Assembly (NCBI GenBank): GCA_910588125.1
Contig: CAJUPI010000004.1
Span: forward strand, 34,591 to 98,590
DNA from: an uncultured Lachnospiraceae bacterium
GTDB taxonomy: Bacteria > Bacillota > Clostridia > Lachnospirales > Lachnospiraceae
Length of the DNA: 64,000 nucleotides
Reading direction: 5' to 3'
Part shown: in pieces, positions 1 to 64,000 of the stretch
How positions within the stretch are numbered: the first letter of the stretch is position 1
How the letters are laid out: every line of letters begins with the position of its first letter
Made by a program: the position numbers and the translations under genes
Notes under the pieces: generated by a model
Databases searched by the model: none
The model's input: only the letters and a program-made list of their open reading frames with translations
Told to the model about the DNA's origin: nothing

Positions 1-511
1 GATCAACGCTATTTTGAGTTCAGTTCAGCTTTCGTTTTCCAATGATTTAAAAAGAAATTCTTCCTTAATGATGCTGCTGGCGCTGCTGGTGGAGAATTAT
101 AACCATGATTATATCAACCAGAAAAGCGGTGCCGGCCGTTATGACTACAGCAGCAACGTCTATGTGGAGCAGGCCATCGATTATGTGAAGTGGAAGCACA
201 GCTATGGTATCAATGTGACGGATATCGCCGATTATGTGGGGATCAGCCGTACATATTTAAACCATGTATTTCAGAAGGAGTTGGGGCTTTCGGCGCAAAA
301 ATTTCTGATGGATTTTCGTCTGCACAAGGCGGCGAATCTGCTGATTTCCACGGAGCTACCGGTGACGGAGGTTTCAGCTGCCGTGGGCTATGAGGATTCG
401 CTGGCTTTTTCCAAGGCATTTAAGAAAAAGTTTGAGCTGAGCCCGAAGAATTACCGCAGCCATAAGGAAAAGATGGATCAGTTTACGGAGAAGCAGCCGT
501 CTATCGAGTGA
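1..511 (+). CDS. AraC-family transcriptional regulator, C-terminal part (5' end lies upstream of the window)
   Basis: Reading frame is open to the window edge; two AraC-type HTH helices (YVGISRTYLNHVFQKELG ... LPVTEVSAAVGYEDSLAFSKAFKKKF). Confidence 0.75.
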   Translation, partial: INAILSSVQLSFSNDLKRNSSLMMLLALLVENYNHDYINQKSGAGRYDYSSNVYVEQAIDYVKWKHSYGINVTDIADYVGISRTYLNHVFQKELGLSAQKFLMDFRLHKAANLLISTELPVTEVSAAVGYEDSLAFSKAFKKKFELSPKNYRSHKEKMDQFTEKQPSIE

Positions 512-521
512 GGACGAGGTT

Positions 522-1424
522 ATGGAACAGTCGTTTGTATTACAGCTGACCAACCGGCAGATTCAGGATTTCTATCTGTGTTTTTGTGGCTATGAGAAGT
601 GCGACAGGTATCAGAGCTTTGGGCCGGCGGTGCGGCCAAACTATGTGGTTCATTATATCCTGGAGGGGGAAGGGGACTATGTGGTGGAGGACAGGCGCTA
701 CCGCCTTAAGGCTGGCCAGGGCTTTCTGATTGAACCGAATACGGTGACTTTTTATAAGGCGAATCCGGATAATCCCTGGACTTATGTCTGGGTGGGGTTT
801 TCCGGCCCACGTGCGCCGGAGTACCTGTATCGCCTGGGTTACAACCACAATCATCTAATTTTCCAGAATGCAGACCAGGAGCGGATGCGGAGCCTGGTCT
901 TTGAGATGCTGCGCCATAATAAGAACAGTTTGCGCGATGAATTTTATCTGCATGGCCTGTTTTATGAGTTTATTTCATATATGATCAGTGAGGAGCAGAC
1001 GCAGCAATATGAGCCGGAATGCCATCGGGAGAATGTCAACCGTTATCTGCGGCAGGCGGTGGCCTATATCCAGCGGCATTTTTCGGAGGGGCTGCAGGTG
1101 GCGGATATTGCCCGGGAGGTAGCGGTGAGCCGGGTATATCTGTATCAGATATTTAATGAGACTCTGGGGATTTCGCCAAAGGAGTATCTGACGAATTTCT
1201 GTATTACCCGCGCCACAGAATTGCTGACCTTGAGCGGGCAGCCGGTGGAGGAGGTGGCGGAGAGCTGCGGATTTAAGAACCCGGCGGCGTTTTCCGCGAT
1301 TTTTAAGAGAAGAATGGGAGTTACACCGACGAAGTATCGAAGCTCAGTACCGGCGATTTACAGAGAACGCCTGCAAAGAGAGCTGCAGAGTTTGTGCAGC
1401 AATGCGGACAGTGAGGTACATTAA
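522..1424 (+). CDS. AraC-family transcriptional regulator (cupin-like sugar-binding N-domain plus HTH), likely regulator of the divergent alpha-galactosidase
   Basis: 300 aa; GAGG RBS before ATG; C-terminal AraC HTH (ADIAREVAVSRVYLYQIF ... LLTLSGQPVEEVAESCGFKNPAAFSAIFKRRMGVTP). Confidence 0.8.
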   Translation: MEQSFVLQLTNRQIQDFYLCFCGYEKCDRYQSFGPAVRPNYVVHYILEGEGDYVVEDRRYRLKAGQGFLIEPNTVTFYKANPDNPWTYVWVGFSGPRAPEYLYRLGYNHNHLIFQNADQERMRSLVFEMLRHNKNSLRDEFYLHGLFYEFISYMISEEQTQQYEPECHRENVNRYLRQAVAYIQRHFSEGLQVADIAREVAVSRVYLYQIFNETLGISPKEYLTNFCITRATELLTLSGQPVEEVAESCGFKNPAAFSAIFKRRMGVTPTKYRSSVPAIYRERLQRELQSLCSNADSEVH

Positions 1425-1425
1425 A

Positions 1426-1590
1426 ATGAATGAGGGCGTTGCCAAACAAACCGCCCGTCATTTCTCTATCCTGTGTCCGGTTGTTCACGAGCATACGGTC
1501 TGATATTGGCGGACGTTGTCCGTTAAGGGCAGGCTGTGTGTACGTGAGCCATCCGAACATAAGATAAGAGAAGTGGCGGGCTTTTGCTTC
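1426..1590. repeat. Palindromic intergenic repeat element, copy A (terminal inverted arms CCGCCCGTCATTTCTCTATCCTGTGTCCGG / CCATCCGAACATAAGATAAGAGAAGTGGCGGG followed by CTTTTGC)
   Basis: Lies between convergent genes; near-identical copy in inverted orientation at 50533-50690 and partial copies at 52400-52455 and 37647-37680. Confidence 0.7.
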
Positions 1591-1603
1591 CGGCATCATG
1601 CTG

Positions 1604-3844
1604 TTAGTTATTATTGGCTGTCAGAACATAGAGCTTTGACCAGAAATCGGTGCAGATTTCAAAGTCATCCTCCGGCTGGCCGCTGGTGGGCTGTCCGGCA
1701 GAGGCGTCAGTGGTGATGAGGCCTAAGTTCATCAGTTCGTCGCCGCCGTGGCACGTGCCTGTCTGGTCTACGCGATAAACCTTTTTGGGATCCAAGCCTT
1801 TTAAGCGGAGACGCCGGTATTCGCAGTTGACATCATTGAGTATCTTGTAGTAGCCTACGATGGCAGTTCTCTGATCTTCGGATACTACCATCCAGGCGGC
1901 GATATTATGTTCAAAGGGACTCTGCAGCCGGTAGAAAGTACCGAACTGAATGACAGAGCGGTAACGCTTCATGAAACGAATCTGTTCCCGAACCAGTTCC
2001 CGTTCCTCACCGGTCAGCTTTTGCAAATCCAGCTCATAGCCGAAAGCGCCGAAGAAGGCCACATTGCCCCGGGTGGACAAAGGAGTGATACGGTTTAGCT
2101 GGTGGTTGGGCACAGCAGATACATGGGCGCCCATACTGACTACCGGGTAGCCGAAGCTGGTGCCGTACTGGATTTTGATTCGTTCTGCAGCATCAGAATC
2201 ATCGCTGGTCCAGCACTGAGGAGCATAGTAAAGCATTCCGGCATCGAACCGGGCGCCGCCGGAAGCGCAGGACTCGAACAAGATATGAGGGAAGTTCTGG
2301 ATTAGCCGCTCATACAAGGAGTATAGGCCCAACACATAGCGATGGAATACTTCGCCCTGCCGTTCAGGAGCCAGAGCCAGGGAATAGCATTCGGTGATGG
2401 AACGGTTCATGTCCCACTTAATATAAGAAACCTTGGATTCAGAAAGGATCGCGGATATCATCTCATAAATATGGTCAACCACCTCGGCGCGGGAAAAATC
2501 CAGTACATATTGGTGCCGTCCGTGGGACAGGGAGCGTCCGGGTGTCTGAATCAGCCAATCGGGATGGGCGCGATAGAGGTCGCTGTCCATATTGGCCATC
2601 TCAAGCTCTACCCACAGGCCGAATTTCATGCCCAGGGCCTCGATTTTTTCCGACAGGCCCTTGATGCCGTTTGGCAGACGTTCTGTGTTGGCGTACCAGT
2701 CGCCGAGGCCCGCATAGTCATTGCTGCGGGCGCCGAACCAGCCATCATCCAGCACAAACAGCTCCACGCCGTCTGCCTTGGCAGCCCTGGCAATTTCTAC
2801 AAGCTTGTCCTCGTTGAAGTCAAAGTAGGTCGCTTCCCAGTTGTTCAAAAGGATCGGCCGGACCTTGTCCCGCCATTCTCCTCTGGCCAGGCGGCTGCGG
2901 TACAGGCGGTGGAAGGTCTGGCTCATACCGTTTAAACCGTTGCGGGAGTAGACGGTTACAGCCTCCGGTGTCTGGAACTTTTCGCCGGGCGCTAAGTGCC
3001 AGGTAAAGCCAAAGGGATTGATGCCCAACATAACGCGGGTTACATTATAGGTATCCACCTCGGCCTGGGCCAGAAAGTTGCCGCTGTATACCAGGGAAAA
3101 GCCCATCACCTCACCCTGGAATTCGTCTGCCGTGGGCCGTTTCAGCACGATAAAGGGATTATGAGTGTTGCTGGAGTGGCCACGGGTGCTGCTGACAGAC
3201 TGGATGCCCTGTTCCAGGCGGCGGGTCTTCACCTGGCGCTCTCTCGACCAGGCGCCGGAAAATTGAATCCAGTCATAATCGCAGTCCGGCAGATCCAGGC
3301 TGACGCTCATGGCCCTGGTGATGTCAAAGGAGTCTTGGGTGGGATTTTCAAACCGGGCACTTCTGGCGATGACTCCTTCATTGTTAAAAATAGTGTAGAG
3401 AAGGATCAGCTGCAGGCCCAGCAGTTCGTCCTTTAAGGTCACTTCGAGAGTGTCGGCTTCCTCCATTGATTCGGTGTAAGTGGCAGGCAACCCTTCCAAA
3501 ACAGGCTTGCCGGGATAAATACGGTGGGACTGGTAGGTAAAATTGGTGATGCGGCTGCCGTTGTGCTGGAGAATCTCCATAGCGGGAAGCTTGAAGTCCG
3601 TAGTGCCGTAGACGGGATACTCCTGCTTGATGTGTTCTAAAGAGAAGGAATAGCCTTCGGACTGATAAGAAGCCATAGGACGATAGCAGGACTCAAGCAA
3701 GTGGTCAAAATCGGGCCGGTCGCTGATTCTGGCTCCAAAATACAGCTGGCCCAGGTGACCGTTGTCCAGAATTTTTATAATGTAGCTGATTGTTTCGTTG
3801 TACAGGTGAAACTCTCTTGCAGCTTCATGAAAAAGGATTGCCAT
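1604..3844 (-). CDS. Alpha-galactosidase, glycoside hydrolase family 36 (melibiase/raffinose-type)
   Basis: 746 aa from the ATG at 3844 (GGAGG RBS); GH36 catalytic region motifs (KFGLWVELEMANMDSDLYRAHPDWL, FVLDDGWFG, CASGGARFD). The track ORF is extended upstream to 3976. Confidence 0.85.
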   Translation of the reverse strand: MAILFHEAAREFHLYNETISYIIKILDNGHLGQLYFGARISDRPDFDHLLESCYRPMASYQSEGYSFSLEHIKQEYPVYGTTDFKLPAMEILQHNGSRITNFTYQSHRIYPGKPVLEGLPATYTESMEEADTLEVTLKDELLGLQLILLYTIFNNEGVIARSARFENPTQDSFDITRAMSVSLDLPDCDYDWIQFSGAWSRERQVKTRRLEQGIQSVSSTRGHSSNTHNPFIVLKRPTADEFQGEVMGFSLVYSGNFLAQAEVDTYNVTRVMLGINPFGFTWHLAPGEKFQTPEAVTVYSRNGLNGMSQTFHRLYRSRLARGEWRDKVRPILLNNWEATYFDFNEDKLVEIARAAKADGVELFVLDDGWFGARSNDYAGLGDWYANTERLPNGIKGLSEKIEALGMKFGLWVELEMANMDSDLYRAHPDWLIQTPGRSLSHGRHQYVLDFSRAEVVDHIYEMISAILSESKVSYIKWDMNRSITECYSLALAPERQGEVFHRYVLGLYSLYERLIQNFPHILFESCASGGARFDAGMLYYAPQCWTSDDSDAAERIKIQYGTSFGYPVVSMGAHVSAVPNHQLNRITPLSTRGNVAFFGAFGYELDLQKLTGEERELVREQIRFMKRYRSVIQFGTFYRLQSPFEHNIAAWMVVSEDQRTAIVGYYKILNDVNCEYRRLRLKGLDPKKVYRVDQTGTCHGGDELMNLGLITTDASAGQPTSGQPEDDFEICTDFWSKLYVLTANNN

Positions 3845-4063
3845 GTGATGTACCTCCGTTTTTGTCAGATTACACTCTGCCGGGGAGGGATTGGACAGAC
3901 AGATTTGCCCAAACGATAGCCTTTGGCGAGTGCTGTTACATGTGTAGTGTCTGCTTGTCTGTGGTGCCTGTGTCATTTTTCGGTGTAGCTTTATTATAGC
4001 GGAAGGAGGATTTTTGAAAAGGTGGTTATGTATGGGAAAATATCAAAAATGTTAACTGCTTCA

Positions 4064-4402
4064 TTATTGGCTTTTCGTGTTGCCTTTGTATTCCTTTTCT
4101 CCCGCACATTTATGTTCTTTAAATGCTTTTCTGCCATTAAACAGCCTGATTAAAAGTTCATCGGATGCTTCATTCAGCCTCTCATGCTCTGCTTTGACCT
4201 TATCACACATTTCACTGATATTATAATCTTCAACATTTACGATTACATTCATGCTTGTTTTTCGATAATCGCCTCCCTGTACTGTGTATATTTGAAATAT
4301 CTCAAATTCTTCTTTCGTCTTCTCTGCCCCTGCAAATATTAATAATGCCAAAATAATACTGATGCATAATATGAAATTGCATATGATTCCTGTCTTTTTC
4401 AT
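4064..4402 (-). CDS. Small hypothetical protein with N-terminal signal anchor / TM helix
   Basis: 112 aa; AGGAGG RBS; N-terminal hydrophobic segment IICNFILCISIILALLIFAG; no recognizable domain. Confidence 0.45.
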   Translation of the reverse strand: MKKTGIICNFILCISIILALLIFAGAEKTKEEFEIFQIYTVQGGDYRKTSMNVIVNVEDYNISEMCDKVKAEHERLNEASDELLIRLFNGRKAFKEHKCAGEKEYKGNTKSQ

Positions 4403-4502
4403 GTATTTACCTCCTGCTACTTAAATTATAAGTATATTCCCATATCTTTGGCAATATTAATTGCAAAAGATTCTTTGTAAAATCGTAGTAAGTGAGGTGA
4501 TT

Positions 4503-4703
4503 ATGATTACGTTTGAACCCTTTTGGAAAACCCTTAAAGATAGACAGATTTCTCAGTATGATCTGATAAACAGCTATAACATGAGCAGAGGTATGTTAGA
4601 CAATCTCAAACATAATAGAAGTATTACGCTTAACACTTTGAATCAGCTTTGCAAAACTTTTGATTGTGACATTTCAGATATTATTATCTATAAAAAGGAT
4701 TGA
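4503..4703 (+). CDS. Small Cro/C1-type (HTH_26/XRE-like) DNA-binding protein
   Basis: 66 aa from ATG 4503 (GTGAGGTGA RBS); HTH core ISQYDLINSYNMSRGMLDNLKHNRSITLNTLNQLCKTFDCDISDI. Confidence 0.6.
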   Translation: MITFEPFWKTLKDRQISQYDLINSYNMSRGMLDNLKHNRSITLNTLNQLCKTFDCDISDIIIYKKD

Positions 4704-4875
4704 AGGGACTGTTGCAAAAGCAGGGAAATGGCCTGCAAATGCAAGGGTTCTTTTTATTTCGCCGGAAGAAATTTTTGCCCAGTGCATTTTCTCTTTACAA
4801 ACCAATCCGTAAATCGTATACTGAGATGGAATAAAAATGAATGCCGCAGCAAGGCGTGAGAGGAGAGGAATTGTT

Positions 4876-5715
4876 ATGGAACGAATGAAAAACCTGGCTT
4901 ATTATAATGGAAGGATTACTTCAATCGAAGATATGATGATACCGGCCAATGACAGGGGATTTTATTTTGGTGATGGTATTTATGAGGTGGCGATGGTATT
5001 TAATCACAAGATTTTTGCTTTGGAGGATCATTTAGACAGAATGGCAAGCAGCGCTGCTTTGGTAAGGATTGAACTGCCAGCGGCGAAGGAGGAGATTGGC
5101 CGCCTGCTCGGAGAGCTGGCACTTAAGGTGGAAAGCCCGTGCCAGTTTTTGTATTGGCAGATTACACGGGCATCATCGCCGAGAAATCACTTATTTCCGG
5201 AAGGGGTTGCCAGTAATCTCTATGTGTACAGCAAACCCTGGAAGGGTGTGGAGATGTCAGATGAATATCGCTTGATGACCGTGGAGGATACCCGTTTTCT
5301 TCATTGCAATATCAAGACGCTGAATCTGCTTCCGAATGTCATGGCGGCTCAGAAGGCGAAGGAGGCCGGATGCAGTGAAGCGGTCTTTGTCCGTGACGGG
5401 TATGTGACCGAGGGTTCTCATTCTAATATTTCCATGATAAAGGACGGGGTATTTGTTACACATCCTCTGGATCATTTCATTCTTCCGGGGACGGAGCGGA
5501 AGCATATGATCCGGTATTGCCGGGAGCTGGGCGTTTTGGTGGAGGAGCGGGCGTTTACTGTGGAAGAGCTGGCAGAAGCAGATGAGATTATCGTGTCCAG
5601 CACCAGCCACCCAAGCATGCGCGCCATGGAACTAGACGGGAGAGCCGTGGGAATGAAGAATCCGGAGCTGGTGAAAAAACTGAGAGATAAATATATGGAA
5701 GAGATTGCGGGATAA
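4876..5715 (+). CDS. dat: D-alanine (D-amino acid) aminotransferase, PLP fold type IV
   Basis: N-terminal DRGFYFGDGIYEV motif matches Dat (B. subtilis DRGYQFGDGIYEV); AGGAGAGG RBS before ATG 4876. Confidence 0.8.
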   Translation: MERMKNLAYYNGRITSIEDMMIPANDRGFYFGDGIYEVAMVFNHKIFALEDHLDRMASSAALVRIELPAAKEEIGRLLGELALKVESPCQFLYWQITRASSPRNHLFPEGVASNLYVYSKPWKGVEMSDEYRLMTVEDTRFLHCNIKTLNLLPNVMAAQKAKEAGCSEAVFVRDGYVTEGSHSNISMIKDGVFVTHPLDHFILPGTERKHMIRYCRELGVLVEERAFTVEELAEADEIIVSSTSHPSMRAMELDGRAVGMKNPELVKKLRDKYMEEIAG

Positions 5716-5769
5716 AGGTGCGGCTTTGATTTAAGAAGCATCCAGATAAAAGGAGTATGTTATAAAGAA

Positions 5770-7386
5770 ATGAAGGGAAATTGCAAAAGCAAAAGGATCC
5801 GCTGGGACAAAGTGCTTTTATCTATGGTTCTTTGGCATTTGGCATTTTATCTGGTTGGCTGTGTTGCCAAGGAAGAAGAATCCCGCTATCCAGAGGTGGA
5901 AAAATATCTGTTTGACAGATTTGAAGTCCTGGGTAAGTATAGCGGCAATTACTATATTGAGGAGATATCAGAAAACGGAGAAGTTTATTACCGGGTTACC
6001 GAGAAGGAGGGGGAGAAGCTGGAATTTCGTGTGTTCCCGGTGGGAGATGAGTACACAAAGGCCGGCTTTGATGATACTTGCCCGGTGGCCTTTGTGATGA
6101 AAAAGGCCGGGGAGACGGGGCTTGTGCTGGAGCCGGGAGATGGGGAAAAGGAGCTGGTAGCCACAATCGATGGTTATGGGGAGATAGAAGAGCTGGCAGA
6201 AAAGCTGGCTCGGATCGCCGGGGCTTATGAGAAGGCCGGGCTGCCGGCCCGGTTTACCTCAGGGACAAAGGGAGATGGCTGGAACTGTGCGGATATCCGG
6301 GTGGAGATACGTGGATTTTCACCAGAGGGATATGAGCCGGGGGTGATTCATATTCCGGACAACATTAACGGAATCCATGGCAAGGAGGAAATACAGAAGT
6401 ATTTGCAGGCCAATTATCTCACCTATATGTATCGGTATTATCTGGGAGAAATTCCCGGGGAAGTGCCGAAGGAAAGCCTTCGGATAGCCGAAGGAGAACC
6501 GGATGGCATTACTGTGGAATCCGGAGAGAGGGTAACGGAGTATCCCAATCTGGAATATGATGATCTTTATTTTGCGCAAGTGTACCACTTGGCCTGTGAG
6601 GAGGGCTGGGAGGTTACGGCGGAGGAAAACTCTTTTACCATCACGGCAGAGGGGCAGGCGTATCGCTTTGAACTGGTTTTTGAGGAAAGGGATGCCGCCG
6701 ACATATCAGAGAGCGAGTTGTATTTTGGGCGTCGGGAACCACGGGGGCATGCCTTGAATTGTGAGCCCGCCGTTTATTGGTATCCGGCAGAAGGGGAGGG
6801 CCGGATGCCTGCCAGTTCAGAGAAGGCCAGGGACAAGGCAAGCATTTCGGCAGATATCTTGGAACAGATTACCGGAGCCAGACTAGAATCCGGGTTGCGG
6901 TATTTAGATGAGGAGGAACGGATCCGGGAGATTCAGGATGAGGTGGATGGATATCTTCTTCGTTCGGATGTGAAGCAGATCGGAGAAAGTGCCGAGATTG
7001 CCGGCTGGCATATCACTTTGAAACAGACAGAAGCAAAGAAACGGATAGAAGAAGGCGATTGGTATTTGGAGGCGGATGAGGGCAAGATTTTTGTGCTTTT
7101 TAATCTCGAGGTAGAGAATCAGACAACGCAGAAACAGTATTTGTTTGAAAGTGTGGTTACTCCGGAGGAGCTGCAGGCGAGACTGATAAGTTCAGGCGGC
7201 CACCGGGATATTCCGACAGAGGTGCTTTATCTGGAATCCGATATGATAAATCGCAGGATGGAACCGGGCGAGGTGGCTCGTGGCAATTTGATATTCCATA
7301 TGGATGAAAACATTCTTCAGGAAGATGAAACGGTATTCCTGGTGCTCCATACAGAAGATGAGAGCCAGGTTTTCCGGATTCAGTAA
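5770..7386 (+). CDS. Lipoprotein of unknown function, paralog 1 of a tandem pair
   Basis: 538 aa; signal peptide with lipobox LVGC; about 45-50% identical to the downstream gene with colinear conserved blocks. Confidence 0.7.
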   Translation: MKGNCKSKRIRWDKVLLSMVLWHLAFYLVGCVAKEEESRYPEVEKYLFDRFEVLGKYSGNYYIEEISENGEVYYRVTEKEGEKLEFRVFPVGDEYTKAGFDDTCPVAFVMKKAGETGLVLEPGDGEKELVATIDGYGEIEELAEKLARIAGAYEKAGLPARFTSGTKGDGWNCADIRVEIRGFSPEGYEPGVIHIPDNINGIHGKEEIQKYLQANYLTYMYRYYLGEIPGEVPKESLRIAEGEPDGITVESGERVTEYPNLEYDDLYFAQVYHLACEEGWEVTAEENSFTITAEGQAYRFELVFEERDAADISESELYFGRREPRGHALNCEPAVYWYPAEGEGRMPASSEKARDKASISADILEQITGARLESGLRYLDEEERIREIQDEVDGYLLRSDVKQIGESAEIAGWHITLKQTEAKKRIEEGDWYLEADEGKIFVLFNLEVENQTTQKQYLFESVVTPEELQARLISSGGHRDIPTEVLYLESDMINRRMEPGEVARGNLIFHMDENILQEDETVFLVLHTEDESQVFRIQ

Positions 7387-7397
7387 CGGAGGAGATT

Positions 7398-8996
7398 ATG
7401 AAAAAGAACAGGAAAAGCGAGAGATATTTTTGGAAGAATGTGATTTTGGCAATTGCTTTTTGGGGCCTGGCAGCCTGCCTTGGCGGATGTTCTGCCATGG
7501 AGGGAAAATCTTCTTATCCGGAGGTGGAGCAGTATCTGAAAAACCGATATGGCGGCAAATTTCAGATCGAGCAGGTGGCCGGGGACGGGGCGGAAATCTC
7601 TTACCGGGTGGTACAAAAGGATGGAGAAAAGCTGGAGTTTGAAGTCTATCCTGTGGGGAAGGAGTACACCAATAAGGGTTTTGATGATACCTGCCCGGTG
7701 GCCTTTGTGATGAAAAAGGCCGGGGAGACGGGGCTTGTGCTGGAGCCGGGAGAGGGGGAGAAGGAATTAATAGCTACTGTGGATGGGTATGAAGAGCTTG
7801 GGGCACTGGCAGAGAAGCTGGCTCAGATCGCGGATGCCTATGAAAAGGCTGGTCTTCCGGCTAAGTTTACCACCGGAACGGTGGGAGACGGCTGGAACAG
7901 CGCGAATATCCGGGTGGAGATCCGGGGGTTTGCGCCCGAGGGCTACCAGCCAGGGATAATCCGTATTCCGGACAGCGTTACCGGATTTCACGATAAAGAG
8001 TCTATGCAGTGGTATCTGGAAACCAATTACCTGACCTTTTTGAAACGGTATGTTCTGGAAGAGATTCCGGCAGGGATACCAAAGGAGGCATTTCAGGAGA
8101 TAAGAGGGGATGCCAGTGGAATAACGGTTATCAATGGGGAGGAGACGAGAGAATATCCGGAGCTGGATTACCATCATCTCTATTTTGCAGAGGTTTACCG
8201 TCTGGCAAAAAGGGAGGGCTGGGAGCCGGTGGCGGATGAAAATGGCTTTACGATTGCCAGAGGAGAAGAGAATTACCGTTTTGAGCTGGTGTTTGAGGAG
8301 CGGGAAGATATAAAAAATCAGGAGAAATATAAGTATTCCGGGAGCTGGGAGCCTCTGGGCCATGCAGCCGGCCAGGAGCCGGTGGTTTACTGCTTTATGG
8401 CAGGCGAAGAAGAAAAAATGCCAGCCAGTTCCGATTATACCGCGGATAAGGGTGGGATTTCAGTGGATATCCTGGAGCAGATTACCGGAACCACGATAGA
8501 ATCTGGTTTAAAGCTTCAGGACGCGCAAGAGCGGATCCAGGAAATTCAGGAGGAAGCGGACGGGTATCTGCTTCGCTCAGATGCGAAGGCATTGGGTGAA
8601 AGCGTTGAAATTGCGGGCTGGCGTATTACCTTAAACCAGGTGGAAGAAAAGAAACGGCTGGAAACCAGTTCGATGTATTATGAGGCGGATGAGGGTAAAA
8701 TTTTTGTGCGTCTGAATATGGAGGTGGAAAACCTGGGGACGGAAAAGGCGCCTTTTCTCAAGACGATTGTTACTGGCGACGATCTGCTGATACATCTGGT
8801 AAGCTCGGGGGGCCATCGTTATATACCTGTGGATTTGATTGGAATGTCAGATCTGACAAGCGCCTCGGTGGAGCCGAGTGGCGTGGAAAGCGGCGGGCTG
8901 ATTTTTCATATTGCGGAGGATATTTTACAACAGGATGAATATATTTTCCTGGTGTTTAAGGCCGGGGAGGAAAGCAGGCTTTTTAGAATTAAGTAG
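7398..8996 (+). CDS. Lipoprotein of unknown function, paralog 2 of a tandem pair
   Basis: 532 aa; GGAGGAG RBS; signal peptide with lipobox LGGC; shares a 74-bp near-identical nucleotide patch with paralog 1. Confidence 0.7.
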   Translation: MKKNRKSERYFWKNVILAIAFWGLAACLGGCSAMEGKSSYPEVEQYLKNRYGGKFQIEQVAGDGAEISYRVVQKDGEKLEFEVYPVGKEYTNKGFDDTCPVAFVMKKAGETGLVLEPGEGEKELIATVDGYEELGALAEKLAQIADAYEKAGLPAKFTTGTVGDGWNSANIRVEIRGFAPEGYQPGIIRIPDSVTGFHDKESMQWYLETNYLTFLKRYVLEEIPAGIPKEAFQEIRGDASGITVINGEETREYPELDYHHLYFAEVYRLAKREGWEPVADENGFTIARGEENYRFELVFEEREDIKNQEKYKYSGSWEPLGHAAGQEPVVYCFMAGEEEKMPASSDYTADKGGISVDILEQITGTTIESGLKLQDAQERIQEIQEEADGYLLRSDAKALGESVEIAGWRITLNQVEEKKRLETSSMYYEADEGKIFVRLNMEVENLGTEKAPFLKTIVTGDDLLIHLVSSGGHRYIPVDLIGMSDLTSASVEPSGVESGGLIFHIAEDILQQDEYIFLVFKAGEESRLFRIK

Positions 8997-9005
8997 GAGG
9001 ATGCT

Positions 9006-10139
9006 ATGAAACAGATGCGAATCCGCGATTTCGGGATTGTGCCCGGACGGATGAAGACAGGAAAAAGAAATAAAATTACCGATGTTTGCGGGGTACTAAT
9101 CGGGCATGCTACCATTAAGAACCAGGAGAACCATACAGGAGTTACGGTGATTCTCCCGGGAAAGGATAATGCTTTTGCCAGAAAGTATGTGGCGGCTTCT
9201 TATGTTCATAATGGCTTTGGGAAAAGCTGCGGCCTGATTCAAATTGATGAGCTGGGGACTTTGGAGACGCCGATTGCCCTTACCAATACCTTGAATGTAG
9301 GGGTGGTTTGGGATGCTGTGGCAGAGTATGTCATCCGGCAGTGTGAGAAGGAGAAGGTTCCGGTCAAGAGCCTGAATCCGGTGGTGGGGGAGTGTAATGA
9401 CTGCCAGATCAACCATATCGAGAAGCGGGGAGTGAGGGCGGAGCATGTGTGGGATGCCATTGCATGTGCAGAAGCGGACTTTGCTGAAGGAGATGTGGGA
9501 GCCGGGGCGGGAACGATCTGCTATGGGCTTAAGGGCGGTATTGGCTCAGCCTCCCGGGTGGTGGAATTTTACGGGAAGGAGTATACCATCGGGGTGCTGG
9601 TGCAGTCGAATTTCGGTGCTACGGAGGATTTTGTACTGGATGGGGTTTTAGCAGGGGAGCGGATTCTTGAGCTGAAGAAAGAATTGGACAGAGGAAGAGA
9701 AGAAAGCCCTGGCAAGGATTTGGCGGGAAGTATGGCAGTTGCCCAGTCAGATCAGGGGTCGATTATGACGGTCCTGGCTACGGATCTTCCGGTATCCGAT
9801 CGGCAGCTGAGGCGGATCCTGCGCCGGACGGCGGTGGGGATTGCCCGCACAGGCGCTTATACCGGACATGGGAGCGGTGAGGTGATGATCGGATTTACGA
9901 CGGCTAACCGGGTCCCTGCAAAGCCAGGGGAGGAACCGGCATTACAGTCGTTAATCCATGAGTCTTTGATTAACCGTGCGTTTCAGGCGGCGGCAGAGGC
10001 GGCCCATGAAGCAATCTTAAATTCTATGGTGTGTGCCGGGCGGACAGTCGGGATTGATGGCCAGGTATACTGGGGGCTGGGAGAGCTGCTGCCTATGCTC
10101 ACCCGCCCCGCGCCAAAAGAGCCAGCCCCGTCTCGGTGA
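9006..10139 (+). CDS. P1/S58 (DmpA-like) aminopeptidase family protein
   Basis: 377 aa; AGGAGG RBS; DmpA/ArgJ-fold family features (N-terminal RIRDFGIVPG ... GVTVILPG, internal self-processing-type region). Confidence 0.7.
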   Translation: MKQMRIRDFGIVPGRMKTGKRNKITDVCGVLIGHATIKNQENHTGVTVILPGKDNAFARKYVAASYVHNGFGKSCGLIQIDELGTLETPIALTNTLNVGVVWDAVAEYVIRQCEKEKVPVKSLNPVVGECNDCQINHIEKRGVRAEHVWDAIACAEADFAEGDVGAGAGTICYGLKGGIGSASRVVEFYGKEYTIGVLVQSNFGATEDFVLDGVLAGERILELKKELDRGREESPGKDLAGSMAVAQSDQGSIMTVLATDLPVSDRQLRRILRRTAVGIARTGAYTGHGSGEVMIGFTTANRVPAKPGEEPALQSLIHESLINRAFQAAAEAAHEAILNSMVCAGRTVGIDGQVYWGLGELLPMLTRPAPKEPAPSR

Positions 10140-12099
10140 TTTCACATCCGCCCTTGGTGCGGTGGACCAGAATTAAATTTTCGTCAGACAGTTCTTTTAA
10201 TAGCCCGCGCAGCTTTCCGTCGCTGATTTCGGCGCCGGATTCTGCCAGGGCTTTTTGTATGGAGCTACGTCCGCTTTTGGGTGTGTTTTTGATGATGGTG
10301 AGAACCTGGCGTTTGAGGGCGCTTATGTTTTCCCCGGTGGCTGCCAGCCCGTCCCGGATGTAGGAGGGAAGCTGAGAGAGGATGAGGGGGTGGGCAGCGT
10401 AAAGAGAGGAAAAGTATTGGGCCAGGTTGATTAGCTCCTTTATATTGCCCGGATAGTCATAGTTTAGCAGAAACTGGTACAGGCTTTTGGAGAGGATAGC
10501 GTCCATCTGAAAGCGGGAATGGTGGAACAAGTTGCAAAAGCAATGCTCCAGTAAAAGGGGGATATCCTCCCGGCGTTCTTTTAAAGGGATGGTGTCCAGA
10601 ACGGCTGTGCTGAGCTGGAAAAACAAGTTCTCCTGAAAAGCATTTTTTTGTACCAGGGAGTATAAATTAGGGGCGGAGGTGGCAATCACCCGGATATCCC
10701 AGGAGCGTTGGGGGAGCAGAAATTCGCTGGCGGTGTTCTGTAAGAGCTGAACCAGAAAATCCTGCATTTCAGGAGAGAATTTTTCAATATGGTCGACCAG
10801 GAGTGTGCCGTGGTTGGCAGTCTCCAATACCTCCGGCAGGTCGCAGCCGGACAGAGTGAGCAATTGATTGAGGCTGACGAAGGGATAGCGGCGCCGGCTG
10901 GAACTTTGATGAATGGCTTTGGCCAGCATTTTTTTCTGGGTTCCGCTTTCACCCTGAATCAGAACCGGAAAATCATAGAGGGAGAGCCGCCTGGCGTAGG
11001 AAAGCACCTCCTGAAACCGCTCGGAGGCAGTGATCAGATGGGAAAAGCTGCTGCGCTGCCTTTCAATGGGAGAGGTCTCCGGCTTATGCTCCTCAGAAAG
11101 GGCCAGATCGGAAAGCAGGGGGGGTGCATTGGTATCAGATTCCTGATTGAGAGCCGGCTTACTGGTCAGCAGGGAAACGTGGGTGTGGTTGGGGAAGGAC
11201 AGCTCCATGACGCTTAATATCATGGGGACATCCATGTGGTTGGCAATCCGGTAATCGGCGGTCTGATTGAACAGGATTCTGGAATAAGCTTCCGGAAGGC
11301 AGTGGGAAAAGGGAGTTCCGATCCCCTGCTTTCTGGAGAGCCCCCAGTCTTTGGAAAAATTTTTGTTGACTGCCATGATGGTTCCGTTTTCGTCCAGCAG
11401 GCAGATGCTAAAGGGCAGGTTGGAGACGGTGGCCAGGAGAAGCTGCTGGGAAAAGACAAAGCTGCTGTAGTAGCTCCCGGCGGTTTTTACTACCTTTAAG
11501 ATATGGGAAATGTAATTTCTGGTGATCTGATTTCCCAGCTTGGCGGGCAGATGGAACAGGACACACAGCTCGTTGATAGTGGAAATGTCGATGATCCGGT
11601 TGCCGATATTGATGACGTTGCGGATGTGTCCGGGAACCAGCCGGGGCTCGCCGACCGTGATCGCATAGCGGACGGAAAGATCCGTCTCCTGGGTTTCTGA
11701 GGAATAGGGGATAAATTGGTACTGGCTGATGCCAAAGTCCTCAAATTGCCGGATCGTACTTAAGGTGGAATCGAAAAAATCATTGACCACATAGACCTTT
11801 TCGCCGGGAGGAATGCGGATGATCTGATCCAAAAAGGCGTGGTTGAAGGTCCTGGTACAGACGATCTGGCTGATGGAGCCCGGGATGGGGACGGGAAATT
11901 CCGACTGAACCTTGGTACTGGAAAAAAGGATACACTGGTAAGACAGAAGCTGGGCGGCATCTGTGATCTCAGAGGGGGCGCTGGTATCAAAAAGGATGTG
12001 CTCTCCCAAGACAGAGTGGAGGTAATCCTGGAATTCGATACGAATGTAGGGGTTGATGCAGACGATCAGTACGTGTGGTTTTTTCTGGGAAAAGGACAT
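10099..12099 (-). CDS. TyrR/PrpR-like transcriptional regulator: N-terminal sensory region, PAS, AAA+ sigma-54-interaction-like domain lacking the GAFTGA motif, and C-terminal winged HTH
   Basis: 667 aa from ATG 12099 (GGAGG RBS). Walker-A-like GESGTQKKMLAKAIH, then IRVIATS ... ERREDIPLL arginine-finger region, with no ESELFGHEKGAFTGA segment. PAS-like FSICLLDENGTIMAVNKNF. The 3' end overlaps the convergent peptidase gene by 41 bp. Confidence 0.7.
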   Translation of the reverse strand: MSFSQKKPHVLIVCINPYIRIEFQDYLHSVLGEHILFDTSAPSEITDAAQLLSYQCILFSSTKVQSEFPVPIPGSISQIVCTRTFNHAFLDQIIRIPPGEKVYVVNDFFDSTLSTIRQFEDFGISQYQFIPYSSETQETDLSVRYAITVGEPRLVPGHIRNVINIGNRIIDISTINELCVLFHLPAKLGNQITRNYISHILKVVKTAGSYYSSFVFSQQLLLATVSNLPFSICLLDENGTIMAVNKNFSKDWGLSRKQGIGTPFSHCLPEAYSRILFNQTADYRIANHMDVPMILSVMELSFPNHTHVSLLTSKPALNQESDTNAPPLLSDLALSEEHKPETSPIERQRSSFSHLITASERFQEVLSYARRLSLYDFPVLIQGESGTQKKMLAKAIHQSSSRRRYPFVSLNQLLTLSGCDLPEVLETANHGTLLVDHIEKFSPEMQDFLVQLLQNTASEFLLPQRSWDIRVIATSAPNLYSLVQKNAFQENLFFQLSTAVLDTIPLKERREDIPLLLEHCFCNLFHHSRFQMDAILSKSLYQFLLNYDYPGNIKELINLAQYFSSLYAAHPLILSQLPSYIRDGLAATGENISALKRQVLTIIKNTPKSGRSSIQKALAESGAEISDGKLRGLLKELSDENLILVHRTKGGCEITETGLALLARGG

Positions 12100-12282
12100 C
12101 GGCGGCCTCCTGAGTGATTGATGGATAAATTTTTGTGATGAGGAAATGCTATACATTGATATATGTATGGATAAAACGCTGATTTTAGGATAATTATAGA
12201 ATAAAAACAGAAATAAATCAACCTAATTACTTTATAAAATTAAAAGGCGTTGAAAAAAGGCGAAAATTTCAACACTTTACTT

Positions 12283-12311
12283 TGACAAAGAAAGAAAGCC
12301 CCATTAGAATA
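12283..12311 (+). promoter_or_regulatory. Sigma-70-type promoter for the peptide ABC transporter operon (TTGACA-17 bp-TAGAAT)
   Basis: TTGACA at 12283-12288, 17-nt spacer, TAGAAT at 12306-12311, about 95 nt upstream of the substrate-binding-protein start. Confidence 0.45.
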
Positions 12312-12407
12312 GTAAGATAGCAAAACGAAGGCGTTTATATAGAACTTTGCCTTTGCTTTTTTATTGCTTTACCGTATTTTATATTGGGAAGAACAAGGAG
12401 GAGTTTT

Positions 12408-14096
12408 ATGAGAAAGACAGGAAAGAAGTTATATGCGCTGCTTTTGGCGGCGTCTATGGTAGCTCTGACAGCCTGTGGAGGCGGTTCGGGAGATGCAGGT
12501 TCTGCTCCGGCAGGCTCTTCGGCAGCGCCGGCGGCAGGGGGAGAGACCCAGGCCCAGGCGGAGATCGCGGAGGGAGCATCGGTTTCTCAGGAGACAGATA
12601 TCGTGGCGGCGGTTAACGTGGATTTTACCACTATGGATCCCATGGACACCAGCGATACGCTATCCGGCGGTATTCAGCGGATGATTTCTGACAGTTTGTT
12701 TGGTTTTGATGATGATATGGGGATTGTTCCCATGCTGGCTACCGGTTATGAGGCCAATGACGAGGCTACGGAGTTTACCATTACCCTGAGAGAGGGTATT
12801 TCCTTTACGGATGGGACTCCCTGGAATGCGGATGCGGCGCTGGCCAACTTTGCCAAGTGGGACGATGAGTCCCTGGGCCTTAAGAGGACTACCTTTTTGT
12901 GTAATGTTCTGGACAGCTTTGAGAAGGTGGATGATTATACCATTAAGGTCAATCTGACAGAGCCGTTCGGCGCTTTTATCAGTAACCTGGCTCATCCGGC
13001 CTGCGTGATTATGTGCCCGAAGACCATCGAGGCCGGTGTGGAAGCGTGTGCCAGAAACCCGGTGGGAACCGGACAGTATAAGTTTGTGGAGTGGATTGAG
13101 GGCGACCATCTGACTCTGGAGCTGAATAAGGATTGGTGGGGCTATGATGCAGACATCTGCGGCGGTACGGCTTTGGCGGATGCGGACGCCGGTTTTAAGA
13201 CCATTACCTTTAAGCCGGTGCCGGAGAGCGCGACCCGTGTGGCGATGATCCAGTCTGGAGATGCCCAGCTTATCTGGCCGATTCCGACGGAGAGTGTTTC
13301 GGTGCTGGAGAGCGATCCGAATGTGACTTCTTTCCAGGGCGATGGTATTGTGGTGCGTTATTTCATGATGAACACCCAGAAGGCCCCGTTTAATGACGTG
13401 AGAGTGCGTCAGGCAATCGACTACGCAATCAACAAGGAAGCTTATATCCAGGTAGTAAAGAACGGCCTGGCGATTCCGGCGACCTCTATTATCGGGCCGG
13501 CGGTTCAGTATTATAAAGGCAATGAGCCTCGTCCCTACGACCCGGAAAAGGCCAAGGCTTTGCTGGCAGAGGCGGGTTATCCGGACGGCTTCACCACCTC
13601 AGTGATGTATGCCAATACTACAGCGAATCAGAAGCAGGTAGAATTTTTGAAGCAGCAGCTGGAGCAGGTGGGGATTAATCTGGAGCTGAACGGCTTGGAG
13701 AGCGCGGTAGTAAACCAGAAGGTACAGGATACGGATGCTCCTGGATCTGAGGCTGAGGTAGAGTGCTATGTGATTGGCTGGTCTCCGTCCACGGGTGATG
13801 CTGACTGGGGAATCCGCCCGCTGGTAGCTATCGAGTCTGAGCCGCCCATGAGCTACAACATCTGCTATTTTGAGAATGAGGAGCTGGAGGGCTATATCAA
13901 GACTGGCCTGGAAAGTGCGGATGACGCTACCCGTAAGGAGGCTTATGAAAAGGCTCAGGACCTGCTCTGGGAAGAGACGCCTATGATATTCTTGTGTGTG
14001 GATTCGAATACCTGGGCTACCGGAGCAAAGGTACAGAATGTGAAGATTTATCCGGATGGCGCTATTAATATGAAGAACGCAAAAATGGCGAATTAA
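12408..14096 (+). CDS. ABC transporter substrate-binding lipoprotein, family 5 (oligopeptide/dipeptide/nickel type)
   Basis: AGGAGG RBS before ATG 12408; lipoprotein signal LTACGG; SBP_bac_5 features throughout. Confidence 0.85.
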   Translation: MRKTGKKLYALLLAASMVALTACGGGSGDAGSAPAGSSAAPAAGGETQAQAEIAEGASVSQETDIVAAVNVDFTTMDPMDTSDTLSGGIQRMISDSLFGFDDDMGIVPMLATGYEANDEATEFTITLREGISFTDGTPWNADAALANFAKWDDESLGLKRTTFLCNVLDSFEKVDDYTIKVNLTEPFGAFISNLAHPACVIMCPKTIEAGVEACARNPVGTGQYKFVEWIEGDHLTLELNKDWWGYDADICGGTALADADAGFKTITFKPVPESATRVAMIQSGDAQLIWPIPTESVSVLESDPNVTSFQGDGIVVRYFMMNTQKAPFNDVRVRQAIDYAINKEAYIQVVKNGLAIPATSIIGPAVQYYKGNEPRPYDPEKAKALLAEAGYPDGFTTSVMYANTTANQKQVEFLKQQLEQVGINLELNGLESAVVNQKVQDTDAPGSEAEVECYVIGWSPSTGDADWGIRPLVAIESEPPMSYNICYFENEELEGYIKTGLESADDATRKEAYEKAQDLLWEETPMIFLCVDSNTWATGAKVQNVKIYPDGAINMKNAKMAN

Positions 14097-14182
14097 CGAA
14101 AAGCCGGAGGATGCTATATCAGGCTGTCAGGTAAGTACCGGCAGGTGCAGGTACGAACGTTACCGTGTTAATTAGATGTTTC

Positions 14183-14226
14183 AGGCGCTGCAAGGCTGTG
14201 GACTCAGTTTGCGGCGCCTTTTGTTA
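14183..14226 (+). terminator. Stem-loop with U-tract between the binding-protein gene and permease genes (putative attenuating terminator)
   Basis: AGGCGCTGC ... GCGGCGCCT 9-bp stem (one G-U) followed by TTTTGTT. Confidence 0.35.
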
Positions 14227-14329
14227 TCGGATTCCTCCCATATTGTTCTGAGCAGAATCGTTATAACCGTTCGGCTTTTTTTGAGCCGTTGTTGTCCGTT
14301 ACCCGAAACCAGTAAGGAGATGAGAGAAA

Positions 14330-15250
14330 ATGTTGCGATATACTTTAAAACGAATCATAGGAGTGCTTCCCACTCTGATAATAGTAGTAACCTTTGTATT
14401 CTTTTTTGTCCGGATGATTCCCGGAGATCCGGCCCGCCTGGTGGCGGGAGAGCAGGCTACTTTGGACGCGGTGGAGGCGGTGCGGGTCCAGTTAGGCCTG
14501 GATCAGCCCATCCATATCCAGTATCTGAAATATGTAGGCGGCTTGCTGCGGGGGGATCTGGGTATGTCTCTGCGGACGAAACGTCCGGTGCTGACAGAAG
14601 TGGCGGCTCGATATGGCAATACTATGGCCCTGACGCTTGCCAGCCTGGTGTGGAGTACGATTGTGGGCGTGATTCTGGGAGTCTGGTCGGGAAAGAACCG
14701 GGGGAAATGGCAGGATTTCACGGGCATGACCCTGGCGGTATCGGGAATTTCCCTGCCGAACTTCTGGATCGGTTTCCTCTTGATTATGCTGTTTTCCGTG
14801 AAACTGCGATGGTTTCCCACCACGGGTACGGGAAGCTGGAAGAACCTGGTTTTGCCGGCCATTGCCCTGGGGACTAGCATTGCAGCGATTATCGCACGGT
14901 TTACCCGTTCTTCCATTGTGGAGGTGCTGAAAGAAGATTATATCCGTACGGCCAGAGCCAAGGGGCTTAGGGAAAAGACTGTAACCTGGGGGCATGCCTT
15001 CCGCAATTCCATGATTTCCGTGGTGACAGTAGTGGGGCTTCAGTTTGGCTTTTTACTGGGCGGTTCGGTAGTCACGGAGGCAGTGTTTGCTTATCCGGGC
15101 CTGGGGCAGCTTCTGGTGGAGTCGGTGAATTACCGGGATTATCCGGCGATTCAGTCTCTGATTTTGATTTTCTCACTGCAGTTTATTATCATCAATCTGA
15201 TTGTGGATATCCTCTATGCGGTCCTCAATCCGGAAATCAAGTTGTCATAG
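14330..15250 (+). CDS. ABC peptide transporter permease (DppB/OppB-type)
   Basis: 306 aa; AAGGAG RBS; BPD_transp_1 signature region and multiple TM helices. Confidence 0.85.
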   Translation: MLRYTLKRIIGVLPTLIIVVTFVFFFVRMIPGDPARLVAGEQATLDAVEAVRVQLGLDQPIHIQYLKYVGGLLRGDLGMSLRTKRPVLTEVAARYGNTMALTLASLVWSTIVGVILGVWSGKNRGKWQDFTGMTLAVSGISLPNFWIGFLLIMLFSVKLRWFPTTGTGSWKNLVLPAIALGTSIAAIIARFTRSSIVEVLKEDYIRTARAKGLREKTVTWGHAFRNSMISVVTVVGLQFGFLLGGSVVTEAVFAYPGLGQLLVESVNYRDYPAIQSLILIFSLQFIIINLIVDILYAVLNPEIKLS

Positions 15251-15263
15251 GAGGAATAAATAC

Positions 15264-16157
15264 ATGATCGGAAAGAAAAAGTCTGTGAAAGCAGAATTGA
15301 ATGAAAAGACAGATATTAAAACTCCGATTTCGGAGATGGTGCGGAAATTTAAAAAACAGAAGAATTCGGTGGTTGCTTTATTCTTTATCCTCTTTTTGGT
15401 ATTTCTGGCTTTGTTTGGGGAAGCTCTGGCGCCGTTTAAGATCAATGAATACGATTATAACTCGATTCTTCAGGGACCCAGTATGGCTCACTGGTTTGGG
15501 ACGGATGAGTTTGGCAGGGATTTGTTTTCCCGGATTATCAGTGGCACGAAAATCTCTTTGGCCGTAGGTCTTTCAGCCGTTTCCGTGGGAGCTGTCTGCG
15601 GGACGATCCTGGGACTTTTGGGAGGCTATTACCGGGGGATTGTAGATGCAGTTATCATGCGGATCTGCGATGTTTTATTTGCCTTTCCGGGAATTATTCT
15701 GGCTATTGCTATTGTGGCTATTTTGGGAAGCGGCATCGGGAATGTGGTAATTGCAGTGTCAGTGTTCTCCACGCCTACCTTTGCCCGTCTGGTGAGGAGC
15801 CGGACCCTGGCTCTTAAAAATTCCGTGTTTGTCCAGGCGGCGAAGAATTTAGGAGCCTCGGATGCCAGGATATTATTCCGCCATATTTTGCCGGGGGCGG
15901 TGCCGGAGATTATCGTCCAGTTTACCATGTCGGTAGGTTCTTCGATTTTGACGGCTTCCTCTTTGAGCTTTCTGGGAATGGGAGCCCAGCCGCCTACGCC
16001 GGAGTGGGGATTGTTGCTGGCCAACGGGCGGAATTACATGATGACCAGCATGCATTGTACGGTATTTCCGGGACTTGCGATTTTCCTGACTGTGCTGAGT
16101 TTTAATATTCTCGGGGACGGACTGCGGGATGCTCTTGATCCGAAGCTGACGGATTAA
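15264..16157 (+). CDS. ABC peptide transporter permease (DppC/OppC-type)
   Basis: GGAGG RBS before ATG 15264; OppC N-terminal region plus permease TM core. Confidence 0.85.
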   Translation: MIGKKKSVKAELNEKTDIKTPISEMVRKFKKQKNSVVALFFILFLVFLALFGEALAPFKINEYDYNSILQGPSMAHWFGTDEFGRDLFSRIISGTKISLAVGLSAVSVGAVCGTILGLLGGYYRGIVDAVIMRICDVLFAFPGIILAIAIVAILGSGIGNVVIAVSVFSTPTFARLVRSRTLALKNSVFVQAAKNLGASDARILFRHILPGAVPEIIVQFTMSVGSSILTASSLSFLGMGAQPPTPEWGLLLANGRNYMMTSMHCTVFPGLAIFLTVLSFNILGDGLRDALDPKLTD

Positions 16158-16184
16158 AGGCAAAGAAAGGAGGACAAAGGACAG

Positions 16185-17174
16185 ATGGAAGATAACAGGA
16201 AAAATATATTGGAAGTGAAGAATCTTCACACTTATTTTTATACGGACAGCGGAGTGGTAAAATCGGTGGACGGGGTGGATTTTGCGCTGAAGGAGGGATC
16301 TACCTTAGGTATTGTAGGGGAATCGGGAAGCGGAAAGAGTGTGACTTCTCTTTCGGTTATGGGACTTTTGACCGGAACCACCGGAAAGATTGTTGAGGGA
16401 GAGATCTTGCTCGAGGGTAAGGATATTGCCCATATCAGTGAGGAGGAGAAGCGGAAACTGCGGGGCAGCCAGATTTCGATGATTTTCCAGGAGCCGATGA
16501 CCAGCTTAAATCCGGTGATGAAGATTGGAAAGCAGCTGACGGAATGTATCTTACAGCATCAAGATGTCTCGAAGGAGGAGGCATACAAGAAAGCAGAAGA
16601 TATGCTGCGCCGGACCGGAGTTCCACGGGTGGAGCATATGATGAAGGAGTATCCCTTCCAGCTTTCCGGCGGCCAGCGTCAGCGGGTGATGATTGCCATG
16701 GCGCTGGTGTGCGGGCCGAAGATCCTGATCGCGGACGAGCCGACCACGGCGCTGGATGTGACCATTCAGGCGCAGATTCTGGATTTGATGAACGGGCTGA
16801 AAAAGGCGATTGGTACCTCTATTTTGTTTATCACTCATGATTTGGGAGTGGTGGCAGAGGTTTGCGACGAGGTAGTGGTTATGTATTGCGGCCGGGTGGT
16901 GGAAAAGGGAGATGTAAGGGAATTGTTTGCTCACCCGTCCCATCCTTATACCATTGGCCTTTTAAATTCCATTCCCAAGCTGGGAGAGGCAGTGGAGGAG
17001 CTGGAGGCCATTCCGGGGAATGTGCCCAATCCCAAATATATGCCTAAGGGCTGTAAATTTGCACCGCGGTGCAGCCGGGCCTTTGAGAGATGCCAGGAGG
17101 AGGAGCCGGGCTTTTATGAGATTGGCGAGGGACATGTAAGCCGGTGCTGGCTTTGTGAGAAAGGGGGCGTTTGA
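16185..17174 (+). CDS. ABC peptide transporter ATP-binding protein (DppD/OppD-type)
   Basis: Walker A GESGSGKS, signature LSGGQRQR, Walker B ILIADEPTTALD, C-terminal oligopeptide-ABC Cys-rich extension. Confidence 0.9.
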   Translation: MEDNRKNILEVKNLHTYFYTDSGVVKSVDGVDFALKEGSTLGIVGESGSGKSVTSLSVMGLLTGTTGKIVEGEILLEGKDIAHISEEEKRKLRGSQISMIFQEPMTSLNPVMKIGKQLTECILQHQDVSKEEAYKKAEDMLRRTGVPRVEHMMKEYPFQLSGGQRQRVMIAMALVCGPKILIADEPTTALDVTIQAQILDLMNGLKKAIGTSILFITHDLGVVAEVCDEVVVMYCGRVVEKGDVRELFAHPSHPYTIGLLNSIPKLGEAVEELEAIPGNVPNPKYMPKGCKFAPRCSRAFERCQEEEPGFYEIGEGHVSRCWLCEKGGV

Positions 17175-17175
17175 T

Positions 17176-18180
17176 ATGGCGAATACAGCAAATATTCTGC
17201 TGCATGTGGAGGATATGAAAATTTATTATCCGGTGGCGGGTAAGCGGCTGGGTACCACAGATTATGTGAAGGCAGTGGACGGCGTCTCCTTTGAAGTGAG
17301 GCGGGGAGAGGTGTTTGGCATTGTGGGTGAGTCAGGCTGCGGAAAGTCTACTCTGGGCCGGGGCATCTGCAAGCTGGAAAAGCCTACCGGGGGAAAAATA
17401 GTACTGGACGGGGAGGATATTTCCGGATATAATGACAGCCAGATGAGGCCGGTGCGCAAGAAGGTCCAGATGGTGTTTCAGGACCCGTACGCATCTCTCA
17501 ACCCCAGAATGTCGGTGTTTGATATTATCGCGGAGCCGTTGATGATTCATAAGCTGGTGAAGGATAAGGCCGAGATGGAGGAGAAGGTACTGGCGCTTCT
17601 CAGAAAGGTGGGGCTGGATGATTACCATGCCAACCGTTATCCTCATGAATTTTCCGGCGGCCAGCGCCAGCGGATCGGCATAGCCAGAGCGCTGGCGGTG
17701 CAGCCGTCTTTGATTATCGCGGACGAGCCGGTATCCGCCTTGGATGTGTCGATACAGGCCCAGGTGTTGAATTTGATGAATCAGTTGAAAAAGGATTTTA
17801 ACCTGACATATATTTTTGTGGCTCATGACTTGAGTGTGGTAGAACACATCAGTGATCGGGTGGGAGTCATGTATCTGGGGAATTTTGTGGAGGTGGGAAA
17901 TAAGGAGAGCCTGTATACCAATCCGCTCCATCCTTATACCCAGGCGCTGCTTTCCGCAGTACCTGTGCCCGACCCTACGGCTAAGAAGGACCGGGTGATT
18001 TTGGAGGGCAATATCCCGTCGCCGCTGAATCCGCCTAAGGGATGTAAGTTCCATACCAGATGCCCCAGGGCTATGGAGTGCTGTAAGACGGAGGCGCCGG
18101 GGCGTTATCAGGTCAGCGAGGATCATTATGTATATTGCCATCTTTATGATGAGGTGGGCGGAAAGCAGGGGAGATCATGA
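17176..18180 (+). CDS. ABC peptide transporter ATP-binding protein (DppF/OppF-type)
   Basis: Walker [10 protein letters not shown], signature FSGGQRQR, Walker [13 protein letters not shown]. Confidence 0.9.
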
Positions 18181-18977
18181 AGCTTTTTATCAGTGCAGAT
18201 ATCGAGGGCTGCGCCGGGCTGGCGATCCCGGCGGAGGCGCATAAGCAGGAGGCAGTCTACCGGGCTTTTGCTCAGGAGATGACAAAAGAGGTATTGACAG
18301 TTTGTGAAGCCGCCCGGGAGATGGGGGCTACGGAGATTGTAGTCAAGGACGGCCATGGGGACGCTTCTAATATCGATCCGCTTCAGATGCCGGATTATGT
18401 CAGGCTGATTCGGGGGAAAAGCGGACATCCTTACAATATGATGTGGGGACTTGACACGGGCTTTGACGGGGTGTTGTATGTGGGGTATCACGCGCCGGCG
18501 GGGAATCCGGAGTTTTCCATCAGCCATACCTCCACCGGCAACAGCTTGTATATCCGCCTCAATGGGGAATATATGAGCGAGTTTATGCTGAATACGTTGA
18601 CAGCAGCCAGCCTGGGGGTGCCGGTGTTGTTTTTGTCCGGGGATGAGGCCATCTGTGGACTGGCCAAAGGCCAGGTGCCAAAGATTGAGACGGCAGTGAC
18701 CAAAAAAGGCACCGGAGGGGCAACGATCTGCGAGCCTCAGGGGATTGTGCTGGAACGGATTCGGAGCGGGGTAAAAAAGGCGTTGGGCCGGGACTTTTCT
18801 TCCTGCCTGGTAGAGCTTCCAGGGCAGTTTACCTATGAGGTGACGTTTAAGGATTGGAAAAAGGCATATCAGATGTCGTTTTATCCAGGGATGGAGAAGG
18901 TGGACACGTTTACTAACCGGCTGGTGACCGACAGTTGGATGGATGTAGTGACGGCGCATTGTTTTGTAGTGTATTAG
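18177..18977 (+). CDS. dppA: M55-family D-aminopeptidase (B. subtilis DppA-like)
   Basis: 266 aa; N-terminal [14 protein letters not shown] is characteristic of peptidase M55; start overlaps the preceding ABC gene's stop (ATGA). Confidence 0.75.
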   Translation: MKLFISADIEGCAGLAIPAEAHKQEAVYRAFAQEMTKEVLTVCEAAREMGATEIVVKDGHGDASNIDPLQMPDYVRLIRGKSGHPYNMMWGLDTGFDGVLYVGYHAPAGNPEFSISHTSTGNSLYIRLNGEYMSEFMLNTLTAASLGVPVLFLSGDEAICGLAKGQVPKIETAVTKKGTGGATICEPQGIVLERIRSGVKKALGRDFSSCLVELPGQFTYEVTFKDWKKAYQMSFYPGMEKVDTFTNRLVTDSWMDVVTAHCFVVY

Positions 18978-19047
18978 GGGAAAAGGTTCCGCGGATGGCA
19001 CCTTGAAAAATATATTGATAAAACAGAGTGAAGGAGACAGCGAAGTC

Positions 19048-20142
19048 ATGGATATGCAGATGTTTGGCCGGATTTCCGATGCGTTTGGGCCGAGTGGATT
19101 TGAGGAGGATGTGATTCGCACGATTGCCGGGTATTGCCGGGAGTTTGAGGTGGAAAATGATGCGATGAACAATCTTTATGTGAGGATGCCAGGGGCGGAC
19201 AGGAAAAAACCGGTGATTCAGCTCGATGCTCATACGGATGAGTGTGGATTTATGGTGCAGGCCATTCATGAAAACGGAGTTTTGGGGATTGTGATGCTGG
19301 GGGGCTTTGTGCTCACAAATGTGCCGGCTCACACAGTGATGATCCGGACCAGGAGCGGGAAAATGGTGAGAGGGATCATCACTTCAAAGCCGGTCCATTT
19401 TATGAATGATAAGGAGAGGGCTTCTCAGGAGCTGGATATTGAGAAGATTTATGTTGATATCGGAGCAGTCAGCAGGAGAGAGGTGGAGGAAGACTTTGGA
19501 GTTTCCATTGGGGATCCGATGATGCCGGAGGTAAGCTTTTCTTATGATGAGGAGCACGGAGTCTGTTTTGGCAAGGCGTTTGACAACCGGGCGGGATGTG
19601 CCTGTATTGTAGATACCATGAAGACACTGTATGCGGAGCGGGAACATCTGGCCGTTCAGGTGGTCGGGGCTTTTGCGGCTCAGGAGGAGGTGGGCATGCG
19701 GGGCGCCACGGTGACGGCCCAGGTGGTGAAGCCGGATTTGGCCATTGTGTTTGAAGGATCACCCTCGGATGATTTCTATTTCAGCGCGGCGCTGGCGCAG
19801 GGACGGATGAAGAGCGGGGTGCAGATCCGGCGGTTGGACAAGAGCTACGTCTCTAACCCGGCATTTATGGAATATGCGATGGAGCTGGCAAAAACGTGTG
19901 GCATTCCCTATCAGGAGACGGTGCGGAGGGGCGGCAGCACCAATGCGGGGAAGATTAGCCTGACCGGAAAGGCGGTTCCGGTGCTGGTGCTGGGAGTGCC
20001 CAGCCGTTATGTGCACACGCATTATAATTTCTGTGCGAAACAGGATCTGGAGGCAGCGGCCGGCCTGGCAGTGCAGGTGATTCGTAAGCTGGACGAGGAG
20101 CGGTTGCGGCATATTTGCCGGCAGGATATACTGGAGGGGTAA
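19048..20142 (+). CDS. M42-family metallo-aminopeptidase (glutamyl aminopeptidase/FrvX-like)
   Basis: AAGGAG RBS before ATG 19048; M42 family architecture (PDZ-like insertion; HTDECGFMV ... GAFAAQEEVGMRGA). Confidence 0.75.
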   Translation: MDMQMFGRISDAFGPSGFEEDVIRTIAGYCREFEVENDAMNNLYVRMPGADRKKPVIQLDAHTDECGFMVQAIHENGVLGIVMLGGFVLTNVPAHTVMIRTRSGKMVRGIITSKPVHFMNDKERASQELDIEKIYVDIGAVSRREVEEDFGVSIGDPMMPEVSFSYDEEHGVCFGKAFDNRAGCACIVDTMKTLYAEREHLAVQVVGAFAAQEEVGMRGATVTAQVVKPDLAIVFEGSPSDDFYFSAALAQGRMKSGVQIRRLDKSYVSNPAFMEYAMELAKTCGIPYQETVRRGGSTNAGKISLTGKAVPVLVLGVPSRYVHTHYNFCAKQDLEAAAGLAVQVIRKLDEERLRHICRQDILEG

Positions 20143-20147
20143 AAAAG

Positions 20148-20885
20148 ATGACAAATCGGAGAAAACCTGTGATAGGCATCCTGGGCCTTACCAGGAGTAC
20201 AGATCCGGGACTGTATATCAGTGGAGAACATGTATTTACAGGAAGCACCAATGTACGGGCGATTCAGATGAACGGCGGGGTGCCGGTGCTAATTCCGGCG
20301 GCCATGGCTGCAGAGGATGTGGAAGCGGCGGTATCCTTTTGCGACGGGATTCTGATTCCTGGCGGAGACGATGTGACGCCCTGGTACTACGACGAGGAGC
20401 CGCTGCCAGTGATTGGGACTTTCCGTCCGGAGATCGATGATGCCTGGCTGAAGGTGGGGAGATATGCTCTGGAGAATAAGATTCCCATGCTGGGAATCTG
20501 CAAAGGTCACCAGACGCTGAATGTATTGATGGGCGGAAGCCTGTATCAGGATTTATCTCTCCAGGGAGGGGAGCTGATTCAGCATTTGCAGAGGTTTAAC
20601 CGGACTTATCTGACTCACCATGTGGAAGTGGTGGAAGGAACCCGGCTGGCGGGGCTTTTTGGCGCCGGAAAACTAAAGACCAATTCTATGCACCACCAGG
20701 CAGTGAAAAAGCTGGGGAAGGGATTGAAGATCTCGGCCCGGGCCTGTGACGGCACGGTAGAAGGAATCGAGGACGAGGAGGGCCTGATCATGGGGGTACA
20801 GTGGCATCCGGAGGATCTGGTGGACTCGGCTCCGGTGATGAACCGGCTGTTTGCGGATTTGGTGGAGCGGGCTTTGCGGCGGTAG
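20148..20885 (+). CDS. Class I glutamine-amidotransferase-like / peptidase C26 gamma-glutamyl hydrolase family protein (PuuD-like)
   Basis: GGAGGGG RBS; catalytic Cys in GICKGHQ and His in MHHQAV typical of C26/GATase1. Confidence 0.7.
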   Translation: MTNRRKPVIGILGLTRSTDPGLYISGEHVFTGSTNVRAIQMNGGVPVLIPAAMAAEDVEAAVSFCDGILIPGGDDVTPWYYDEEPLPVIGTFRPEIDDAWLKVGRYALENKIPMLGICKGHQTLNVLMGGSLYQDLSLQGGELIQHLQRFNRTYLTHHVEVVEGTRLAGLFGAGKLKTNSMHHQAVKKLGKGLKISARACDGTVEGIEDEEGLIMGVQWHPEDLVDSAPVMNRLFADLVERALRR

Positions 20886-20924
20886 GGTAACTTAAGGAAT
20901 TTATAATAAAAAGCAGAAACGGAA

Positions 20925-20956
20925 AAGGCACGTGGAATGAAAGCGTGCCTTTTTTA
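20925..20956 (+). terminator. Rho-independent terminator ending the peptide-utilization operon
   Basis: AAGGCACG-loop-CGTGCCTT hairpin followed by TTTTTTAT. Confidence 0.6.
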
Positions 20957-21104
20957 TGGGCATGAATGAAAAGGAATAAATTGGAAGCATATAAAATTAC
21001 AGAAAGGGAAAATGGTCTTTCCTAAGTCATGAATCTATGTTACAATATAAAAACGGAAAATCCTATATTATGACTATTATTTTGGAAAACAAGGGGGAAT
21101 AAGA

Positions 21105-22781
21105 ATGGCAGGAAACCATATCTCTAAGAATGAAAAAAAGGGAAAGTACAAAAAAATCGGGATGAAAATCGGAGGCGTTGTGATAGTCTTGCAGGTAATT
21201 TCTGTCCTGCTGGTGATGCTTGTCTGTATTTTTATGTACAATTCTCTGATTACAAAGATGCAAAAGGTCCGCTGTACAAACGGTACAAATATGCTGTCCT
21301 ATTTGCTGGATCAGGCGGCTGGCGATGAGGATATGAATCAGCTGCTGGATGGCCTGAAAAGTCGTATGGGCTGCGAATTCACTATTTTTGAGGGGGATAC
21401 CCGGGCGTACAGCACGGTGACCCAAAACGGCCAGCGGGTAGTGGGGACTAAGCTGTCGTCTGATCTGAGTACGATTGTGCTTCAGCAGGGGAAGTCTTAT
21501 GTGGGAGAGTCAAGCATCCATGGGGAGAGCTATCTGTGTTCCTATGTGCCCACAAAGGGAACTGACGGAAAGATCAATGGACTGATTTTTGCCGGGATTT
21601 CCAGGACAGAGGCCAGGCAGGAGGTGGTTATCGTCGTTGCATTGGCTGTTATGGCAAGCTTTATTACCATTGTTCTCGGTACGATACTCCTGACAGCTTA
21701 TTTAAAAAAGCGGGTTTCGGATCCTCTGGGCGAGATTACCCGGATAGCCGGACAGTTGGAGAAGGGTGAGCTGGGCCTGGCCGGTAATGAGGAGATTCGG
21801 ATTAATGTTTCATCTAATGATGAGGTCGGTATGCTGGGAGAGATGTTTGAGGATACCATTCACCGGCTGCGGTCTTATATCGGTGAGATTTCCAGTGTGC
21901 TGGGTTCCATGGCGAATGGCGACCTGACTCAGAGTACGCGTCAGGATTATATGGGTGATTTCCAGTCTATCAAAAGATCTCTGGATGGCATCCAGGCAGC
22001 GTTTAACAATGCTATGGGCCAGATTACCAGCAGTGCCGGACAGGTTTCTTCCGGAGCAGATCAGGTATCCAGCAGTGCACAGGCGCTGGCTCAGGGAGCT
22101 ACTGAGCAGGCCAGTTCCATCGAGGAGATTTCCGCAACGATGATGGATATCTCCAAGAATGCCAAGCAGACTTCTATGGCGGCTGAGGAAGCAGGTGAAT
22201 ATGTTAATCAGGCGGGGTCCCATCTGGGAGTCAGCATAGGCTTTGTCAAGGAGCTGAACGAAGCCATGGAAAATATTTCCGGTTCTTCGAAGAAAATTGG
22301 TACGATTATTGCCACTATTGAGGATATTGCTTTCCAGATCAATATTCTGGCATTGAATGCGGCTGTGGAGGCGGCCCGGGCAGGTTCTGCTGGCAAGGGT
22401 TTTGCTGTGGTGGCCGATGAAGTAAGTAATTTAGCGTCCAAATCGGATGAAGCGGCTAAAGCTACCAAGAAGCTGATCGAAAGCTCGATTACTGCTGTTA
22501 CCGAGGGTGGGCATATTGTGAATAAAGTGACGGAAGCTTTGGATCAGACCAGCCAGAGTGCAGGACATGTGACTACGCAGATGGCGATCGTGGTGGAGGC
22601 TGTGGAGAAGCAGACAGCAGCGCTTTCTCAGGTTACCGATGGGATTGATCAGATATCTTCTGTGGTTCAGACCAATTCTGCCACCAGCGAGCAATGCGCT
22701 GCTGCCAGTGAGGAGCTGTCGTCTCAGGCCAATTTGCTTAAGGATTTGATGCGTTCCTTCAAATTGAGAGATATTCGTTAA
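21105..22781 (+). CDS. Methyl-accepting chemotaxis protein (two TM helices, periplasmic sensor, HAMP, MCP signalling domain)
   Basis: 558 aa; TM segments near residues 25-45 and 175-200; MA domain with highly conserved IAFQINILALNAAVEAARAG. Confidence 0.85.
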   Translation: MAGNHISKNEKKGKYKKIGMKIGGVVIVLQVISVLLVMLVCIFMYNSLITKMQKVRCTNGTNMLSYLLDQAAGDEDMNQLLDGLKSRMGCEFTIFEGDTRAYSTVTQNGQRVVGTKLSSDLSTIVLQQGKSYVGESSIHGESYLCSYVPTKGTDGKINGLIFAGISRTEARQEVVIVVALAVMASFITIVLGTILLTAYLKKRVSDPLGEITRIAGQLEKGELGLAGNEEIRINVSSNDEVGMLGEMFEDTIHRLRSYIGEISSVLGSMANGDLTQSTRQDYMGDFQSIKRSLDGIQAAFNNAMGQITSSAGQVSSGADQVSSSAQALAQGATEQASSIEEISATMMDISKNAKQTSMAAEEAGEYVNQAGSHLGVSIGFVKELNEAMENISGSSKKIGTIIATIEDIAFQINILALNAAVEAARAGSAGKGFAVVADEVSNLASKSDEAAKATKKLIESSITAVTEGGHIVNKVTEALDQTSQSAGHVTTQMAIVVEAVEKQTAALSQVTDGIDQISSVVQTNSATSEQCAAASEELSSQANLLKDLMRSFKLRDIR

Positions 22782-22889
22782 GATTCAGAAACATACCCGA
22801 TCAGAGAGACTTATGGAAGGGAGGCGTATTTTTCCCGGACAGAGAGGAAGGATCGGGTATGTTTGTTAAAAAGAAATATTATCTAAAAT

Positions 22890-23408
22890 CTATTTATTTG
22901 TCTTTAACAATTCCCATATCATGTCATGCATCCAGGCGATTGTATCATTCAGATGGCGGTTTTCCTCTTGCAGGGACAGAAGTTTCTCTCCTAAAAGTTC
23001 TAATTGTTGACAATGAAGACCCGTTTTAGAACAGCAGTCAGATGGATTTATTTCATTGCCGGACTTTTTTTCTGAAGCCAATTTTTCAAAGTAATGATAC
23101 ATTAGCTCGAAAAATTCTTTATTGGTTGGTCGTGTTGTATGAGTACCATTACATATTTCTATCAAAAGTTCGATATTATCTGTTTTCCAAACTGAGTCAA
23201 CAATGGTTCGGATATTACGTTCCACGCATTTCCAGGAGGTGTGAAATTCAATTGCGATATCAATATAGAGAGATTTTGTGATAAAGGACAGATAATCTTT
23301 GTTTTTTAACACTAGTAAAATTCCGTAAGCCGTGAAATGGTAACCTTGATTTGATGTTTTGACACCAAGTCTGCGCAGTACACTTTTGATTTCTTCAATT
23401 TCATACAT
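22890..23408 (-). CDS. Stand-alone Spo0A C-terminal DNA-binding-domain protein (no receiver domain) with C-terminal coiled coil
   Basis: Aligns with the Spo0A effector domain (LRRLGV..GY ... ITKSLYIDIAIEFHTSWKCVERNIRTIVDSVW ... RPTNKEF versus Spo0A [32 protein letters not shown] ... KPTNSEF); AGGAG RBS. Confidence 0.65.
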   Translation of the reverse strand: MYEIEEIKSVLRRLGVKTSNQGYHFTAYGILLVLKNKDYLSFITKSLYIDIAIEFHTSWKCVERNIRTIVDSVWKTDNIELLIEICNGTHTTRPTNKEFFELMYHYFEKLASEKKSGNEINPSDCCSKTGLHCQQLELLGEKLLSLQEENRHLNDTIAWMHDMIWELLKTNK

Positions 23409-23645
23409 TTTTTATCTCCTACTAGAAAATGTTCTATAAAATATCTTAAAGTGAAGAATTGTAGAAGACAACCTTATTGGTTCGACAAAAATTGTCGAAA
23501 TTGTAAAAATATGATAATTACTCTTATCATTTGTAAAAAATATATTATTTTTTTAATAAAAAAAGAGAATGCCAAAACAGAAAAGCCTGCCAGCATTCCC
23601 TTTTTATTTTAATTAAGATAGTTACATATCACAAACAAAAATATA

Positions 23646-25472
23646 TTATTTTTTATCTGATTTTTGGTGCATGGCAAATTTTCCATCCTGTAGAATCCGG
23701 ATATATTCATCATGTGCTTTCTGATATACCTCATTAAACTCTTCATCTCGTCCGGAATGCAGCATGGAGATATAATTATGTACCTGATGGTTGATTCCAG
23801 GGGTGGCTCTTGCCACGGTTGCCACGCCTATATTGGAACAAACATCCGAGATTCGTTCGGCTTCGGAGAGCAGATTGAAAAACTCGGAGCCATTGAAGAC
23901 GCCACATTCACCATCTCGCAGCCGTTTCAGGTGGTGGTCTTTTAACAGGCTCACCATATCATCCACTACTTGTTCTAAAGGTTCGATTTGTCGGGCTTCT
24001 GCCAGATTTTGCTTCCGGAATGCCTCAGCGGTATGGTTTAAAACCACATCTAAAAGCTGCCACAGCACACTGAGCTCGGACAAGGCATCCTTGGAAAAGG
24101 AGCTTTCCTTTTCATTGAGCGTTGCGGCAATCTCCGCAATGTTCAAAGCATGATCACCCAGGCGTTCAAACTCTGTGATAGCAGAAAAGTAATAATTCAT
24201 GATCTCCACGTGATAGTGGGAGGTAATGGTAGCAGATATCTGAACCAGATAATTGCTGACATGGTCTGTCATATTGTCAATATAATTCTCATCTTCTTCG
24301 AGCAGCTTCATGATTTCCGGGTCGTATTGATGAAACATGTCAAAGGCACGGCTGATATTGGTCTTTGCCAGCTGAAACATTACCAGAAGGATATCATAGC
24401 AACGTCCGAAGGCCACGGCAGGCGTGCTGATAAATACCGGGTTTAGGGCGTCCAGCATTTCGTCATACTTTCCGGCAGCCACAGGTTCGTCTTTTACCAG
24501 CCGGTGACTAATTTTCTCATAGATCCCTACAAACGGGAGCAAAAGAACGGCACAGGACAGATTGAAGATGGTATTGGCATTGGCAATCCCTCCGGAGTAA
24601 ATGGCCTGGTCCCAGATACCGTCCAACAGATGAAGCCGGTGGAGAATAACCACTACGGTCAGGGTAAGGACGGATTTGCACAGATTAAATAAAATGTTTA
24701 CCACACCGACCCGTTTGGCTTCCGGCTTTGCGCCGATATTGCAGACAATGGCTGTGGTCACACAGTCGCCCAGGTAGATACCTACCAGCACCGCATATAT
24801 CTCCCCGAAGGTCAGCTGGCCGGAGGTAGAAAACGCCTGTAAAATACCGACCGTTGCAGAGGAACTTTGAAGTACAAAGGCAACGCTTGCCCCGGAGAGG
24901 TAAGCCAGCAGGGGATTCGCTCCCAGACGGGAGAAAAGCTGTTCCACAATGCCGCTGTCAGAAAGGACGCTGACGGCATCAGCCATATTCATGAGTCCGG
25001 AAAACAAGATACCGAAGCCAATGATGATATGCCCTACTTTGTTGGAATCACGGGATTTTACCCCCATGATGATGATAATGCCGATGATCAAGGCCATGGG
25101 CGCTAAGGTGGATGGTTTTAAAAGCTGCAAGAACCAGGTCCCGGAAGAGTTGATATCCAGAAGCCGGATGATTTGCCCGGTGACGGTGGTGCCTACATTG
25201 GCCCCGATAATAATTCCCAGAGACTGATGCAGAGAGATGATACCAGCGCCTACCAGACCAGAGGTAAGGACAATGGTTGCCGTGGAGGACTGGATCACCG
25301 CAGTGACAATGAGTCCTAAAAGAAATGCCTTTAAAGGAGTGCCGGTAATCCGTTCCATCGCTTTTTTTAAAGTGCCGGAGGAGCTGGCCTTCAGGCCGTC
25401 TCCCATCATGCGCATACCGTAAAGGAACATGGCCAGTCCGCCGAAAAGGGTTATAATGTTGAAAATATTCAT
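23646..25472 (-). CDS. nptA: Na+/phosphate cotransporter family protein (NptA-type) with C-terminal PhoU-like repeats
   Basis: 608 aa; Na_Pi_cotrans repeats (FLYGMRMMGDGL ... QSSSATV x2) and cytoplasmic PhoU-like domain. Confidence 0.8.
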   Translation of the reverse strand: MNIFNIITLFGGLAMFLYGMRMMGDGLKASSSGTLKKAMERITGTPLKAFLLGLIVTAVIQSSTATIVLTSGLVGAGIISLHQSLGIIIGANVGTTVTGQIIRLLDINSSGTWFLQLLKPSTLAPMALIIGIIIIMGVKSRDSNKVGHIIIGFGILFSGLMNMADAVSVLSDSGIVEQLFSRLGANPLLAYLSGASVAFVLQSSSATVGILQAFSTSGQLTFGEIYAVLVGIYLGDCVTTAIVCNIGAKPEAKRVGVVNILFNLCKSVLTLTVVVILHRLHLLDGIWDQAIYSGGIANANTIFNLSCAVLLLPFVGIYEKISHRLVKDEPVAAGKYDEMLDALNPVFISTPAVAFGRCYDILLVMFQLAKTNISRAFDMFHQYDPEIMKLLEEDENYIDNMTDHVSNYLVQISATITSHYHVEIMNYYFSAITEFERLGDHALNIAEIAATLNEKESSFSKDALSELSVLWQLLDVVLNHTAEAFRKQNLAEARQIEPLEQVVDDMVSLLKDHHLKRLRDGECGVFNGSEFFNLLSEAERISDVCSNIGVATVARATPGINHQVHNYISMLHSGRDEEFNEVYQKAHDEYIRILQDGKFAMHQKSDKK

Positions 25473-25828
25473 GCTTGCCCACCTGTGAATTGTGTACGGG
25501 AAGAAAGTGCTTCCCTGTGATAAATGAGTTTCTGCAAAAGGCTTTACTTGGGATTTTACTAAAGTTTGACAGAAATTGCTATAGTTTTTTTATTTTTTGA
25601 GGAGATTTTTCGCGTTGTCTTTTCATAAGTGGCACAGCAGATTGGTCAGCCATCCGGTCAGAATGGAGGATGATTTTTAAGGCTCCCAGGTTAGTGATTT
25701 CGGTGGACGGACCGGTTATCATGAACACAGCCGCTGAACCGTGTGTTCCCTTGTCCGCTGCGGGTATTTGTTGTATAATGATTGAGTAGTGACAGATATA
25801 TTACCAAAGGAAAAAAGGAGAAGGTATT

Positions 25829-27748
25829 ATGGAATGCAAAACATTATTTCAACCGATTTCGATTGGCCCCATGACCGTGAAAAACCGGTTTGTCATGCCG
25901 CCTATGGCGAACAATCTGGCAAATACGGATGGTTCTTTGAGTGAGAAATCGAGAGCTTATTATGCGGCCCGGGCAAAGGGTGGCTTCGGGTTGATCACGA
26001 TTGAGGCGACGGTAGTGGATCCGGCGGCAAAGGGCGGGTTGCGGAAGTCCTGCCTGTTTGAAGACTCTGTGATCCCCAGCTTTGCGGCGGTGGCAGAGGC
26101 ATGCCATGAATGCGGAACAAAGATTTCCGTACAGCTTCAGCACGCCGGGCCGGAGGGGAATGCCAGGGCAGCCGGTGCGCCGTTGAAGTCGGCAAGTGCG
26201 ATTCCCGCCGCCTGTGGCCGGGATATTCCATTGGAAATGACCACAGAAGAAATCTATAGCCTGATTGAACGATACGGGGACGCGGCGCTGCGGGCGAAAA
26301 AAGCCGGGATCGACGCCGTGGAAGTCCATTGTGCTCATGGCTATCTGATCAGCAGCTTTCTCTCTCCGCGGACGAACAAGCGGGTGGATGAATTTGGAGG
26401 AAGCTTTGAGAACCGGCTTCGTATTGTCAGGCTGATTGTTGAGAATATTCGAAAGAAAGCAGACGGTATGGCCGTCCTGTGCCGGATCAACTGTCAGGAT
26501 GAGATGCCTGGCGGACTGACGGTTCAGGATTCGGCTGCTGTCGCCGCTTATCTGGAGGCGATCGGAGTGGACGGCCTTCATGTCTCCCGGGCAGTACATA
26601 TCAAGGATGAGTATATGTGGGCGCCGACCTGTATTCATGGCGGTTTTAATGCAGATTATGTGACGGAAATCAAGCGGGCGGTAAAGATTCCGGTGATGAT
26701 TGTGGGCCGCTTTACCGATCCCTATTATCCGGAACTTCTTATCCGGGAGGGCAGAGCTGATCTGATCGTATACGGCCGCCAGAGCATAGCCGATCCGGAG
26801 CTGGTGAACAAAATCCGGGAGGGCAGGATGGAGGAAGTCACGCCGTGTATTGCCTGCCTGCAGGGGTGTGTTGCCAATATGTATCAGGGAAAGCCGATCA
26901 CCTGCCTGGCAAATCCGCTGATTGGCCGGGAGTCAGAATTGATTCCGGCGGAAAAACCGAAAAAAGTCGCTGTGATCGGCGGCGGTGTGGGCGGCCTGAT
27001 GGCGGCAAGGATCTGTGCATTGCGGGGACATCAGGTAAATCTATATGAAGCCTCTGACAAACTGGGCGGCAATATGAGGCTGGCGGCTTACCCGCCGGGG
27101 AAGGGAGATATCACCGGAATGGTAAGAAGCTTTATCGTACAATGCGAGAAGGCCGGAGTGCAGATTCACTATCATACGAAGATTACGGAAGAGAGACTGA
27201 AAGATATACCGGCGGATGCCATGATTCTGGCGACAGGAGCAAAGCCTTTGCTTCCGTCCATCCCGGGAATCCAGGATAGCGGTGCAGTGACGGCCGGCGA
27301 TGTGCTGGAGGGGAAGGCGGCCTGCGGCCGGAGAGTACTGATCATCGGCGGCGGCATGGTAGGCTGCGAAACGGCGGATTTTCTGGGAGAGCTGCTGCAT
27401 GAGACGGTAATTGTGGAGCTTAAGGATTCCATAGGATCCGACATGATCGCTGAGCATCGCAAATTTGTCCTTAGAGGCTTAGAGGAGCATCATACCCGGT
27501 GTATTACTGGGGCAAAGGTCACCCGTTTCTATCAGGATGGGGTGGATTATACCTGGCAGGACGGGAAAAGCGAAAGTCTGCGGGGATTTGACACAGTGAT
27601 CCTTGCTCTGGGATACCAGGGCTATGACCCGCTCAGCCAGGCGGCAAAGGCAGTTTGCCGTGAAGTATACGTGATTGGAGACGCCGTTCATGCCCGCCGT
27701 GCCCTGGAGGCTACCAGAGAGGCATTTGAGGCGGCTATCCGGATATAG
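25829..27748 (+). CDS. Old-yellow-enzyme-like FMN oxidoreductase fused to an FAD/NAD(P)-binding domain (2,4-dienoyl-CoA reductase / enoate reductase / NADH oxidase family)
   Basis: 639 aa; N-terminal OYE TIM-barrel region (VEVHCAHGYLISSFLSP), C-terminal Rossmann motifs VAVIGGGVGG and VLIIGGGMVG. Confidence 0.8.
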   Translation: MECKTLFQPISIGPMTVKNRFVMPPMANNLANTDGSLSEKSRAYYAARAKGGFGLITIEATVVDPAAKGGLRKSCLFEDSVIPSFAAVAEACHECGTKISVQLQHAGPEGNARAAGAPLKSASAIPAACGRDIPLEMTTEEIYSLIERYGDAALRAKKAGIDAVEVHCAHGYLISSFLSPRTNKRVDEFGGSFENRLRIVRLIVENIRKKADGMAVLCRINCQDEMPGGLTVQDSAAVAAYLEAIGVDGLHVSRAVHIKDEYMWAPTCIHGGFNADYVTEIKRAVKIPVMIVGRFTDPYYPELLIREGRADLIVYGRQSIADPELVNKIREGRMEEVTPCIACLQGCVANMYQGKPITCLANPLIGRESELIPAEKPKKVAVIGGGVGGLMAARICALRGHQVNLYEASDKLGGNMRLAAYPPGKGDITGMVRSFIVQCEKAGVQIHYHTKITEERLKDIPADAMILATGAKPLLPSIPGIQDSGAVTAGDVLEGKAACGRRVLIIGGGMVGCETADFLGELLHETVIVELKDSIGSDMIAEHRKFVLRGLEEHHTRCITGAKVTRFYQDGVDYTWQDGKSESLRGFDTVILALGYQGYDPLSQAAKAVCREVYVIGDAVHARRALEATREAFEAAIRI

Positions 27749-28535
27749 TGAGATGTAATAAATATTCCACGGCATGTAAAAGGCCGTCCTGTTCAATGGA
27801 ATCTGTGACATAGTCGGCCGCCGCCTTTACCTGTTCATTGCCGTTTCCCATGGCAATGCCGATGCCGGCGTAGCGAATCATGGGAATATCATTATATCCG
27901 TCTCCGACGGCGGCGATTTCGTCCCGGGAATATCCGTAGTGTTCCATTACTTTTTGGATTCCCAGTTTTTTGGAACCGCCTTTTGGTGTGATGTCAAAAG
28001 CGCCGCCGTCGTGCCAGCGGGTAATGTCGCACAGCGGAAGCCGGGCAGCGAGGACATCCGAAGTTAGCTCGTCGGAAAAGGGGCTCATCTGGTAAACCGG
28101 GTTTGTAAGTCCTCGCTCCATGCGAGGTTCCACAGGAGGAATTGCCGTGCCGATCTGGGCCTGCAGCTTTGCCAGCTGAGCGGTGATATGGCTGACATAC
28201 AAAGCGTTTTTTTCCATAAAAAGCAGGGAAAAGCCGAGCTCGCGCTGGAAGGCAAGCATGGCTTGTATCTGGGATACCGGAATAGGGTTTTCATAGAGAA
28301 GGGATAAGTGATCATCCAGACAGAGACTGCCGTTTAACAGGATATAGCCGTCAAATGCGAGTCCGTCGAGAAGGTTCTCTTCCTCGATTTCCAAAAGATG
28401 TCTTCCGGTGGCAATCAGGCAGCGAAGCCCATGTTCCCTGGCCAGACGAATGGCCAGACGGGTTCCGGGGCGGATACCCTTTTCCGTGAAATCTCTCAGG
28501 GTTCCGTCAATGTCAAAAAATACAGCTTTTATCAT
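27735..28535 (-). CDS. Cof-type HAD-IIB family phosphatase
   Basis: N-terminal FFDIDGTL motif, C-terminal GDGYNDIPM; ATG overlaps the upstream WYL gene's stop (ATGA). Confidence 0.8.
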   Translation of the reverse strand: MIKAVFFDIDGTLRDFTEKGIRPGTRLAIRLAREHGLRCLIATGRHLLEIEEENLLDGLAFDGYILLNGSLCLDDHLSLLYENPIPVSQIQAMLAFQRELGFSLLFMEKNALYVSHITAQLAKLQAQIGTAIPPVEPRMERGLTNPVYQMSPFSDELTSDVLAARLPLCDITRWHDGGAFDITPKGGSKKLGIQKVMEHYGYSRDEIAAVGDGYNDIPMIRYAGIGIAMGNGNEQVKAAADYVTDSIEQDGLLHAVEYLLHLTISG

Positions 28536-29548
28536 AAGGAACTCCCTTCTGTTGTTTGCTGGAGAAGCGCCTGGTTCCGGACTCGTTTTTGTATCTGTTT
28601 TTGAAAGTCTTCCGGCCCAAGGACCTTTATCACCGGCCCAAAGGAGAGCACCTGGATCAAAAGCTCGGTCTCCCAGCGCTTGTCGTAGTAGATGGTGCAG
28701 CGATAGGTATCTTTCTCTTTTAGCCGTTCTACCCTTTTCTGATAGCAGGAGAAGTGCAGAAGAGCCCGCTCCAGAGCATTCCGCTCGGTGGTAATTTCCA
28801 GCACAAGCGGCTTTTTACACAGAGCATGATCCAGGAAACAATCGACATCAATACCGGCAGGATAGTGTCTGCCGGTATTTTTGACAGACAGGATCCGGGC
28901 TACGTTTAATACATCGATCCGTTTTCTGCCGGTTTTGCCAAAGGTCATGGCATAGAGGCGAAATTTGCCGTCCCGCTGCCCGTATTCCAGACGGCATGGC
29001 AGCCACGTGTGTGAGAGAAGCTTTCCTTTTTGAGAAAGATAGGATATGGATAAAAAGCGTCGATCGCAGATGGCGTTTAAAAGGAGCCGGAAGTGCTGCT
29101 GGTACATGACTAAGGAGAACGGGTCAGGATCTCCGTATTGGTCAAAGAGGAAAAAATCTGATGTACAAAAAAGAGGTGTGACATCAGAGAGCATTTCCGT
29201 CAGCTCCGCCAGCTGGGAGTCCGTAAAAAACAGCCGGAACCGGGAGTCGGACATCAAAGCCTTCAGCCAGGATTGCTGCAGCCTGGTGAGAGGCTGAGGA
29301 AAGGGGGGATGCCTGAGAACCGTGACATAGGCAGCAGAGGTGTCATCTTGCCGGAAAAAGGGCCATGTTCCCTCGACGAGCCGGGGAACGATGGAAAGAA
29401 CACTTTCGTCATAGCCGTATTGACGGGCCAGCATTTCCATCTGGCGGCGGGTAAGAGGGTGGCGGGAGGCTTCATGAAGAATCCTGCCAACCACTTGGTA
29501 ATAACAGGTATACAGTTCGGAAAACAAAGAAAATTCAGGGCTGTTCAT
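28532..29548 (-). CDS. WYL-domain protein B (wHTH-WYL-type putative regulator)
   Basis: 338 aa from ATG 29548 (GGAG RBS); central SH3-like region KLLSHTWLPCRLEYGQRDGKFRLYAMTF; overlaps upstream WYL gene by 14 nt. Confidence 0.55.
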   Translation of the reverse strand: MNSPEFSLFSELYTCYYQVVGRILHEASRHPLTRRQMEMLARQYGYDESVLSIVPRLVEGTWPFFRQDDTSAAYVTVLRHPPFPQPLTRLQQSWLKALMSDSRFRLFFTDSQLAELTEMLSDVTPLFCTSDFFLFDQYGDPDPFSLVMYQQHFRLLLNAICDRRFLSISYLSQKGKLLSHTWLPCRLEYGQRDGKFRLYAMTFGKTGRKRIDVLNVARILSVKNTGRHYPAGIDVDCFLDHALCKKPLVLEITTERNALERALLHFSCYQKRVERLKEKDTYRCTIYYDKRWETELLIQVLSFGPVIKVLGPEDFQKQIQKRVRNQALLQQTTEGSSL

Positions 29549-30800
29549 GTTGAAAGACTTCTCCTGTAGTGAAATAATACTCCTGCATTTTTTGCATATC
29601 ATCCCAGAACCTTTTTTCTATGGCAGGATTGGAACAGCGGAAAGAACGGATTCTTCCGGTAAAGCTTTTAGCCCAGGGCAGGAGTTCTGCAGCGTCGGCG
29701 CAAAGCCGGGTATATTGATACAGACCAGGCTTTAGCTGTTTTAAAGAGTCGCCCCGCCCCTCCCGTTCTAAGCGGGTAAGAATGAAGGTTTCTTCCTCTT
29801 CATCGAGAATGATTTCCATGGTGACAGTTTCCGAGCCGGTTCCGGGAAAGCTGCCAAAGGATACTCCCCAGACGAGAGGGAGGATGCGCTGAAATAATTC
29901 TATGTGTTTGTCATAGAGTATGTCCGGTTGGAGCCGCTCGACGTTTTGGATGGAGTCAAGGCGGAAGGTGGCCAGGCGGCGGGAGTTTTCCTGCCAGGCG
30001 CAGAGGTATCTCCGGCCTGTCTGGGTGCTGGTGAGGATTTTTAAAGGGGTGACAGCCAGAGTGCTCATGTGGTGATTCTTGGTGCTTTTGACGGTAAGGC
30101 GAATTTGATATTTCTGTTCTATGGCATATAAAATAGGAAGAAGAATCTCATCCTCCAGGGTGTGAATCAGATAATCGCTGCGGAAGCGGAAGAAATCATT
30201 TTTTTTATGCCAGAAATCCAGAATAGTACTGCCAATGAAGCCAAACGGTGCAGCACCCTGGAAAAAGCTCACGGCGAGCCAGAGAGCCGGAAAAAGGTTG
30301 GGATGCGTATGAGGGAGGGGAGATATACCGCGATAAAGGTATTGCTTTCCCTCCTTTTTTCGGAGGATCAGCCCTTCTTTCTCATAAAAGGCCAGCTTCC
30401 GGCGGATGGTCTGGGAGTCAAACAGACAGTGGTAATATTCCTGAATTTCGTCGGTAATAGTTTCTAAACTGCGGGGCTGGCCGTCGGCGAGGAGGTCGGA
30501 CAGGAAAAAACGCAGGGAGATGTCATTGTTAGTGAAGGTGTGTGATTTCCAGGCCTGATACAGAGGGTTGACGGCCATGCGGCTGGAATCCAGGGTGAGG
30601 AAGACCGACTTTTTGTGACCGTTCTGGCCGGTGCGTATGTAGTCGGAGAACCAGCTTTCCATGCGGCGGCGGTGATTGTCATAGGTCCGGCCGCTTTTTT
30701 CTTGGAAATCGTCGCGGGTTTTGAAGCCGTAGATGTAGAAATCACGGACATAGGAGCGTATTTTATCAAATTGCCGGATGAGTTCGTTGTATTCGGACAT
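29535..30800 (-). CDS. WYL-domain protein A (N-terminal domain, winged HTH, WYL, C-terminal extension)
   Basis: 421 aa from ATG 30800 (AAGGAGG RBS); WYL hallmark RRYLCAWQENSRRLATFRLDSIQNVERL. Confidence 0.55.
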   Translation of the reverse strand: MSEYNELIRQFDKIRSYVRDFYIYGFKTRDDFQEKSGRTYDNHRRRMESWFSDYIRTGQNGHKKSVFLTLDSSRMAVNPLYQAWKSHTFTNNDISLRFFLSDLLADGQPRSLETITDEIQEYYHCLFDSQTIRRKLAFYEKEGLILRKKEGKQYLYRGISPLPHTHPNLFPALWLAVSFFQGAAPFGFIGSTILDFWHKKNDFFRFRSDYLIHTLEDEILLPILYAIEQKYQIRLTVKSTKNHHMSTLAVTPLKILTSTQTGRRYLCAWQENSRRLATFRLDSIQNVERLQPDILYDKHIELFQRILPLVWGVSFGSFPGTGSETVTMEIILDEEEETFILTRLEREGRGDSLKQLKPGLYQYTRLCADAAELLPWAKSFTGRIRSFRCSNPAIEKRFWDDMQKMQEYYFTTGEVFQHEQP

Positions 30801-31453
30801 GGATGGCTTCCTCCTTGATTTCAGTATACAAAAAAGCGGTTCTAAAAACAACATAAAACTTCGCAGTATTTTTGAAATGATCATTTTTTCCTCTTGTGGT
30901 AGGATAATGCTACCGAAAGGGTGATGGTTCCGGCTTACAGTTGTGGCATCCAGGCCAGACGGTACCGTTTGCGATGCAGTACGGTATGCCGCCGGAAGCG
31001 TGAAAGAGACGCTCAGTCAGGGACTGAGGCTTGTCAAAAGACTTGATTTACGCGGGTTCGAATCCCGCCGGTGAAAACCGTTGCTTAGTGGTAAAAGCGA
31101 TCAAACGACACCTGTCACGTGTCTCTTAAGAAGAGGAAGACATGGAATTCACCAGCATACCTGGATTTCCGAAGGAAATTACAGGAAAACGATGCGGCAG
31201 AGAGCCTGCCTGTGCCGCCAAAACCGTTAGAATCAGACAATGTCCCATGTCCGGGAAGAGGAAGCATAAAAATTTTACGTCAATCGTTATGTCCCGGCAT
31301 ACGGCGGACAGAAAATAAAATGCTTTTTACAGACAGGAAGCCGGATATTGTAATGATTTTGCCGGAGCGGATGGTCCGCAGAGCTTTCTGTGGTGGATTC
31401 CAGGTTGGAATCATCAATGAGCAAAGAACGAAAAGTCAGAAGGAGGGAAGAAT

Positions 31454-32548
31454 ATGAAAGTTCAGATCAATCAAAAACAATGTGGGTTTTTGTTAAAGAA
31501 CGGATGCTTTTTAAGGACGCTTGCCAGCGGAACTTATTATTATATGAAGGCTTTGGGCTATGAAGTGGCAGTTGAGGATATGGAGGGCGCCGTGATGTTT
31601 AACAAGGTGCCAAAGGAAATTTTGTTAAAGCAGGATCCGGCATTTGGTGAGAAGGTGCTCTCTGTCATGGTTCCGGAAGGCCATGTCGGGATCTTAAAGG
31701 AGAACGGAGTAGTGGCTCAGATTCTTCCGGAGGCGGAGTATCTGTACTGGAATGTGTGGAACCATTACAGCGTGGAGCTTTTGGATATGAGGGAGCCGGA
31801 GGCGGCAAATAAGGTTAATAAAGCTTATCTGGTGCGGATTCCTTTAAAATACTACAAAAAGATTGAGATACAGCCGGGAGAATTGGGAATCCTGTATTAT
31901 GATAACCAGGTGGTAAAAGAGTTAGGGACAGGGACCTACTATTACTGGGTGTATTCCAGGGATGTGTTGTGCAGGATTGTGGATTTGAAGGTAAAGCCGC
32001 TGGAGATTTCCGGGCAGGAGATCCTGACAGCAGATCGGATCGGGGTGCGGATCAATTTGATGTGTACATACAAGGTAGTGGAGCCAAGAACCATGATCGA
32101 GACGATCAAGAATCTGGAGAATCAGGTGTATGCCTGCGTACAGCTGGTGATCCGGGAGTATATCGGAAAATACCGCTTGGATGAGCTTTTGCAGCAGAAG
32201 GATGAGATCTCTCAGTTTATTTTCAAACGTCTGAAGGAGGTGGAGGGAGATTACTGCATCGAGTTTCGCAGCGCCGGGATCAAGGACATTATCCTGCCGG
32301 GAGAGATTCGGGATATCATGAATACGGTGCTGGTGGCAGAGAAGAAGGCCCAGGCCAATGTGATTACCAGGAGAGAGGAGGTGGCTTCCACCCGGTCGTT
32401 GCTCAATACGGCGAAGCTGATGGATGAGAACCAGACGCTGTATAAGCTTAAGGAGATGGAATGCCTGGAGAGGATCTGTGCCCAGGTCGGGAATATCCAG
32501 GTGGGGGGAGGTGCGCTGCTGGAGCAGCTGCAGGCGCTGGTGAGATGA
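31454..32548 (+). CDS. SPFH/band-7 (stomatin-prohibitin-flotillin-HflK/C) domain protein without predicted TM segment; duplicated N-terminal beta-rich module
   Basis: VPEGHVGIL motif, core ISGQEILTADRIGVRINLMCTYKVVEP ... RLDELLQQKDEISQFI ... GIKDIILPGEIRDIM, C-terminal coiled coil; GGAGGG RBS. Confidence 0.7.
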   Translation: MKVQINQKQCGFLLKNGCFLRTLASGTYYYMKALGYEVAVEDMEGAVMFNKVPKEILLKQDPAFGEKVLSVMVPEGHVGILKENGVVAQILPEAEYLYWNVWNHYSVELLDMREPEAANKVNKAYLVRIPLKYYKKIEIQPGELGILYYDNQVVKELGTGTYYYWVYSRDVLCRIVDLKVKPLEISGQEILTADRIGVRINLMCTYKVVEPRTMIETIKNLENQVYACVQLVIREYIGKYRLDELLQQKDEISQFIFKRLKEVEGDYCIEFRSAGIKDIILPGEIRDIMNTVLVAEKKAQANVITRREEVASTRSLLNTAKLMDENQTLYKLKEMECLERICAQVGNIQVGGGALLEQLQALVR

Positions 32549-32617
32549 CCGGCGGCTGCAGCTGACAAAGAGATTTTCAAAGATAATCTTTTAGAGGCTG
32601 CGGACAGACTGCCATAA

Positions 32618-32929
32618 TCATATATCCGTCAGTTTTTCAATCATCAAGAGAGCATAGGCTCTCTTTTTTTCGTCTAACAGACTCCAGAAATCAAGAAGTT
32701 GCACTTGCTGAAGGGTCAGATCCGGATAATTCTCTGATTCCGAAAAAAATTGTGCCAAAGAGATGCCGAGAGCGTCGCAAATACGCTGAATCGTTTCTAA
32801 GGATAGGGAGGACTGCTGACGTGCCATTTTAGAAAATGCAGACTGGGAAATTCCTGTAATCTGAGAAAGGCGGTATTTGCTTATATTGCGTTTTTTACAA
32901 AGTTCATCAATACGTTCCATAATATTCAT
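32618..32929 (-). CDS. XRE-family HTH transcriptional regulator, divergent from the tad operon
   Basis: HTH core LCKKRNISKYRLSQITGISQSAFSKMARQQSSLSLETIQRICDALGISL; start choice between ATG 32929 and upstream GTG is uncertain. Confidence 0.7.
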   Translation of the reverse strand: MNIMERIDELCKKRNISKYRLSQITGISQSAFSKMARQQSSLSLETIQRICDALGISLAQFFSESENYPDLTLQQVQLLDFWSLLDEKKRAYALLMIEKLTDI

Positions 32930-33107
32930 CTGATAATCAATCACTCCATTTCTGATGCAATATTTTCGGAAATTACAGGTTACAATAGTTTTATTGTAGA
33001 TGGAAAAGGAATATGATATTAGTTGTCAAATAAAGAAGTAAAATACTTTCTGCCATTATAGTTGGCAGAATGTAGTTTTATTATAAGGAAAGTTTTGGAA
33101 AGGTAGT

Positions 33108-33142
33108 TTCTAATTAGAAATTCATTTACTTTCTATTTAGAA
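33108..33142. promoter_or_regulatory. Two palindromic operator-like sites (TTCTAATTAGAA at 33108-33119 and TTCTATTTAGAA at 33131-33142) in the xre/tad divergent promoter region
   Basis: The first site is a perfect 12-bp palindrome and the second differs at one position; 23-bp centre-to-centre spacing; the second abuts the extended -10. Confidence 0.4.
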
Positions 33143-33144
33143 AG

Positions 33145-33153
33145 TGATATAAT
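33145..33153 (+). promoter_or_regulatory. Extended -10 promoter element (TGaTATAAT) for the tad operon
   Basis: TG at 33145-33146 and TATAAT at 33148-33153, about 35 nt upstream of the cpaE/tadZ start; weak -35 TTTACT 18 bp upstream. Confidence 0.4.
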
Positions 33154-33187
33154 TTTTAAAATGTTATGTTGGATTGGGGGAGGCGGT

Positions 33188-34291
33188 ATGATGAAAAAGA
33201 AGATGATACTTGCGGATTGTGATGAGCGGTACATGAAAGAGCTTGCGTATTTTTTTATGGAGAGGGTTCCCCAACTGGAATTGGTTACGTTTACCAAGAA
33301 GGAGAAAATGTATCAGTATCTGGAACAGGGGAATGCTGTTGATATTTTGGTGGTTGACGAAATGCTCGCTGGGGAACGGTTAAAAGGGCTTACGCCGGAT
33401 GTGACAAGGATTGCCATGTCCGTGAGCATGTCTGGAATCGATGGGTTTGAAGTGATAAAGAAGTATCAGAAGATGGAAAATTTGTCAGATGCTATTTTGC
33501 TCAAATATGCAGAAGAAAAAGGTACATTGGAAACGGTTAAGGGAGATAATGACACGAAGATTGCTGCTTTTTTTAATCCGGCGGGAGGAACCGGCAAGAC
33601 GGCTTTGGCTTTGGCGCTGGCGACGGCAGGTGCCAGGGCAGGAATGCGTGTGCTGTATCTGAATCTGGAGGAAATTGATTCCACAGACGATGTTTTAGGT
33701 AAAACGGAGGGGACTCTTTCGGATGTATTTCTTGCTTTAAAAACAAAGGGCATGAATGCAGGAATTAAATTGAAAGCGAGTGCTGGTATGGAGGAAACGG
33801 CCGGATTTTATTATGTATCCGGGGTGGAAAGTATCTCTGAGTATGAAGAAATCACTGGCAAAGATTTGCAGAAGCTGCTTCGGGCGACGGCAGAGCTGGC
33901 TATTTATGATCTTGTGATTGTGGATCAGGCTTCTGGTTTTACAGAAAGGACCAAGGTGATATTAAAGGAGGCGGATACCATATTGGTGCCGGTTATTTTG
34001 GAAGAAGACAATATGGCGAAGTGGCAGCGGCTTTTGGGAGAAAGCAGGCTGCATGATTCTTATGACGGGCTTTTTCAAAAAATGAAAATGATTTTAAATA
34101 AAGCAGGGGCAGCAGGATGGGGGAACGAACCGTTTTTTAATGAGCTTTGCAGCAGAATGCCTTGTTGCGCCAGCATTCCGCTCACTGCTGTTTTAGCCAA
34201 AAGAAGCAGTATTCTGCATGCCGGGGATGCAACTTGGCAATTCATGAGGCCAATACTTCAGGTGGTGACAGGAAGGGAAATCAATGATTGA
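33188..34291 (+). CDS. tadZ: Tad pilus assembly protein TadZ/CpaE-like (N-terminal receiver-like domain plus ParA/MinD-type ATPase domain with deviant Walker A)
   Basis: GGGGGAGG RBS; FFNPAGGTGKTALALALA P-loop; synteny directly upstream of cpaF. Confidence 0.7.
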   Translation: MMKKKMILADCDERYMKELAYFFMERVPQLELVTFTKKEKMYQYLEQGNAVDILVVDEMLAGERLKGLTPDVTRIAMSVSMSGIDGFEVIKKYQKMENLSDAILLKYAEEKGTLETVKGDNDTKIAAFFNPAGGTGKTALALALATAGARAGMRVLYLNLEEIDSTDDVLGKTEGTLSDVFLALKTKGMNAGIKLKASAGMEETAGFYYVSGVESISEYEEITGKDLQKLLRATAELAIYDLVIVDQASGFTERTKVILKEADTILVPVILEEDNMAKWQRLLGESRLHDSYDGLFQKMKMILNKAGAAGWGNEPFFNELCSRMPCCASIPLTAVLAKRSSILHAGDATWQFMRPILQVVTGREIND

Positions 34292-35519
34292 AAATATGCA
34301 GGAGTACATAAAAAAGATTCGGGAAATGGTATCGGATCGCCTGGATCTGACAAGGAATGTGGAAGATGACGAGATCCGGGAAGTAATTGCCAACATTGTC
34401 ATGGAAGAATCCCGAAGGCAGTATCTGTCTCTCACAGAAAAGAGAGAAGTGATGGAAGGCGTTTTTAATTCCATGAGAGGGCTGGATGTGCTGCAGCCAC
34501 TGGTTGATGATCCGACTATCACGGAAATTATGATCAATGGGCCTCACCATGTATTTGTCGAGCAGGCGGGACGCCTGTATCAGAAGCATGTCAGTTTTGA
34601 AACCAATGAGAAGCTGGAAAATGTAATTTTAAATATTGTATCAAAAGTCAACCGGACAGTCAATGAGGCAAATCCGATTGTGGATGCCCGCCTTTTGGAT
34701 GGGTCACGGGTAAACGTGGTGCTCCCCCCGATTGCCCTGGACGGCCCGACGGTGACGATCCGGAAGTTTCCGGAGGATCCGATGACAGTCAAGAAGCTGA
34801 TCGCCTATGGCTCGATTACCCCGGAGGTGGCAGAGCTGCTGGAACGTATGGTAAAGGCAAAATACAATATTTTTATCAGTGGCGGAACCGGGTCCGGCAA
34901 GACGACTTTTTTAAATGCGATATCCAATTTTATACCGAGAGACGAACGGGTGATTACGATTGAGGACTCGGCAGAGCTTCAGATCAAGGGTGTGGACAAT
35001 TTAGTGCGCCTGGAGACGAGAAATGCCAATATGGAGGGCAAGGGAGAGGTGACGATCCGGGATTTGATTCGCTCTTCTCTGCGTATGAGGCCGGAACGGA
35101 TCGTGGTGGGCGAGGTGCGAGGTGCGGAGGCGCTGGATATGCTACAGGCGATGAATACCGGACATGACGGATCTTTGTCTACCGGGCATGCCAATTCAAC
35201 CAAGGATATGCTGAGCCGGTTAGAGACGATGGTGGTGTCCGGAAACAATATTCCGATTGAGGCGATCCGGCAGCAGATTGCTTCGGCAATTGATATCATT
35301 ATCCAGTTGTCCAGACTGCGGGATAAGTCTCGCCGGACGATTGAGATTACCGAGATGGTGGGATACGAGGACGGTAAGTTCCAGATGAATCCTCTTTATC
35401 GATTTGTGGAGAGAGGGGAGGATGAGAACGGGAGAGTAATCGGACAACTGACCCGGACGGAGCATGCTATGGTACATACAGAGAAATTTCGGAATGCCGG
35501 CTTGCCGGATCAGGTGTAG
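34284..35519 (+). CDS. cpaF: Tad pilus secretion ATPase CpaF/TadA (VirB11/GspE superfamily)
   Basis: Walker A ISGGTGSGKTTFLNA, Walker B / Asp box and His box (LDMLQAMNTGHDGSLSTGHANS). Confidence 0.9.
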   Translation: MIENMQEYIKKIREMVSDRLDLTRNVEDDEIREVIANIVMEESRRQYLSLTEKREVMEGVFNSMRGLDVLQPLVDDPTITEIMINGPHHVFVEQAGRLYQKHVSFETNEKLENVILNIVSKVNRTVNEANPIVDARLLDGSRVNVVLPPIALDGPTVTIRKFPEDPMTVKKLIAYGSITPEVAELLERMVKAKYNIFISGGTGSGKTTFLNAISNFIPRDERVITIEDSAELQIKGVDNLVRLETRNANMEGKGEVTIRDLIRSSLRMRPERIVVGEVRGAEALDMLQAMNTGHDGSLSTGHANSTKDMLSRLETMVVSGNNIPIEAIRQQIASAIDIIIQLSRLRDKSRRTIEITEMVGYEDGKFQMNPLYRFVERGEDENGRVIGQLTRTEHAMVHTEKFRNAGLPDQV

Positions 35520-35572
35520 GCAGGTATGGCGCGCTGATGGCATGTGAACGGTGAAAAGCAGGAGGGGAAGCT

Positions 35573-36367
35573 ATGTTGGGAAAAAAGCGGGAAAAGCTGA
35601 AGATGACAGAACGGGAGGACGGACTGACCGATTATGACGTCTATGTGATGGGAAAACAGGAAAAAATACTGAACCTTCTTCTGGCGGCCGCCGTGTTGTT
35701 TGCGGTGGGGTATGTGTTTTATCACAGTAAGATATTGTCTTCGATTTTAATGCTGTTTGCCCTCAAATGGCCGGCGGTTCGTACCAGGCAGATCATAGAA
35801 AAACGGAAAAATCAGCTGACTTTGCAATTTAAGGATATGCTCTATTCCCTGGCGTCGGCGTTATCGGTGGGTAAGTCGGTAGAATCCGGAATCCGGGACG
35901 CCCTTGAGGATTTGCGGGTGATCTATCCGGATCCGCAGACTGACATTTTGGTGGAAATGGAGTACATTCTGCGCGGGATCGGGATGAACAATACGATCGA
36001 GAACATGTTCGGCCAGTTTGCAGAGCGTGCGCATCTGGAGGATATTGACAACTTTGTGGATATTTTTGTGACCTGTAAGCGTACCGGCGGCGATTTGATG
36101 GAGGTTATGCGGTCGACATCCAATACTATTGGCGAAAAGATAGAGGTCAAACAGGAGATCGAGACTACCATATCCGGGAAAAAATATGAATTTAATTTTA
36201 TGATGGTCCTTCCGGTTGTCATGGTGCTGTTTTTGACGGTTACCTCCGGAGAGTACATGGAACCGGTTTTTACGGAGATTGTGGGCCGGATAGCAATGAC
36301 TGTTGCCATTGTCATTTTTGGAGTGGCATATCTGGTGGGATCGAAGATTATGAAGATTCATGTGTGA
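35573..36367 (+). CDS. tadB: Tad pilus inner-membrane platform protein TadB (T2SSF/GspF-like domain)
   Basis: 264 aa; AGGAGG RBS; TM helix, cytoplasmic T2SSF domain, C-terminal TM helices. Confidence 0.8.
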   Translation: MLGKKREKLKMTEREDGLTDYDVYVMGKQEKILNLLLAAAVLFAVGYVFYHSKILSSILMLFALKWPAVRTRQIIEKRKNQLTLQFKDMLYSLASALSVGKSVESGIRDALEDLRVIYPDPQTDILVEMEYILRGIGMNNTIENMFGQFAERAHLEDIDNFVDIFVTCKRTGGDLMEVMRSTSNTIGEKIEVKQEIETTISGKKYEFNFMMVLPVVMVLFLTVTSGEYMEPVFTEIVGRIAMTVAIVIFGVAYLVGSKIMKIHV

Positions 36368-36416
36368 CAGAAGAATGGATTCGATGATATAAGAGGTTCC
36401 ATTAAGGAAGAAAAGG

Positions 36417-37352
36417 ATGGGGATAAGTATGGCGGCAATGATTCTTTCGTCTGTGGTCTGTGCAGGCTGCGTACTTGCTTTTATCGTGTTTTATATCAAA
36501 TCGAAAGGGCAGTATGACGAATATATTGAGTATTTGGACAAAGAAGAGTATGGGCTGAAGGATTTTATTCCGCTTGGCCTGGCCATGGGGGAAGTGAAGA
36601 TATTTCAGAAAGTGCTTCCTCTGTCGTTACGCTCGGCACTGGCCCGGCACAAAAACCAGGTCTATCAGAAAATACTGGAAATCCGGGGGCCGAAGAATGC
36701 GGAATTCTATCAGTTCATCCACCAGGGATACCGGCTGACCGTCGCATTGATAGCGGCAGTGGGAGCTTCTGTGGTCGGCATGATTCAGGTGTTCCAGGGA
36801 AGCTCTGACGGGATTCTATTTACCGGGGCGGCAGTCGCGGCGTGGATAGGAGCGCCATTTTTAGTGGATACCAGCCTGAAGGGGGAGATCGAGAAGCGGC
36901 GGCTTGCCATTCAGATGGAGTTTCCGGAGTTTGTAAATAAGCTGACTTTACTGGTTAACGCCGGCATGACAATATCAAAGGCATGGGAAAAAATCATTAA
37001 CGAAAACAAAAGGGAACATATTTTGTATGATGAGATGCGGTATGCCCTGGCGGAAATTAAGGCCGGAAGGCCGGAAGCGATTGCTTATGAGGAGTTTGCC
37101 AGACGATGCCATGTGAAAGAGGTGACCAAGTTTGTATCGGTCATTGTGATGAATCTGAAGCGCGGCGGTTCCGAGGTGGTTCCGGTTTTAAGAGAGCAGG
37201 GACAGGAATGCTGGGAGATGAGAAAAAATGCGGCAAAAGCCATGGGGGAACAGGCCAGCACCAAGATTCTGATTCCGATGATGATCATGTTTCTGGGGAT
37301 TGTGCTGATCGTGGCGACGCCGGCAGTCTTAAGTATGACATCGGGAATGTAG
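36417..37352 (+). CDS. tadC: Tad pilus inner-membrane platform protein TadC (T2SSF-like domain)
   Basis: 311 aa; same architecture as the preceding gene, characteristic TadB/TadC pairing. Confidence 0.8.
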   Translation: MGISMAAMILSSVVCAGCVLAFIVFYIKSKGQYDEYIEYLDKEEYGLKDFIPLGLAMGEVKIFQKVLPLSLRSALARHKNQVYQKILEIRGPKNAEFYQFIHQGYRLTVALIAAVGASVVGMIQVFQGSSDGILFTGAAVAAWIGAPFLVDTSLKGEIEKRRLAIQMEFPEFVNKLTLLVNAGMTISKAWEKIINENKREHILYDEMRYALAEIKAGRPEAIAYEEFARRCHVKEVTKFVSVIVMNLKRGGSEVVPVLREQGQECWEMRKNAAKAMGEQASTKILIPMMIMFLGIVLIVATPAVLSMTSGM

Positions 37353-37439
37353 TGCTGGTAAAAATACCGGTTTGCCGGTACTTTTATATAAGTAGGTTTC
37401 AAAAGAAGTTTCAAAACAACAAAAAGGGAGGTGGAAAAG

Positions 37440-37625
37440 ATGGATATGTTAAAGCAGTTTTATGAGGAAGAGGATGGCATGGGAACGGTTGAGCTTGTCA
37501 TGATTATTGCGGCGCTGATGTGCATTGCCCTGCTGTTTCGAGAGCAGATTTTTAAATTTGCCGAGGGCATTATGAAAAATGTGTTCAAAACGGATTATGT
37601 AAAGGATCCTGGTGCCGGGGGCTGA
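37440..37625 (+). CDS. flp: Flp-family type IVb/c prepilin
   Basis: 61 aa; GGGAGGTGG RBS; Flp processing-site-like GMGTVELV followed by hydrophobic helix MIIAALMCIALLF. Confidence 0.7.
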   Translation: MDMLKQFYEEEDGMGTVELVMIIAALMCIALLFREQIFKFAEGIMKNVFKTDYVKDPGAGG

Positions 37626-37646
37626 TTCCTGAGAGCAGAGAGGCAT

Positions 37647-46260: not shown

Positions 46261-49200
46261 ATGAAAGCTATCAAACGAAGGCTGGCCATCATTTTGGCAG
46301 CATTGTTGATGGTTCCGGCACAGCCAGCCCTGGCAGCAGAGCAATTGCTTCCGGAAGTGACAGAAGTAAGGGAGGCTGGGGAGTCCGGCGGGGAAAACAA
46401 AAAGGCAGGCCAGGAAGAAAGTGATGATGTGGCAGGCCAGGATTCAGAAAGGACAAGTGAGGAAGTAAGAGGAGACGATTTGGAAGAAGGGGCAGCGTCT
46501 GAGGAGGAAGGCACATCAAAAGAAGATGTGGTATCCGAGGAAGAAACGGCATCTGAGGAGAGAGAAATATCCGGAGAAGAAACGGCATCTGAGGAGGGAG
46601 AAATATCTGGAGAAGAAACGGCATCTGAGGAGGATAGAGTATCCAGAGAGGAAACGGAGTCTGAGGAGAAAGAAGTAGTCGAAAAGGAAACGGCATCTGA
46701 GGAGGGAGAAGTGTCCGAAAAGGAAACGGCATCTGAAGGAGGGGAAATATCTCGGAAAGAAACGCCATCTGATGAGAAAGCCGTATCCGAAAAAGAAGGG
46801 CTATCCGAAATCGATGAGGGTTCAGAAAATGAGGAAGAACCTTTTGAAGAAGAGCTTCTTGATGATGATGATTTATGGATGAAAGATGTCAGTTTGGCGA
46901 CTGGGGCAAATGCAAAAAAGGCAATCGTCCGGTCAGAAGAAGGAATCTTGTTTAATACGGGAAATCATGTATACCAGGTGGTCAGCAGAGAGGATTTTTT
47001 TGACAATGAGCTGGGAGATGCCTTCTTTGAAGAGGATGGAAGCTATACCATCAATATTCCGGAGATGAATCCTTTCTTTCCTTATGAGGTGGAATTTACT
47101 TATGAGGGAAAAAAGGTAAGAGAATGGTTTATGACCCCGGATGATTGTGTGGAGATTGGCGGACATGCTTTCTATGTGTCGGCTTGCTTTGACGGGACTG
47201 TGGTGACACAGATGAGCCTGAAGGTAGCCGGAGATACGGTGGTGGTTTATCCAGAGGAGAAAGAATTTACGGATGAAGAACAGGGAGAAGTGAGTCCGTT
47301 GTCATTGTTGCCGTTGGATCAAAGGACATATAATATCGATTTGGTAGGTTATACTCCAGCGGAATTGACAATGGTATCTTTAGATAAAATTTTCACAGGA
47401 GAAAAAGTTCTGCAGGATACAGATAAAATAGCATGGACGAAGCAAGGGGAAGAAAATTTTACTATCAGTTCGCCGGGAGACAAAATAGATTTAAGTTATG
47501 AGACCAGTTATAGTTATGGATTGTTTAATATTCATAATATAGACTGGGCTATGATAGTAGGGGATGCAGATCAACTGAATAAGGATAACTTTCGTTATAA
47601 CTTTTGTATATATGTAAAGAATTCGAGAAATTGGATTAATGCAGAACTCTATACTCAGGACAGTTCAGGAGTAAGAACCAATATTGAATTATTGGGAAAT
47701 GATGTAGAATATCAGGATAGCTATGGTTGCGAAAGAGAATTGAACATATGGGCACATTCGGATCAGCTAAGGGAAAATCGAACAGCATATGTTGGGCTGG
47801 ATATTAATAATACGGGTTTTTCTGATATGGAATATGCAGATCTTAAAGTCTATGAAGGAAAATTCACATCCGCTAAAGAGGCGTTGTCCGGAACTGATAT
47901 CACAGACAAGATATTTGGCGTTGAGATGAATAATACCGATGCCGGATATCAGATAGAATTATATGAAGATCTTTGGATTACCATGGTAACCTTTGATACC
48001 ACTGGACAACCGACAGGATGTTTGCCTTTTATGTTATATCTGGGAAGAAAAAATACGGAAAACCATGTCAGCAGTGGTAATCTATTTACCGTTTCAGGAG
48101 ATAATAATATTATAGATATTACAGATAGGCAACAAAACAGAAAACGAGATAAGTATAATGAAGTTACTTATACATTGTATAAAGGATATAAGGCAGAAGA
48201 AGTATATTATCTTAAATTGAGCTACTATACAGAAGGAAAATATAATGCATCAAAGGTAACAGCTGCTTATGTGGGAAACTATTCATCTATAGAAGAGTCT
48301 GTGAGAGCCGGAGGAGTAAATATCAAGGATGAATTGTTTGGAAATTCAAAACTTGGATTTCAGGCGGATTATAGTAAAGGTGTTGATTTTACTATTTTTG
48401 TAGGTGAAGATAGTACAGAAAATCAAGAGGTTTATCATTATAAGGTTAAAGCTGTAGAAGGTATGAAGGAACCTCCCCTGAGTAGTAATACATCAGTACA
48501 GTTTTTGGGTGTAGTGGATGAAAACGGAAAAAATATTGAGGCTCGTGTTCTGGAAACAAATAAAGATTCATATGCAGAAGGCTGTTATATCACAATTCTT
48601 GTGGGTAGAAATGTAAAACTCACAAAACTGGCATTAAAATTTTACGCTAATGATTTGAATTTATATGCAGAGGATAGTAGTAGTCCAGAGGTCAGTGGAA
48701 AAAGCTATCATGATTATTCCCAAGGTGTTGTACAATTTACAGCTTCAGCGGAAAATGGAATAGGTTCAAGAAACTATTGGGTTCAGGTGGTACCGGCTGG
48801 AATAGAGGGAGGAAAGCTTTATGTCAACAGTTTGGCAGATAAAGAGGCAAAGACGAGGGTAGAAAACGGGATAACTTATTCTATTCGAGAAATGTATTTG
48901 GATGGCCGTTATAATTATGTCCATGATATTTTGCTGGTTAATATAGGGGAGGAAGAACTGCCTGCTCTTTCGGCGGAACTGGTATCAGAAGAGGTAGTGC
49001 TTGATGATTATTGGTCTTTAACCGGAAATTCTTCATTTATGGGAATTGATACTAGTCCAGTGTTTGAAGAGCATTTTGATATTTTATATGGAAAGTTATG
49101 GAACCAGGCAAAACTCCGTATCCGGGCGAGAGACGGAATGGCAGACGGACGGGATATCACGGGCACATTGACGATTAAGTCAGGGGAAAATATTTTGATG

Positions 49201-50490
49201 GTGCTGACATTGACGGGTACTGTCGGTGATCCGAGTATCACAACAAAAGAAATTCCTCAGGCAGTAAAGTATGTTCCCTACGGAACGATGATTCAAAATA
49301 ATAATAAGTATCAATGGAATACGGTAAGCTATTCTTATATAGGAGGTACGCTTCCCGGCGGGATGGAGATAAGGCCAAACGGAGAGTTGTACGGCGTTCC
49401 CACAGAGACAGGAACATTTACCTTTACCGTGAGAATGGATAATAGCTACGATGATTTTTCATCCAGTGAGCGAACTTTTACATTGACGGTAATTGAGAAT
49501 ACGGATGGCAATGTGGAGTCAGCCACGGATCAGGGATATTACCTGACAGAGCGGATCCAGAATATATCTATGAATTCGAACCAGGATCAGACGATGGTCT
49601 CTGAGGGTGTTTTTGACGAGTTTGTAGATCTCTTCCTGGACGGCGAAAAATTGGTGAAAGGCGTAGATTATGATGCCGAGTCAGGCAGCACGAGGATCAC
49701 GATTCGGGGGCAGACGCTGAAAAAATCCAATACGCCAGGAAAACATACGCTGGGAATCGAGTTTAGAACAAAAGATACAAATACATTGAAACGTGCGGCA
49801 CAAAACTATGAGATTACCAAAAAGAGCGGCGGAAGCAGCAGTGGAGGCAGCGGTGGCAGCAGTAGCAGCGGAAATACCAGCAGTAGTGGTTCTGCAAAAG
49901 CTTCGGTAACTAGTGATGCAAAAAAAGGACAAATGAATTCTCAGACAGGGATTATAACCGGAGCGGGTGCTGGTTATGCTCACTGGCAGCAGAATGAAGA
50001 AGGCTGGCAGCTGATATATGCAGATGGGACTATGGCCAAAGGCCATATGGCAGAACAGTCAGATGGAACAGTGGTAGAGCAGATACTTTGGGAGTTGATC
50101 AATGGCCGGTGGTATGCTTTTGGCGCCGACGGCAATTTGAAATCCGGATGGGTATTTGACTATGCGCTGAGCGGATGGTATCTTGTGTCGTCGGAAAACG
50201 GAATGCAGTCCGGATGGTATCAGGATCCGACGGATGGCTATTATTACTATCTGGAGCCGGTAACGGGAAAGATAGCAGCTGGCTGGAAGGAGATTGACAG
50301 AAAATGGTATTATTTTAATGAGATAATATTGCAGTCTACCTGGAACTATGATGTGAAAACCGGTTCGTGGTATTATGACACCAGAAGTAAGAATAAACCG
50401 TATGGTGCTATGTACAGCGACGAAATGACGCCAGATCGATATTTTGTAGGAAAAGATGGCGTCTGGGACGGGCAGGAGAAAAACAATTGA
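46261..50490 (+). CDS. Large secreted surface protein (1409 aa): signal peptide, acidic 12-aa tandem repeats, large central beta-rich region with putative Ig-like (He_PIG-type) module, Gly/Ser linker, C-terminal choline-binding-type cell-wall-binding repeats
   Basis: Signal peptide ILAALLMVPAQPALAAEQ; repeats EETASEEGEISG; LPGGMEIRPNGELYGVPTETGTFTFTV; GGSSSGGSGGSSSSGNTSSSGS; GWYQDPTDGYYYYLEPVTGKIAAGWKEIDRKWYYF. Confidence 0.7.
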   Translation: MKAIKRRLAIILAALLMVPAQPALAAEQLLPEVTEVREAGESGGENKKAGQEESDDVAGQDSERTSEEVRGDDLEEGAASEEEGTSKEDVVSEEETASEEREISGEETASEEGEISGEETASEEDRVSREETESEEKEVVEKETASEEGEVSEKETASEGGEISRKETPSDEKAVSEKEGLSEIDEGSENEEEPFEEELLDDDDLWMKDVSLATGANAKKAIVRSEEGILFNTGNHVYQVVSREDFFDNELGDAFFEEDGSYTINIPEMNPFFPYEVEFTYEGKKVREWFMTPDDCVEIGGHAFYVSACFDGTVVTQMSLKVAGDTVVVYPEEKEFTDEEQGEVSPLSLLPLDQRTYNIDLVGYTPAELTMVSLDKIFTGEKVLQDTDKIAWTKQGEENFTISSPGDKIDLSYETSYSYGLFNIHNIDWAMIVGDADQLNKDNFRYNFCIYVKNSRNWINAELYTQDSSGVRTNIELLGNDVEYQDSYGCERELNIWAHSDQLRENRTAYVGLDINNTGFSDMEYADLKVYEGKFTSAKEALSGTDITDKIFGVEMNNTDAGYQIELYEDLWITMVTFDTTGQPTGCLPFMLYLGRKNTENHVSSGNLFTVSGDNNIIDITDRQQNRKRDKYNEVTYTLYKGYKAEEVYYLKLSYYTEGKYNASKVTAAYVGNYSSIEESVRAGGVNIKDELFGNSKLGFQADYSKGVDFTIFVGEDSTENQEVYHYKVKAVEGMKEPPLSSNTSVQFLGVVDENGKNIEARVLETNKDSYAEGCYITILVGRNVKLTKLALKFYANDLNLYAEDSSSPEVSGKSYHDYSQGVVQFTASAENGIGSRNYWVQVVPAGIEGGKLYVNSLADKEAKTRVENGITYSIREMYLDGRYNYVHDILLVNIGEEELPALSAELVSEEVVLDDYWSLTGNSSFMGIDTSPVFEEHFDILYGKLWNQAKLRIRARDGMADGRDITGTLTIKSGENILMVLTLTGTVGDPSITTKEIPQAVKYVPYGTMIQNNNKYQWNTVSYSYIGGTLPGGMEIRPNGELYGVPTETGTFTFTVRMDNSYDDFSSSERTFTLTVIENTDGNVESATDQGYYLTERIQNISMNSNQDQTMVSEGVFDEFVDLFLDGEKLVKGVDYDAESGSTRITIRGQTLKKSNTPGKHTLGIEFRTKDTNTLKRAAQNYEITKKSGGSSSGGSGGSSSSGNTSSSGSAKASVTSDAKKGQMNSQTGIITGAGAGYAHWQQNEEGWQLIYADGTMAKGHMAEQSDGTVVEQILWELINGRWYAFGADGNLKSGWVFDYALSGWYLVSSENGMQSGWYQDPTDGYYYYLEPVTGKIAAGWKEIDRKWYYFNEIILQSTWNYDVKTGSWYYDTRSKNKPYGAMYSDEMTPDRYFVGKDGVWDGQEKNN
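46539..46810 (+). repeat. In-frame 36-bp tandem repeat (about 7.5 units) encoding the acidic E-E-T-A-S-E-E-G-E-I-S-G motif
   Basis: Unit GAAGAAACGGCATCTGAGGAGGGAGAAATATCTGGA repeated with point variation. Confidence 0.8.
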
Positions 50491-50532
50491 AAACCGGATC
50501 CAATATCCAGGTTTTGAGCAGGAGGAGGGTGT

Positions 50533-50690
50533 TGTAAAATAAGCCGCCTGTCATTTCTCTATCCTGTGTTCGGATGATTCATGTACACATAGTCTGATCT
50601 TAATGGACACAGTCCGCCAATATCAGACAGTATGTTCGTGAACAGCCGGACACAAGATAAGAGAAATGACGGGCTGTTTGTTTTTTAACG
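50533..50690. repeat. Palindromic intergenic repeat element, copy B (inverted relative to copy A)
   Basis: Reverse complement aligns along its whole length with 1451-1580; arms GCCGCCTGTCATTTCTCTATCCTGTGTTCGG / CCGGACACAAGATAAGAGAAATGACGGGC followed by a T-rich tract. Confidence 0.7.
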
Positions 50691-50816
50691 CTTTCTATTC
50701 TTTGTATGAAATGAGTTAGGGCACTTTGCAAAAACTTCCGCATTTTATCACAGAATAGGACAGAATAACAAGAAAAAAGATTGTCTAATATTAAAAAATA
50801 TGATATGGTAAATAAA

Positions 50817-50859
50817 TATCATTAAGTTTATCTCTGAGAAAATTAGCTTAATGACATTG
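50817..50859. repeat. Intergenic motif family 2, copy 2 (ATATCATTAAGTTTATCTCTGAGAAAATTAGCTTAATGACATTG)
   Basis: Shares ATATCATTAAGTT and CTGAGA ... AATGACATTG blocks with 44737-44796 and 52339-52366. Confidence 0.55.
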
Positions 50860-51019
50860 TATGGTAATTTATCTATTTCCAATACCCTGGTTTGTGAGGG
50901 GTATCTTATGAACCCGAAATCTAAAAGTCGGGAGTTCATTCTTCTATCATATCCGGACGGCTTTGGCTGATCAGGAAAAATCTCAAGAGGAAATCAAATT
51001 ATATCAGGAGGAAGTGCAT

Positions 51020-52270
51020 ATGAAGAAAAACAAAAATTTTCAGGCAGACAGAACTTCCGTCTCCAGGAAAAAGCAGATGGGGAGATCTCAAAAAAGCTTA
51101 AGAAACCAGGAACCTTTGGCAAAATATTTTCCCAATATAAGATCTCGAAAAGAGGTTTTTGAGCTTATTTGTTCCAACAAAGAATTAAAAGATATCTTTT
51201 ATCAGTGGAACGAGAGGGAGCAGAGTGCGTTTCTGGACTGTTGTACAGGTGCCAGAGGGATGAAAGTGTTGTATGACGGGATTTTTAAGGAGGTTTTTAA
51301 TCCAGAAATAACGCCGGAAAGGCTGGAAGAACTGCTATCTTTGCTAATAAAAAGAAAATTGAAAATAAGGCAGGTGCTTCCTAATGATTCCGTCCGTCTG
51401 GGGGCAGAATCATCACTGTTATATACGGATATTATTATTCAGCTGGAGGATGGCAGCCTTGCTAATGTGGAAATTCAAAAGATTGGATATGCATTTCCCG
51501 GAGAAAGATGTGCCTGTTATTCTGCCGATCATTTACTGAGACAGTATAAGCGGGTTCGTGGCGAGCAGGGAAAAAATTTTAATTATCGCAGTATCAAAAA
51601 TGTCTATACTATCGTGTTTTTCGAACAATCTCCTAATGAGTTTCATAAATTTCCCGATCAATGGCTACATATATTTCGTCAACAATCAAATACAGGGCTT
51701 TTCCTGGAGCTATTACAAGAATATTATTTCATTCCTCTTGACATTTTCAGAAAAACAATGGAAAATAAATGTATTGAAAATGGTTTAGAGGCATGGCTTG
51801 CATTTTTATGTTATGATGAGCCGGAGCGGATTGAAGAGTTAATCTGTCAATATCCAAAGTTTAAAACCATGTACCAGGATATATATGAAGTTTGCAGAAA
51901 TATGGAAAAGGTGATGAATATGTATTCGAAAGAACTTCAGGAGTTGGATCATAATACAGTGTTGTATATGATAGATGAGATGCAGGAGCAATTGAATAAG
52001 AAGACTGCAGAATTAGAGAAAATAAATATGCAATTGAAGGAAAGAGGGATAGAATTAGAGAGAAATATTGCCCAGCTGGAAGAGCAAGGTATTCAGCTGG
52101 AAGAGCAAGGTATTCAGCTGGAAGAGCAAGGTATTCAGCTAGAAGAGCAAGGTATTCAGCTGGAAGAGAAAGATGTTCAGCTGGAAAAGAAGGATGCGCA
52201 GCTGAAAGACTTGGAAGAGTTGGTGCGGCAATTACAGGAGCAGATATCTGCTCTGCAGGGATGTAGCTGA
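51020..52270 (+). CDS. Rpn/YhgA-like PD-(D/E)xK nuclease-family putative transposase with C-terminal heptad-repeat coiled coil
   Basis: AGGAGG RBS before ATG 51020; PD-(D/E)xK-like core YTDIIIQLEDGSLANVEIQK; the ORF track's upstream TTG start is less likely. Confidence 0.65.
   Translation: MKKNKNFQADRTSVSRKKQMGRSQKSLRNQEPLAKYFPNIRSRKEVFELICSNKELKDIFYQWNEREQSAFLDCCTGARGMKVLYDGIFKEVFNPEITPERLEELLSLLIKRKLKIRQVLPNDSVRLGAESSLLYTDIIIQLEDGSLANVEIQKIGYAFPGERCACYSADHLLRQYKRVRGEQGKNFNYRSIKNVYTIVFFEQSPNEFHKFPDQWLHIFRQQSNTGLFLELLQEYYFIPLDIFRKTMENKCIENGLEAWLAFLCYDEPERIEELICQYPKFKTMYQDIYEVCRNMEKVMNMYSKELQELDHNTVLYMIDEMQEQLNKKTAELEKINMQLKERGIELERNIAQLEEQGIQLEEQGIQLEEQGIQLEEQGIQLEEKDVQLEKKDAQLKDLEELVRQLQEQISALQGCS
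52066..52191 (+). repeat. In-frame 21-bp tandem repeat (4 perfect and 2 degenerate units) encoding (LEEQGIQ)n
   Basis: CTGGAAGAGCAAGGTATTCAG x4, then CTGGAAGAGAAAGATGTTCAG and CTGGAAAAGAAGGATGCGCAG. Confidence 0.8.
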
Positions 52271-52338
52271 TTTTAATTATGGAAGAAGGTGCTGCAAAAT
52301 AAACCGGCCGTTTCCCGCTCCTTTTTCCCTGGCGTACC

Positions 52339-52366
52339 TTCTGAGAAAATTAACGAAATGACATTG
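52339..52366. repeat. Intergenic motif family 2, copy 3 (TTCTGAGAAAATTAACGAAATGACATTG)
   Basis: Followed at 52367-52399 by a perfect 13-bp-stem hairpin CTGCTCTTAACGG-ACTTTTC-CCGTTAAGAGCAG. Confidence 0.5.
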
Positions 52367-52399
52367 CTGCTCTTAACGGACTTTTCCCGTTAAGAGCAG

Positions 52400-52455
52400 G
52401 TTGTTTGTATGTGAACCATCCGAACACAGGATAGGGAAATGACGGGAGCTTTTGC
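52400..52455. repeat. Palindromic repeat family, partial copy C (right arm only: CCATCCGAACACAGGATAGGGAAATGACGGGAGCTTTTGC)
   Basis: Aligns with the right arm of copy A (CCATCCGAACATAAGATAAGAGAAGTGGCGGGCTTTTGC). Confidence 0.6.
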
Positions 52456-52465
52456 AATACCCTTT

Positions 52466-53812
52466 TTAATAATGGAATTTTTTTTGTTTGCTTACCAAAA
52501 AAATCCCGGCTACCAGTACCGATAGAAATTCAGCTGCCACGATGGAGAACCAAATGCCGTCCAATTGCCAGATGAGAGGCAGAAGAAGCACGGCAGCAAT
52601 CTGGAACACCAAAGTCCTCAGAGACGAGATTAGGGCGGAGGTCAGACCGTCGTTTAAAGCAGTAAAGAATCCTGAGCCAAAGATTGCAAATCCGGCAAAC
52701 AGGAAGGAAAAAGCAAAGATCGCAAATCCATGAAGAGTCATTTCCAGTAAGCTCTTGTCATATCCGACAAACAGACGGGAAAGAGGGCGGGCCAAAAACA
52801 GGGAGGAAGTAAACATAAGTAAGGCAAAGATACTGATGATTTCCAGGCTTTTTTTTCGAAGATTTTTCAACTCGCTGTAATTTCCAGCACCGTAATGATA
52901 TCCGATCACCGGAGATACTCCTACGGAAAATCCAATATAGGCAGCTAAAAAAATAAAATTCACATACATCAGTACCCCGTATGCGGCAACGCCGTCTTCA
53001 CCGGCATAGCGGAGTAATTGCACATTGTAGAGCATGCTTACGAGAGAGGAGGAAATATTGCTCATCAACTCGGAAGAGCCGTTGGCGCATATCTTGAAGA
53101 AAGCCCTGCCGTCAAATCGTGCTTTGGTGAGTTTCAGCAGACTGGTGTTAGGACGGGCAAAGTAAAACAAGGGCAGAATTCCGCCGATACACTGGCCAAT
53201 TCCGGTAGCGGCGGCTGCGCCTTCAAGACCCCAGGAGAATACCGCAATAAAAAGGGCGTCCAGTACAGCGTTAGTAAGCCCGGCCGCAAGGGTTATGTAA
53301 AGCCCAAGCTGTGGTTTCCCGGCTGTGGCAAAAAGACATTGAAATTCATACTGGAGAATCGAGGCAGGAATTGCAAGCAGAATTACTCTGCCGTAAACGA
53401 GGCAGTCCTCCAAAAGCTGTCCTTCCGCTCCCAAAACTATGGCAATGGGTCTGAGAAACAAAAAACCAAGGATCGTCAGGATAAAGCCAAAGGCCAGGGA
53501 GAGATAGATTAGCATGGAAAACAGTTCATTTGCTTTTTCAATTTTTCCTTTTCCCAGAGTCAGGGCAATCAGGGCCCCGCCGCCGGTGCCGAACATAAAA
53601 CCTGCGCTCCCTAAGATCATCAGTATGGGTATAATAAAATTGACAGCAGTAAATGCTGTTTTCCCGACATAGTTGGATACAAAAAATCCGTCAACCACCC
53701 CGTAAATGGATGTAAAAATCAGCATGATAATGGATGGAAAGGTGAAATAAATCAATCGTTTGAAATTAAAATGGTCAGATAATTGTATGACCTGATGGTG
53801 TTTCCTAAACAT
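52466..53812 (-). CDS. MATE-family multidrug/oligosaccharidyl-lipid efflux transporter
   Basis: 448 aa, 12 predicted TM helices, MatE repeats; AGGAG RBS. Confidence 0.85.
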   Translation of the reverse strand: MFRKHHQVIQLSDHFNFKRLIYFTFPSIIMLIFTSIYGVVDGFFVSNYVGKTAFTAVNFIIPILMILGSAGFMFGTGGGALIALTLGKGKIEKANELFSMLIYLSLAFGFILTILGFLFLRPIAIVLGAEGQLLEDCLVYGRVILLAIPASILQYEFQCLFATAGKPQLGLYITLAAGLTNAVLDALFIAVFSWGLEGAAAATGIGQCIGGILPLFYFARPNTSLLKLTKARFDGRAFFKICANGSSELMSNISSSLVSMLYNVQLLRYAGEDGVAAYGVLMYVNFIFLAAYIGFSVGVSPVIGYHYGAGNYSELKNLRKKSLEIISIFALLMFTSSLFLARPLSRLFVGYDKSLLEMTLHGFAIFAFSFLFAGFAIFGSGFFTALNDGLTSALISSLRTLVFQIAAVLLLPLIWQLDGIWFSIVAAEFLSVLVAGIFLVSKQKKFHY

Positions 53813-53821
53813 AACTTTCTC

Positions 53822-54265
53822 CTATAGATTTTTAGCTTTGCCGCGAAGGGCAAGTAAAAAGGCTTCTGTCAGCTCGAGATATTTTTCCACATCTTCTCGC
53901 GGCCAGGAGGCAAAGATTTCATTTTCAGCCTTGATCACCTGGCCTGCCGTCTGCTCGGCCAGCAGTTTGCCGTGCTCAGTCAGACAGACCTTTTTTGATT
54001 TGGGGGTTATGGATTCCAGATAAAGGATACCGTTTGCCTCCAGCTTCCGGATGGAAGAATTGATTGTCTGTTTACTAAGGCCGGAACGGCGGCAGATATC
54101 CTGCAAAAGGCAGCTGTTTTTGTTATCGTTATCGCATATGGTGTAAAGAATGAGCATGGCACTGTCAGAAAGCCCAAGCTTTAAAGATATCTCATGGTAG
54201 GCGGCGTCGATCTCGCTTAAAAGATGATTGAAGCGTTTCATTTCTTTTGAAAAACTACAGTTCAT
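53822..54265 (-). CDS. MarR-family transcriptional regulator
   Basis: 147 aa; winged-helix core LLQDICRRSGLSKQTINSSIRKLEANGILY; GGAGGG RBS. Confidence 0.75.
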   Translation of the reverse strand: MNCSFSKEMKRFNHLLSEIDAAYHEISLKLGLSDSAMLILYTICDNDNKNSCLLQDICRRSGLSKQTINSSIRKLEANGILYLESITPKSKKVCLTEHGKLLAEQTAGQVIKAENEIFASWPREDVEKYLELTEAFLLALRGKAKNL

Positions 54266-54519
54266 AACAATATCCCTCCAAGTAGTATGAAATCGTACTA
54301 GGGATTATAGTATGATTTCGTACAATTGTCAAGAAAAAATATTTCATCGTGCATGAAAAATAGAAGAGGGATTGAATTTAAAGATAGGATGTGTGATAAT
54401 AGAACGATATCAGGGATAGGGAATTTCTTCAGTCCCCTGTTGCCAAAAGATGGTGCCTGGGGCGTGCATCCCCTTGTTCACCGAGGTTGGCATTCTATAA
54501 TAAAAAAGAGAAATCTGTG

Positions 54520-55452
54520 ATGACAGAAAAATTTGAAAGGGTTTTGGTGATGGAACAGAAAATAAAGGGCGCGGTGCAGGATAATTATATGCGGGGAGTG
54601 GTGATGATTATTCTTTCTGCCTTTTGCTTTGCCTGTATGAATGTCATGGTTCGTCTTGCCGGGGAGATACCTTCTGTTCAGAAAAGCTTTTTCAGGAATC
54701 TGGTGGCAGCAGGATTTGCCGGGATGATTGTAGCAAGAGAGCATGTGCCTCTGCGGGTGGAAAAAAGGGGCAGGCTGCCTCTGACGGCCCGGTGCATTTT
54801 TGGAACGATTGGCATTCTCTGCAATTTTTATGCGGTGGATCATCTTTTAGTGGCAGATGCTTCTATTTTGAATAAGCTTTCCCCATTTTTTGCCATTATT
54901 TTTTCTTATTTGTTGTTGCGGGAAAGGATTGCTTTTTTTCAGGCTGTCTGTGTGGGAACGGCTTTTGCTGGCTGCCTGTTTGTTGTAAAACCGGGTTTTC
55001 AGAACACGGTGTTGCTCCCGGCCCTGATTGGAGTAGGCGGCGGACTGGGGGCAGGGATTGCCTATACCATGGTGAGAAGGTTAGGAACGATAGGCGTTAA
55101 AGGATCCATTATTGTGTTTTATTTTTCCGTGTTCTCCTGCCTGATTGTGATGCCATGGATTTTGTTTCATTTTGTCCCCATGTCCCTGAAGCAATTTGCG
55201 GTGCTTTTGCTGGCGGGAGTGTTTGCCGCCGGAGGACAATTTTCGATAACATCGGCTTATACGTATGCGCCGGCAAAGAAGATTTCCATTTATGATTATT
55301 CTCAGATTATTTTTGCCACAGTGTTAGGGTATGTGGTATTTCAGGAGATACCAGATGGCTATAGCTTGATAGGCTATACTTTGATTGTGACAGCCTCTCT
55401 GATGATGTTTTTTTATAATCGAAGAACAGAGGCTGATGAAAAGGAAAGGTGA
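54520..55452 (+). CDS. EamA/DMT-superfamily transporter
   Basis: 10 TM helices, two EamA repeats; start choice (54520 or 54550) is uncertain. Confidence 0.75.
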   Translation: MTEKFERVLVMEQKIKGAVQDNYMRGVVMIILSAFCFACMNVMVRLAGEIPSVQKSFFRNLVAAGFAGMIVAREHVPLRVEKRGRLPLTARCIFGTIGILCNFYAVDHLLVADASILNKLSPFFAIIFSYLLLRERIAFFQAVCVGTAFAGCLFVVKPGFQNTVLLPALIGVGGGLGAGIAYTMVRRLGTIGVKGSIIVFYFSVFSCLIVMPWILFHFVPMSLKQFAVLLLAGVFAAGGQFSITSAYTYAPAKKISIYDYSQIIFATVLGYVVFQEIPDGYSLIGYTLIVTASLMMFFYNRRTEADEKER

Positions 55453-55458
55453 TTGGAT

Positions 55459-56253
55459 ATGGGAAAAAGACAGGTGATTCAATACTATGATATCGGGTTG
55501 AATCTGTTTTGTAAGCAGTTTCCGGATCCGGGGACGATTATCGAGAATGCTGCCGCTGCCGGAGTTTGCTGCATTCTGACAGGGACAGACCGCCGTGAAA
55601 ACCAGCAGATCGATGCATTTGTCAGAACGCACCCGGTGTTTGGCACAGCCGGGATTCATCCTCACAGCGCCGATTCAGCAAAAAAAGAGGATTTTGAACA
55701 AATAGAACGTTTGCTTGTGCAAAACGAGAGGATTTTGGCGGTTGGGGAGTGCGGGCTTGATTTTGACCGGATGTTTTCAGCCAAGGAGAACCAGATCCGA
55801 TGCCTGGAAAAGCAGATTGTGTTGGCCGAACGTTTGGATAAACCGCTGTTTCTTCATGAAAGAGCAGCTGCGGACGAATTTGTCCGGAGATTTAAGAAAC
55901 ACCCGGATATCTGTAAAAAGTCGGTGGTTCACTGTTTCACCGGGGACAAAAGAACGTTAGAGCAATATCTCTCCATGGGATTTTCCATCGGGATTACCGG
56001 ATGGATCTGCGATGACAGAAGGGGGAAGGAATTGCGGGAGGCAGTGAAAATCATTCCTCTTGACCGGATATTGCTCGAGACAGATGCTCCGTATCTGACG
56101 CCAAGAAATATCGAAGGGCTTGGGAGAATCAATGTACCGGAGAATATTGTGTATGTGGCCAGAGAGCTGGCAAAATACAGAAAGGTCTCAGAGGAAGAGC
56201 TGATTTCCCATGCCAGGGAGAATACTGAGAGACTTTTCGGAATTTTGCAGTAA
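55459..56253 (+). CDS. tatD: TatD-family metal-dependent hydrolase (DNase)
   Basis: N-terminal YYDIGLNL, conserved GECGLDF and HCFTG motifs. Confidence 0.85.
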   Translation: MGKRQVIQYYDIGLNLFCKQFPDPGTIIENAAAAGVCCILTGTDRRENQQIDAFVRTHPVFGTAGIHPHSADSAKKEDFEQIERLLVQNERILAVGECGLDFDRMFSAKENQIRCLEKQIVLAERLDKPLFLHERAAADEFVRRFKKHPDICKKSVVHCFTGDKRTLEQYLSMGFSIGITGWICDDRRGKELREAVKIIPLDRILLETDAPYLTPRNIEGLGRINVPENIVYVARELAKYRKVSEEELISHARENTERLFGILQ

Positions 56254-56273
56254 ATTTCGGTTTGTTTTTGTGC

Positions 56274-57230
56274 TCATACTGTTGAGGTATGAGCTTTCAC
56301 ACATTGCTTTTGAAAATAATCGTCAGTAATATCCAGAAAATGCTTCATAGCAGTGGAAATGTGATTGTCATTATAATAAGCGACTACCACTTTCCAGGCA
56401 AAATCGACATCTGGTTCCAGATAATAACAATCGAGATAATCAAAGGATCCGAAAATTTCTAAATAATGTTCCGGAATAAAAGTATAGCCGATATCATTGG
56501 CGACCATGCGCTTGATGGTTTCCTGATTGCGGCTGGTCATAACAATGCGGGGAGTAATCCTCGCCTTTTTAAAAATGGTTTCATTGATTGTGCGGATGCG
56601 CTGTCCTTGATGTCCGATGATAAAAGGCGCGTTGTCAAGCTGCGTGATATCGACGTAGGAAAACTGGTCATGCGGGCTTTTGCGGTAGCATTGTTTCCGG
56701 ATCTCGTTGTCACGGGAAGCAAGCAGTACCATTCGGCTTTGCAGGAACATGTGATGGGGAAAGGCGTTGAATTTAAAGGGGAGCGGAATGACGCAGATAT
56801 CGATGGCCCCATCCATCAAAAGCTGCTCTAACTCGGTGGAGGAGGATTCTACCAGCTGCAGGTCAATCTGCGGAAAACGCTCCCGATAAACCGGTATAAT
56901 GCAGGCAGCAACCAGAGTGCCCAACAGATAAGGAACCCCCACAGTCAGCTTCCCGCTCTCCGCGTTGGAGAGATGAGAGAAGGTATTTTCCAGATCGTTT
57001 AGAATCTTTTCAATTTCTTGGCCCGATTTTACGAAGACCTCCCCTTCCGGAGTCAGCTTTAACCGGCCTTTAACACGGGTGAACAAGGAGACGGAAAATT
57101 CGGATTCTACTTTTTTCAAGGTCTGGCTCAGTGATGGCTGGGCCACATAAAGCTTCTGGGCAGCCTTGGTGATGCTGCCCTCGCGGGCGATAGTAAGGAT
57201 ATATTCAATCTCTCTCAGATTCAGGTTCAT
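56274..57230 (-). CDS. LysR-family transcriptional regulator, divergent from the PrpD/LeuCD/Tct cluster
   Basis: 318 aa from ATG 57230 (GGAGG RBS); N-terminal HTH LREIEYILTIAREGSITKAAQKLYVAQPSLSQTLKKVE. Confidence 0.85.
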   Translation of the reverse strand: MNLNLREIEYILTIAREGSITKAAQKLYVAQPSLSQTLKKVESEFSVSLFTRVKGRLKLTPEGEVFVKSGQEIEKILNDLENTFSHLSNAESGKLTVGVPYLLGTLVAACIIPVYRERFPQIDLQLVESSSTELEQLLMDGAIDICVIPLPFKFNAFPHHMFLQSRMVLLASRDNEIRKQCYRKSPHDQFSYVDITQLDNAPFIIGHQGQRIRTINETIFKKARITPRIVMTSRNQETIKRMVANDIGYTFIPEHYLEIFGSFDYLDCYYLEPDVDFAWKVVVAYYNDNHISTAMKHFLDITDDYFQKQCVKAHTSTV

Positions 57231-57518
57231 GAAAAATTCCTCCTGTGTAAAGTGCAGTAAATGGATAAGCATTCTGGTGGCCGAAGCTTGTGACAAAAGC
57301 AGGCGAAGGAATGACGTTTTCTATAAGTTTAGGAGAACTAGCGAAAATTGTCAAGGCGTGATCGGGGCAAAAAGGATATAAGATTTGTTAAAAATTAAGA
57401 TAATGTTAGATAATTAAAAAAACAAATAGGTATTTTGAATAAAATATATATTGTTTATCTATTGGATTAAAAAAGTCAGAGCATTTATAATGGAATTAGA
57501 AAAAAACAGGATAAGGTG

Positions 57519-58895
57519 ATGGAGATGAAAACAGTTTCTGAAAAAATAGCTGAATTTGCGTTGCATCAAAAAATAACAGAAATTCCTCACCAGGTAGCAG
57601 GTTATGGCAAGCTGTTGCTGATGGATACATTTGGTGTGGCGATGGCAAATCTGGAGTTGGAACATGCACAGGCGATTCACAGTGTCGTACTGAATCTGGA
57701 ATCCAGGCCAGTCAGTACGCTTTGGGGAAGCAGGGATAAGGTACAGGTGTCGGAGGCTGTTCTGTACAATGCCGGATTGATTCATGGTTCGGATTATGAT
57801 GATACACATGTGGCAGGAATTGTTCATCCCAGCGCTGCCATAGTCAGCACGGCCGTAGCCGTGGGAGAGGCTTTGGGAGCAAGCGGAGAAGAAGTCTACG
57901 GGGCAATTTTGATTGGGTGGGAAATCATTGTCCGTCTGGCGTTGGCTGCCAGAGGGAGGTTTCACGATGTGGGGTTCCACGGGACAGCCATTGTAGCTCC
58001 TTTTGCCGCGGCCTGTGTAGCGGGGCGGCTGATGGGAGTGTCAGAGGATGTGCTGGTCAATGCGCTGGGAATCTGCGGCAGCCAGGCGGCGGGACTCCAG
58101 GAGTTTTTAAGAGACGGAAGCTGGGTCAAAAAGCTCCATCCGGGCTGGGGAGCGCACAGCGCCATTTATGCGGTGAATCTGGCTAAGGCAGGCATGACCG
58201 GACCGAAAAAGGTGCTGGAGGGAGATTTCGGCGTCTGGAAAACTCACTGTGGGACTACGAAAGGATTGGAGGAATTTGCGGATCTGGGCAAGGTGTGGCA
58301 TACCTTGGAGATTACCTTCAAGCGCTATCCGGTCTGCCATATGACACATTCCTTTATCGATTGTATTTTGAAGGCCAGAGCGCAGGAACAGCTTTGGCCA
58401 GAGGAGATTGAGCGGATCGAATGTCGGATTGAAAATCGCTGCTATGGGATTGTCTGCGAGCCCGAGGAGGCCAAGAAAAACCCAGAAACCGACTATATGA
58501 TGCGGTTTAGCCTCCCTTATGTAGTAGCGGCGGCTATGGTGCAGGGAAGGGTGAGCCCGTGGGAAATTGATATGAGACTGGTCAGAGATTCCCGCATCCA
58601 GGATCTGATGAGCAAGGTAGTCTGCATTGCCGATGACAGCAAACAAAATCCGGGATATTTTCCGGGGTGGGTAAAAATTATTAGAAAAGATGGGAGAGAA
58701 TCGATATTTGATCAGCGATGGGAGATGGGAACACTGCAGAATCCGGTGGACATGGATGCGGTGATGACAAAGTTTTGCAATAATCTGGAGCGATTCTATA
58801 CCAAAAGACAGATAGAAAGGATTTCGGATTTGCTGCAGAGTATAGAAAAACTGGAGGACATGGGGACGCTAATAGAGAGCCTGGTGGTTTCATAA
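57519..58895 (+). CDS. MmgE/PrpD-family protein (2-methylcitrate dehydratase / cis-aconitate decarboxylase superfamily), paralog 1
   Basis: About 458 aa; MmgE_PrpD N- and C-domains (DTFGVAMA ... DDTH ... HPGWGAHSAIYAVNLA). Confidence 0.8.
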   Translation: MEMKTVSEKIAEFALHQKITEIPHQVAGYGKLLLMDTFGVAMANLELEHAQAIHSVVLNLESRPVSTLWGSRDKVQVSEAVLYNAGLIHGSDYDDTHVAGIVHPSAAIVSTAVAVGEALGASGEEVYGAILIGWEIIVRLALAARGRFHDVGFHGTAIVAPFAAACVAGRLMGVSEDVLVNALGICGSQAAGLQEFLRDGSWVKKLHPGWGAHSAIYAVNLAKAGMTGPKKVLEGDFGVWKTHCGTTKGLEEFADLGKVWHTLEITFKRYPVCHMTHSFIDCILKARAQEQLWPEEIERIECRIENRCYGIVCEPEEAKKNPETDYMMRFSLPYVVAAAMVQGRVSPWEIDMRLVRDSRIQDLMSKVVCIADDSKQNPGYFPGWVKIIRKDGRESIFDQRWEMGTLQNPVDMDAVMTKFCNNLERFYTKRQIERISDLLQSIEKLEDMGTLIESLVVS

Positions 58896-58960
58896 AGAGT
58901 AAACTTTGCATGTGGGACAAAAATAATGAAATTCATAAAGCAGGAAACAGGAGGAGTTTT

Positions 58961-60217
58961 ATGGGACAGACACTGGTAGAAAAGATATTGAGTGAAAAAA
59001 TGGGAAGGCTGGTCCATGCCGGGGAGACGATTGTCGTGGATGTGGATTTCGCTGCGTTGCATGATGGGTCAGGCCCCCTGCTTGTGCGGCTGATGAAGGA
59101 ACGGGGATATCAGGAGGATCCGGTGTTTGACCCGGAGCGAATTTTATTTGCCAATGAGTTTGGTCCGGTTCCTACCAGAGAAGTGGCCAATGAGCATGCA
59201 CTGACGAGAAATTATGCCTGTAGTCATCAATGCCACTGGGAAGAGGGCGGTACGGGCCACGTTCATGCCCATGTGTATGAGGAATATTTAAAATGCGGTT
59301 CTGTCTGCATTGTAGGGGATTCTCACACTACCGTCCATGGCGCTTTTGGCTGTTTTGCCACCGGCTGCGGTTCCACGGATATGGTGGCAGTGACCAGGTA
59401 CGGAAAGACCTGGATCAAGGTTCCGGAGACTTTTCGGATCAATGTGACGGGAAAGCTTCCCCGCGGTGTTTATGCCAAAGATATTATGCTGAAACTGGCA
59501 AGCATGATCAAATCCGATCAGGCCATCTACAAATCCCTGGAATTCAGGGGGGATACCATAGAAGATTTATCGATGGCAGGCCGTCTGACAATCACCAGCA
59601 TGGGGGTGGATGTGGGAGCGAAAACAGCAATCATGGAGACGGATGAGCATACCAGAGAATTTATGGCCGGGTTCGGGAGAGAGGCGGATTACCGGGAAAT
59701 CCGGGGAGATGAGAACGCTAAGTATGAGAGAGTCATCGATATCGACGCCTCGGCATTGGAACCGTTGGTATCCTGCCCTCATTATGTGGAAAATGTAGAT
59801 CTGGCCAGAAACTGCCAAAATCAGAAGGTCGATATGGTATTTATCGGCAGCTGCACCAACGGCCGGACAGAGGATCTGCATGTGGCGGCAGAGATTCTCA
59901 AAGGGAAAAAGGTGGCAAAGGGACTACGGCTTTTGGTGATTCCCAACTCGACTGCCGTATATAAGGAGTGTATGAGGGACGGCACTTTACTTGCGCTGGC
60001 AGAGGCCGGGGCAGTCATCGAGGCGCCTAATTGCGGCCCCTGTATGGGAGTGCATCAGGGAATCCCCGGAGACAATGAGGTGGTGGTAGCTACCCAGAAT
60101 CGGAATTTTAAAGGCAGAATGGGCAATCCCACGGCCAGTATTTACTTATCCAGCCCGGCAACGGCTGCGGCTACCGCGCTGAGGGGAACCATCACGGACC
60201 CGCGGGAAGTTATGTAA
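58961..60217 (+). CDS. Aconitase-family dehydratase large subunit (3-isopropylmalate/homoaconitate dehydratase LeuC-like, small archaeal/clostridial type)
   Basis: AGGAGG RBS before ATG 58961; aconitase Fe-S cluster cysteines in IGSCTNGRTED and NCGPCMG contexts. Confidence 0.75.
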   Translation: MGQTLVEKILSEKMGRLVHAGETIVVDVDFAALHDGSGPLLVRLMKERGYQEDPVFDPERILFANEFGPVPTREVANEHALTRNYACSHQCHWEEGGTGHVHAHVYEEYLKCGSVCIVGDSHTTVHGAFGCFATGCGSTDMVAVTRYGKTWIKVPETFRINVTGKLPRGVYAKDIMLKLASMIKSDQAIYKSLEFRGDTIEDLSMAGRLTITSMGVDVGAKTAIMETDEHTREFMAGFGREADYREIRGDENAKYERVIDIDASALEPLVSCPHYVENVDLARNCQNQKVDMVFIGSCTNGRTEDLHVAAEILKGKKVAKGLRLLVIPNSTAVYKECMRDGTLLALAEAGAVIEAPNCGPCMGVHQGIPGDNEVVVATQNRNFKGRMGNPTASIYLSSPATAAATALRGTITDPREVM

Positions 60218-60294
60218 CAGGAAGAATGCATTGGCAGGCGACGCAAAGGGGCGCGTGATGCTAATGTTACATTGGATATCAGGAGGAAAGGATC

Positions 60295-60801
60295 ATGATC
60301 AGAGACAGTATCAGAGGAAGAGCGTGGAAGTTCGGCAGCAATGTCAGCACGGATTCCATTGCTCCGGGACGGCTGATTTCGCTCCGCGCTAATCCGAAGG
60401 AATATGCAAAGCATGTTTTGGAGGATGCCAGGCCGGAATTTGCAGGGAACGTGCAAAAGGATGATTTCATTGTGGCGGACCGGAATTTTGGCTGCGGTTC
60501 CAGCCGGGAGATTGCCCCGCTAATCATCAAGGAGGCAGGTGTGGGGGCGGTGCTTTCCAAGACCTTTGGCCGGATTTTTTATCGCAATGCTATCAATAAC
60601 GGGATGTTGCTGATTGAATGCGATACCGATCGGATTGATGAAGGGGATGAGCTTTTGGTGGATGTGGCCGGCCGGGTGATCCGCAAATTGGGCGATCCGG
60701 ATTTTGCGATGGAGTTCCGGCTTTCGGAGAAGGAGATTAAGATAATTAGCGAGGGCGGGCTGTTGAATTATATCGAGAAACATAATTCGCTGGATATCTG
60801 A
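60295..60801 (+). CDS. Aconitase-family dehydratase small subunit (LeuD-like swivel domain)
   Basis: 168 aa; AGGAGG RBS; LeuD-type motifs (GDNVSTDSIAPGRL-like, NFGCGSSREIAP). Confidence 0.75.
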   Translation: MIRDSIRGRAWKFGSNVSTDSIAPGRLISLRANPKEYAKHVLEDARPEFAGNVQKDDFIVADRNFGCGSSREIAPLIIKEAGVGAVLSKTFGRIFYRNAINNGMLLIECDTDRIDEGDELLVDVAGRVIRKLGDPDFAMEFRLSEKEIKIISEGGLLNYIEKHNSLDI

Positions 60802-60822
60802 CGGAGGGAGGAGACAGGATTG

Positions 60823-62172
60823 ATGACGGAATTGCGGCATCTGGCGCGTTTTGCGTCTGAGCTGCGCCTGGAGGAGATTCCGAAAGAGGTGGTGAGCGCG
60901 GCAAAATACTGTGTGCTGGACAGTGTGGGGGCTGCTTTAGGAGCCGTTGATTATGAAGAAATACCTACGGTTTGCCAGGAACTTAAAGAATGGGTGGCTG
61001 GGAATGCGCCCCGGCAGGCAGCCGTGTGGGGGCAAGGCTTTTATCTGGATGTGTTCCAGGCATTGTTGTTAAATGGTATAATGGGACATGCACTGGAGTT
61101 AGACGACGTGCACACCCGGTCGAAATCTCATGTGGGAGCTGTGGTGGTGGAGACGGCATGGACGTTGGCTGATGCCCTGGGGAGTAATGGAAAAAATTTC
61201 CTGGAGGCAGTTATCGCCGGATATGAGATAATGTCCAGAGTGGGAACGGCCATGGACGTGGTCAGCAGCCGCAAACGGGGGTGGCATGGAACCGGCGTGA
61301 TCGGAACCTTCGGGGCGGCGGCCGCGGCCGGGCATCTGCTGGGACTATCCGAGGAACAGATGGTGTGGGCCTTTGGCATGGCCGGTACCCAGTCCTCAGG
61401 GCTGTGGGCGTTTCTGGGAGAAGGTTCTACCTGCAAGAAGCTTCATCCGGCCCGGGCGGCAGTGAATGGCCTGACAGCAGCAATTTTGGCCCGGGCCGGC
61501 ATGACAGGCCCGGAGCATATTCTGGATGCGCCGGACGGCGGGTTGTACCAGGCAGTATCGGATTTTTTCGATATGGAGGAGTTGGACAGGGATCTCGGGC
61601 AGCAGTATGAGATTCTGGAAATAGATAAAAAGCCATATCCCTGCTGCCGGACCACCCACCATGCTATTGACGCGGCGCTGGCGCTGAGAGGACAGGCTTC
61701 GCCGGAGCAGATCAAAGAGATTCGGGTGGAGACGTATGAGGTGGGGGTCCTGCAATGTGGTTCTCCGGTATATCCGGAGAGCCCGGTGGAAGCAAAATTC
61801 AGCATTGCCTACACAGTGGCTGCCGGTCTGGTGAGAGGAAATGTCTCTTTGGCTGAATTTACCGAGGAGGCGTTGCAGGATGAACGGATTCGGGAACTGG
61901 CAGGAAAGGTATCGGTGGTGGAAAGCCCGGTATTCAGCGGACGTTATCCGAAGCGCTGGGGATGCTGTATGGTGATTATCAAAAAGGATGGCATGGTCTT
62001 AAGAAGGCAGATCGATGATATGTCAGGAAGCCGGGCATGTCCTTTAACTAAGGAGCAGGAGCTGGAAAAATTCCGGGGATTGACAGAGCCGGTGCTTGGT
62101 TCTGTGAGAGGGCAAAAGCTGGCAGATGAGATCCTGGCGATTGAGAAACGGGAGCGGATGCCGGAGATGTAG
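60823..62172 (+). CDS. MmgE/PrpD-family protein, paralog 2
   Basis: About 449 aa; same domain architecture as 57519-58895 (LDDVH ... WHGTGVIGTFGAAAAAG). Confidence 0.8.
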   Translation: MTELRHLARFASELRLEEIPKEVVSAAKYCVLDSVGAALGAVDYEEIPTVCQELKEWVAGNAPRQAAVWGQGFYLDVFQALLLNGIMGHALELDDVHTRSKSHVGAVVVETAWTLADALGSNGKNFLEAVIAGYEIMSRVGTAMDVVSSRKRGWHGTGVIGTFGAAAAAGHLLGLSEEQMVWAFGMAGTQSSGLWAFLGEGSTCKKLHPARAAVNGLTAAILARAGMTGPEHILDAPDGGLYQAVSDFFDMEELDRDLGQQYEILEIDKKPYPCCRTTHHAIDAALALRGQASPEQIKEIRVETYEVGVLQCGSPVYPESPVEAKFSIAYTVAAGLVRGNVSLAEFTEEALQDERIRELAGKVSVVESPVFSGRYPKRWGCCMVIIKKDGMVLRRQIDDMSGSRACPLTKEQELEKFRGLTEPVLGSVRGQKLADEILAIEKRERMPEM

Positions 62173-62214
62173 AAAATGAGATTCAAAAGTACAGGAAAAA
62201 TAAAGGAGGATTTC

Positions 62215-63279
62215 ATGATGAAAAAGAGAATTTTATTGGCAGGTGCATTGGTGTTGGCGATGGCGGTGGGAACTGGCTGCAGCTCGGGCAGCAAGCCAGA
62301 AGCACCGGCGCCGGAAGCGTCAGAGGGGACGGCTCAGGCAAGCCAGGAACCGGCGTCAGAGGCGGGGAATGCCGGTGAGCTGAGCTATCCGGAAAAGGAT
62401 ATCACAGTCATCGTTCCCTTTACGGCAGGCGGAAATGCCGATCTGTCCATGCGTGCACTGTGCACGGCCGCGAATGAAGGGGGATTCTTTAACGGACATA
62501 CCTTAGTTGTGGAAAATGTCGGCGGAGGCGGGGCGGTGATTGGCCAGACCCAGGCATTTGAAGCGGAGAAGGATGGATATACGCTGATGCTCTATACCAG
62601 CTCTGTGATCAATAATGATATTTTTAATGAAACCGAGTACCGCTACAATGATTTCCTTCCGATAGCAGGCTATAACCCAGATCCGGAAGTGATATTTTGT
62701 CCGGCCAATGCACCCTATGATACGCTGGAGGAATTTTATGAGTGGGCAGCCGGGCAGGAGACTGTGCTGGCGGCGACTCCCGGCCACACGACAGGACATC
62801 ATATCCGGTTGATGAATATGGCGGAAGATCATCAGTTCAATTTTGATTATATTCATACGGACGGGGCGGCGGATCAGCTGCTGCAGGTTATGGGCGGCCA
62901 TGTAGATATTTCCATGAATACAGTAGGCGCGACAAAATCAGCCTATGAGGATGGAACAATCAAGATTCTGGCTGCGATGTCAGAAGAACGGGTTGCCGGG
63001 ATGGAGGACGTCCCCACATTCCGGGAGTTAGGAGAAGAGCTGATTGACGGGGCGGATCGGGGAATCTGTGTGGTAAAGGGTGTGGATGATGCGATCTATC
63101 AGTATCTGGTGGAAGAATTTAAAAAGGTGATTGAGACAGACGCTTTTGTGAAAAATATGGAAACTATCAATGGAATCGGTATGTATAAGACTCCGGAACA
63201 GTACCAGAGCTATATGGATAATACGTACAACTCCATCAAGGATATTCTGCCAAAGCTGGAGGAAGAAGCATCCAATTAA
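62215..63279 (+). CDS. tctC: Tripartite tricarboxylate transporter substrate-binding lipoprotein (TctC/Bug family)
   Basis: AAAGGAGG RBS; lipoprotein signal LAMAVGTGCSSG; TctC-family core. Confidence 0.75.
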   Translation: MMKKRILLAGALVLAMAVGTGCSSGSKPEAPAPEASEGTAQASQEPASEAGNAGELSYPEKDITVIVPFTAGGNADLSMRALCTAANEGGFFNGHTLVVENVGGGGAVIGQTQAFEAEKDGYTLMLYTSSVINNDIFNETEYRYNDFLPIAGYNPDPEVIFCPANAPYDTLEEFYEWAAGQETVLAATPGHTTGHHIRLMNMAEDHQFNFDYIHTDGAADQLLQVMGGHVDISMNTVGATKSAYEDGTIKILAAMSEERVAGMEDVPTFRELGEELIDGADRGICVVKGVDDAIYQYLVEEFKKVIETDAFVKNMETINGIGMYKTPEQYQSYMDNTYNSIKDILPKLEEEASN

Positions 63280-63307
63280 TAGCCGCAGGAAGAAAGGACA
63301 GTGATTT

Positions 63308-63739
63308 ATGAAAAAAAACAAGTATGCGGAATATATATTTTCTCTGACTTTATTGCTCATCGGCGCTGCTGTCCTGATCATTGGCAAGGACTTTCGTGGC
63401 AATGACAAGTATTTTCCGGTCATCATTGGCGCCGGAATGGTGATAACGGCGATATGGATGGCATGGGAAGACAAAAAACAGGATACGGCTTGTATCGATT
63501 TGACCAAGATTAATTTTGCGGCGGTGGGAATTACGATTGCGGCCCTGGCTGTTTATATGGTATTGTTCCGGCTGATCGGATATGTGTTTTCCACTATTTT
63601 GCTGGGAACCAGCATTATTCTGGGCCTTCGCTATAATAGTGTGAAGGGGGCAATCCTCTGGCCGGCGCTGATGGTACTGGTAGTGTTTGTGATTTTTAAG
63701 ATTCTTTTAAAAGTGCCGTTGCCGGTTCTGTTTCTGTAG
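63308..63739 (+). CDS. tctB: Tripartite tricarboxylate transporter small membrane subunit TctB
   Basis: 143 aa, 4 TM helices, position between tctC and tctA. Confidence 0.7.
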   Translation: MKKNKYAEYIFSLTLLLIGAAVLIIGKDFRGNDKYFPVIIGAGMVITAIWMAWEDKKQDTACIDLTKINFAAVGITIAALAVYMVLFRLIGYVFSTILLGTSIILGLRYNSVKGAILWPALMVLVVFVIFKILLKVPLPVLFL

Positions 63740-63753
63740 GGAGGTGAGAGCAT

Positions 63754-64000
63754 ATGCAAATGTTGTTAAATTGGGGAATCGGCTTGTCAAATGTATTTTT
63801 GACGCCTACGAATTTATTACTGCTTTTGTTGGGGACGCTCCTGGGAATGATTGTCGGCGCGTTGCCCGGGCTTAATAGCCCGATTGCTATGTCTATTATG
63901 ATTCCCCTCACTTACGGAATGGATCCGGGGGCCGCGCTCTGTATCCTGGCAGGTATCTACACCGGGTCAACGTGCGGCGGCAGTGTCTCTTCGATCCTGC
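63754..64000 (+). CDS. tctA: Tripartite tricarboxylate transporter large membrane subunit TctA (N-terminal part; continues beyond window)
   Basis: GGGAGGTGAG RBS; MQMLLNWGIGLSNVFLTPTNLLLLLLGTLLGMIVGALPGLNSPIAMSIM matches the TctA N-terminus; open to window end. Confidence 0.75.
   Translation, partial: MQMLLNWGIGLSNVFLTPTNLLLLLLGTLLGMIVGALPGLNSPIAMSIMIPLTYGMDPGAALCILAGIYTGSTCGGSVSSIL

What the first reader, a model, noticed from the sequence alone, without database searches (positions are those of the whole stretch)
1426..1590. Family of approximately 150-bp palindromic intergenic repeats present in both orientations at gene 3' ends
Copy A (1426-1590) and copy B (50533-50690) are near-identical over their whole length but inverted relative to each other. 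Each has roughly 30-bp terminal inverted arms and ends in GGGC-TTTTG. Partial copies carry only a right arm (52400-52455) or only a left arm (37647-37680, right after flp).

All four copies sit immediately after stop codons, and two lie between convergent genes. This is the behaviour of transcribed REP/ERIC/BOX-like elements or MITEs that double as bidirectional terminators or mRNA-stability hairpins. Such a family is not catalogued for this lineage as far as I can tell from the sequence.
Basis: seen in the sequence. Interest (0 to 1): 0.6.

Follow-up and report, generated by a model that had tools for sequence, protein, structure and literature searches.

The report
Dispersed long-hairpin terminator-like repeats
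An uncultured gut Lachnospiraceae bacterium carries a previously uncatalogued family of 150-185-base hairpin repeats just after gene ends, most likely copy-and-paste transcription terminators like the small dispersed repeats known in other bacteria.

Summary
Copies A (1426-1590) and B (50521-50704) are homologous and mutually inverted. The two "partial" copies are not partial. C (52281-52467) is a full-length mosaic, and D (37631-37785) is a complete but diverged hairpin.

Each copy is one long imperfect hairpin of about 55-70 pairs with its own A-run and T-run. Each begins 4-40 nt after a stop codon.

I found two more long copies on metagenome contigs (89.5% identical to B). I also found five or six shorter relatives in one Lachnospiraceae MAG. 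Seven of 11 copies lie between convergent genes, and none lies in a gene or a divergent promoter region.

A sister species (95% and 93% identical flanking proteins) lacks A, B and C at the same sites and has ordinary short terminators there.

In older copies, arm mismatches are almost all G·U on one strand. This points to selection on the RNA hairpin.

There is no Rfam match and no phage or plasmid match. Target-site duplications are absent in 9 of 11 copies, and no partner transposase was seen. The family is therefore not a demonstrated MITE.

The closest analogue is pneumococcal SPRITE. The verdict is a new member of a known kind and of moderate interest. Termination and mobility are inferred, not shown.

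The parts
1426..1590 (+). Copy A, long form. It is a whole-length hairpin between the convergent AraC-family regulator gene (522-1424, +) and the GH36 alpha-galactosidase gene (1604-3976, -). Its right outer end is diverged.
   Evidence: E = 2e-51. Arm mismatches are 11.5 G·U on the + strand against 2 on the - strand. It is absent at the orthologous site of the sister species.
50521..50704 (-). Copy B, long form, inverted relative to A. It lies after the 1409-aa surface-protein gene (46261-50490, +). The strand that folds better as RNA is +, the sense strand of that gene.
   Evidence: E = 3e-56. G·U counts are 12.5 against 4. It is 89.5% identical to the copy on contig L056. It is absent in the sister species.
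52281..52467 (+). Copy C, a mosaic long form between the PDDEXK_2 gene and the MATE gene (52466-53812, -). 52281-52307 is the family-1 outer left arm. 52308-52366 is a segment of a different repeat family (family 3). 52367-52467 is the family-1 inner hairpin plus right arm. Its last bases overlap the MATE stop codon.
   Evidence: E = 4e-44.
37631..37785 (+). Copy D, a diverged and shorter complete hairpin directly after the flp pilin gene (stop at 37625) inside the tad pilus operon. It is followed by UUUAUUU. It is probably a partial terminator or attenuator after the pilin gene.
   Evidence: E = 8e-9. The + strand folds at -50.8 kcal/mol and the - strand at -32.3 kcal/mol.
52272..52285 (.). 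Left member of the direct repeat that flanks C (TTTTAATTATGGAA). The right member is 52463-52476 (TTTTAATAATGGAA), which includes the MATE stop codon and last codons. It could be a target duplication of about 7 bp (AATWATG), or it could be coincidence.
   Evidence: The sister species has a single AATAATG at this place.
51020..52270 (+). PD-(D/E)XK nuclease family 'transposase' (Rpn-like) gene lying between B and C. This is context only. The whole B-gene-C block is absent from the sister species.
   Evidence: (PF12784, E = 5.7e-15). Homologues elsewhere have no such hairpins.
44734..44797 (.). Short palindrome of a different repeat family (family 3, ends CCAATRTCATTA...TAATGACATTGG), 16 nt after the stop of the 614-aa gene. 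It is the same family as the piece inside C.

Best explanation
These are copies of a dispersed, non-coding hairpin repeat family of a Lachnospiraceae lineage. The long form is about 150-185 nt. Related short forms of 55-100 nt occur in another MAG.

**Anatomy.** Each copy is a self-contained module in this order: a purine-rich outer end (AAGAGGGTGTTGC), an A-run (AAAATAAG), one long imperfect stem of about 55-70 pairs, a U-run (CUUAUUUU), and the complementary outer end.

**Likely function (inferred).** Transcribed from either side, the module gives a very stable RNA hairpin followed by a U-rich tract. The most likely role is an intrinsic terminator and 3'-end hairpin. It would be bidirectional at convergent gene pairs, and an attenuator after flp.

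**Spread.** Shown: the copies are homologous to each other, and they are present or absent at orthologous sites between close species. Inferred: the sequence has been copied to new gene ends, where it takes the place of ordinary terminators.

**Mode of copying.** This is unknown. Most copies have no target duplication. The modules occur nested and as mosaics with two other hairpin repeat families. I therefore favour a mechanism that does not depend on a classical DDE transposase, such as hairpin-directed or recombination-based copying, over classical cut-and-paste. This last step is speculation.
For: **Homology far beyond chance.** L056 and B are 89.5% identical over 152 nt at unrelated loci.

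**Structure.** Each copy folds far better than shuffled sequence, with z down to -11. RNAalifold on five long copies gives 67 pairs, 6 of them with compensatory changes. Sliding the partner columns drops pairing from 77% to 47% or less.

**Terminator anatomy.** The A-run and U-run are part of the repeat on both sides.

**Position.**
- 7 of 11 copies lie between convergent genes.
- 3 follow a gene in a tandem arrangement. One context (L015) is unclear.
- None lies in coding sequence or a divergent promoter region.
- The binomial probability is p = 5e-4 against the 8 of 50 convergent junctions in the window.

**RNA-level constraint.**
- Transition mismatches between the arms are lopsided towards G·U on one strand: A 11.5:2, B 12.5:4, L019 11:0, L033 0:5.5.
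- The near-perfect, apparently young copy L056 is 4:3.
- For B and D, which have an upstream gene on the + strand only, the favoured strand is that gene's sense strand. Counted on minimum-free-energy folds the ratio is 20:5, p = 0.002.

**Turnover.** The sister species (AraC 95% identical, MATE 93% identical) has unrelated short terminators where A and B-gene-C sit. Homology stops exactly at the gene ends.

**Analogy.** The pneumococcal SPRITE repeat has the same behaviour (PMC3049150, read).
Against: - No transcript 3' ends or termination data exist for these sites.
- Stems of 55-70 pairs are far longer than any normal terminator. Such duplexes could be RNase III substrates, which would destabilise the message rather than terminate it.
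- The outermost 20 nt pair beyond the U-run. They are not needed for termination, which hints at a DNA-level role.
- Formal covariation is not better than column shuffles.
- G·U lopsidedness could in part reflect strand-biased C-to-T mutation.
- Copy number in the host genome is unknown. Only 4 copies in the 64-kb window were seen, with none in about 10 kb of extra flank.
- Exact and degenerate motif scans found the family in only one of 185,579 species genomes.
- Polarity is not established. The sister species could have lost the elements rather than the window lineage gaining them.
Confidence: 0.6

Rival explanations
1. It is a classical MITE, a deletion derivative of an insertion sequence. 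A DDE transposase would move it in trans by recognising the outer inverted ends (AAGAGGGTGTTGCAAAA), and the terminator-like behaviour would be a side effect.
For: - The family is small, non-coding and multi-copy, and its conserved outer ends extend beyond what termination needs.
- Internal deletions with retained ends, as in the short forms, are typical of MITEs.
- Copy C, and one short hairpin in L025, are flanked by AATWATG-like direct repeats at a similar target, AATAATGGA.
Against: - 9 of 11 copies, including the near-perfect young copy L056, have no flanking direct repeat.
- No transposase other than a PDDEXK_2 gene is in the window.
- No related sequence is in 72,556 plasmids or 50,697 phage records.
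- Filled and empty sites differ by complete replacement of the intergenic DNA, not by a clean insertion.
Confidence: 0.17
2. It is a REPIN-like element. A single-strand-specific HUH (RAYT or IS200/IS605-type) transposase, encoded elsewhere in the genome, would recognise the folded hairpin and insert it without target duplication, possibly into other hairpins.
For: - There are no target duplications.
- The symmetry is that of a whole-length hairpin.
- Different hairpin families are nested and form mosaics: family 2 sits inside family-3 arms, a family-3 piece sits inside C, and L025 and L019 carry clusters of fragments. This recalls the BIME and REPIN clusters found between convergent genes (review PMC3184786).
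Against: - No Y1 transposase gene is in the 64-kb window or in any fetched locus. This was not searched systematically.
- The arms lack a conserved GTAG or CGTC tag. CGTC is present in A, B, C and L056 but not in D, L033 or L057.
- The units are 3-5 times longer than REP doublets.
Confidence: 0.12
3. The copies spread passively by recombination. Gene cassettes such as the Rpn-like nuclease gene would bring their own terminators, and gene conversion between hairpins would homogenise them. No element-specific machinery would exist.
For: - B and C bracket a PDDEXK_2 gene, and the whole block is missing from the sister species, where a 70-nt spacer with a simple terminator lies instead.
- That simple terminator shares GGCGTTGCC-AAA with the outer arm of A. 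Short terminators may therefore be collapsed relatives.
Against: - Rpn homologues with 69-75% identity in other genomes have ordinary terminators and no family member.
- A, D, L056 and L057 sit next to unrelated genes.
- 89.5% identity between copies in different contigs and contexts needs real copying.
Confidence: 0.08
4. It is a structured small RNA gene or a type I toxin-antitoxin locus with its own promoter.
For: The RNA structure is very stable, and an open frame runs through A on the - strand.
Against: - There is no Rfam match, only chance miRNA-hairpin hits.
- No convincing promoter lies next to the copies.
- Single-base indels between copies break every reading frame.
- The copies are wedged between stop codons.
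Confidence: 0.03

Closest known systems
[quoted passage not shown] 2011, PMC3049150)
   Same: - It is a small dispersed repeat of a Firmicute whose transcript is a long stem followed by a U-rich tract.
- It is the pneumococcal repeat most strongly enriched between convergent genes and close to CDS 3' ends.
- No target duplication and no insertion sequence with matching ends are known for it.
- It has tens of copies and is restricted to one species and its nearest relative.
   Different: - SPRITE is about 105 nt, AT-rich, with an 18-bp duplex and a long U-rich tail. Here the whole 150-185 nt forms one hairpin of 55-70 pairs.
- This family is symmetric, and so terminator-like on both strands.
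- It has short and long forms and forms mosaics with other families.
- Sequence relatedness to SPRITE was not tested.
ERIC/IRU, Correia (CREE), RUP and bcr1: MITE-like imperfect palindromes of 100-170 nt
   Same: - The size is similar.
- They fold over their whole length.
- They lie in transcribed intergenic regions and occur in both orientations.
- They are present or absent between close relatives (review PMC3184786).
   Different: Those with a known mechanism make short target duplications and resemble the ends of an insertion sequence. The review names direct-repeat target duplications as a MITE signature, and RUP and BOX are stated to cause TSDs. From my own knowledge, the duplications are TA for Correia and RUP and TTTAT for bcr1. 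Most copies here have none, and no insertion-sequence partner was found.
REP / BIME / REPIN elements with RAYT transposases
   Same: They are extragenic palindromes, biased to convergent junctions, clustered and mosaic, and have no target duplication (PMC3184786; abstract of PMC3733652).
   Different: REP units are 20-40 nt with a GTAG or CGTC tag and occur in hundreds of copies next to a RAYT gene. Here the units are much longer, the tag is not conserved, and no RAYT was seen.
Ordinary bidirectional intrinsic terminators
   Same: They have an A-tract, a GC-containing stem and a U-tract between convergent genes. The sister species has exactly such hairpins at the same sites.
   Different: The stem here is five to seven times longer, and the sequence is shared between unrelated loci and between species.

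Membership tests
MITE | Terminal inverted repeats around a short non-coding core, under about 400 bp | tested here: met
   The whole element is an imperfect palindrome of 150-185 nt. Indels between copies break all reading frames.
MITE | Flanking direct repeats (target-site duplication) of constant length | tested here: not met
   No direct repeat of 8 or more matching bases (one mismatch allowed) was found at 9 of 11 copies. Only C (AATTATG/AATAATG) and the L025 hairpin h1 (AATAATCGAT/AATAATGGAT) have one.
MITE | A full-length insertion sequence with the same ends that encodes the transposase | tested here: inconclusive
   None is in the window, in about 400 kb of fetched loci, or in the plasmid and phage collections. 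The host genome as a whole could not be searched.
MITE | Several dispersed copies, with presence or absence differing between relatives | tested here: met
   There are 4 copies in the window, 2 on other contigs and 5-6 short forms in MAG JAAWNY01. A, B and C are missing in the sister species.
REP / REPIN | A 20-40-nt palindromic unit with a conserved GTAG or CGTC tetranucleotide at one end | tested here: not met
   The arms are 60-70 nt. CGTC occurs in some arms (CCCGTCATTTC) but is replaced in D, L033 and L057.
REP / REPIN | An associated RAYT (Y1 HUH transposase) gene flanked by the repeats | not testable with these tools
   This needs the complete host genome. No such gene appeared in the window proteins scanned against Pfam or in the precomputed Pfam lists of the syntenic sister and host loci. 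The window was not annotated exhaustively.
SPRITE-like terminator repeats (functional class) | A dispersed repeat whose transcript is a long stem plus a U-rich tract | tested here: met
   The U-runs are UUUUG, UUUGUUUUUU, UUAUUUU and UUUAUUU.
SPRITE-like terminator repeats (functional class) | Enrichment close to CDS 3' ends, especially between convergent genes | tested here: met
   7 of 11 copies are convergent, against 8 of 50 junctions in the window (p = 5e-4). All copies begin within about 40 nt of a stop codon, apart from two in intergenic regions crowded with other hairpin fragments, L025 and L026.
SPRITE-like terminator repeats (functional class) | Sequence homology to pneumococcal SPRITE | not tested
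The host lineage, length and base composition all differ, so only an analogy is claimed.
Intrinsic terminator | Transcripts actually end at the U-tract | not testable with these tools
   This needs Term-seq, 3' RACE or in vitro transcription.
Integron attC site | An imperfect palindrome that starts with RYYYAAC and ends with GTTRRRY, at the 3' end of cassettes | tested here: not met
   Read directly, the ends read GTTG...CAAC, the opposite arrangement. GTTRRRY is not matched. The copies are dispersed, not in arrays.
Any Rfam 15 RNA family | A score at or above the family gathering threshold | tested here: not met
   There were 0 hits in the window. In the related loci searched, the only hit was a tRNA. 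Permissive searches gave only sub-threshold miRNA-hairpin matches.

The most novel reading that the evidence does not exclude
These elements would be one of at least three families of modular hairpin cassettes in this Lachnospiraceae lineage. They would copy themselves into, and replace, resident terminator hairpins without target duplication and without a classical transposase. This would amount to a hairpin-into-hairpin, nesting mode of mobility. It might use a structure-specific nuclease, and a PD-(D/E)XK Rpn-like gene does sit between two copies. Terminators themselves would then be the mobile unit and the insertion target.
Probability: 0.1. Interest if true: 0.7.

Novelty: new member of a known kind. 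Interest (0 to 1): 0.36.

Why it matters
- Small dispersed repeats have been described mainly in cultured pathogens, and I found no description for Lachnospiraceae. These repeats shape 3' UTRs, operon boundaries and the stability of intergenic DNA in abundant gut commensals.
- They can break metagenome assemblies and seed spurious gene calls. Two copies were found here only because gene callers had translated them.
- A family with no target duplication, whose modules nest in one another and replace ordinary terminators, would be a useful system for asking how terminator sequences turn over.
- It would also help to ask whether some terminators are selfish DNA that the host has co-opted.

Tried and rejected
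**Searches that found nothing.**
- An exact 20-mer from the arm (GTCATTTCYCTATCCTGTGT) gave 0 hits in viral contigs and 0 in the 185,579 species genomes. It gave one chance hit in JGI metagenomes, on a 60% GC contig with no element.
- The degenerate arm motif in viral contigs gave 2 hits that scored as chance.
- BLASTN of A against plasmids and phages gave nothing.
- Rfam at gathering and at permissive thresholds gave nothing meaningful.

**Ideas tested and set aside.**
- Hairpins as the ends of an Rpn/PDDEXK_2 mobile unit. Two homologous Rpn loci (69% and 75% identity) have no such hairpins, and the identical protein is seen only at this one locus.
- attC sites. The end motifs are in the wrong order.
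- Target duplications. A systematic search was negative except at C and at L025 h1.
- Covariation on a nine-copy alignment. It was not better than shuffles. That alignment mixes strands and forms.
- General enrichment of the outer-stem motif GGCGTTGC in the window. There is none.
- A coding small protein. The frames are broken by indels.
- The simple terminator scanner. It cannot see these hairpins because it caps the loop at 8 nt and counts at most 20 stem pairs.

**Limits on the empty-site comparisons.**
- For A, and for the B-gene-C block, the comparison shows whole-spacer replacement, so the exact insertion junctions could not be read.
- The orthologous site of D in the sister species could not be fetched.

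Full report
**What is in the window**

A (1426-1590) and B (50521-50704) align over their whole length when B is reverse-complemented. The repeat finder gives 84% complementarity over 100 nt, and further matches in the outer parts. A profile built from A and B finds A and B at E about 1e-54. It finds C over nearly its whole length at 3e-18, and finds D weakly. A profile built from five long copies finds D at 8e-9 and nothing else in the 64 kb. A degenerate 23-nt arm motif occurs five times in the window and never in 100 shuffles.

So the repeat is real, and there are four copies.

C and D were described as single arms, and that is wrong. D has both arms and folds into a complete hairpin. C is full length. 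The inner half of its left arm (52308-52366) has been replaced by a piece of another repeat family.

**Anatomy**

Every copy is one long imperfect hairpin.
- A on the + strand folds at -81.5 kcal/mol, against -41 for shuffles (z = -11.3).
- B on the + strand folds at -74.2 kcal/mol (z = -10.9).
- D on the + strand folds at -50.8 kcal/mol (z = -4.5).

The consensus of five long copies is a hairpin of 67 pairs.

Reading inward from either end, the arm runs as follows: a purine-rich block (AAGAGGGTGTTGC), an A-run (AAAATAAG), a GC-rich segment that varies between copies but stays complementary (GCCCGTC, ATCAGCC, ATCCACC, CCCTCGCC), then CATTTCYC, TATCCTGTGTYCGG, and an inner hairpin.

The A-run and the matching U-run therefore belong to the repeat, not to the flank. 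The best-preserved copy, on contig L056, is an almost perfect 187-nt palindrome with 74 Watson-Crick pairs.

**Position**

- A fills the 179-nt gap between the stop codons of a convergent AraC-family regulator gene and a GH36 alpha-galactosidase gene.
- C fills the gap between a PDDEXK_2 gene and a convergent MATE transporter gene.
- B follows a 1409-aa surface-protein gene.
- D follows the flp pilin gene inside a tad operon.

The window has eight convergent junctions, four of them with more than 60 nt of spacer. Two of those four hold the family.

**The host**

The window matches contig CAPTST010000001.1 of MAG GCA_948708725.1. The closest named relatives of its proteins are Lachnospiraceae MAGs. 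Dorea is about 70% identical for the MATE protein.

None of the five motif matches of the window was recovered from the collection of 185,579 species genomes. This species is therefore not in that collection.

**Copies elsewhere**

The degenerate arm motif found 34 loci in the species genomes (I had estimated about 17 by chance). Most are scattered over unrelated phyla and score as chance. Five lie on different contigs of one Lachnospiraceae MAG, JAAWNY01. There the element is shorter, 55-100 nt. It has the same outer arms and the same right-hand motif, GTGAACCRTCCRAACAC, which in the short forms sits in the loop.

All five lie in gaps between genes. Four are clearly between convergent genes, and the fifth is probably so.

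Translating A on the - strand and searching 1.84 billion representative proteins found three spurious ORFs made from the element. One is copy A itself in another strain. The other two led to two further long copies:
- L056 lies between convergent genes.
- L057 lies between tandem genes.

L056 is 89.5% identical to B, 89.6% to L057 and 83.7% to A.

Counting all copies, 7 of 11 are between convergent genes, 3 follow a gene in tandem, and one is unclear. None is inside a gene or between divergent genes. The binomial probability is p = 5e-4 against the window's own share of convergent junctions.

**Orthologous sites**

A sister species has 95% (AraC) and 93% (MATE) identical proteins and the same gene order.

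At the AraC/GH36 junction it has a spacer of the same length, but the sequence is unrelated and ends in an ordinary short terminator. A species with 82% identity has yet another spacer. Homology stops at the stop codons on both sides.

At the MATE junction the sister has only 70 nt, with a simple bidirectional terminator. The window has 1975 nt at that place: B, the Rpn-like gene and C.

The family is thus present or absent between close relatives. However, the change is a replacement of the whole spacer, so the insertion junctions cannot be read and polarity is not proven. The stem of the sister's simple terminator, GGCGTTGCC...GCAACGCC, matches the outer stem of the family. It may be a collapsed relative, although the motif is not generally enriched.

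**Evidence that the RNA matters**

In a hairpin, a transition gives G·U on one strand and A·C on the other. Neutral decay should give about equal numbers.

Aligning each copy with its own reverse complement gives these counts of G·U on the + strand against the - strand:
- A: 11.5 to 2
- B: 12.5 to 4
- L019: 11 to 0
- L015: 6 to 2
- L033: 0 to 5.5
- L056, the near-perfect copy: 4 to 3

Counts on minimum-free-energy folds agree. B and D have an upstream gene on the + strand only. For them, the favoured strand is that gene's sense strand, 20 to 5 on the folds, p = 0.002.

This is what selection for an RNA hairpin at the end of a message would produce. A strand-biased mutation process could contribute, but ratios of 11:0 are hard to reach that way.

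Formal covariation on a mixed nine-copy alignment was not better than shuffles. Compensatory changes are visible in the GC-rich segment.

**How it probably works**

Shown:
- The repeat is homologous between loci.
- It has hairpin-plus-U-run anatomy on both strands.
- It is placed at gene ends.
- It turns over between species.
- It has one-strand G·U bias.

Inferred:
- It ends transcripts. It would act bidirectionally at convergent pairs and as a partial stop after the highly expressed pilin gene.
- It has been copied to new gene ends.

Unknown: the copying mechanism.

**Tests of mechanism**

- Flanking direct repeats were sought at every copy. Only C (AATTATG/AATAATG, 13 of 14 if extended) and a small hairpin in L025 (AATAATCGAT/AATAATGGAT, with a third copy 26 nt further on) have them. 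Both are at a similar sequence.
- The other nine copies, including the youngest-looking one, have none.
- The window holds no transposase apart from the PDDEXK_2 gene.
- That gene family is not generally accompanied by these hairpins.
- Nothing similar is in the plasmid or phage collections or in Rfam.

The defining MITE feature, a target duplication, is therefore not met. The REP/RAYT features are not met or cannot be tested. The attC motifs are in the wrong order.

**Other repeat families**

Looking at the neighbours showed that this is not the only such family in the lineage.

Family 2 is a second long hairpin. Copies are 89-95% identical between a JAAWNY01 contig and several sister-species loci.

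Family 3 consists of arms ending CCAATGTCATTTAGATAAG. It occurs alone, and it also occurs as the outer arms around family 2. The combination gives a palindrome of about 340 nt in the sister species, at a place where the window has an unrelated 95-nt spacer. Family 3 also occurs in the window at 44734-44797 and inside copy C.

Some spacers in JAAWNY01 are graveyards of fragments of several families. This modular, nested arrangement recalls BIME clusters and BOX modules. It is the main reason I keep a non-classical copying mechanism open.

**Comparison with what is known**

The closest described case is SPRITE of Streptococcus pneumoniae. It is a terminator-like dispersed repeat with 30 copies. 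It is the pneumococcal repeat most enriched between convergent genes and lies close to CDS ends. It has no recognisable target duplication and no insertion-sequence partner. It is confined to the species and its nearest relative (PMC3049150).

ERIC, Correia, RUP and bcr1 are similar in size and folding, but they are MITE-like (PMC3184786). Systematic surveys of stem-loop repeat families exist (abstract of PMC2267715, listed). My searches found nothing for Lachnospiraceae.

I therefore file this as a new member of a known kind, the small dispersed terminator-like hairpin repeats, and not as a member of any named family.

**Verdict**

Interest is moderate. Function and mobility remain inferences. 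The host genome could not be scanned as a whole.

Noticed in passing
window 50521-52467 versus L049 11347-11418: The block 'copy B + PD-(D/E)XK (Rpn-like) nuclease gene + copy C' (about 1.9 kb) is absent from the sister species. There the MATE gene and the 1408-aa surface-protein gene are 70 nt apart, with a simple terminator between them. B and C are inverted relative to each other, so the gene is bracketed by 160-nt inverted repeats.
   Followed up: partly
L040 14225-14570; L019 2586-2736; L049 9043-9259; L025 4663-4854; window 44734-44797 and 52308-52366; L056 1112-1240: Two further palindromic intergenic repeat families occur in the same lineage. Family 2 is a hairpin of about 150 nt, 89-95% identical between loci of different MAGs. 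Family 3 is a set of arms ending CCAATGTCATTTAGATAAG. Family 3 arms can enclose a family 2 hairpin, giving a palindrome of about 340 nt that is missing at the orthologous window site (4704-4800). Neither family matches Rfam.
   Followed up: partly
L040 10904-10955 and L026 2344-2393 and 1608-1659: In the sister species, the spacer that replaces copy A starts with a family 3 arm. That arm is 88% identical to sequences in an unrelated locus of MAG JAAWNY01. The 'empty' site is therefore itself occupied by another repeat.
   Followed up: partly
window 22769-22884: Another long inverted repeat (34-nt arms, 74% complementary, 48 nt apart) lies in the 108-nt gap between a convergent chemotaxis-receptor gene and a Spo0A_C-domain gene. 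It is unrelated in sequence to the family studied here.
   Followed up: no
window 52031-52219: Seven tandem 21-nt units (CAGCTGGAAGAGCAAGGTATT, encoding QLEEQGI) lie in the C-terminal coiled-coil part of the Rpn-like gene.
   Followed up: no
window 46495-46833: Tandem 36-nt units encode an acidic EETASEEGEIS-type repeat near the N-terminus of the 1409-aa surface protein. That protein also has C-terminal cell-wall-binding-like repeats.
   Followed up: no
window 5770-8996: Two adjacent paralogous genes of about 535 aa (5770-7386 and 7398-8996) share 77% identical stretches at a spacing of 1613 nt. Neither has a Pfam hit on record in the syntenic loci. Only one copy is present in the relative with 82% identical AraC (L043), and none in the sister species (L040).
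   Followed up: no
window 50696-51019; L053 9700-10000; L054 9830-10000: The region upstream of the Rpn-like genes is conserved between distant loci (AAAATGGTTGC..ATATGGTATG.., then a leader of about 150 nt). This suggests a shared promoter and a structured 5' leader for this gene family.
   Followed up: no
L025 905-1234: One convergent spacer of MAG JAAWNY01 holds a small family-1-like hairpin flanked by AATAATSGAT, a 26-nt remnant flanked by two perfect AATAATGGATT copies, a lone outer-arm fragment, and a truncated short-form element. It looks like repeated insertion into one preferred target.
   Followed up: partly

Follow-up and report, generated by a model that had tools for sequence, protein, structure and literature searches.

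What kind of peptide does an uncultured Lachnospiraceae bacterium of the gut collect with the genes at positions 4876-20956 of the window, the 64,000-nucleotide stretch of contig CAJUPI010000004.1 analyzed here? The original prediction was that the locus, lying on one strand and flanked by a divergent, dedicated regulator, takes up and degrades D-amino-acid-containing peptides of the muropeptide type. All the genes listed in it, from dat to the C26 gene, were found on the + strand at the positions that it gave. The regulator gene, however, lies on the - strand inside the locus and not beside it; the locus therefore falls into two operons, both on the + strand: one is dat–lipoprotein–lipoprotein–S58, the other SBP–DppBCDF–M55–M42–C26 (SBP, substrate-binding protein). 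The regulator gene is divergent from the SBP gene, as expected, and convergent with the S58 gene, the 3' ends of the two overlapping by 41 nt.

The terminator proposed at the end of the locus is real. It is an intrinsic terminator of the transporter-peptidase operon (20921-20956, + strand) with a 13-bp stem followed by a U-run (dG -18.3 kcal/mol, z -3.7). The terminator scan also showed two terminator-like hairpins (14195-14215 and 14272-14288, + strand) between the SBP and permease genes, where partial attenuation is possible. The promoter scan placed a sigma-70-like candidate of the transporter operon at 12282-12310 (+ strand; TTGACA-17-TAGAAT, 11/12 matches), and alignment with five orthologous intergenic regions revealed a conserved block upstream of it (12216-12250, + strand). 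The sigma-70-like candidate 5' of dat (4794-4822, + strand; TTTACA-17-TATACT) is a consensus match only. Neither promoter region of the locus contained a sigma-54 promoter.

The regulator (10099-12156, - strand; the true start is probably M20 at 12099) is composed of two alpha/beta modules, for which no Pfam family match was obtained, a PAS domain, a degenerate AAA+ domain of the sigma-54-interaction-like type and a winged helix. The PAS and AAA+ domains are shared with TyrR and PrdR. As in TyrR, the GAFTGA loop is missing, and it was absent from all 16 orthologues; the regulator is so presumably sigma-54-independent. In contrast to TyrR and PrdR, no ACT domain was detected, the DNA-binding domain is a winged helix and not a Fis-type HTH, and the Walker A (GESGTQKK) and Walker B (D-H) motifs are degenerate. 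Since the GAFTGA loop is absent and the Walker motifs are degenerate, the regulator can be called TyrR-like only loosely.

Does this gene set represent a functional unit? We analyzed 35 Firmicute-type loci with orthologous SBP and permeases, located by an M55 query. The M55 gene is present in all 35 by design, because the loci were found with it. M42 recurs in 32 of them, C26 in 29 and S58 in 20, and 16 have the regulator; these counts are lower bounds because the flanks are truncated. The C26 and S58 genes switch position and strand between lineages, and every gene of the cluster is under purifying selection (dN/dS 0.02-0.19). Abundant gut contigs, among them those of the Enterocloster bolteae type, also carry the full cluster, and the same genes co-occur in dozens of other genomes. 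The recurrence of M42, C26 and S58 indicates a conserved unit of function and not a chance neighbourhood; in the literature we found no experimental study of it. A class IV aminotransferase gene lies near S58 in Microvirga and Mesorhizobium, adjoining M55, alongside a different importer; in Microvirga (L064), C26 is also in this neighbourhood. A PGA_cap (CapA-like) gene adjoins the C26 gene in one of the orthologous loci.

The two predicted lipoproteins of the first operon are present as tandem paralogues with 59% identity (5770-7386, 538 aa, lipobox LVGC; 7398-8996, 532 aa, lipobox LGGC; both + strand). In lipoprotein 1, some 390 N-terminal residues form a rare region, which is followed by a C-terminal DUF4352 beta-sandwich, the DUF4352 match being weak. 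The pair is a lineage-specific insertion from a very small family and stands outside the conserved module.

The gene dat (4876-5715, + strand; Pfam Aminotran_4, 157 bits), the ATG of which at 4876 is preceded by the RBS GGAGAGG, encodes a transaminase of fold type IV. Its best PDB match is the D-amino-acid transaminase (DAAT) of Bacillus sp. YM-1 (194 bits), with which it shares the fold, the substrate-carboxylate trap Y31/R98/H100, and K145 and E177. The same five residues are kept in the cluster-linked Firmicute Dat orthologues. By this signature, Dat is classified as the canonical D-amino-acid type. It differs from the YM-1 enzyme in scoring below the NCBIfam equivalog cut-offs and in its separate, S58-linked grouping. 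A dat-anchored metagenome scan covered 20 loci with Dat of at least 76% identity and 60 loci with Dat of 49–55% identity. In the former, S58 lies immediately downstream of dat in 18 of 20, the other two being truncated loci; in the latter, cluster genes were near dat in none of the 60. The S58-linked Dat belongs to a distinct subclade (at least 76% identity), which is defined by this linkage. The Dat-S58 pair was also found as a two-gene cassette beside a Rep3 initiator and an IS605 TnpB. In the literature searched, we found no mention of such tight genetic coupling.

On the other hand, dat is lacking in many copies of the cluster, for example in the Enterocloster bolteae-type contigs. Only 6 of the 35 clusters have it in the flanks that were available, and in contigs L177 and L178 it is not adjacent to S58. 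D-amino-acid disposal therefore need not be part of the module. The absence of dat from many copies agrees with an explanation by generic peptide nutrition, in which an ordinary di-/oligopeptide importer and cytoplasmic aminopeptidases of broad specificity feed amino-acid fermentation, the D-names of M55 and S58 are inherited annotation, and Dat supplies D-Glu and D-Ala to the cell wall. The parts of the transporter all belong to the standard Dpp/Opp family, M42 enzymes of the TET type are general aminopeptidases, and enzymes specific to peptidoglycan peptides were not seen nearby. In addition, a Fervidobacterium M55 enzyme helped keratin breakdown, raising amino-acid release from feather keratin (PMC7017815). 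This explanation, however, does not account for the coupling of S58 to one Dat subclade and not to ordinary Dat homologues, for the movement of the Dat-S58 cassette near plasmid and IS genes, or for the retention of a C26 enzyme of the gamma-glutamyl-amide-hydrolase type in 29 clusters despite rearrangements. We consider it unlikely.

The M55 aminopeptidase of the DppA family (18177-18977, + strand; Pfam, 270 bits) was aligned to B. subtilis DppA (1hi9; 74 bits). It keeps D8, E10, H60, H105 and E135, the full set of metal ligands of that D-aminopeptidase, and all five are invariant across 15 homologues. Its D-stereospecificity would be extrapolated from one characterised enzyme with about 30% identity. 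The next gene encodes an M42 aminopeptidase of the TET/PepA type (19003-20142, + strand; Pfam, 239 bits), for which the NCBIfam matches, to models of aminopeptidases and of glutamyl aminopeptidases, all stayed below cut-off. The S58 protein (9006-10139, + strand; Pfam, 361 bits) is an Ntn-type aminopeptidase/amidase of the DmpA/BapA family, with matches to PH0078 of Pyrococcus horikoshii (2drh; 276 bits), BapA (174 bits) and DmpA of Ochrobactrum anthropi (160 bits). The full-length S58 fold and the position of the self-processing nucleophile Ser are common to all of them, QG|SIMTVLATD being aligned to KN|SLLIVIATD of BapA. The family includes DmpA, a D-Ala amidase/esterase, and L- and beta-amino acids at the N-terminus are likewise cleaved off by S58 enzymes. 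Since PH0078, the closest relative, is to our knowledge uncharacterised, it gives no basis for assigning the S58 protein of the locus a specificity for D-Ala, for L- or for beta-residues.

The match to BapA would suit the uptake of beta-peptides or beta-alanyl dipeptides of the carnosine type, with a BapA-like S58 enzyme cleaving them. Activity of S58 enzymes on beta-alanyl compounds has been reported (PMC9570944). The nearest relative is, however, PH0078 and not BapA, and the coupled transaminase carries the alpha-carboxylate trap of D-alpha-amino-acid transaminases. Beta-alanine transamination is, as far as we know, carried out by class III enzymes. Beta-peptides are accordingly the least probable substrates considered here, and we give them hardly any weight.

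The C26 enzyme, a class I amidotransferase-like protein of the gamma-glutamyl-hydrolase type, is encoded at 20148-20885 (+ strand; Pfam, 195 bits), the ATG at 20148 probably being the true start. Its PDB matches are Lin1909 (153 bits), SpuA (101 bits) and PuuD (78 bits), with which it has in common the family, the catalytic Cys (GICKGHQ) and the His and Glu (QWHPE). We know of no established substrate of Lin1909; the characterised relatives PuuD and SpuA are gamma-glutamyl-amide hydrolases. In contrast to these relatives, the C26 enzyme of the locus is set in peptide import and not in polyamine catabolism. The catalytic residues of M55, S58 and C26 are thus intact. The combination of this type of C26 with a D-Glu/D-Ala transaminase would also fit the use of poly- or oligo-gamma-glutamate fragments, C26 cutting imported gamma-linked D/L-Glu oligomers and Dat handling D-Glu, as would the PGA_cap neighbour of C26. 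That neighbour, however, occurs in a single locus, M55, M42 and S58 would be left without a role, and the SBP belongs to the peptide type and shows no sign of binding polyanionic ligands. This possibility seems very unlikely.

The Dpp-type five-gene ABC importer was found as predicted, entirely on the + strand. It comprises a substrate-binding lipoprotein (12408-14096; SBP_bac_5, Pfam, 292 bits; lipobox LTAC), DppB/DppC-type permeases (14330-15250 and 15264-16157; BPD_transp_1, BPD_transp_1_N, OppC_N) and DppD/DppF-type ATPases (16185-17174 and 17155-18180; ABC_tran and oligo_HPY). The SBP is 64-95% identical across orthologous clusters, and between close relatives the permeases share 89-98% identity, with dN/dS of about 0.02-0.04. 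The closest characterised relatives of the SBP, YliB/GsiB of E. coli (1uqw; 350 bits) and HbpA (156 bits), are binders of glutathione and not of D-peptides or murein peptides; with MppA, which binds murein tripeptide, the SBP scores only 55 bits. The glutathione importer GsiABCD (YliABCD) of E. coli is also of the Dpp/Opp type. It differs from that of the locus, where the SBP is a Gram-positive lipoprotein below the equivalog cut-off, the two ATPases are separate, and M55, M42, C26, S58 and Dat accompany the importer.

The resemblance to GsiB and HbpA brings in glutathione or dietary or host gamma-L-glutamyl peptides as substrates, C26 cutting the gamma-Glu bond and M55, M42 and S58 splitting Cys-Gly. 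The plant C26 enzyme GGP1 cleaves the gamma-Glu bond of glutathione conjugates, PuuD and SpuA hydrolyse gamma-glutamyl amides, and few members of the cluster are as constant as C26. The score of the SBP against the NCBIfam GsiB model (387 bits) is, however, far under the cut-off of 594, and SBPs nearest to GsiB can bind ligands of quite another kind, such as L-amino-acid amides (bioRxiv 10.1101/2024.02.22.581678). Moreover, a transaminase for D-amino acids coupled to S58 would have no role, and gamma-glutamyl transpeptidase and sulfur-metabolism genes were not found nearby. It is therefore rather improbable that glutathione-type peptides are the substrate.

Are the substrates then muropeptides? 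Importers in the family SBP_bac_5 can carry peptidoglycan-derived peptides, as do E. coli MppA-OppBCDF and Agrobacterium YejBEF-YepA (PMC3173086; PMC11509177). Compared with the E. coli MppA system, which works with MpaA, LdcA and YcjG, the locus has an SBP with only the above weak match to MppA and is without enzymes of these three types. Neither the locus nor the approximately 35 orthologous loci contained an S66 LD-carboxypeptidase, an NlpC/P60 or M14 gamma-D-Glu-DAP amidase, or an L-Ala-D/L-Glu epimerase. With the SBP nearest to GsiB and not to MppA, no diagnostic stem-peptide enzymes, and dat missing from many copies, the designation as muropeptide-type is at most a hypothesis. The broader proposal of D-amino-acid peptides fared better, as the DAAT signature of Dat and the position of its subclade almost always directly before S58 speak for it.

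The proposed analogy to B. subtilis dppABCDE-ykfABCD, which combines the D-aminopeptidase DppA, the Dpp importer and murein-peptide enzymes (LD-carboxypeptidase, epimerase, NlpC/P60), is fair at the level of a Dpp importer with M55 and additional peptide-degrading enzymes. In both systems the M55 gene lies within a five-component importer operon that continues into such enzymes, and the proposed role is alike, the salvage of peptides containing D-residues. In the locus, however, M55 follows the ATPase genes, whereas it comes first in B. subtilis; YkfA (S66), YkfB (epimerase) and YkfC (NlpC/P60) are replaced by S58, M42, C26 and Dat; the SBP is GsiB-like; and a bEBP-like regulator stands in place of the B. 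subtilis regulation.

The conservation of the module, the coupling of Dat and S58, and the residues kept in Dat, M55, S58 and C26 support a role in processing peptides with D-amino acids and gamma-glutamyl peptides. The explanation that we favour, with a little less than even confidence, is a module, conserved in gut Clostridia, for the salvage of short peptides with N-terminal D-residues or gamma-glutamyl units, bonds that ordinary L-peptidases would handle poorly. We infer the substrates, their stereochemistry and the order of steps as follows. The peptide would be caught by the surface-anchored SBP lipoprotein and imported through the DppBCDF-type translocator. In the cytoplasm, the exopeptidases M55, M42 and S58 would trim N-terminal residues, and C26 would take off an N-terminal gamma-glutamyl unit. 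Dat could then turn the freed D-Ala or D-Glu into pyruvate or 2-oxoglutarate, or alternatively interconvert the two so that the cell wall can use them again. The sigma-70-type promoter of the transporter operon is probably the target of the PAS-bearing, sigma-54-independent and probably ATPase-dead bEBP-like regulator, which would respond to a presumed effector. Peptidoglycan stem-peptide fragments would, hypothetically, be the most obvious natural substrates to fit this enzyme set. The locus, then, probably serves this bacterium in the salvage of unusual D-amino-acid or gamma-glutamyl peptides, possibly including cell-wall fragments.

All of the genes named in the original prediction were found by ORF listing and Pfam/NCBIfam scans, and all of them lie on the plus strand. 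The D-amino-acid transaminase gene dat (4876-5715) is followed by two paralogous lipoprotein genes (5770-7386 and 7398-8996) and by the gene for S58, a DmpA/BapA-family enzyme (9006-10139). The gene for the substrate-binding lipoprotein of the importer (SBP; SBP_bac_5), the true start of which is the ATG at 12408, occupies 12408-14096. It is followed by genes for two permeases and two ATPases with the oligo_HPY domain, and then by those for the DppA-family aminopeptidase M55 (18177-18977), the TET/PepA-type aminopeptidase M42 (19003-20142) and the gamma-glutamyl-hydrolase-type enzyme C26 (20148-20885), the probable start of which is the ATG at 20148 behind a GGAGGGG ribosome-binding site. The terminator that had been placed at the end of the locus is a strong one (20921-20956, plus strand; 13-bp stem, dG -18.3 kcal/mol, z -3.7, U-run). 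The listed genes, however, do not make up a single one-strand locus. Midway along the locus sits the minus-strand regulator gene (10099-12099/12156), which diverges from the SBP gene and converges with the S58 gene, so that the plus-strand genes fall into two operons. In the first operon, dat-lipoprotein-lipoprotein-S58, the gaps between genes are 54, 11 and 9 nt. The second operon runs from the SBP gene to the C26 gene, with terminator-like hairpins 3' of the SBP gene. Sigma-70-like promoters were found 5' of both operons.

The conservation of this gene set was analyzed in 80 loci retrieved by an M55-alignment-anchored scan with one genome per species, in which homologues of every window protein were located by tblastn and all-against-all clustering. 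Identical or nearly identical loci were found in MAGs from the mouse gut and from other gut sources, and among cultured organisms 'Bacterium 1XD21-70' is the closest relative. Orthologous SBP and permeases were present in 35 Firmicute-type loci, from Lachnospiraceae, Lacrimispora, Ventrimonas, Fusicatenibacter, Blautia, Oscillospiraceae, Selenomonadales, Veillonella and Tissierella, together with one Spirochaetales MAG. M55 is present in all 35 by design, because it was the query. M42 was found in at least 32 of them, C26 in at least 29, S58 in at least 20, the regulator in at least 16 and dat in at least 6, all of which are lower bounds since many flanks are cut. In the clade of the window C26 is located downstream of M42; Lacrimispora-type loci have it upstream and in the opposite orientation. 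Depending on the lineage, S58 is either upstream or downstream, or else stands at the far end of the cluster. Genes that are kept together because of their function would be expected to show just such shuffling of order and strand with maintained co-occurrence. The complete cluster was also found on Enterocloster bolteae-type contigs, and on another contig, the regulator of which is among the most frequently sampled members of its family. All cluster genes are under purifying selection (dN/dS 0.02-0.19 against six relatives). An apparent hypervariability of the SBP was rejected, its true identity being 85-95% in relatives whose permeases are 97% identical. All-against-all ORF clustering of the 80 loci gave no further neighbor family common to them; the leftover clusters consisted of antisense shadow ORFs or of genes local to a lineage (AzlC/AzlD, for example). 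The co-localized genes thus form a genuine and widespread module.

The transaminase was analyzed further. Dat aligns over its full length with the D-amino-acid transaminase of Bacillus YM-1 (194 bits), and scores below the NCBIfam equivalog cut-offs (TIGR01121, 238 vs 277 bits; NF005209, 242 vs 320 bits). The PLP-binding Lys145 and Glu177 are kept (NIKTLNLL and TEGSHSN vs DIKSLNLL and TEGSSSN in 3lqs/1daa). The alpha-carboxylate trap Tyr31/Arg98/His100 is kept as well (GDGIYEV and SPRNHLF vs GDGVYEV and SPRAHQF), also in the cluster-linked Firmicute orthologues of Dat. In a dat-anchored scan of metagenome contigs, S58 was encoded directly downstream of Dat in 18 of the 20 loci with Dat of at least 76% identity, the remaining two being truncated, and some of these Dat-S58 loci run on into C26, regulator, SBP and permeases. 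In contrast, all 60 loci in which the identity of Dat was 49-55% lacked every cluster gene. This split shows genetic coupling of S58 to a distinct subclade of Dat. On recurrent human-gut contigs (L102:9911-11942; also L097-L107), the dat-S58 pair is isolated from any peptide transporter. Since it lies there beside genes for a Rep3 initiator of plasmid replication and a TnpB of the IS605 type, the pair behaves as a mobile two-gene cassette. The coupling is the strongest new evidence that S58 may hand a D-amino acid to Dat. Such a handover would fit the D-Ala amidase/esterase activity of DmpA. It is worth noting that dat is missing from many copies of the cluster.

A weaker echo of this arrangement was found in Alphaproteobacteria, where an aminotransferase/S58/C26 trio recurs with a different importer class. 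In a Microvirga locus (L064:10001-17448), a divergent LysR gene comes after M55, and beyond it lies an operon that encodes S58 and C26 together with a class IV aminotransferase and an ABC importer of the SBP_bac_3 polar-amino-acid type. Comparable loci are present in Mesorhizobium and Microvirga (L059, L060 and L067); C26 was undetected in the similar Mesorhizobium set. The class IV aminotransferases of these loci keep the trap Arg and lack the equivalent of His100.

The active-site residues of the hydrolases were compared with those of solved relatives. S58 has a full-length family domain (PF03576, 361 bits, profile positions 1-306 of 307), and keeps the nucleophile Ser at the predicted self-cleavage site (QG|SIMTVLATD vs KG|SIIMIIATD in PH0078 and KN|SLLIVIATD in BapA). 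Its nearest solved relative is PH0078 (276 bits), which to our knowledge is uncharacterized. Beta-peptides were considered as the substrate of a locus with such an enzyme, and are extremely improbable. M55 (PF04951, 270 bits) keeps the five metal ligands of B. subtilis DppA (D8, E10, H60, H104 and E133 in 1hi9), which are invariant in 15 homologues, and scores 119 bits against the NCBIfam DppA equivalog cut-off of 430 bits (NF058634). As far as we know, B. subtilis DppA is the only M55 enzyme characterized for D-stereospecificity. An M55 enzyme of Fervidobacterium raised the release of amino acids from keratin (PMC7017815). Generic peptide nutrition, in which the module would serve no special class of peptides, is improbable. 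C26 (PF07722, 195 bits) keeps the catalytic Cys and the His/Glu pair (GICKGHQ and QWHPE, aligned with Lin1909), and scores below the PuuD equivalog cut-off (NF008471, 91 vs 266 bits). Its relatives are Lin1909, for which we know of no assigned function, and the gamma-glutamyl-amide hydrolases SpuA and PuuD. Fragments of gamma-polyglutamate, as the gamma-glutamyl compounds served by the module, are very improbable.

The SBP is most similar, among solved structures, to E. coli GsiB/YliB (350 bits), and it falls below the GsiB equivalog cut-off (NF011942, 387 vs 594 bits). Its nearest characterized relatives, GsiB/YliB and HbpA-type proteins, bind glutathione, which speaks for import of glutathione or gamma-glutamyl peptides. 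Similarity at this level, however, is not enough to assign the ligand: another SBP with GsiB as its nearest characterized relative binds L-amino-acid amides (bioRxiv 10.1101/2024.02.22.581678). We regard the glutathione reading as quite unlikely. The score of the SBP against the murein-tripeptide binder MppA (3o9p) is 55 bits, far below those against GsiB, HbpA, DppA and NikA.

Known stem-peptide pathways are defined by an S66 LD-carboxypeptidase, an NlpC/P60 or M14 amidase and an L-Ala-D/L-Glu epimerase. An S66 LD-carboxypeptidase, a gamma-D-Glu-diamino-acid (DAP) amidase/endopeptidase of the NlpC/P60 or M14 type and an L-Ala-D/L-Glu epimerase are all absent from the Pfam matches of the larger ORFs of the window, and none of them is conserved in any orthologous locus. 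The locus had been described as analogous to, but compositionally different from, the B. subtilis dpp-ykf operon, and this description holds for the combination of a Dpp importer with M55 and further peptide-degrading enzymes. The M55 gene likewise lies inside a Dpp-type ABC operon, an arrangement kept in the Firmicute-type loci (retrieved with M55 as the query), whereas the three enzymes of dpp-ykf-type murein-peptide operons are lacking. The proposed uptake and breakdown of muropeptide-type peptides stands in part. Its D-amino-acid thread gains from the trap residues of Dat and from the Dat-S58 coupling; the muropeptide itself is disfavored by the GsiB-like SBP with its low MppA score, by the lack of stem-peptide enzymes, by the frequent absence of dat and by the single precedent for D-specificity among M55 enzymes.

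The best-supported reading, which we favor tentatively, is that the module imports short peptides with D-residues and/or gamma-glutamyl bonds and hydrolyzes them fully in the cytoplasm. In many lineages, the released D-Ala or D-Glu would be passed to the dedicated transaminase. We hypothesize that peptidoglycan stem peptides are the most natural fit as the substrate. It is unlikely, in our estimate, that gut Lachnospiraceae and their relatives, including Enterocloster bolteae, use the module for dedicated scavenging of exogenous stem peptides by a Gram-positive route unlike the known ones, with two new enzyme activities. In that case C26 would act as a gamma-D-glutamyl-(meso-DAP/Lys) amidase on iE-DAP-type fragments, and S58 would release D-Ala directly to the co-inherited transaminase. 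No experimental study of this gene combination was found in the literature.

The two lipoproteins, each with a lipobox and a C-terminal DUF4352 beta-sandwich, are outside the conserved module. In most relatives dat is directly followed by S58 with no lipoprotein gene between them. One sister group (L173/L174) has a single lipoprotein gene between dat and S58, another (L171/L172) has dat and the lipoprotein gene without S58, and the tandem duplicate is found in the lineage of the window. The family is tiny (19 matches among 5.8 billion proteins). In an exhaustive profile search, full-length members comprised only two 50%-identity clusters and a handful of distant members, all other matches being confined to the DUF4352 domain. 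An AlphaFold model (pLDDT 79) matched known structures only via the beta-sandwich (YjhA, MPT63, YcdA, and B. subtilis YxkC in a model together with the DD-carboxypeptidase DacA, 9a4z). Distant homologues adjoin cell-wall genes (L004:4802-11503; L008:8544-14695): FtsEX, a PcsB-like M23 peptidase and an S41 peptidase in one lineage, and an 829-aa NlpC/P60 protein and an LCP protein in another. These neighbors hint at a possible cell-wall connection of the family.

The regulator had been described as TyrR-like and divergently encoded. It is divergent from the SBP gene, and it lacks GAFTGA as TyrR does; the full TyrR architecture (ACT-PAS-AAA-HTH_8) is not borne out. The N-terminal part of the protein is made up of alpha/beta modules without a Pfam match; the other parts are a PAS domain, an AAA+ domain of the sigma-54-interaction type and a C-terminal winged helix (HTH_12-like). 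PAS and AAA are shared with TyrR, whereas neither an ACT nor an HTH_8 match was found in the regulator, and the specific resemblance is only the absence of GAFTGA. In the window protein and 16 orthologues, the GAFTGA segment is deleted, Walker A reads GE[SNT]GTQKK, and Walker B has D followed by H/N/S/G instead of DE, so that the catalytic Glu is absent. These features suggest that the regulator is a sigma-54-independent member of the bEBP superfamily and probably ATPase-dead. Sigma-54 promoters were sought and rejected: neither promoter region matched the -24/-12 consensus (TGGCAC-N5-TTGCW), and window-wide matches were fewer than in shuffled sequence. Two candidate operators, GAAATTTTYGCC, which stands before dat as well as before the SBP gene, and the inverted repeat GTTGAAA-N11-TTTCAAC at 12249-12273, were rejected as unconserved in orthologous intergenic regions. 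A 35-nt block directly upstream of the -35 element is conserved.

The convergent S58 and regulator genes have overlapping or abutting 3' ends in the window (10099-10139) and also in distant relatives (12055-12058 in L177, an Enterocloster bolteae-type contig; 10764-10773 in the sister-group locus L173). Since no space is left for terminators, transcripts reading through the end of S58 would be antisense to the mRNA of the regulator. The presence of a riboswitch or leader RNA was rejected. Rfam gave no match across 4000-22000, and the short hairpin and U-run in the 5' leader at 12328-12362 (GAAGGC...GCCUUUGCUUUUUU) folds no better than shuffled sequence (z -0.4). A hairpin with a U-run is also present at this position in more distant orthologues.

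The surroundings of the locus were also inspected. Between the GH36 melibiase gene and dat lies a low-GC patch (about 41%; 4064-4703) that contains two small genes, one on the minus strand for a 112-aa membrane protein or lipoprotein and one on the plus strand for a 66-aa HTH_26 regulator. Some sister genomes (L001, L175) have this patch too, and others (L173) have different small ORFs in its place. The patch probably represents a small insertion with no relation to the peptide locus. The gene directly after the terminator (21105-22781) encodes a methyl-accepting chemotaxis protein that has an sCache_3 sensor domain. Since the synteny of this gene is limited to the closest relatives (L011, L012), it is probably independent of the peptide locus. 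A 172-aa ORF (22890-23408, minus strand) encodes only the C-terminal DNA-binding domain of Spo0A, without the receiver domain. Further downstream, a Tad/Flp-type pilus locus (33161-45611; AAA_31 CpaE-like, T2SSE ATPase, T2SSF, DUF5702) precedes four more genes. Their products are a protein containing a CDI-toxin EC869-like nuclease domain (41081-42199), a protein with an FHA domain, a PP2C phosphatase and, last, a 1409-aa He_PIG surface protein (46261-50490). In other orthologous clusters, C26 is followed by a PGA_cap gene (CapA-like, poly-gamma-glutamate-associated) and an M28/M20-acetyltransferase fusion (L178:21-2201), or by a small RelA_SpoT synthetase and an FmdA_AmdA amidase (L177).

The locus departs from, yet belongs among, the known operons of a Dpp importer plus peptidases. 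Little is known of peptidoglycan-peptide recycling in monoderm bacteria, according to a 2024 review (PMC11509177). The main value of the present finding lies in the Dat-S58 coupling and in its being directly testable in cultured gut species. The S58 family has so far been studied mostly as a biocatalyst, and the Dat-S58 pair offers a simple handle for assigning it a physiological substrate. If only ordinary L-peptides are handled, the finding would be routine. Peptidoglycan fragments in the gut are host signals, and if the stem-peptide route is true, the module would be a consumer of luminal NOD1/NOD2 ligands in the gut. The module in abundant gut Clostridia is a testable candidate for the consumption of D-amino-acid or gamma-glutamyl peptides, which could be cell-wall debris, glutathione-type peptides or D-Ala dipeptides, and is tied genetically to a D-amino-acid transaminase.
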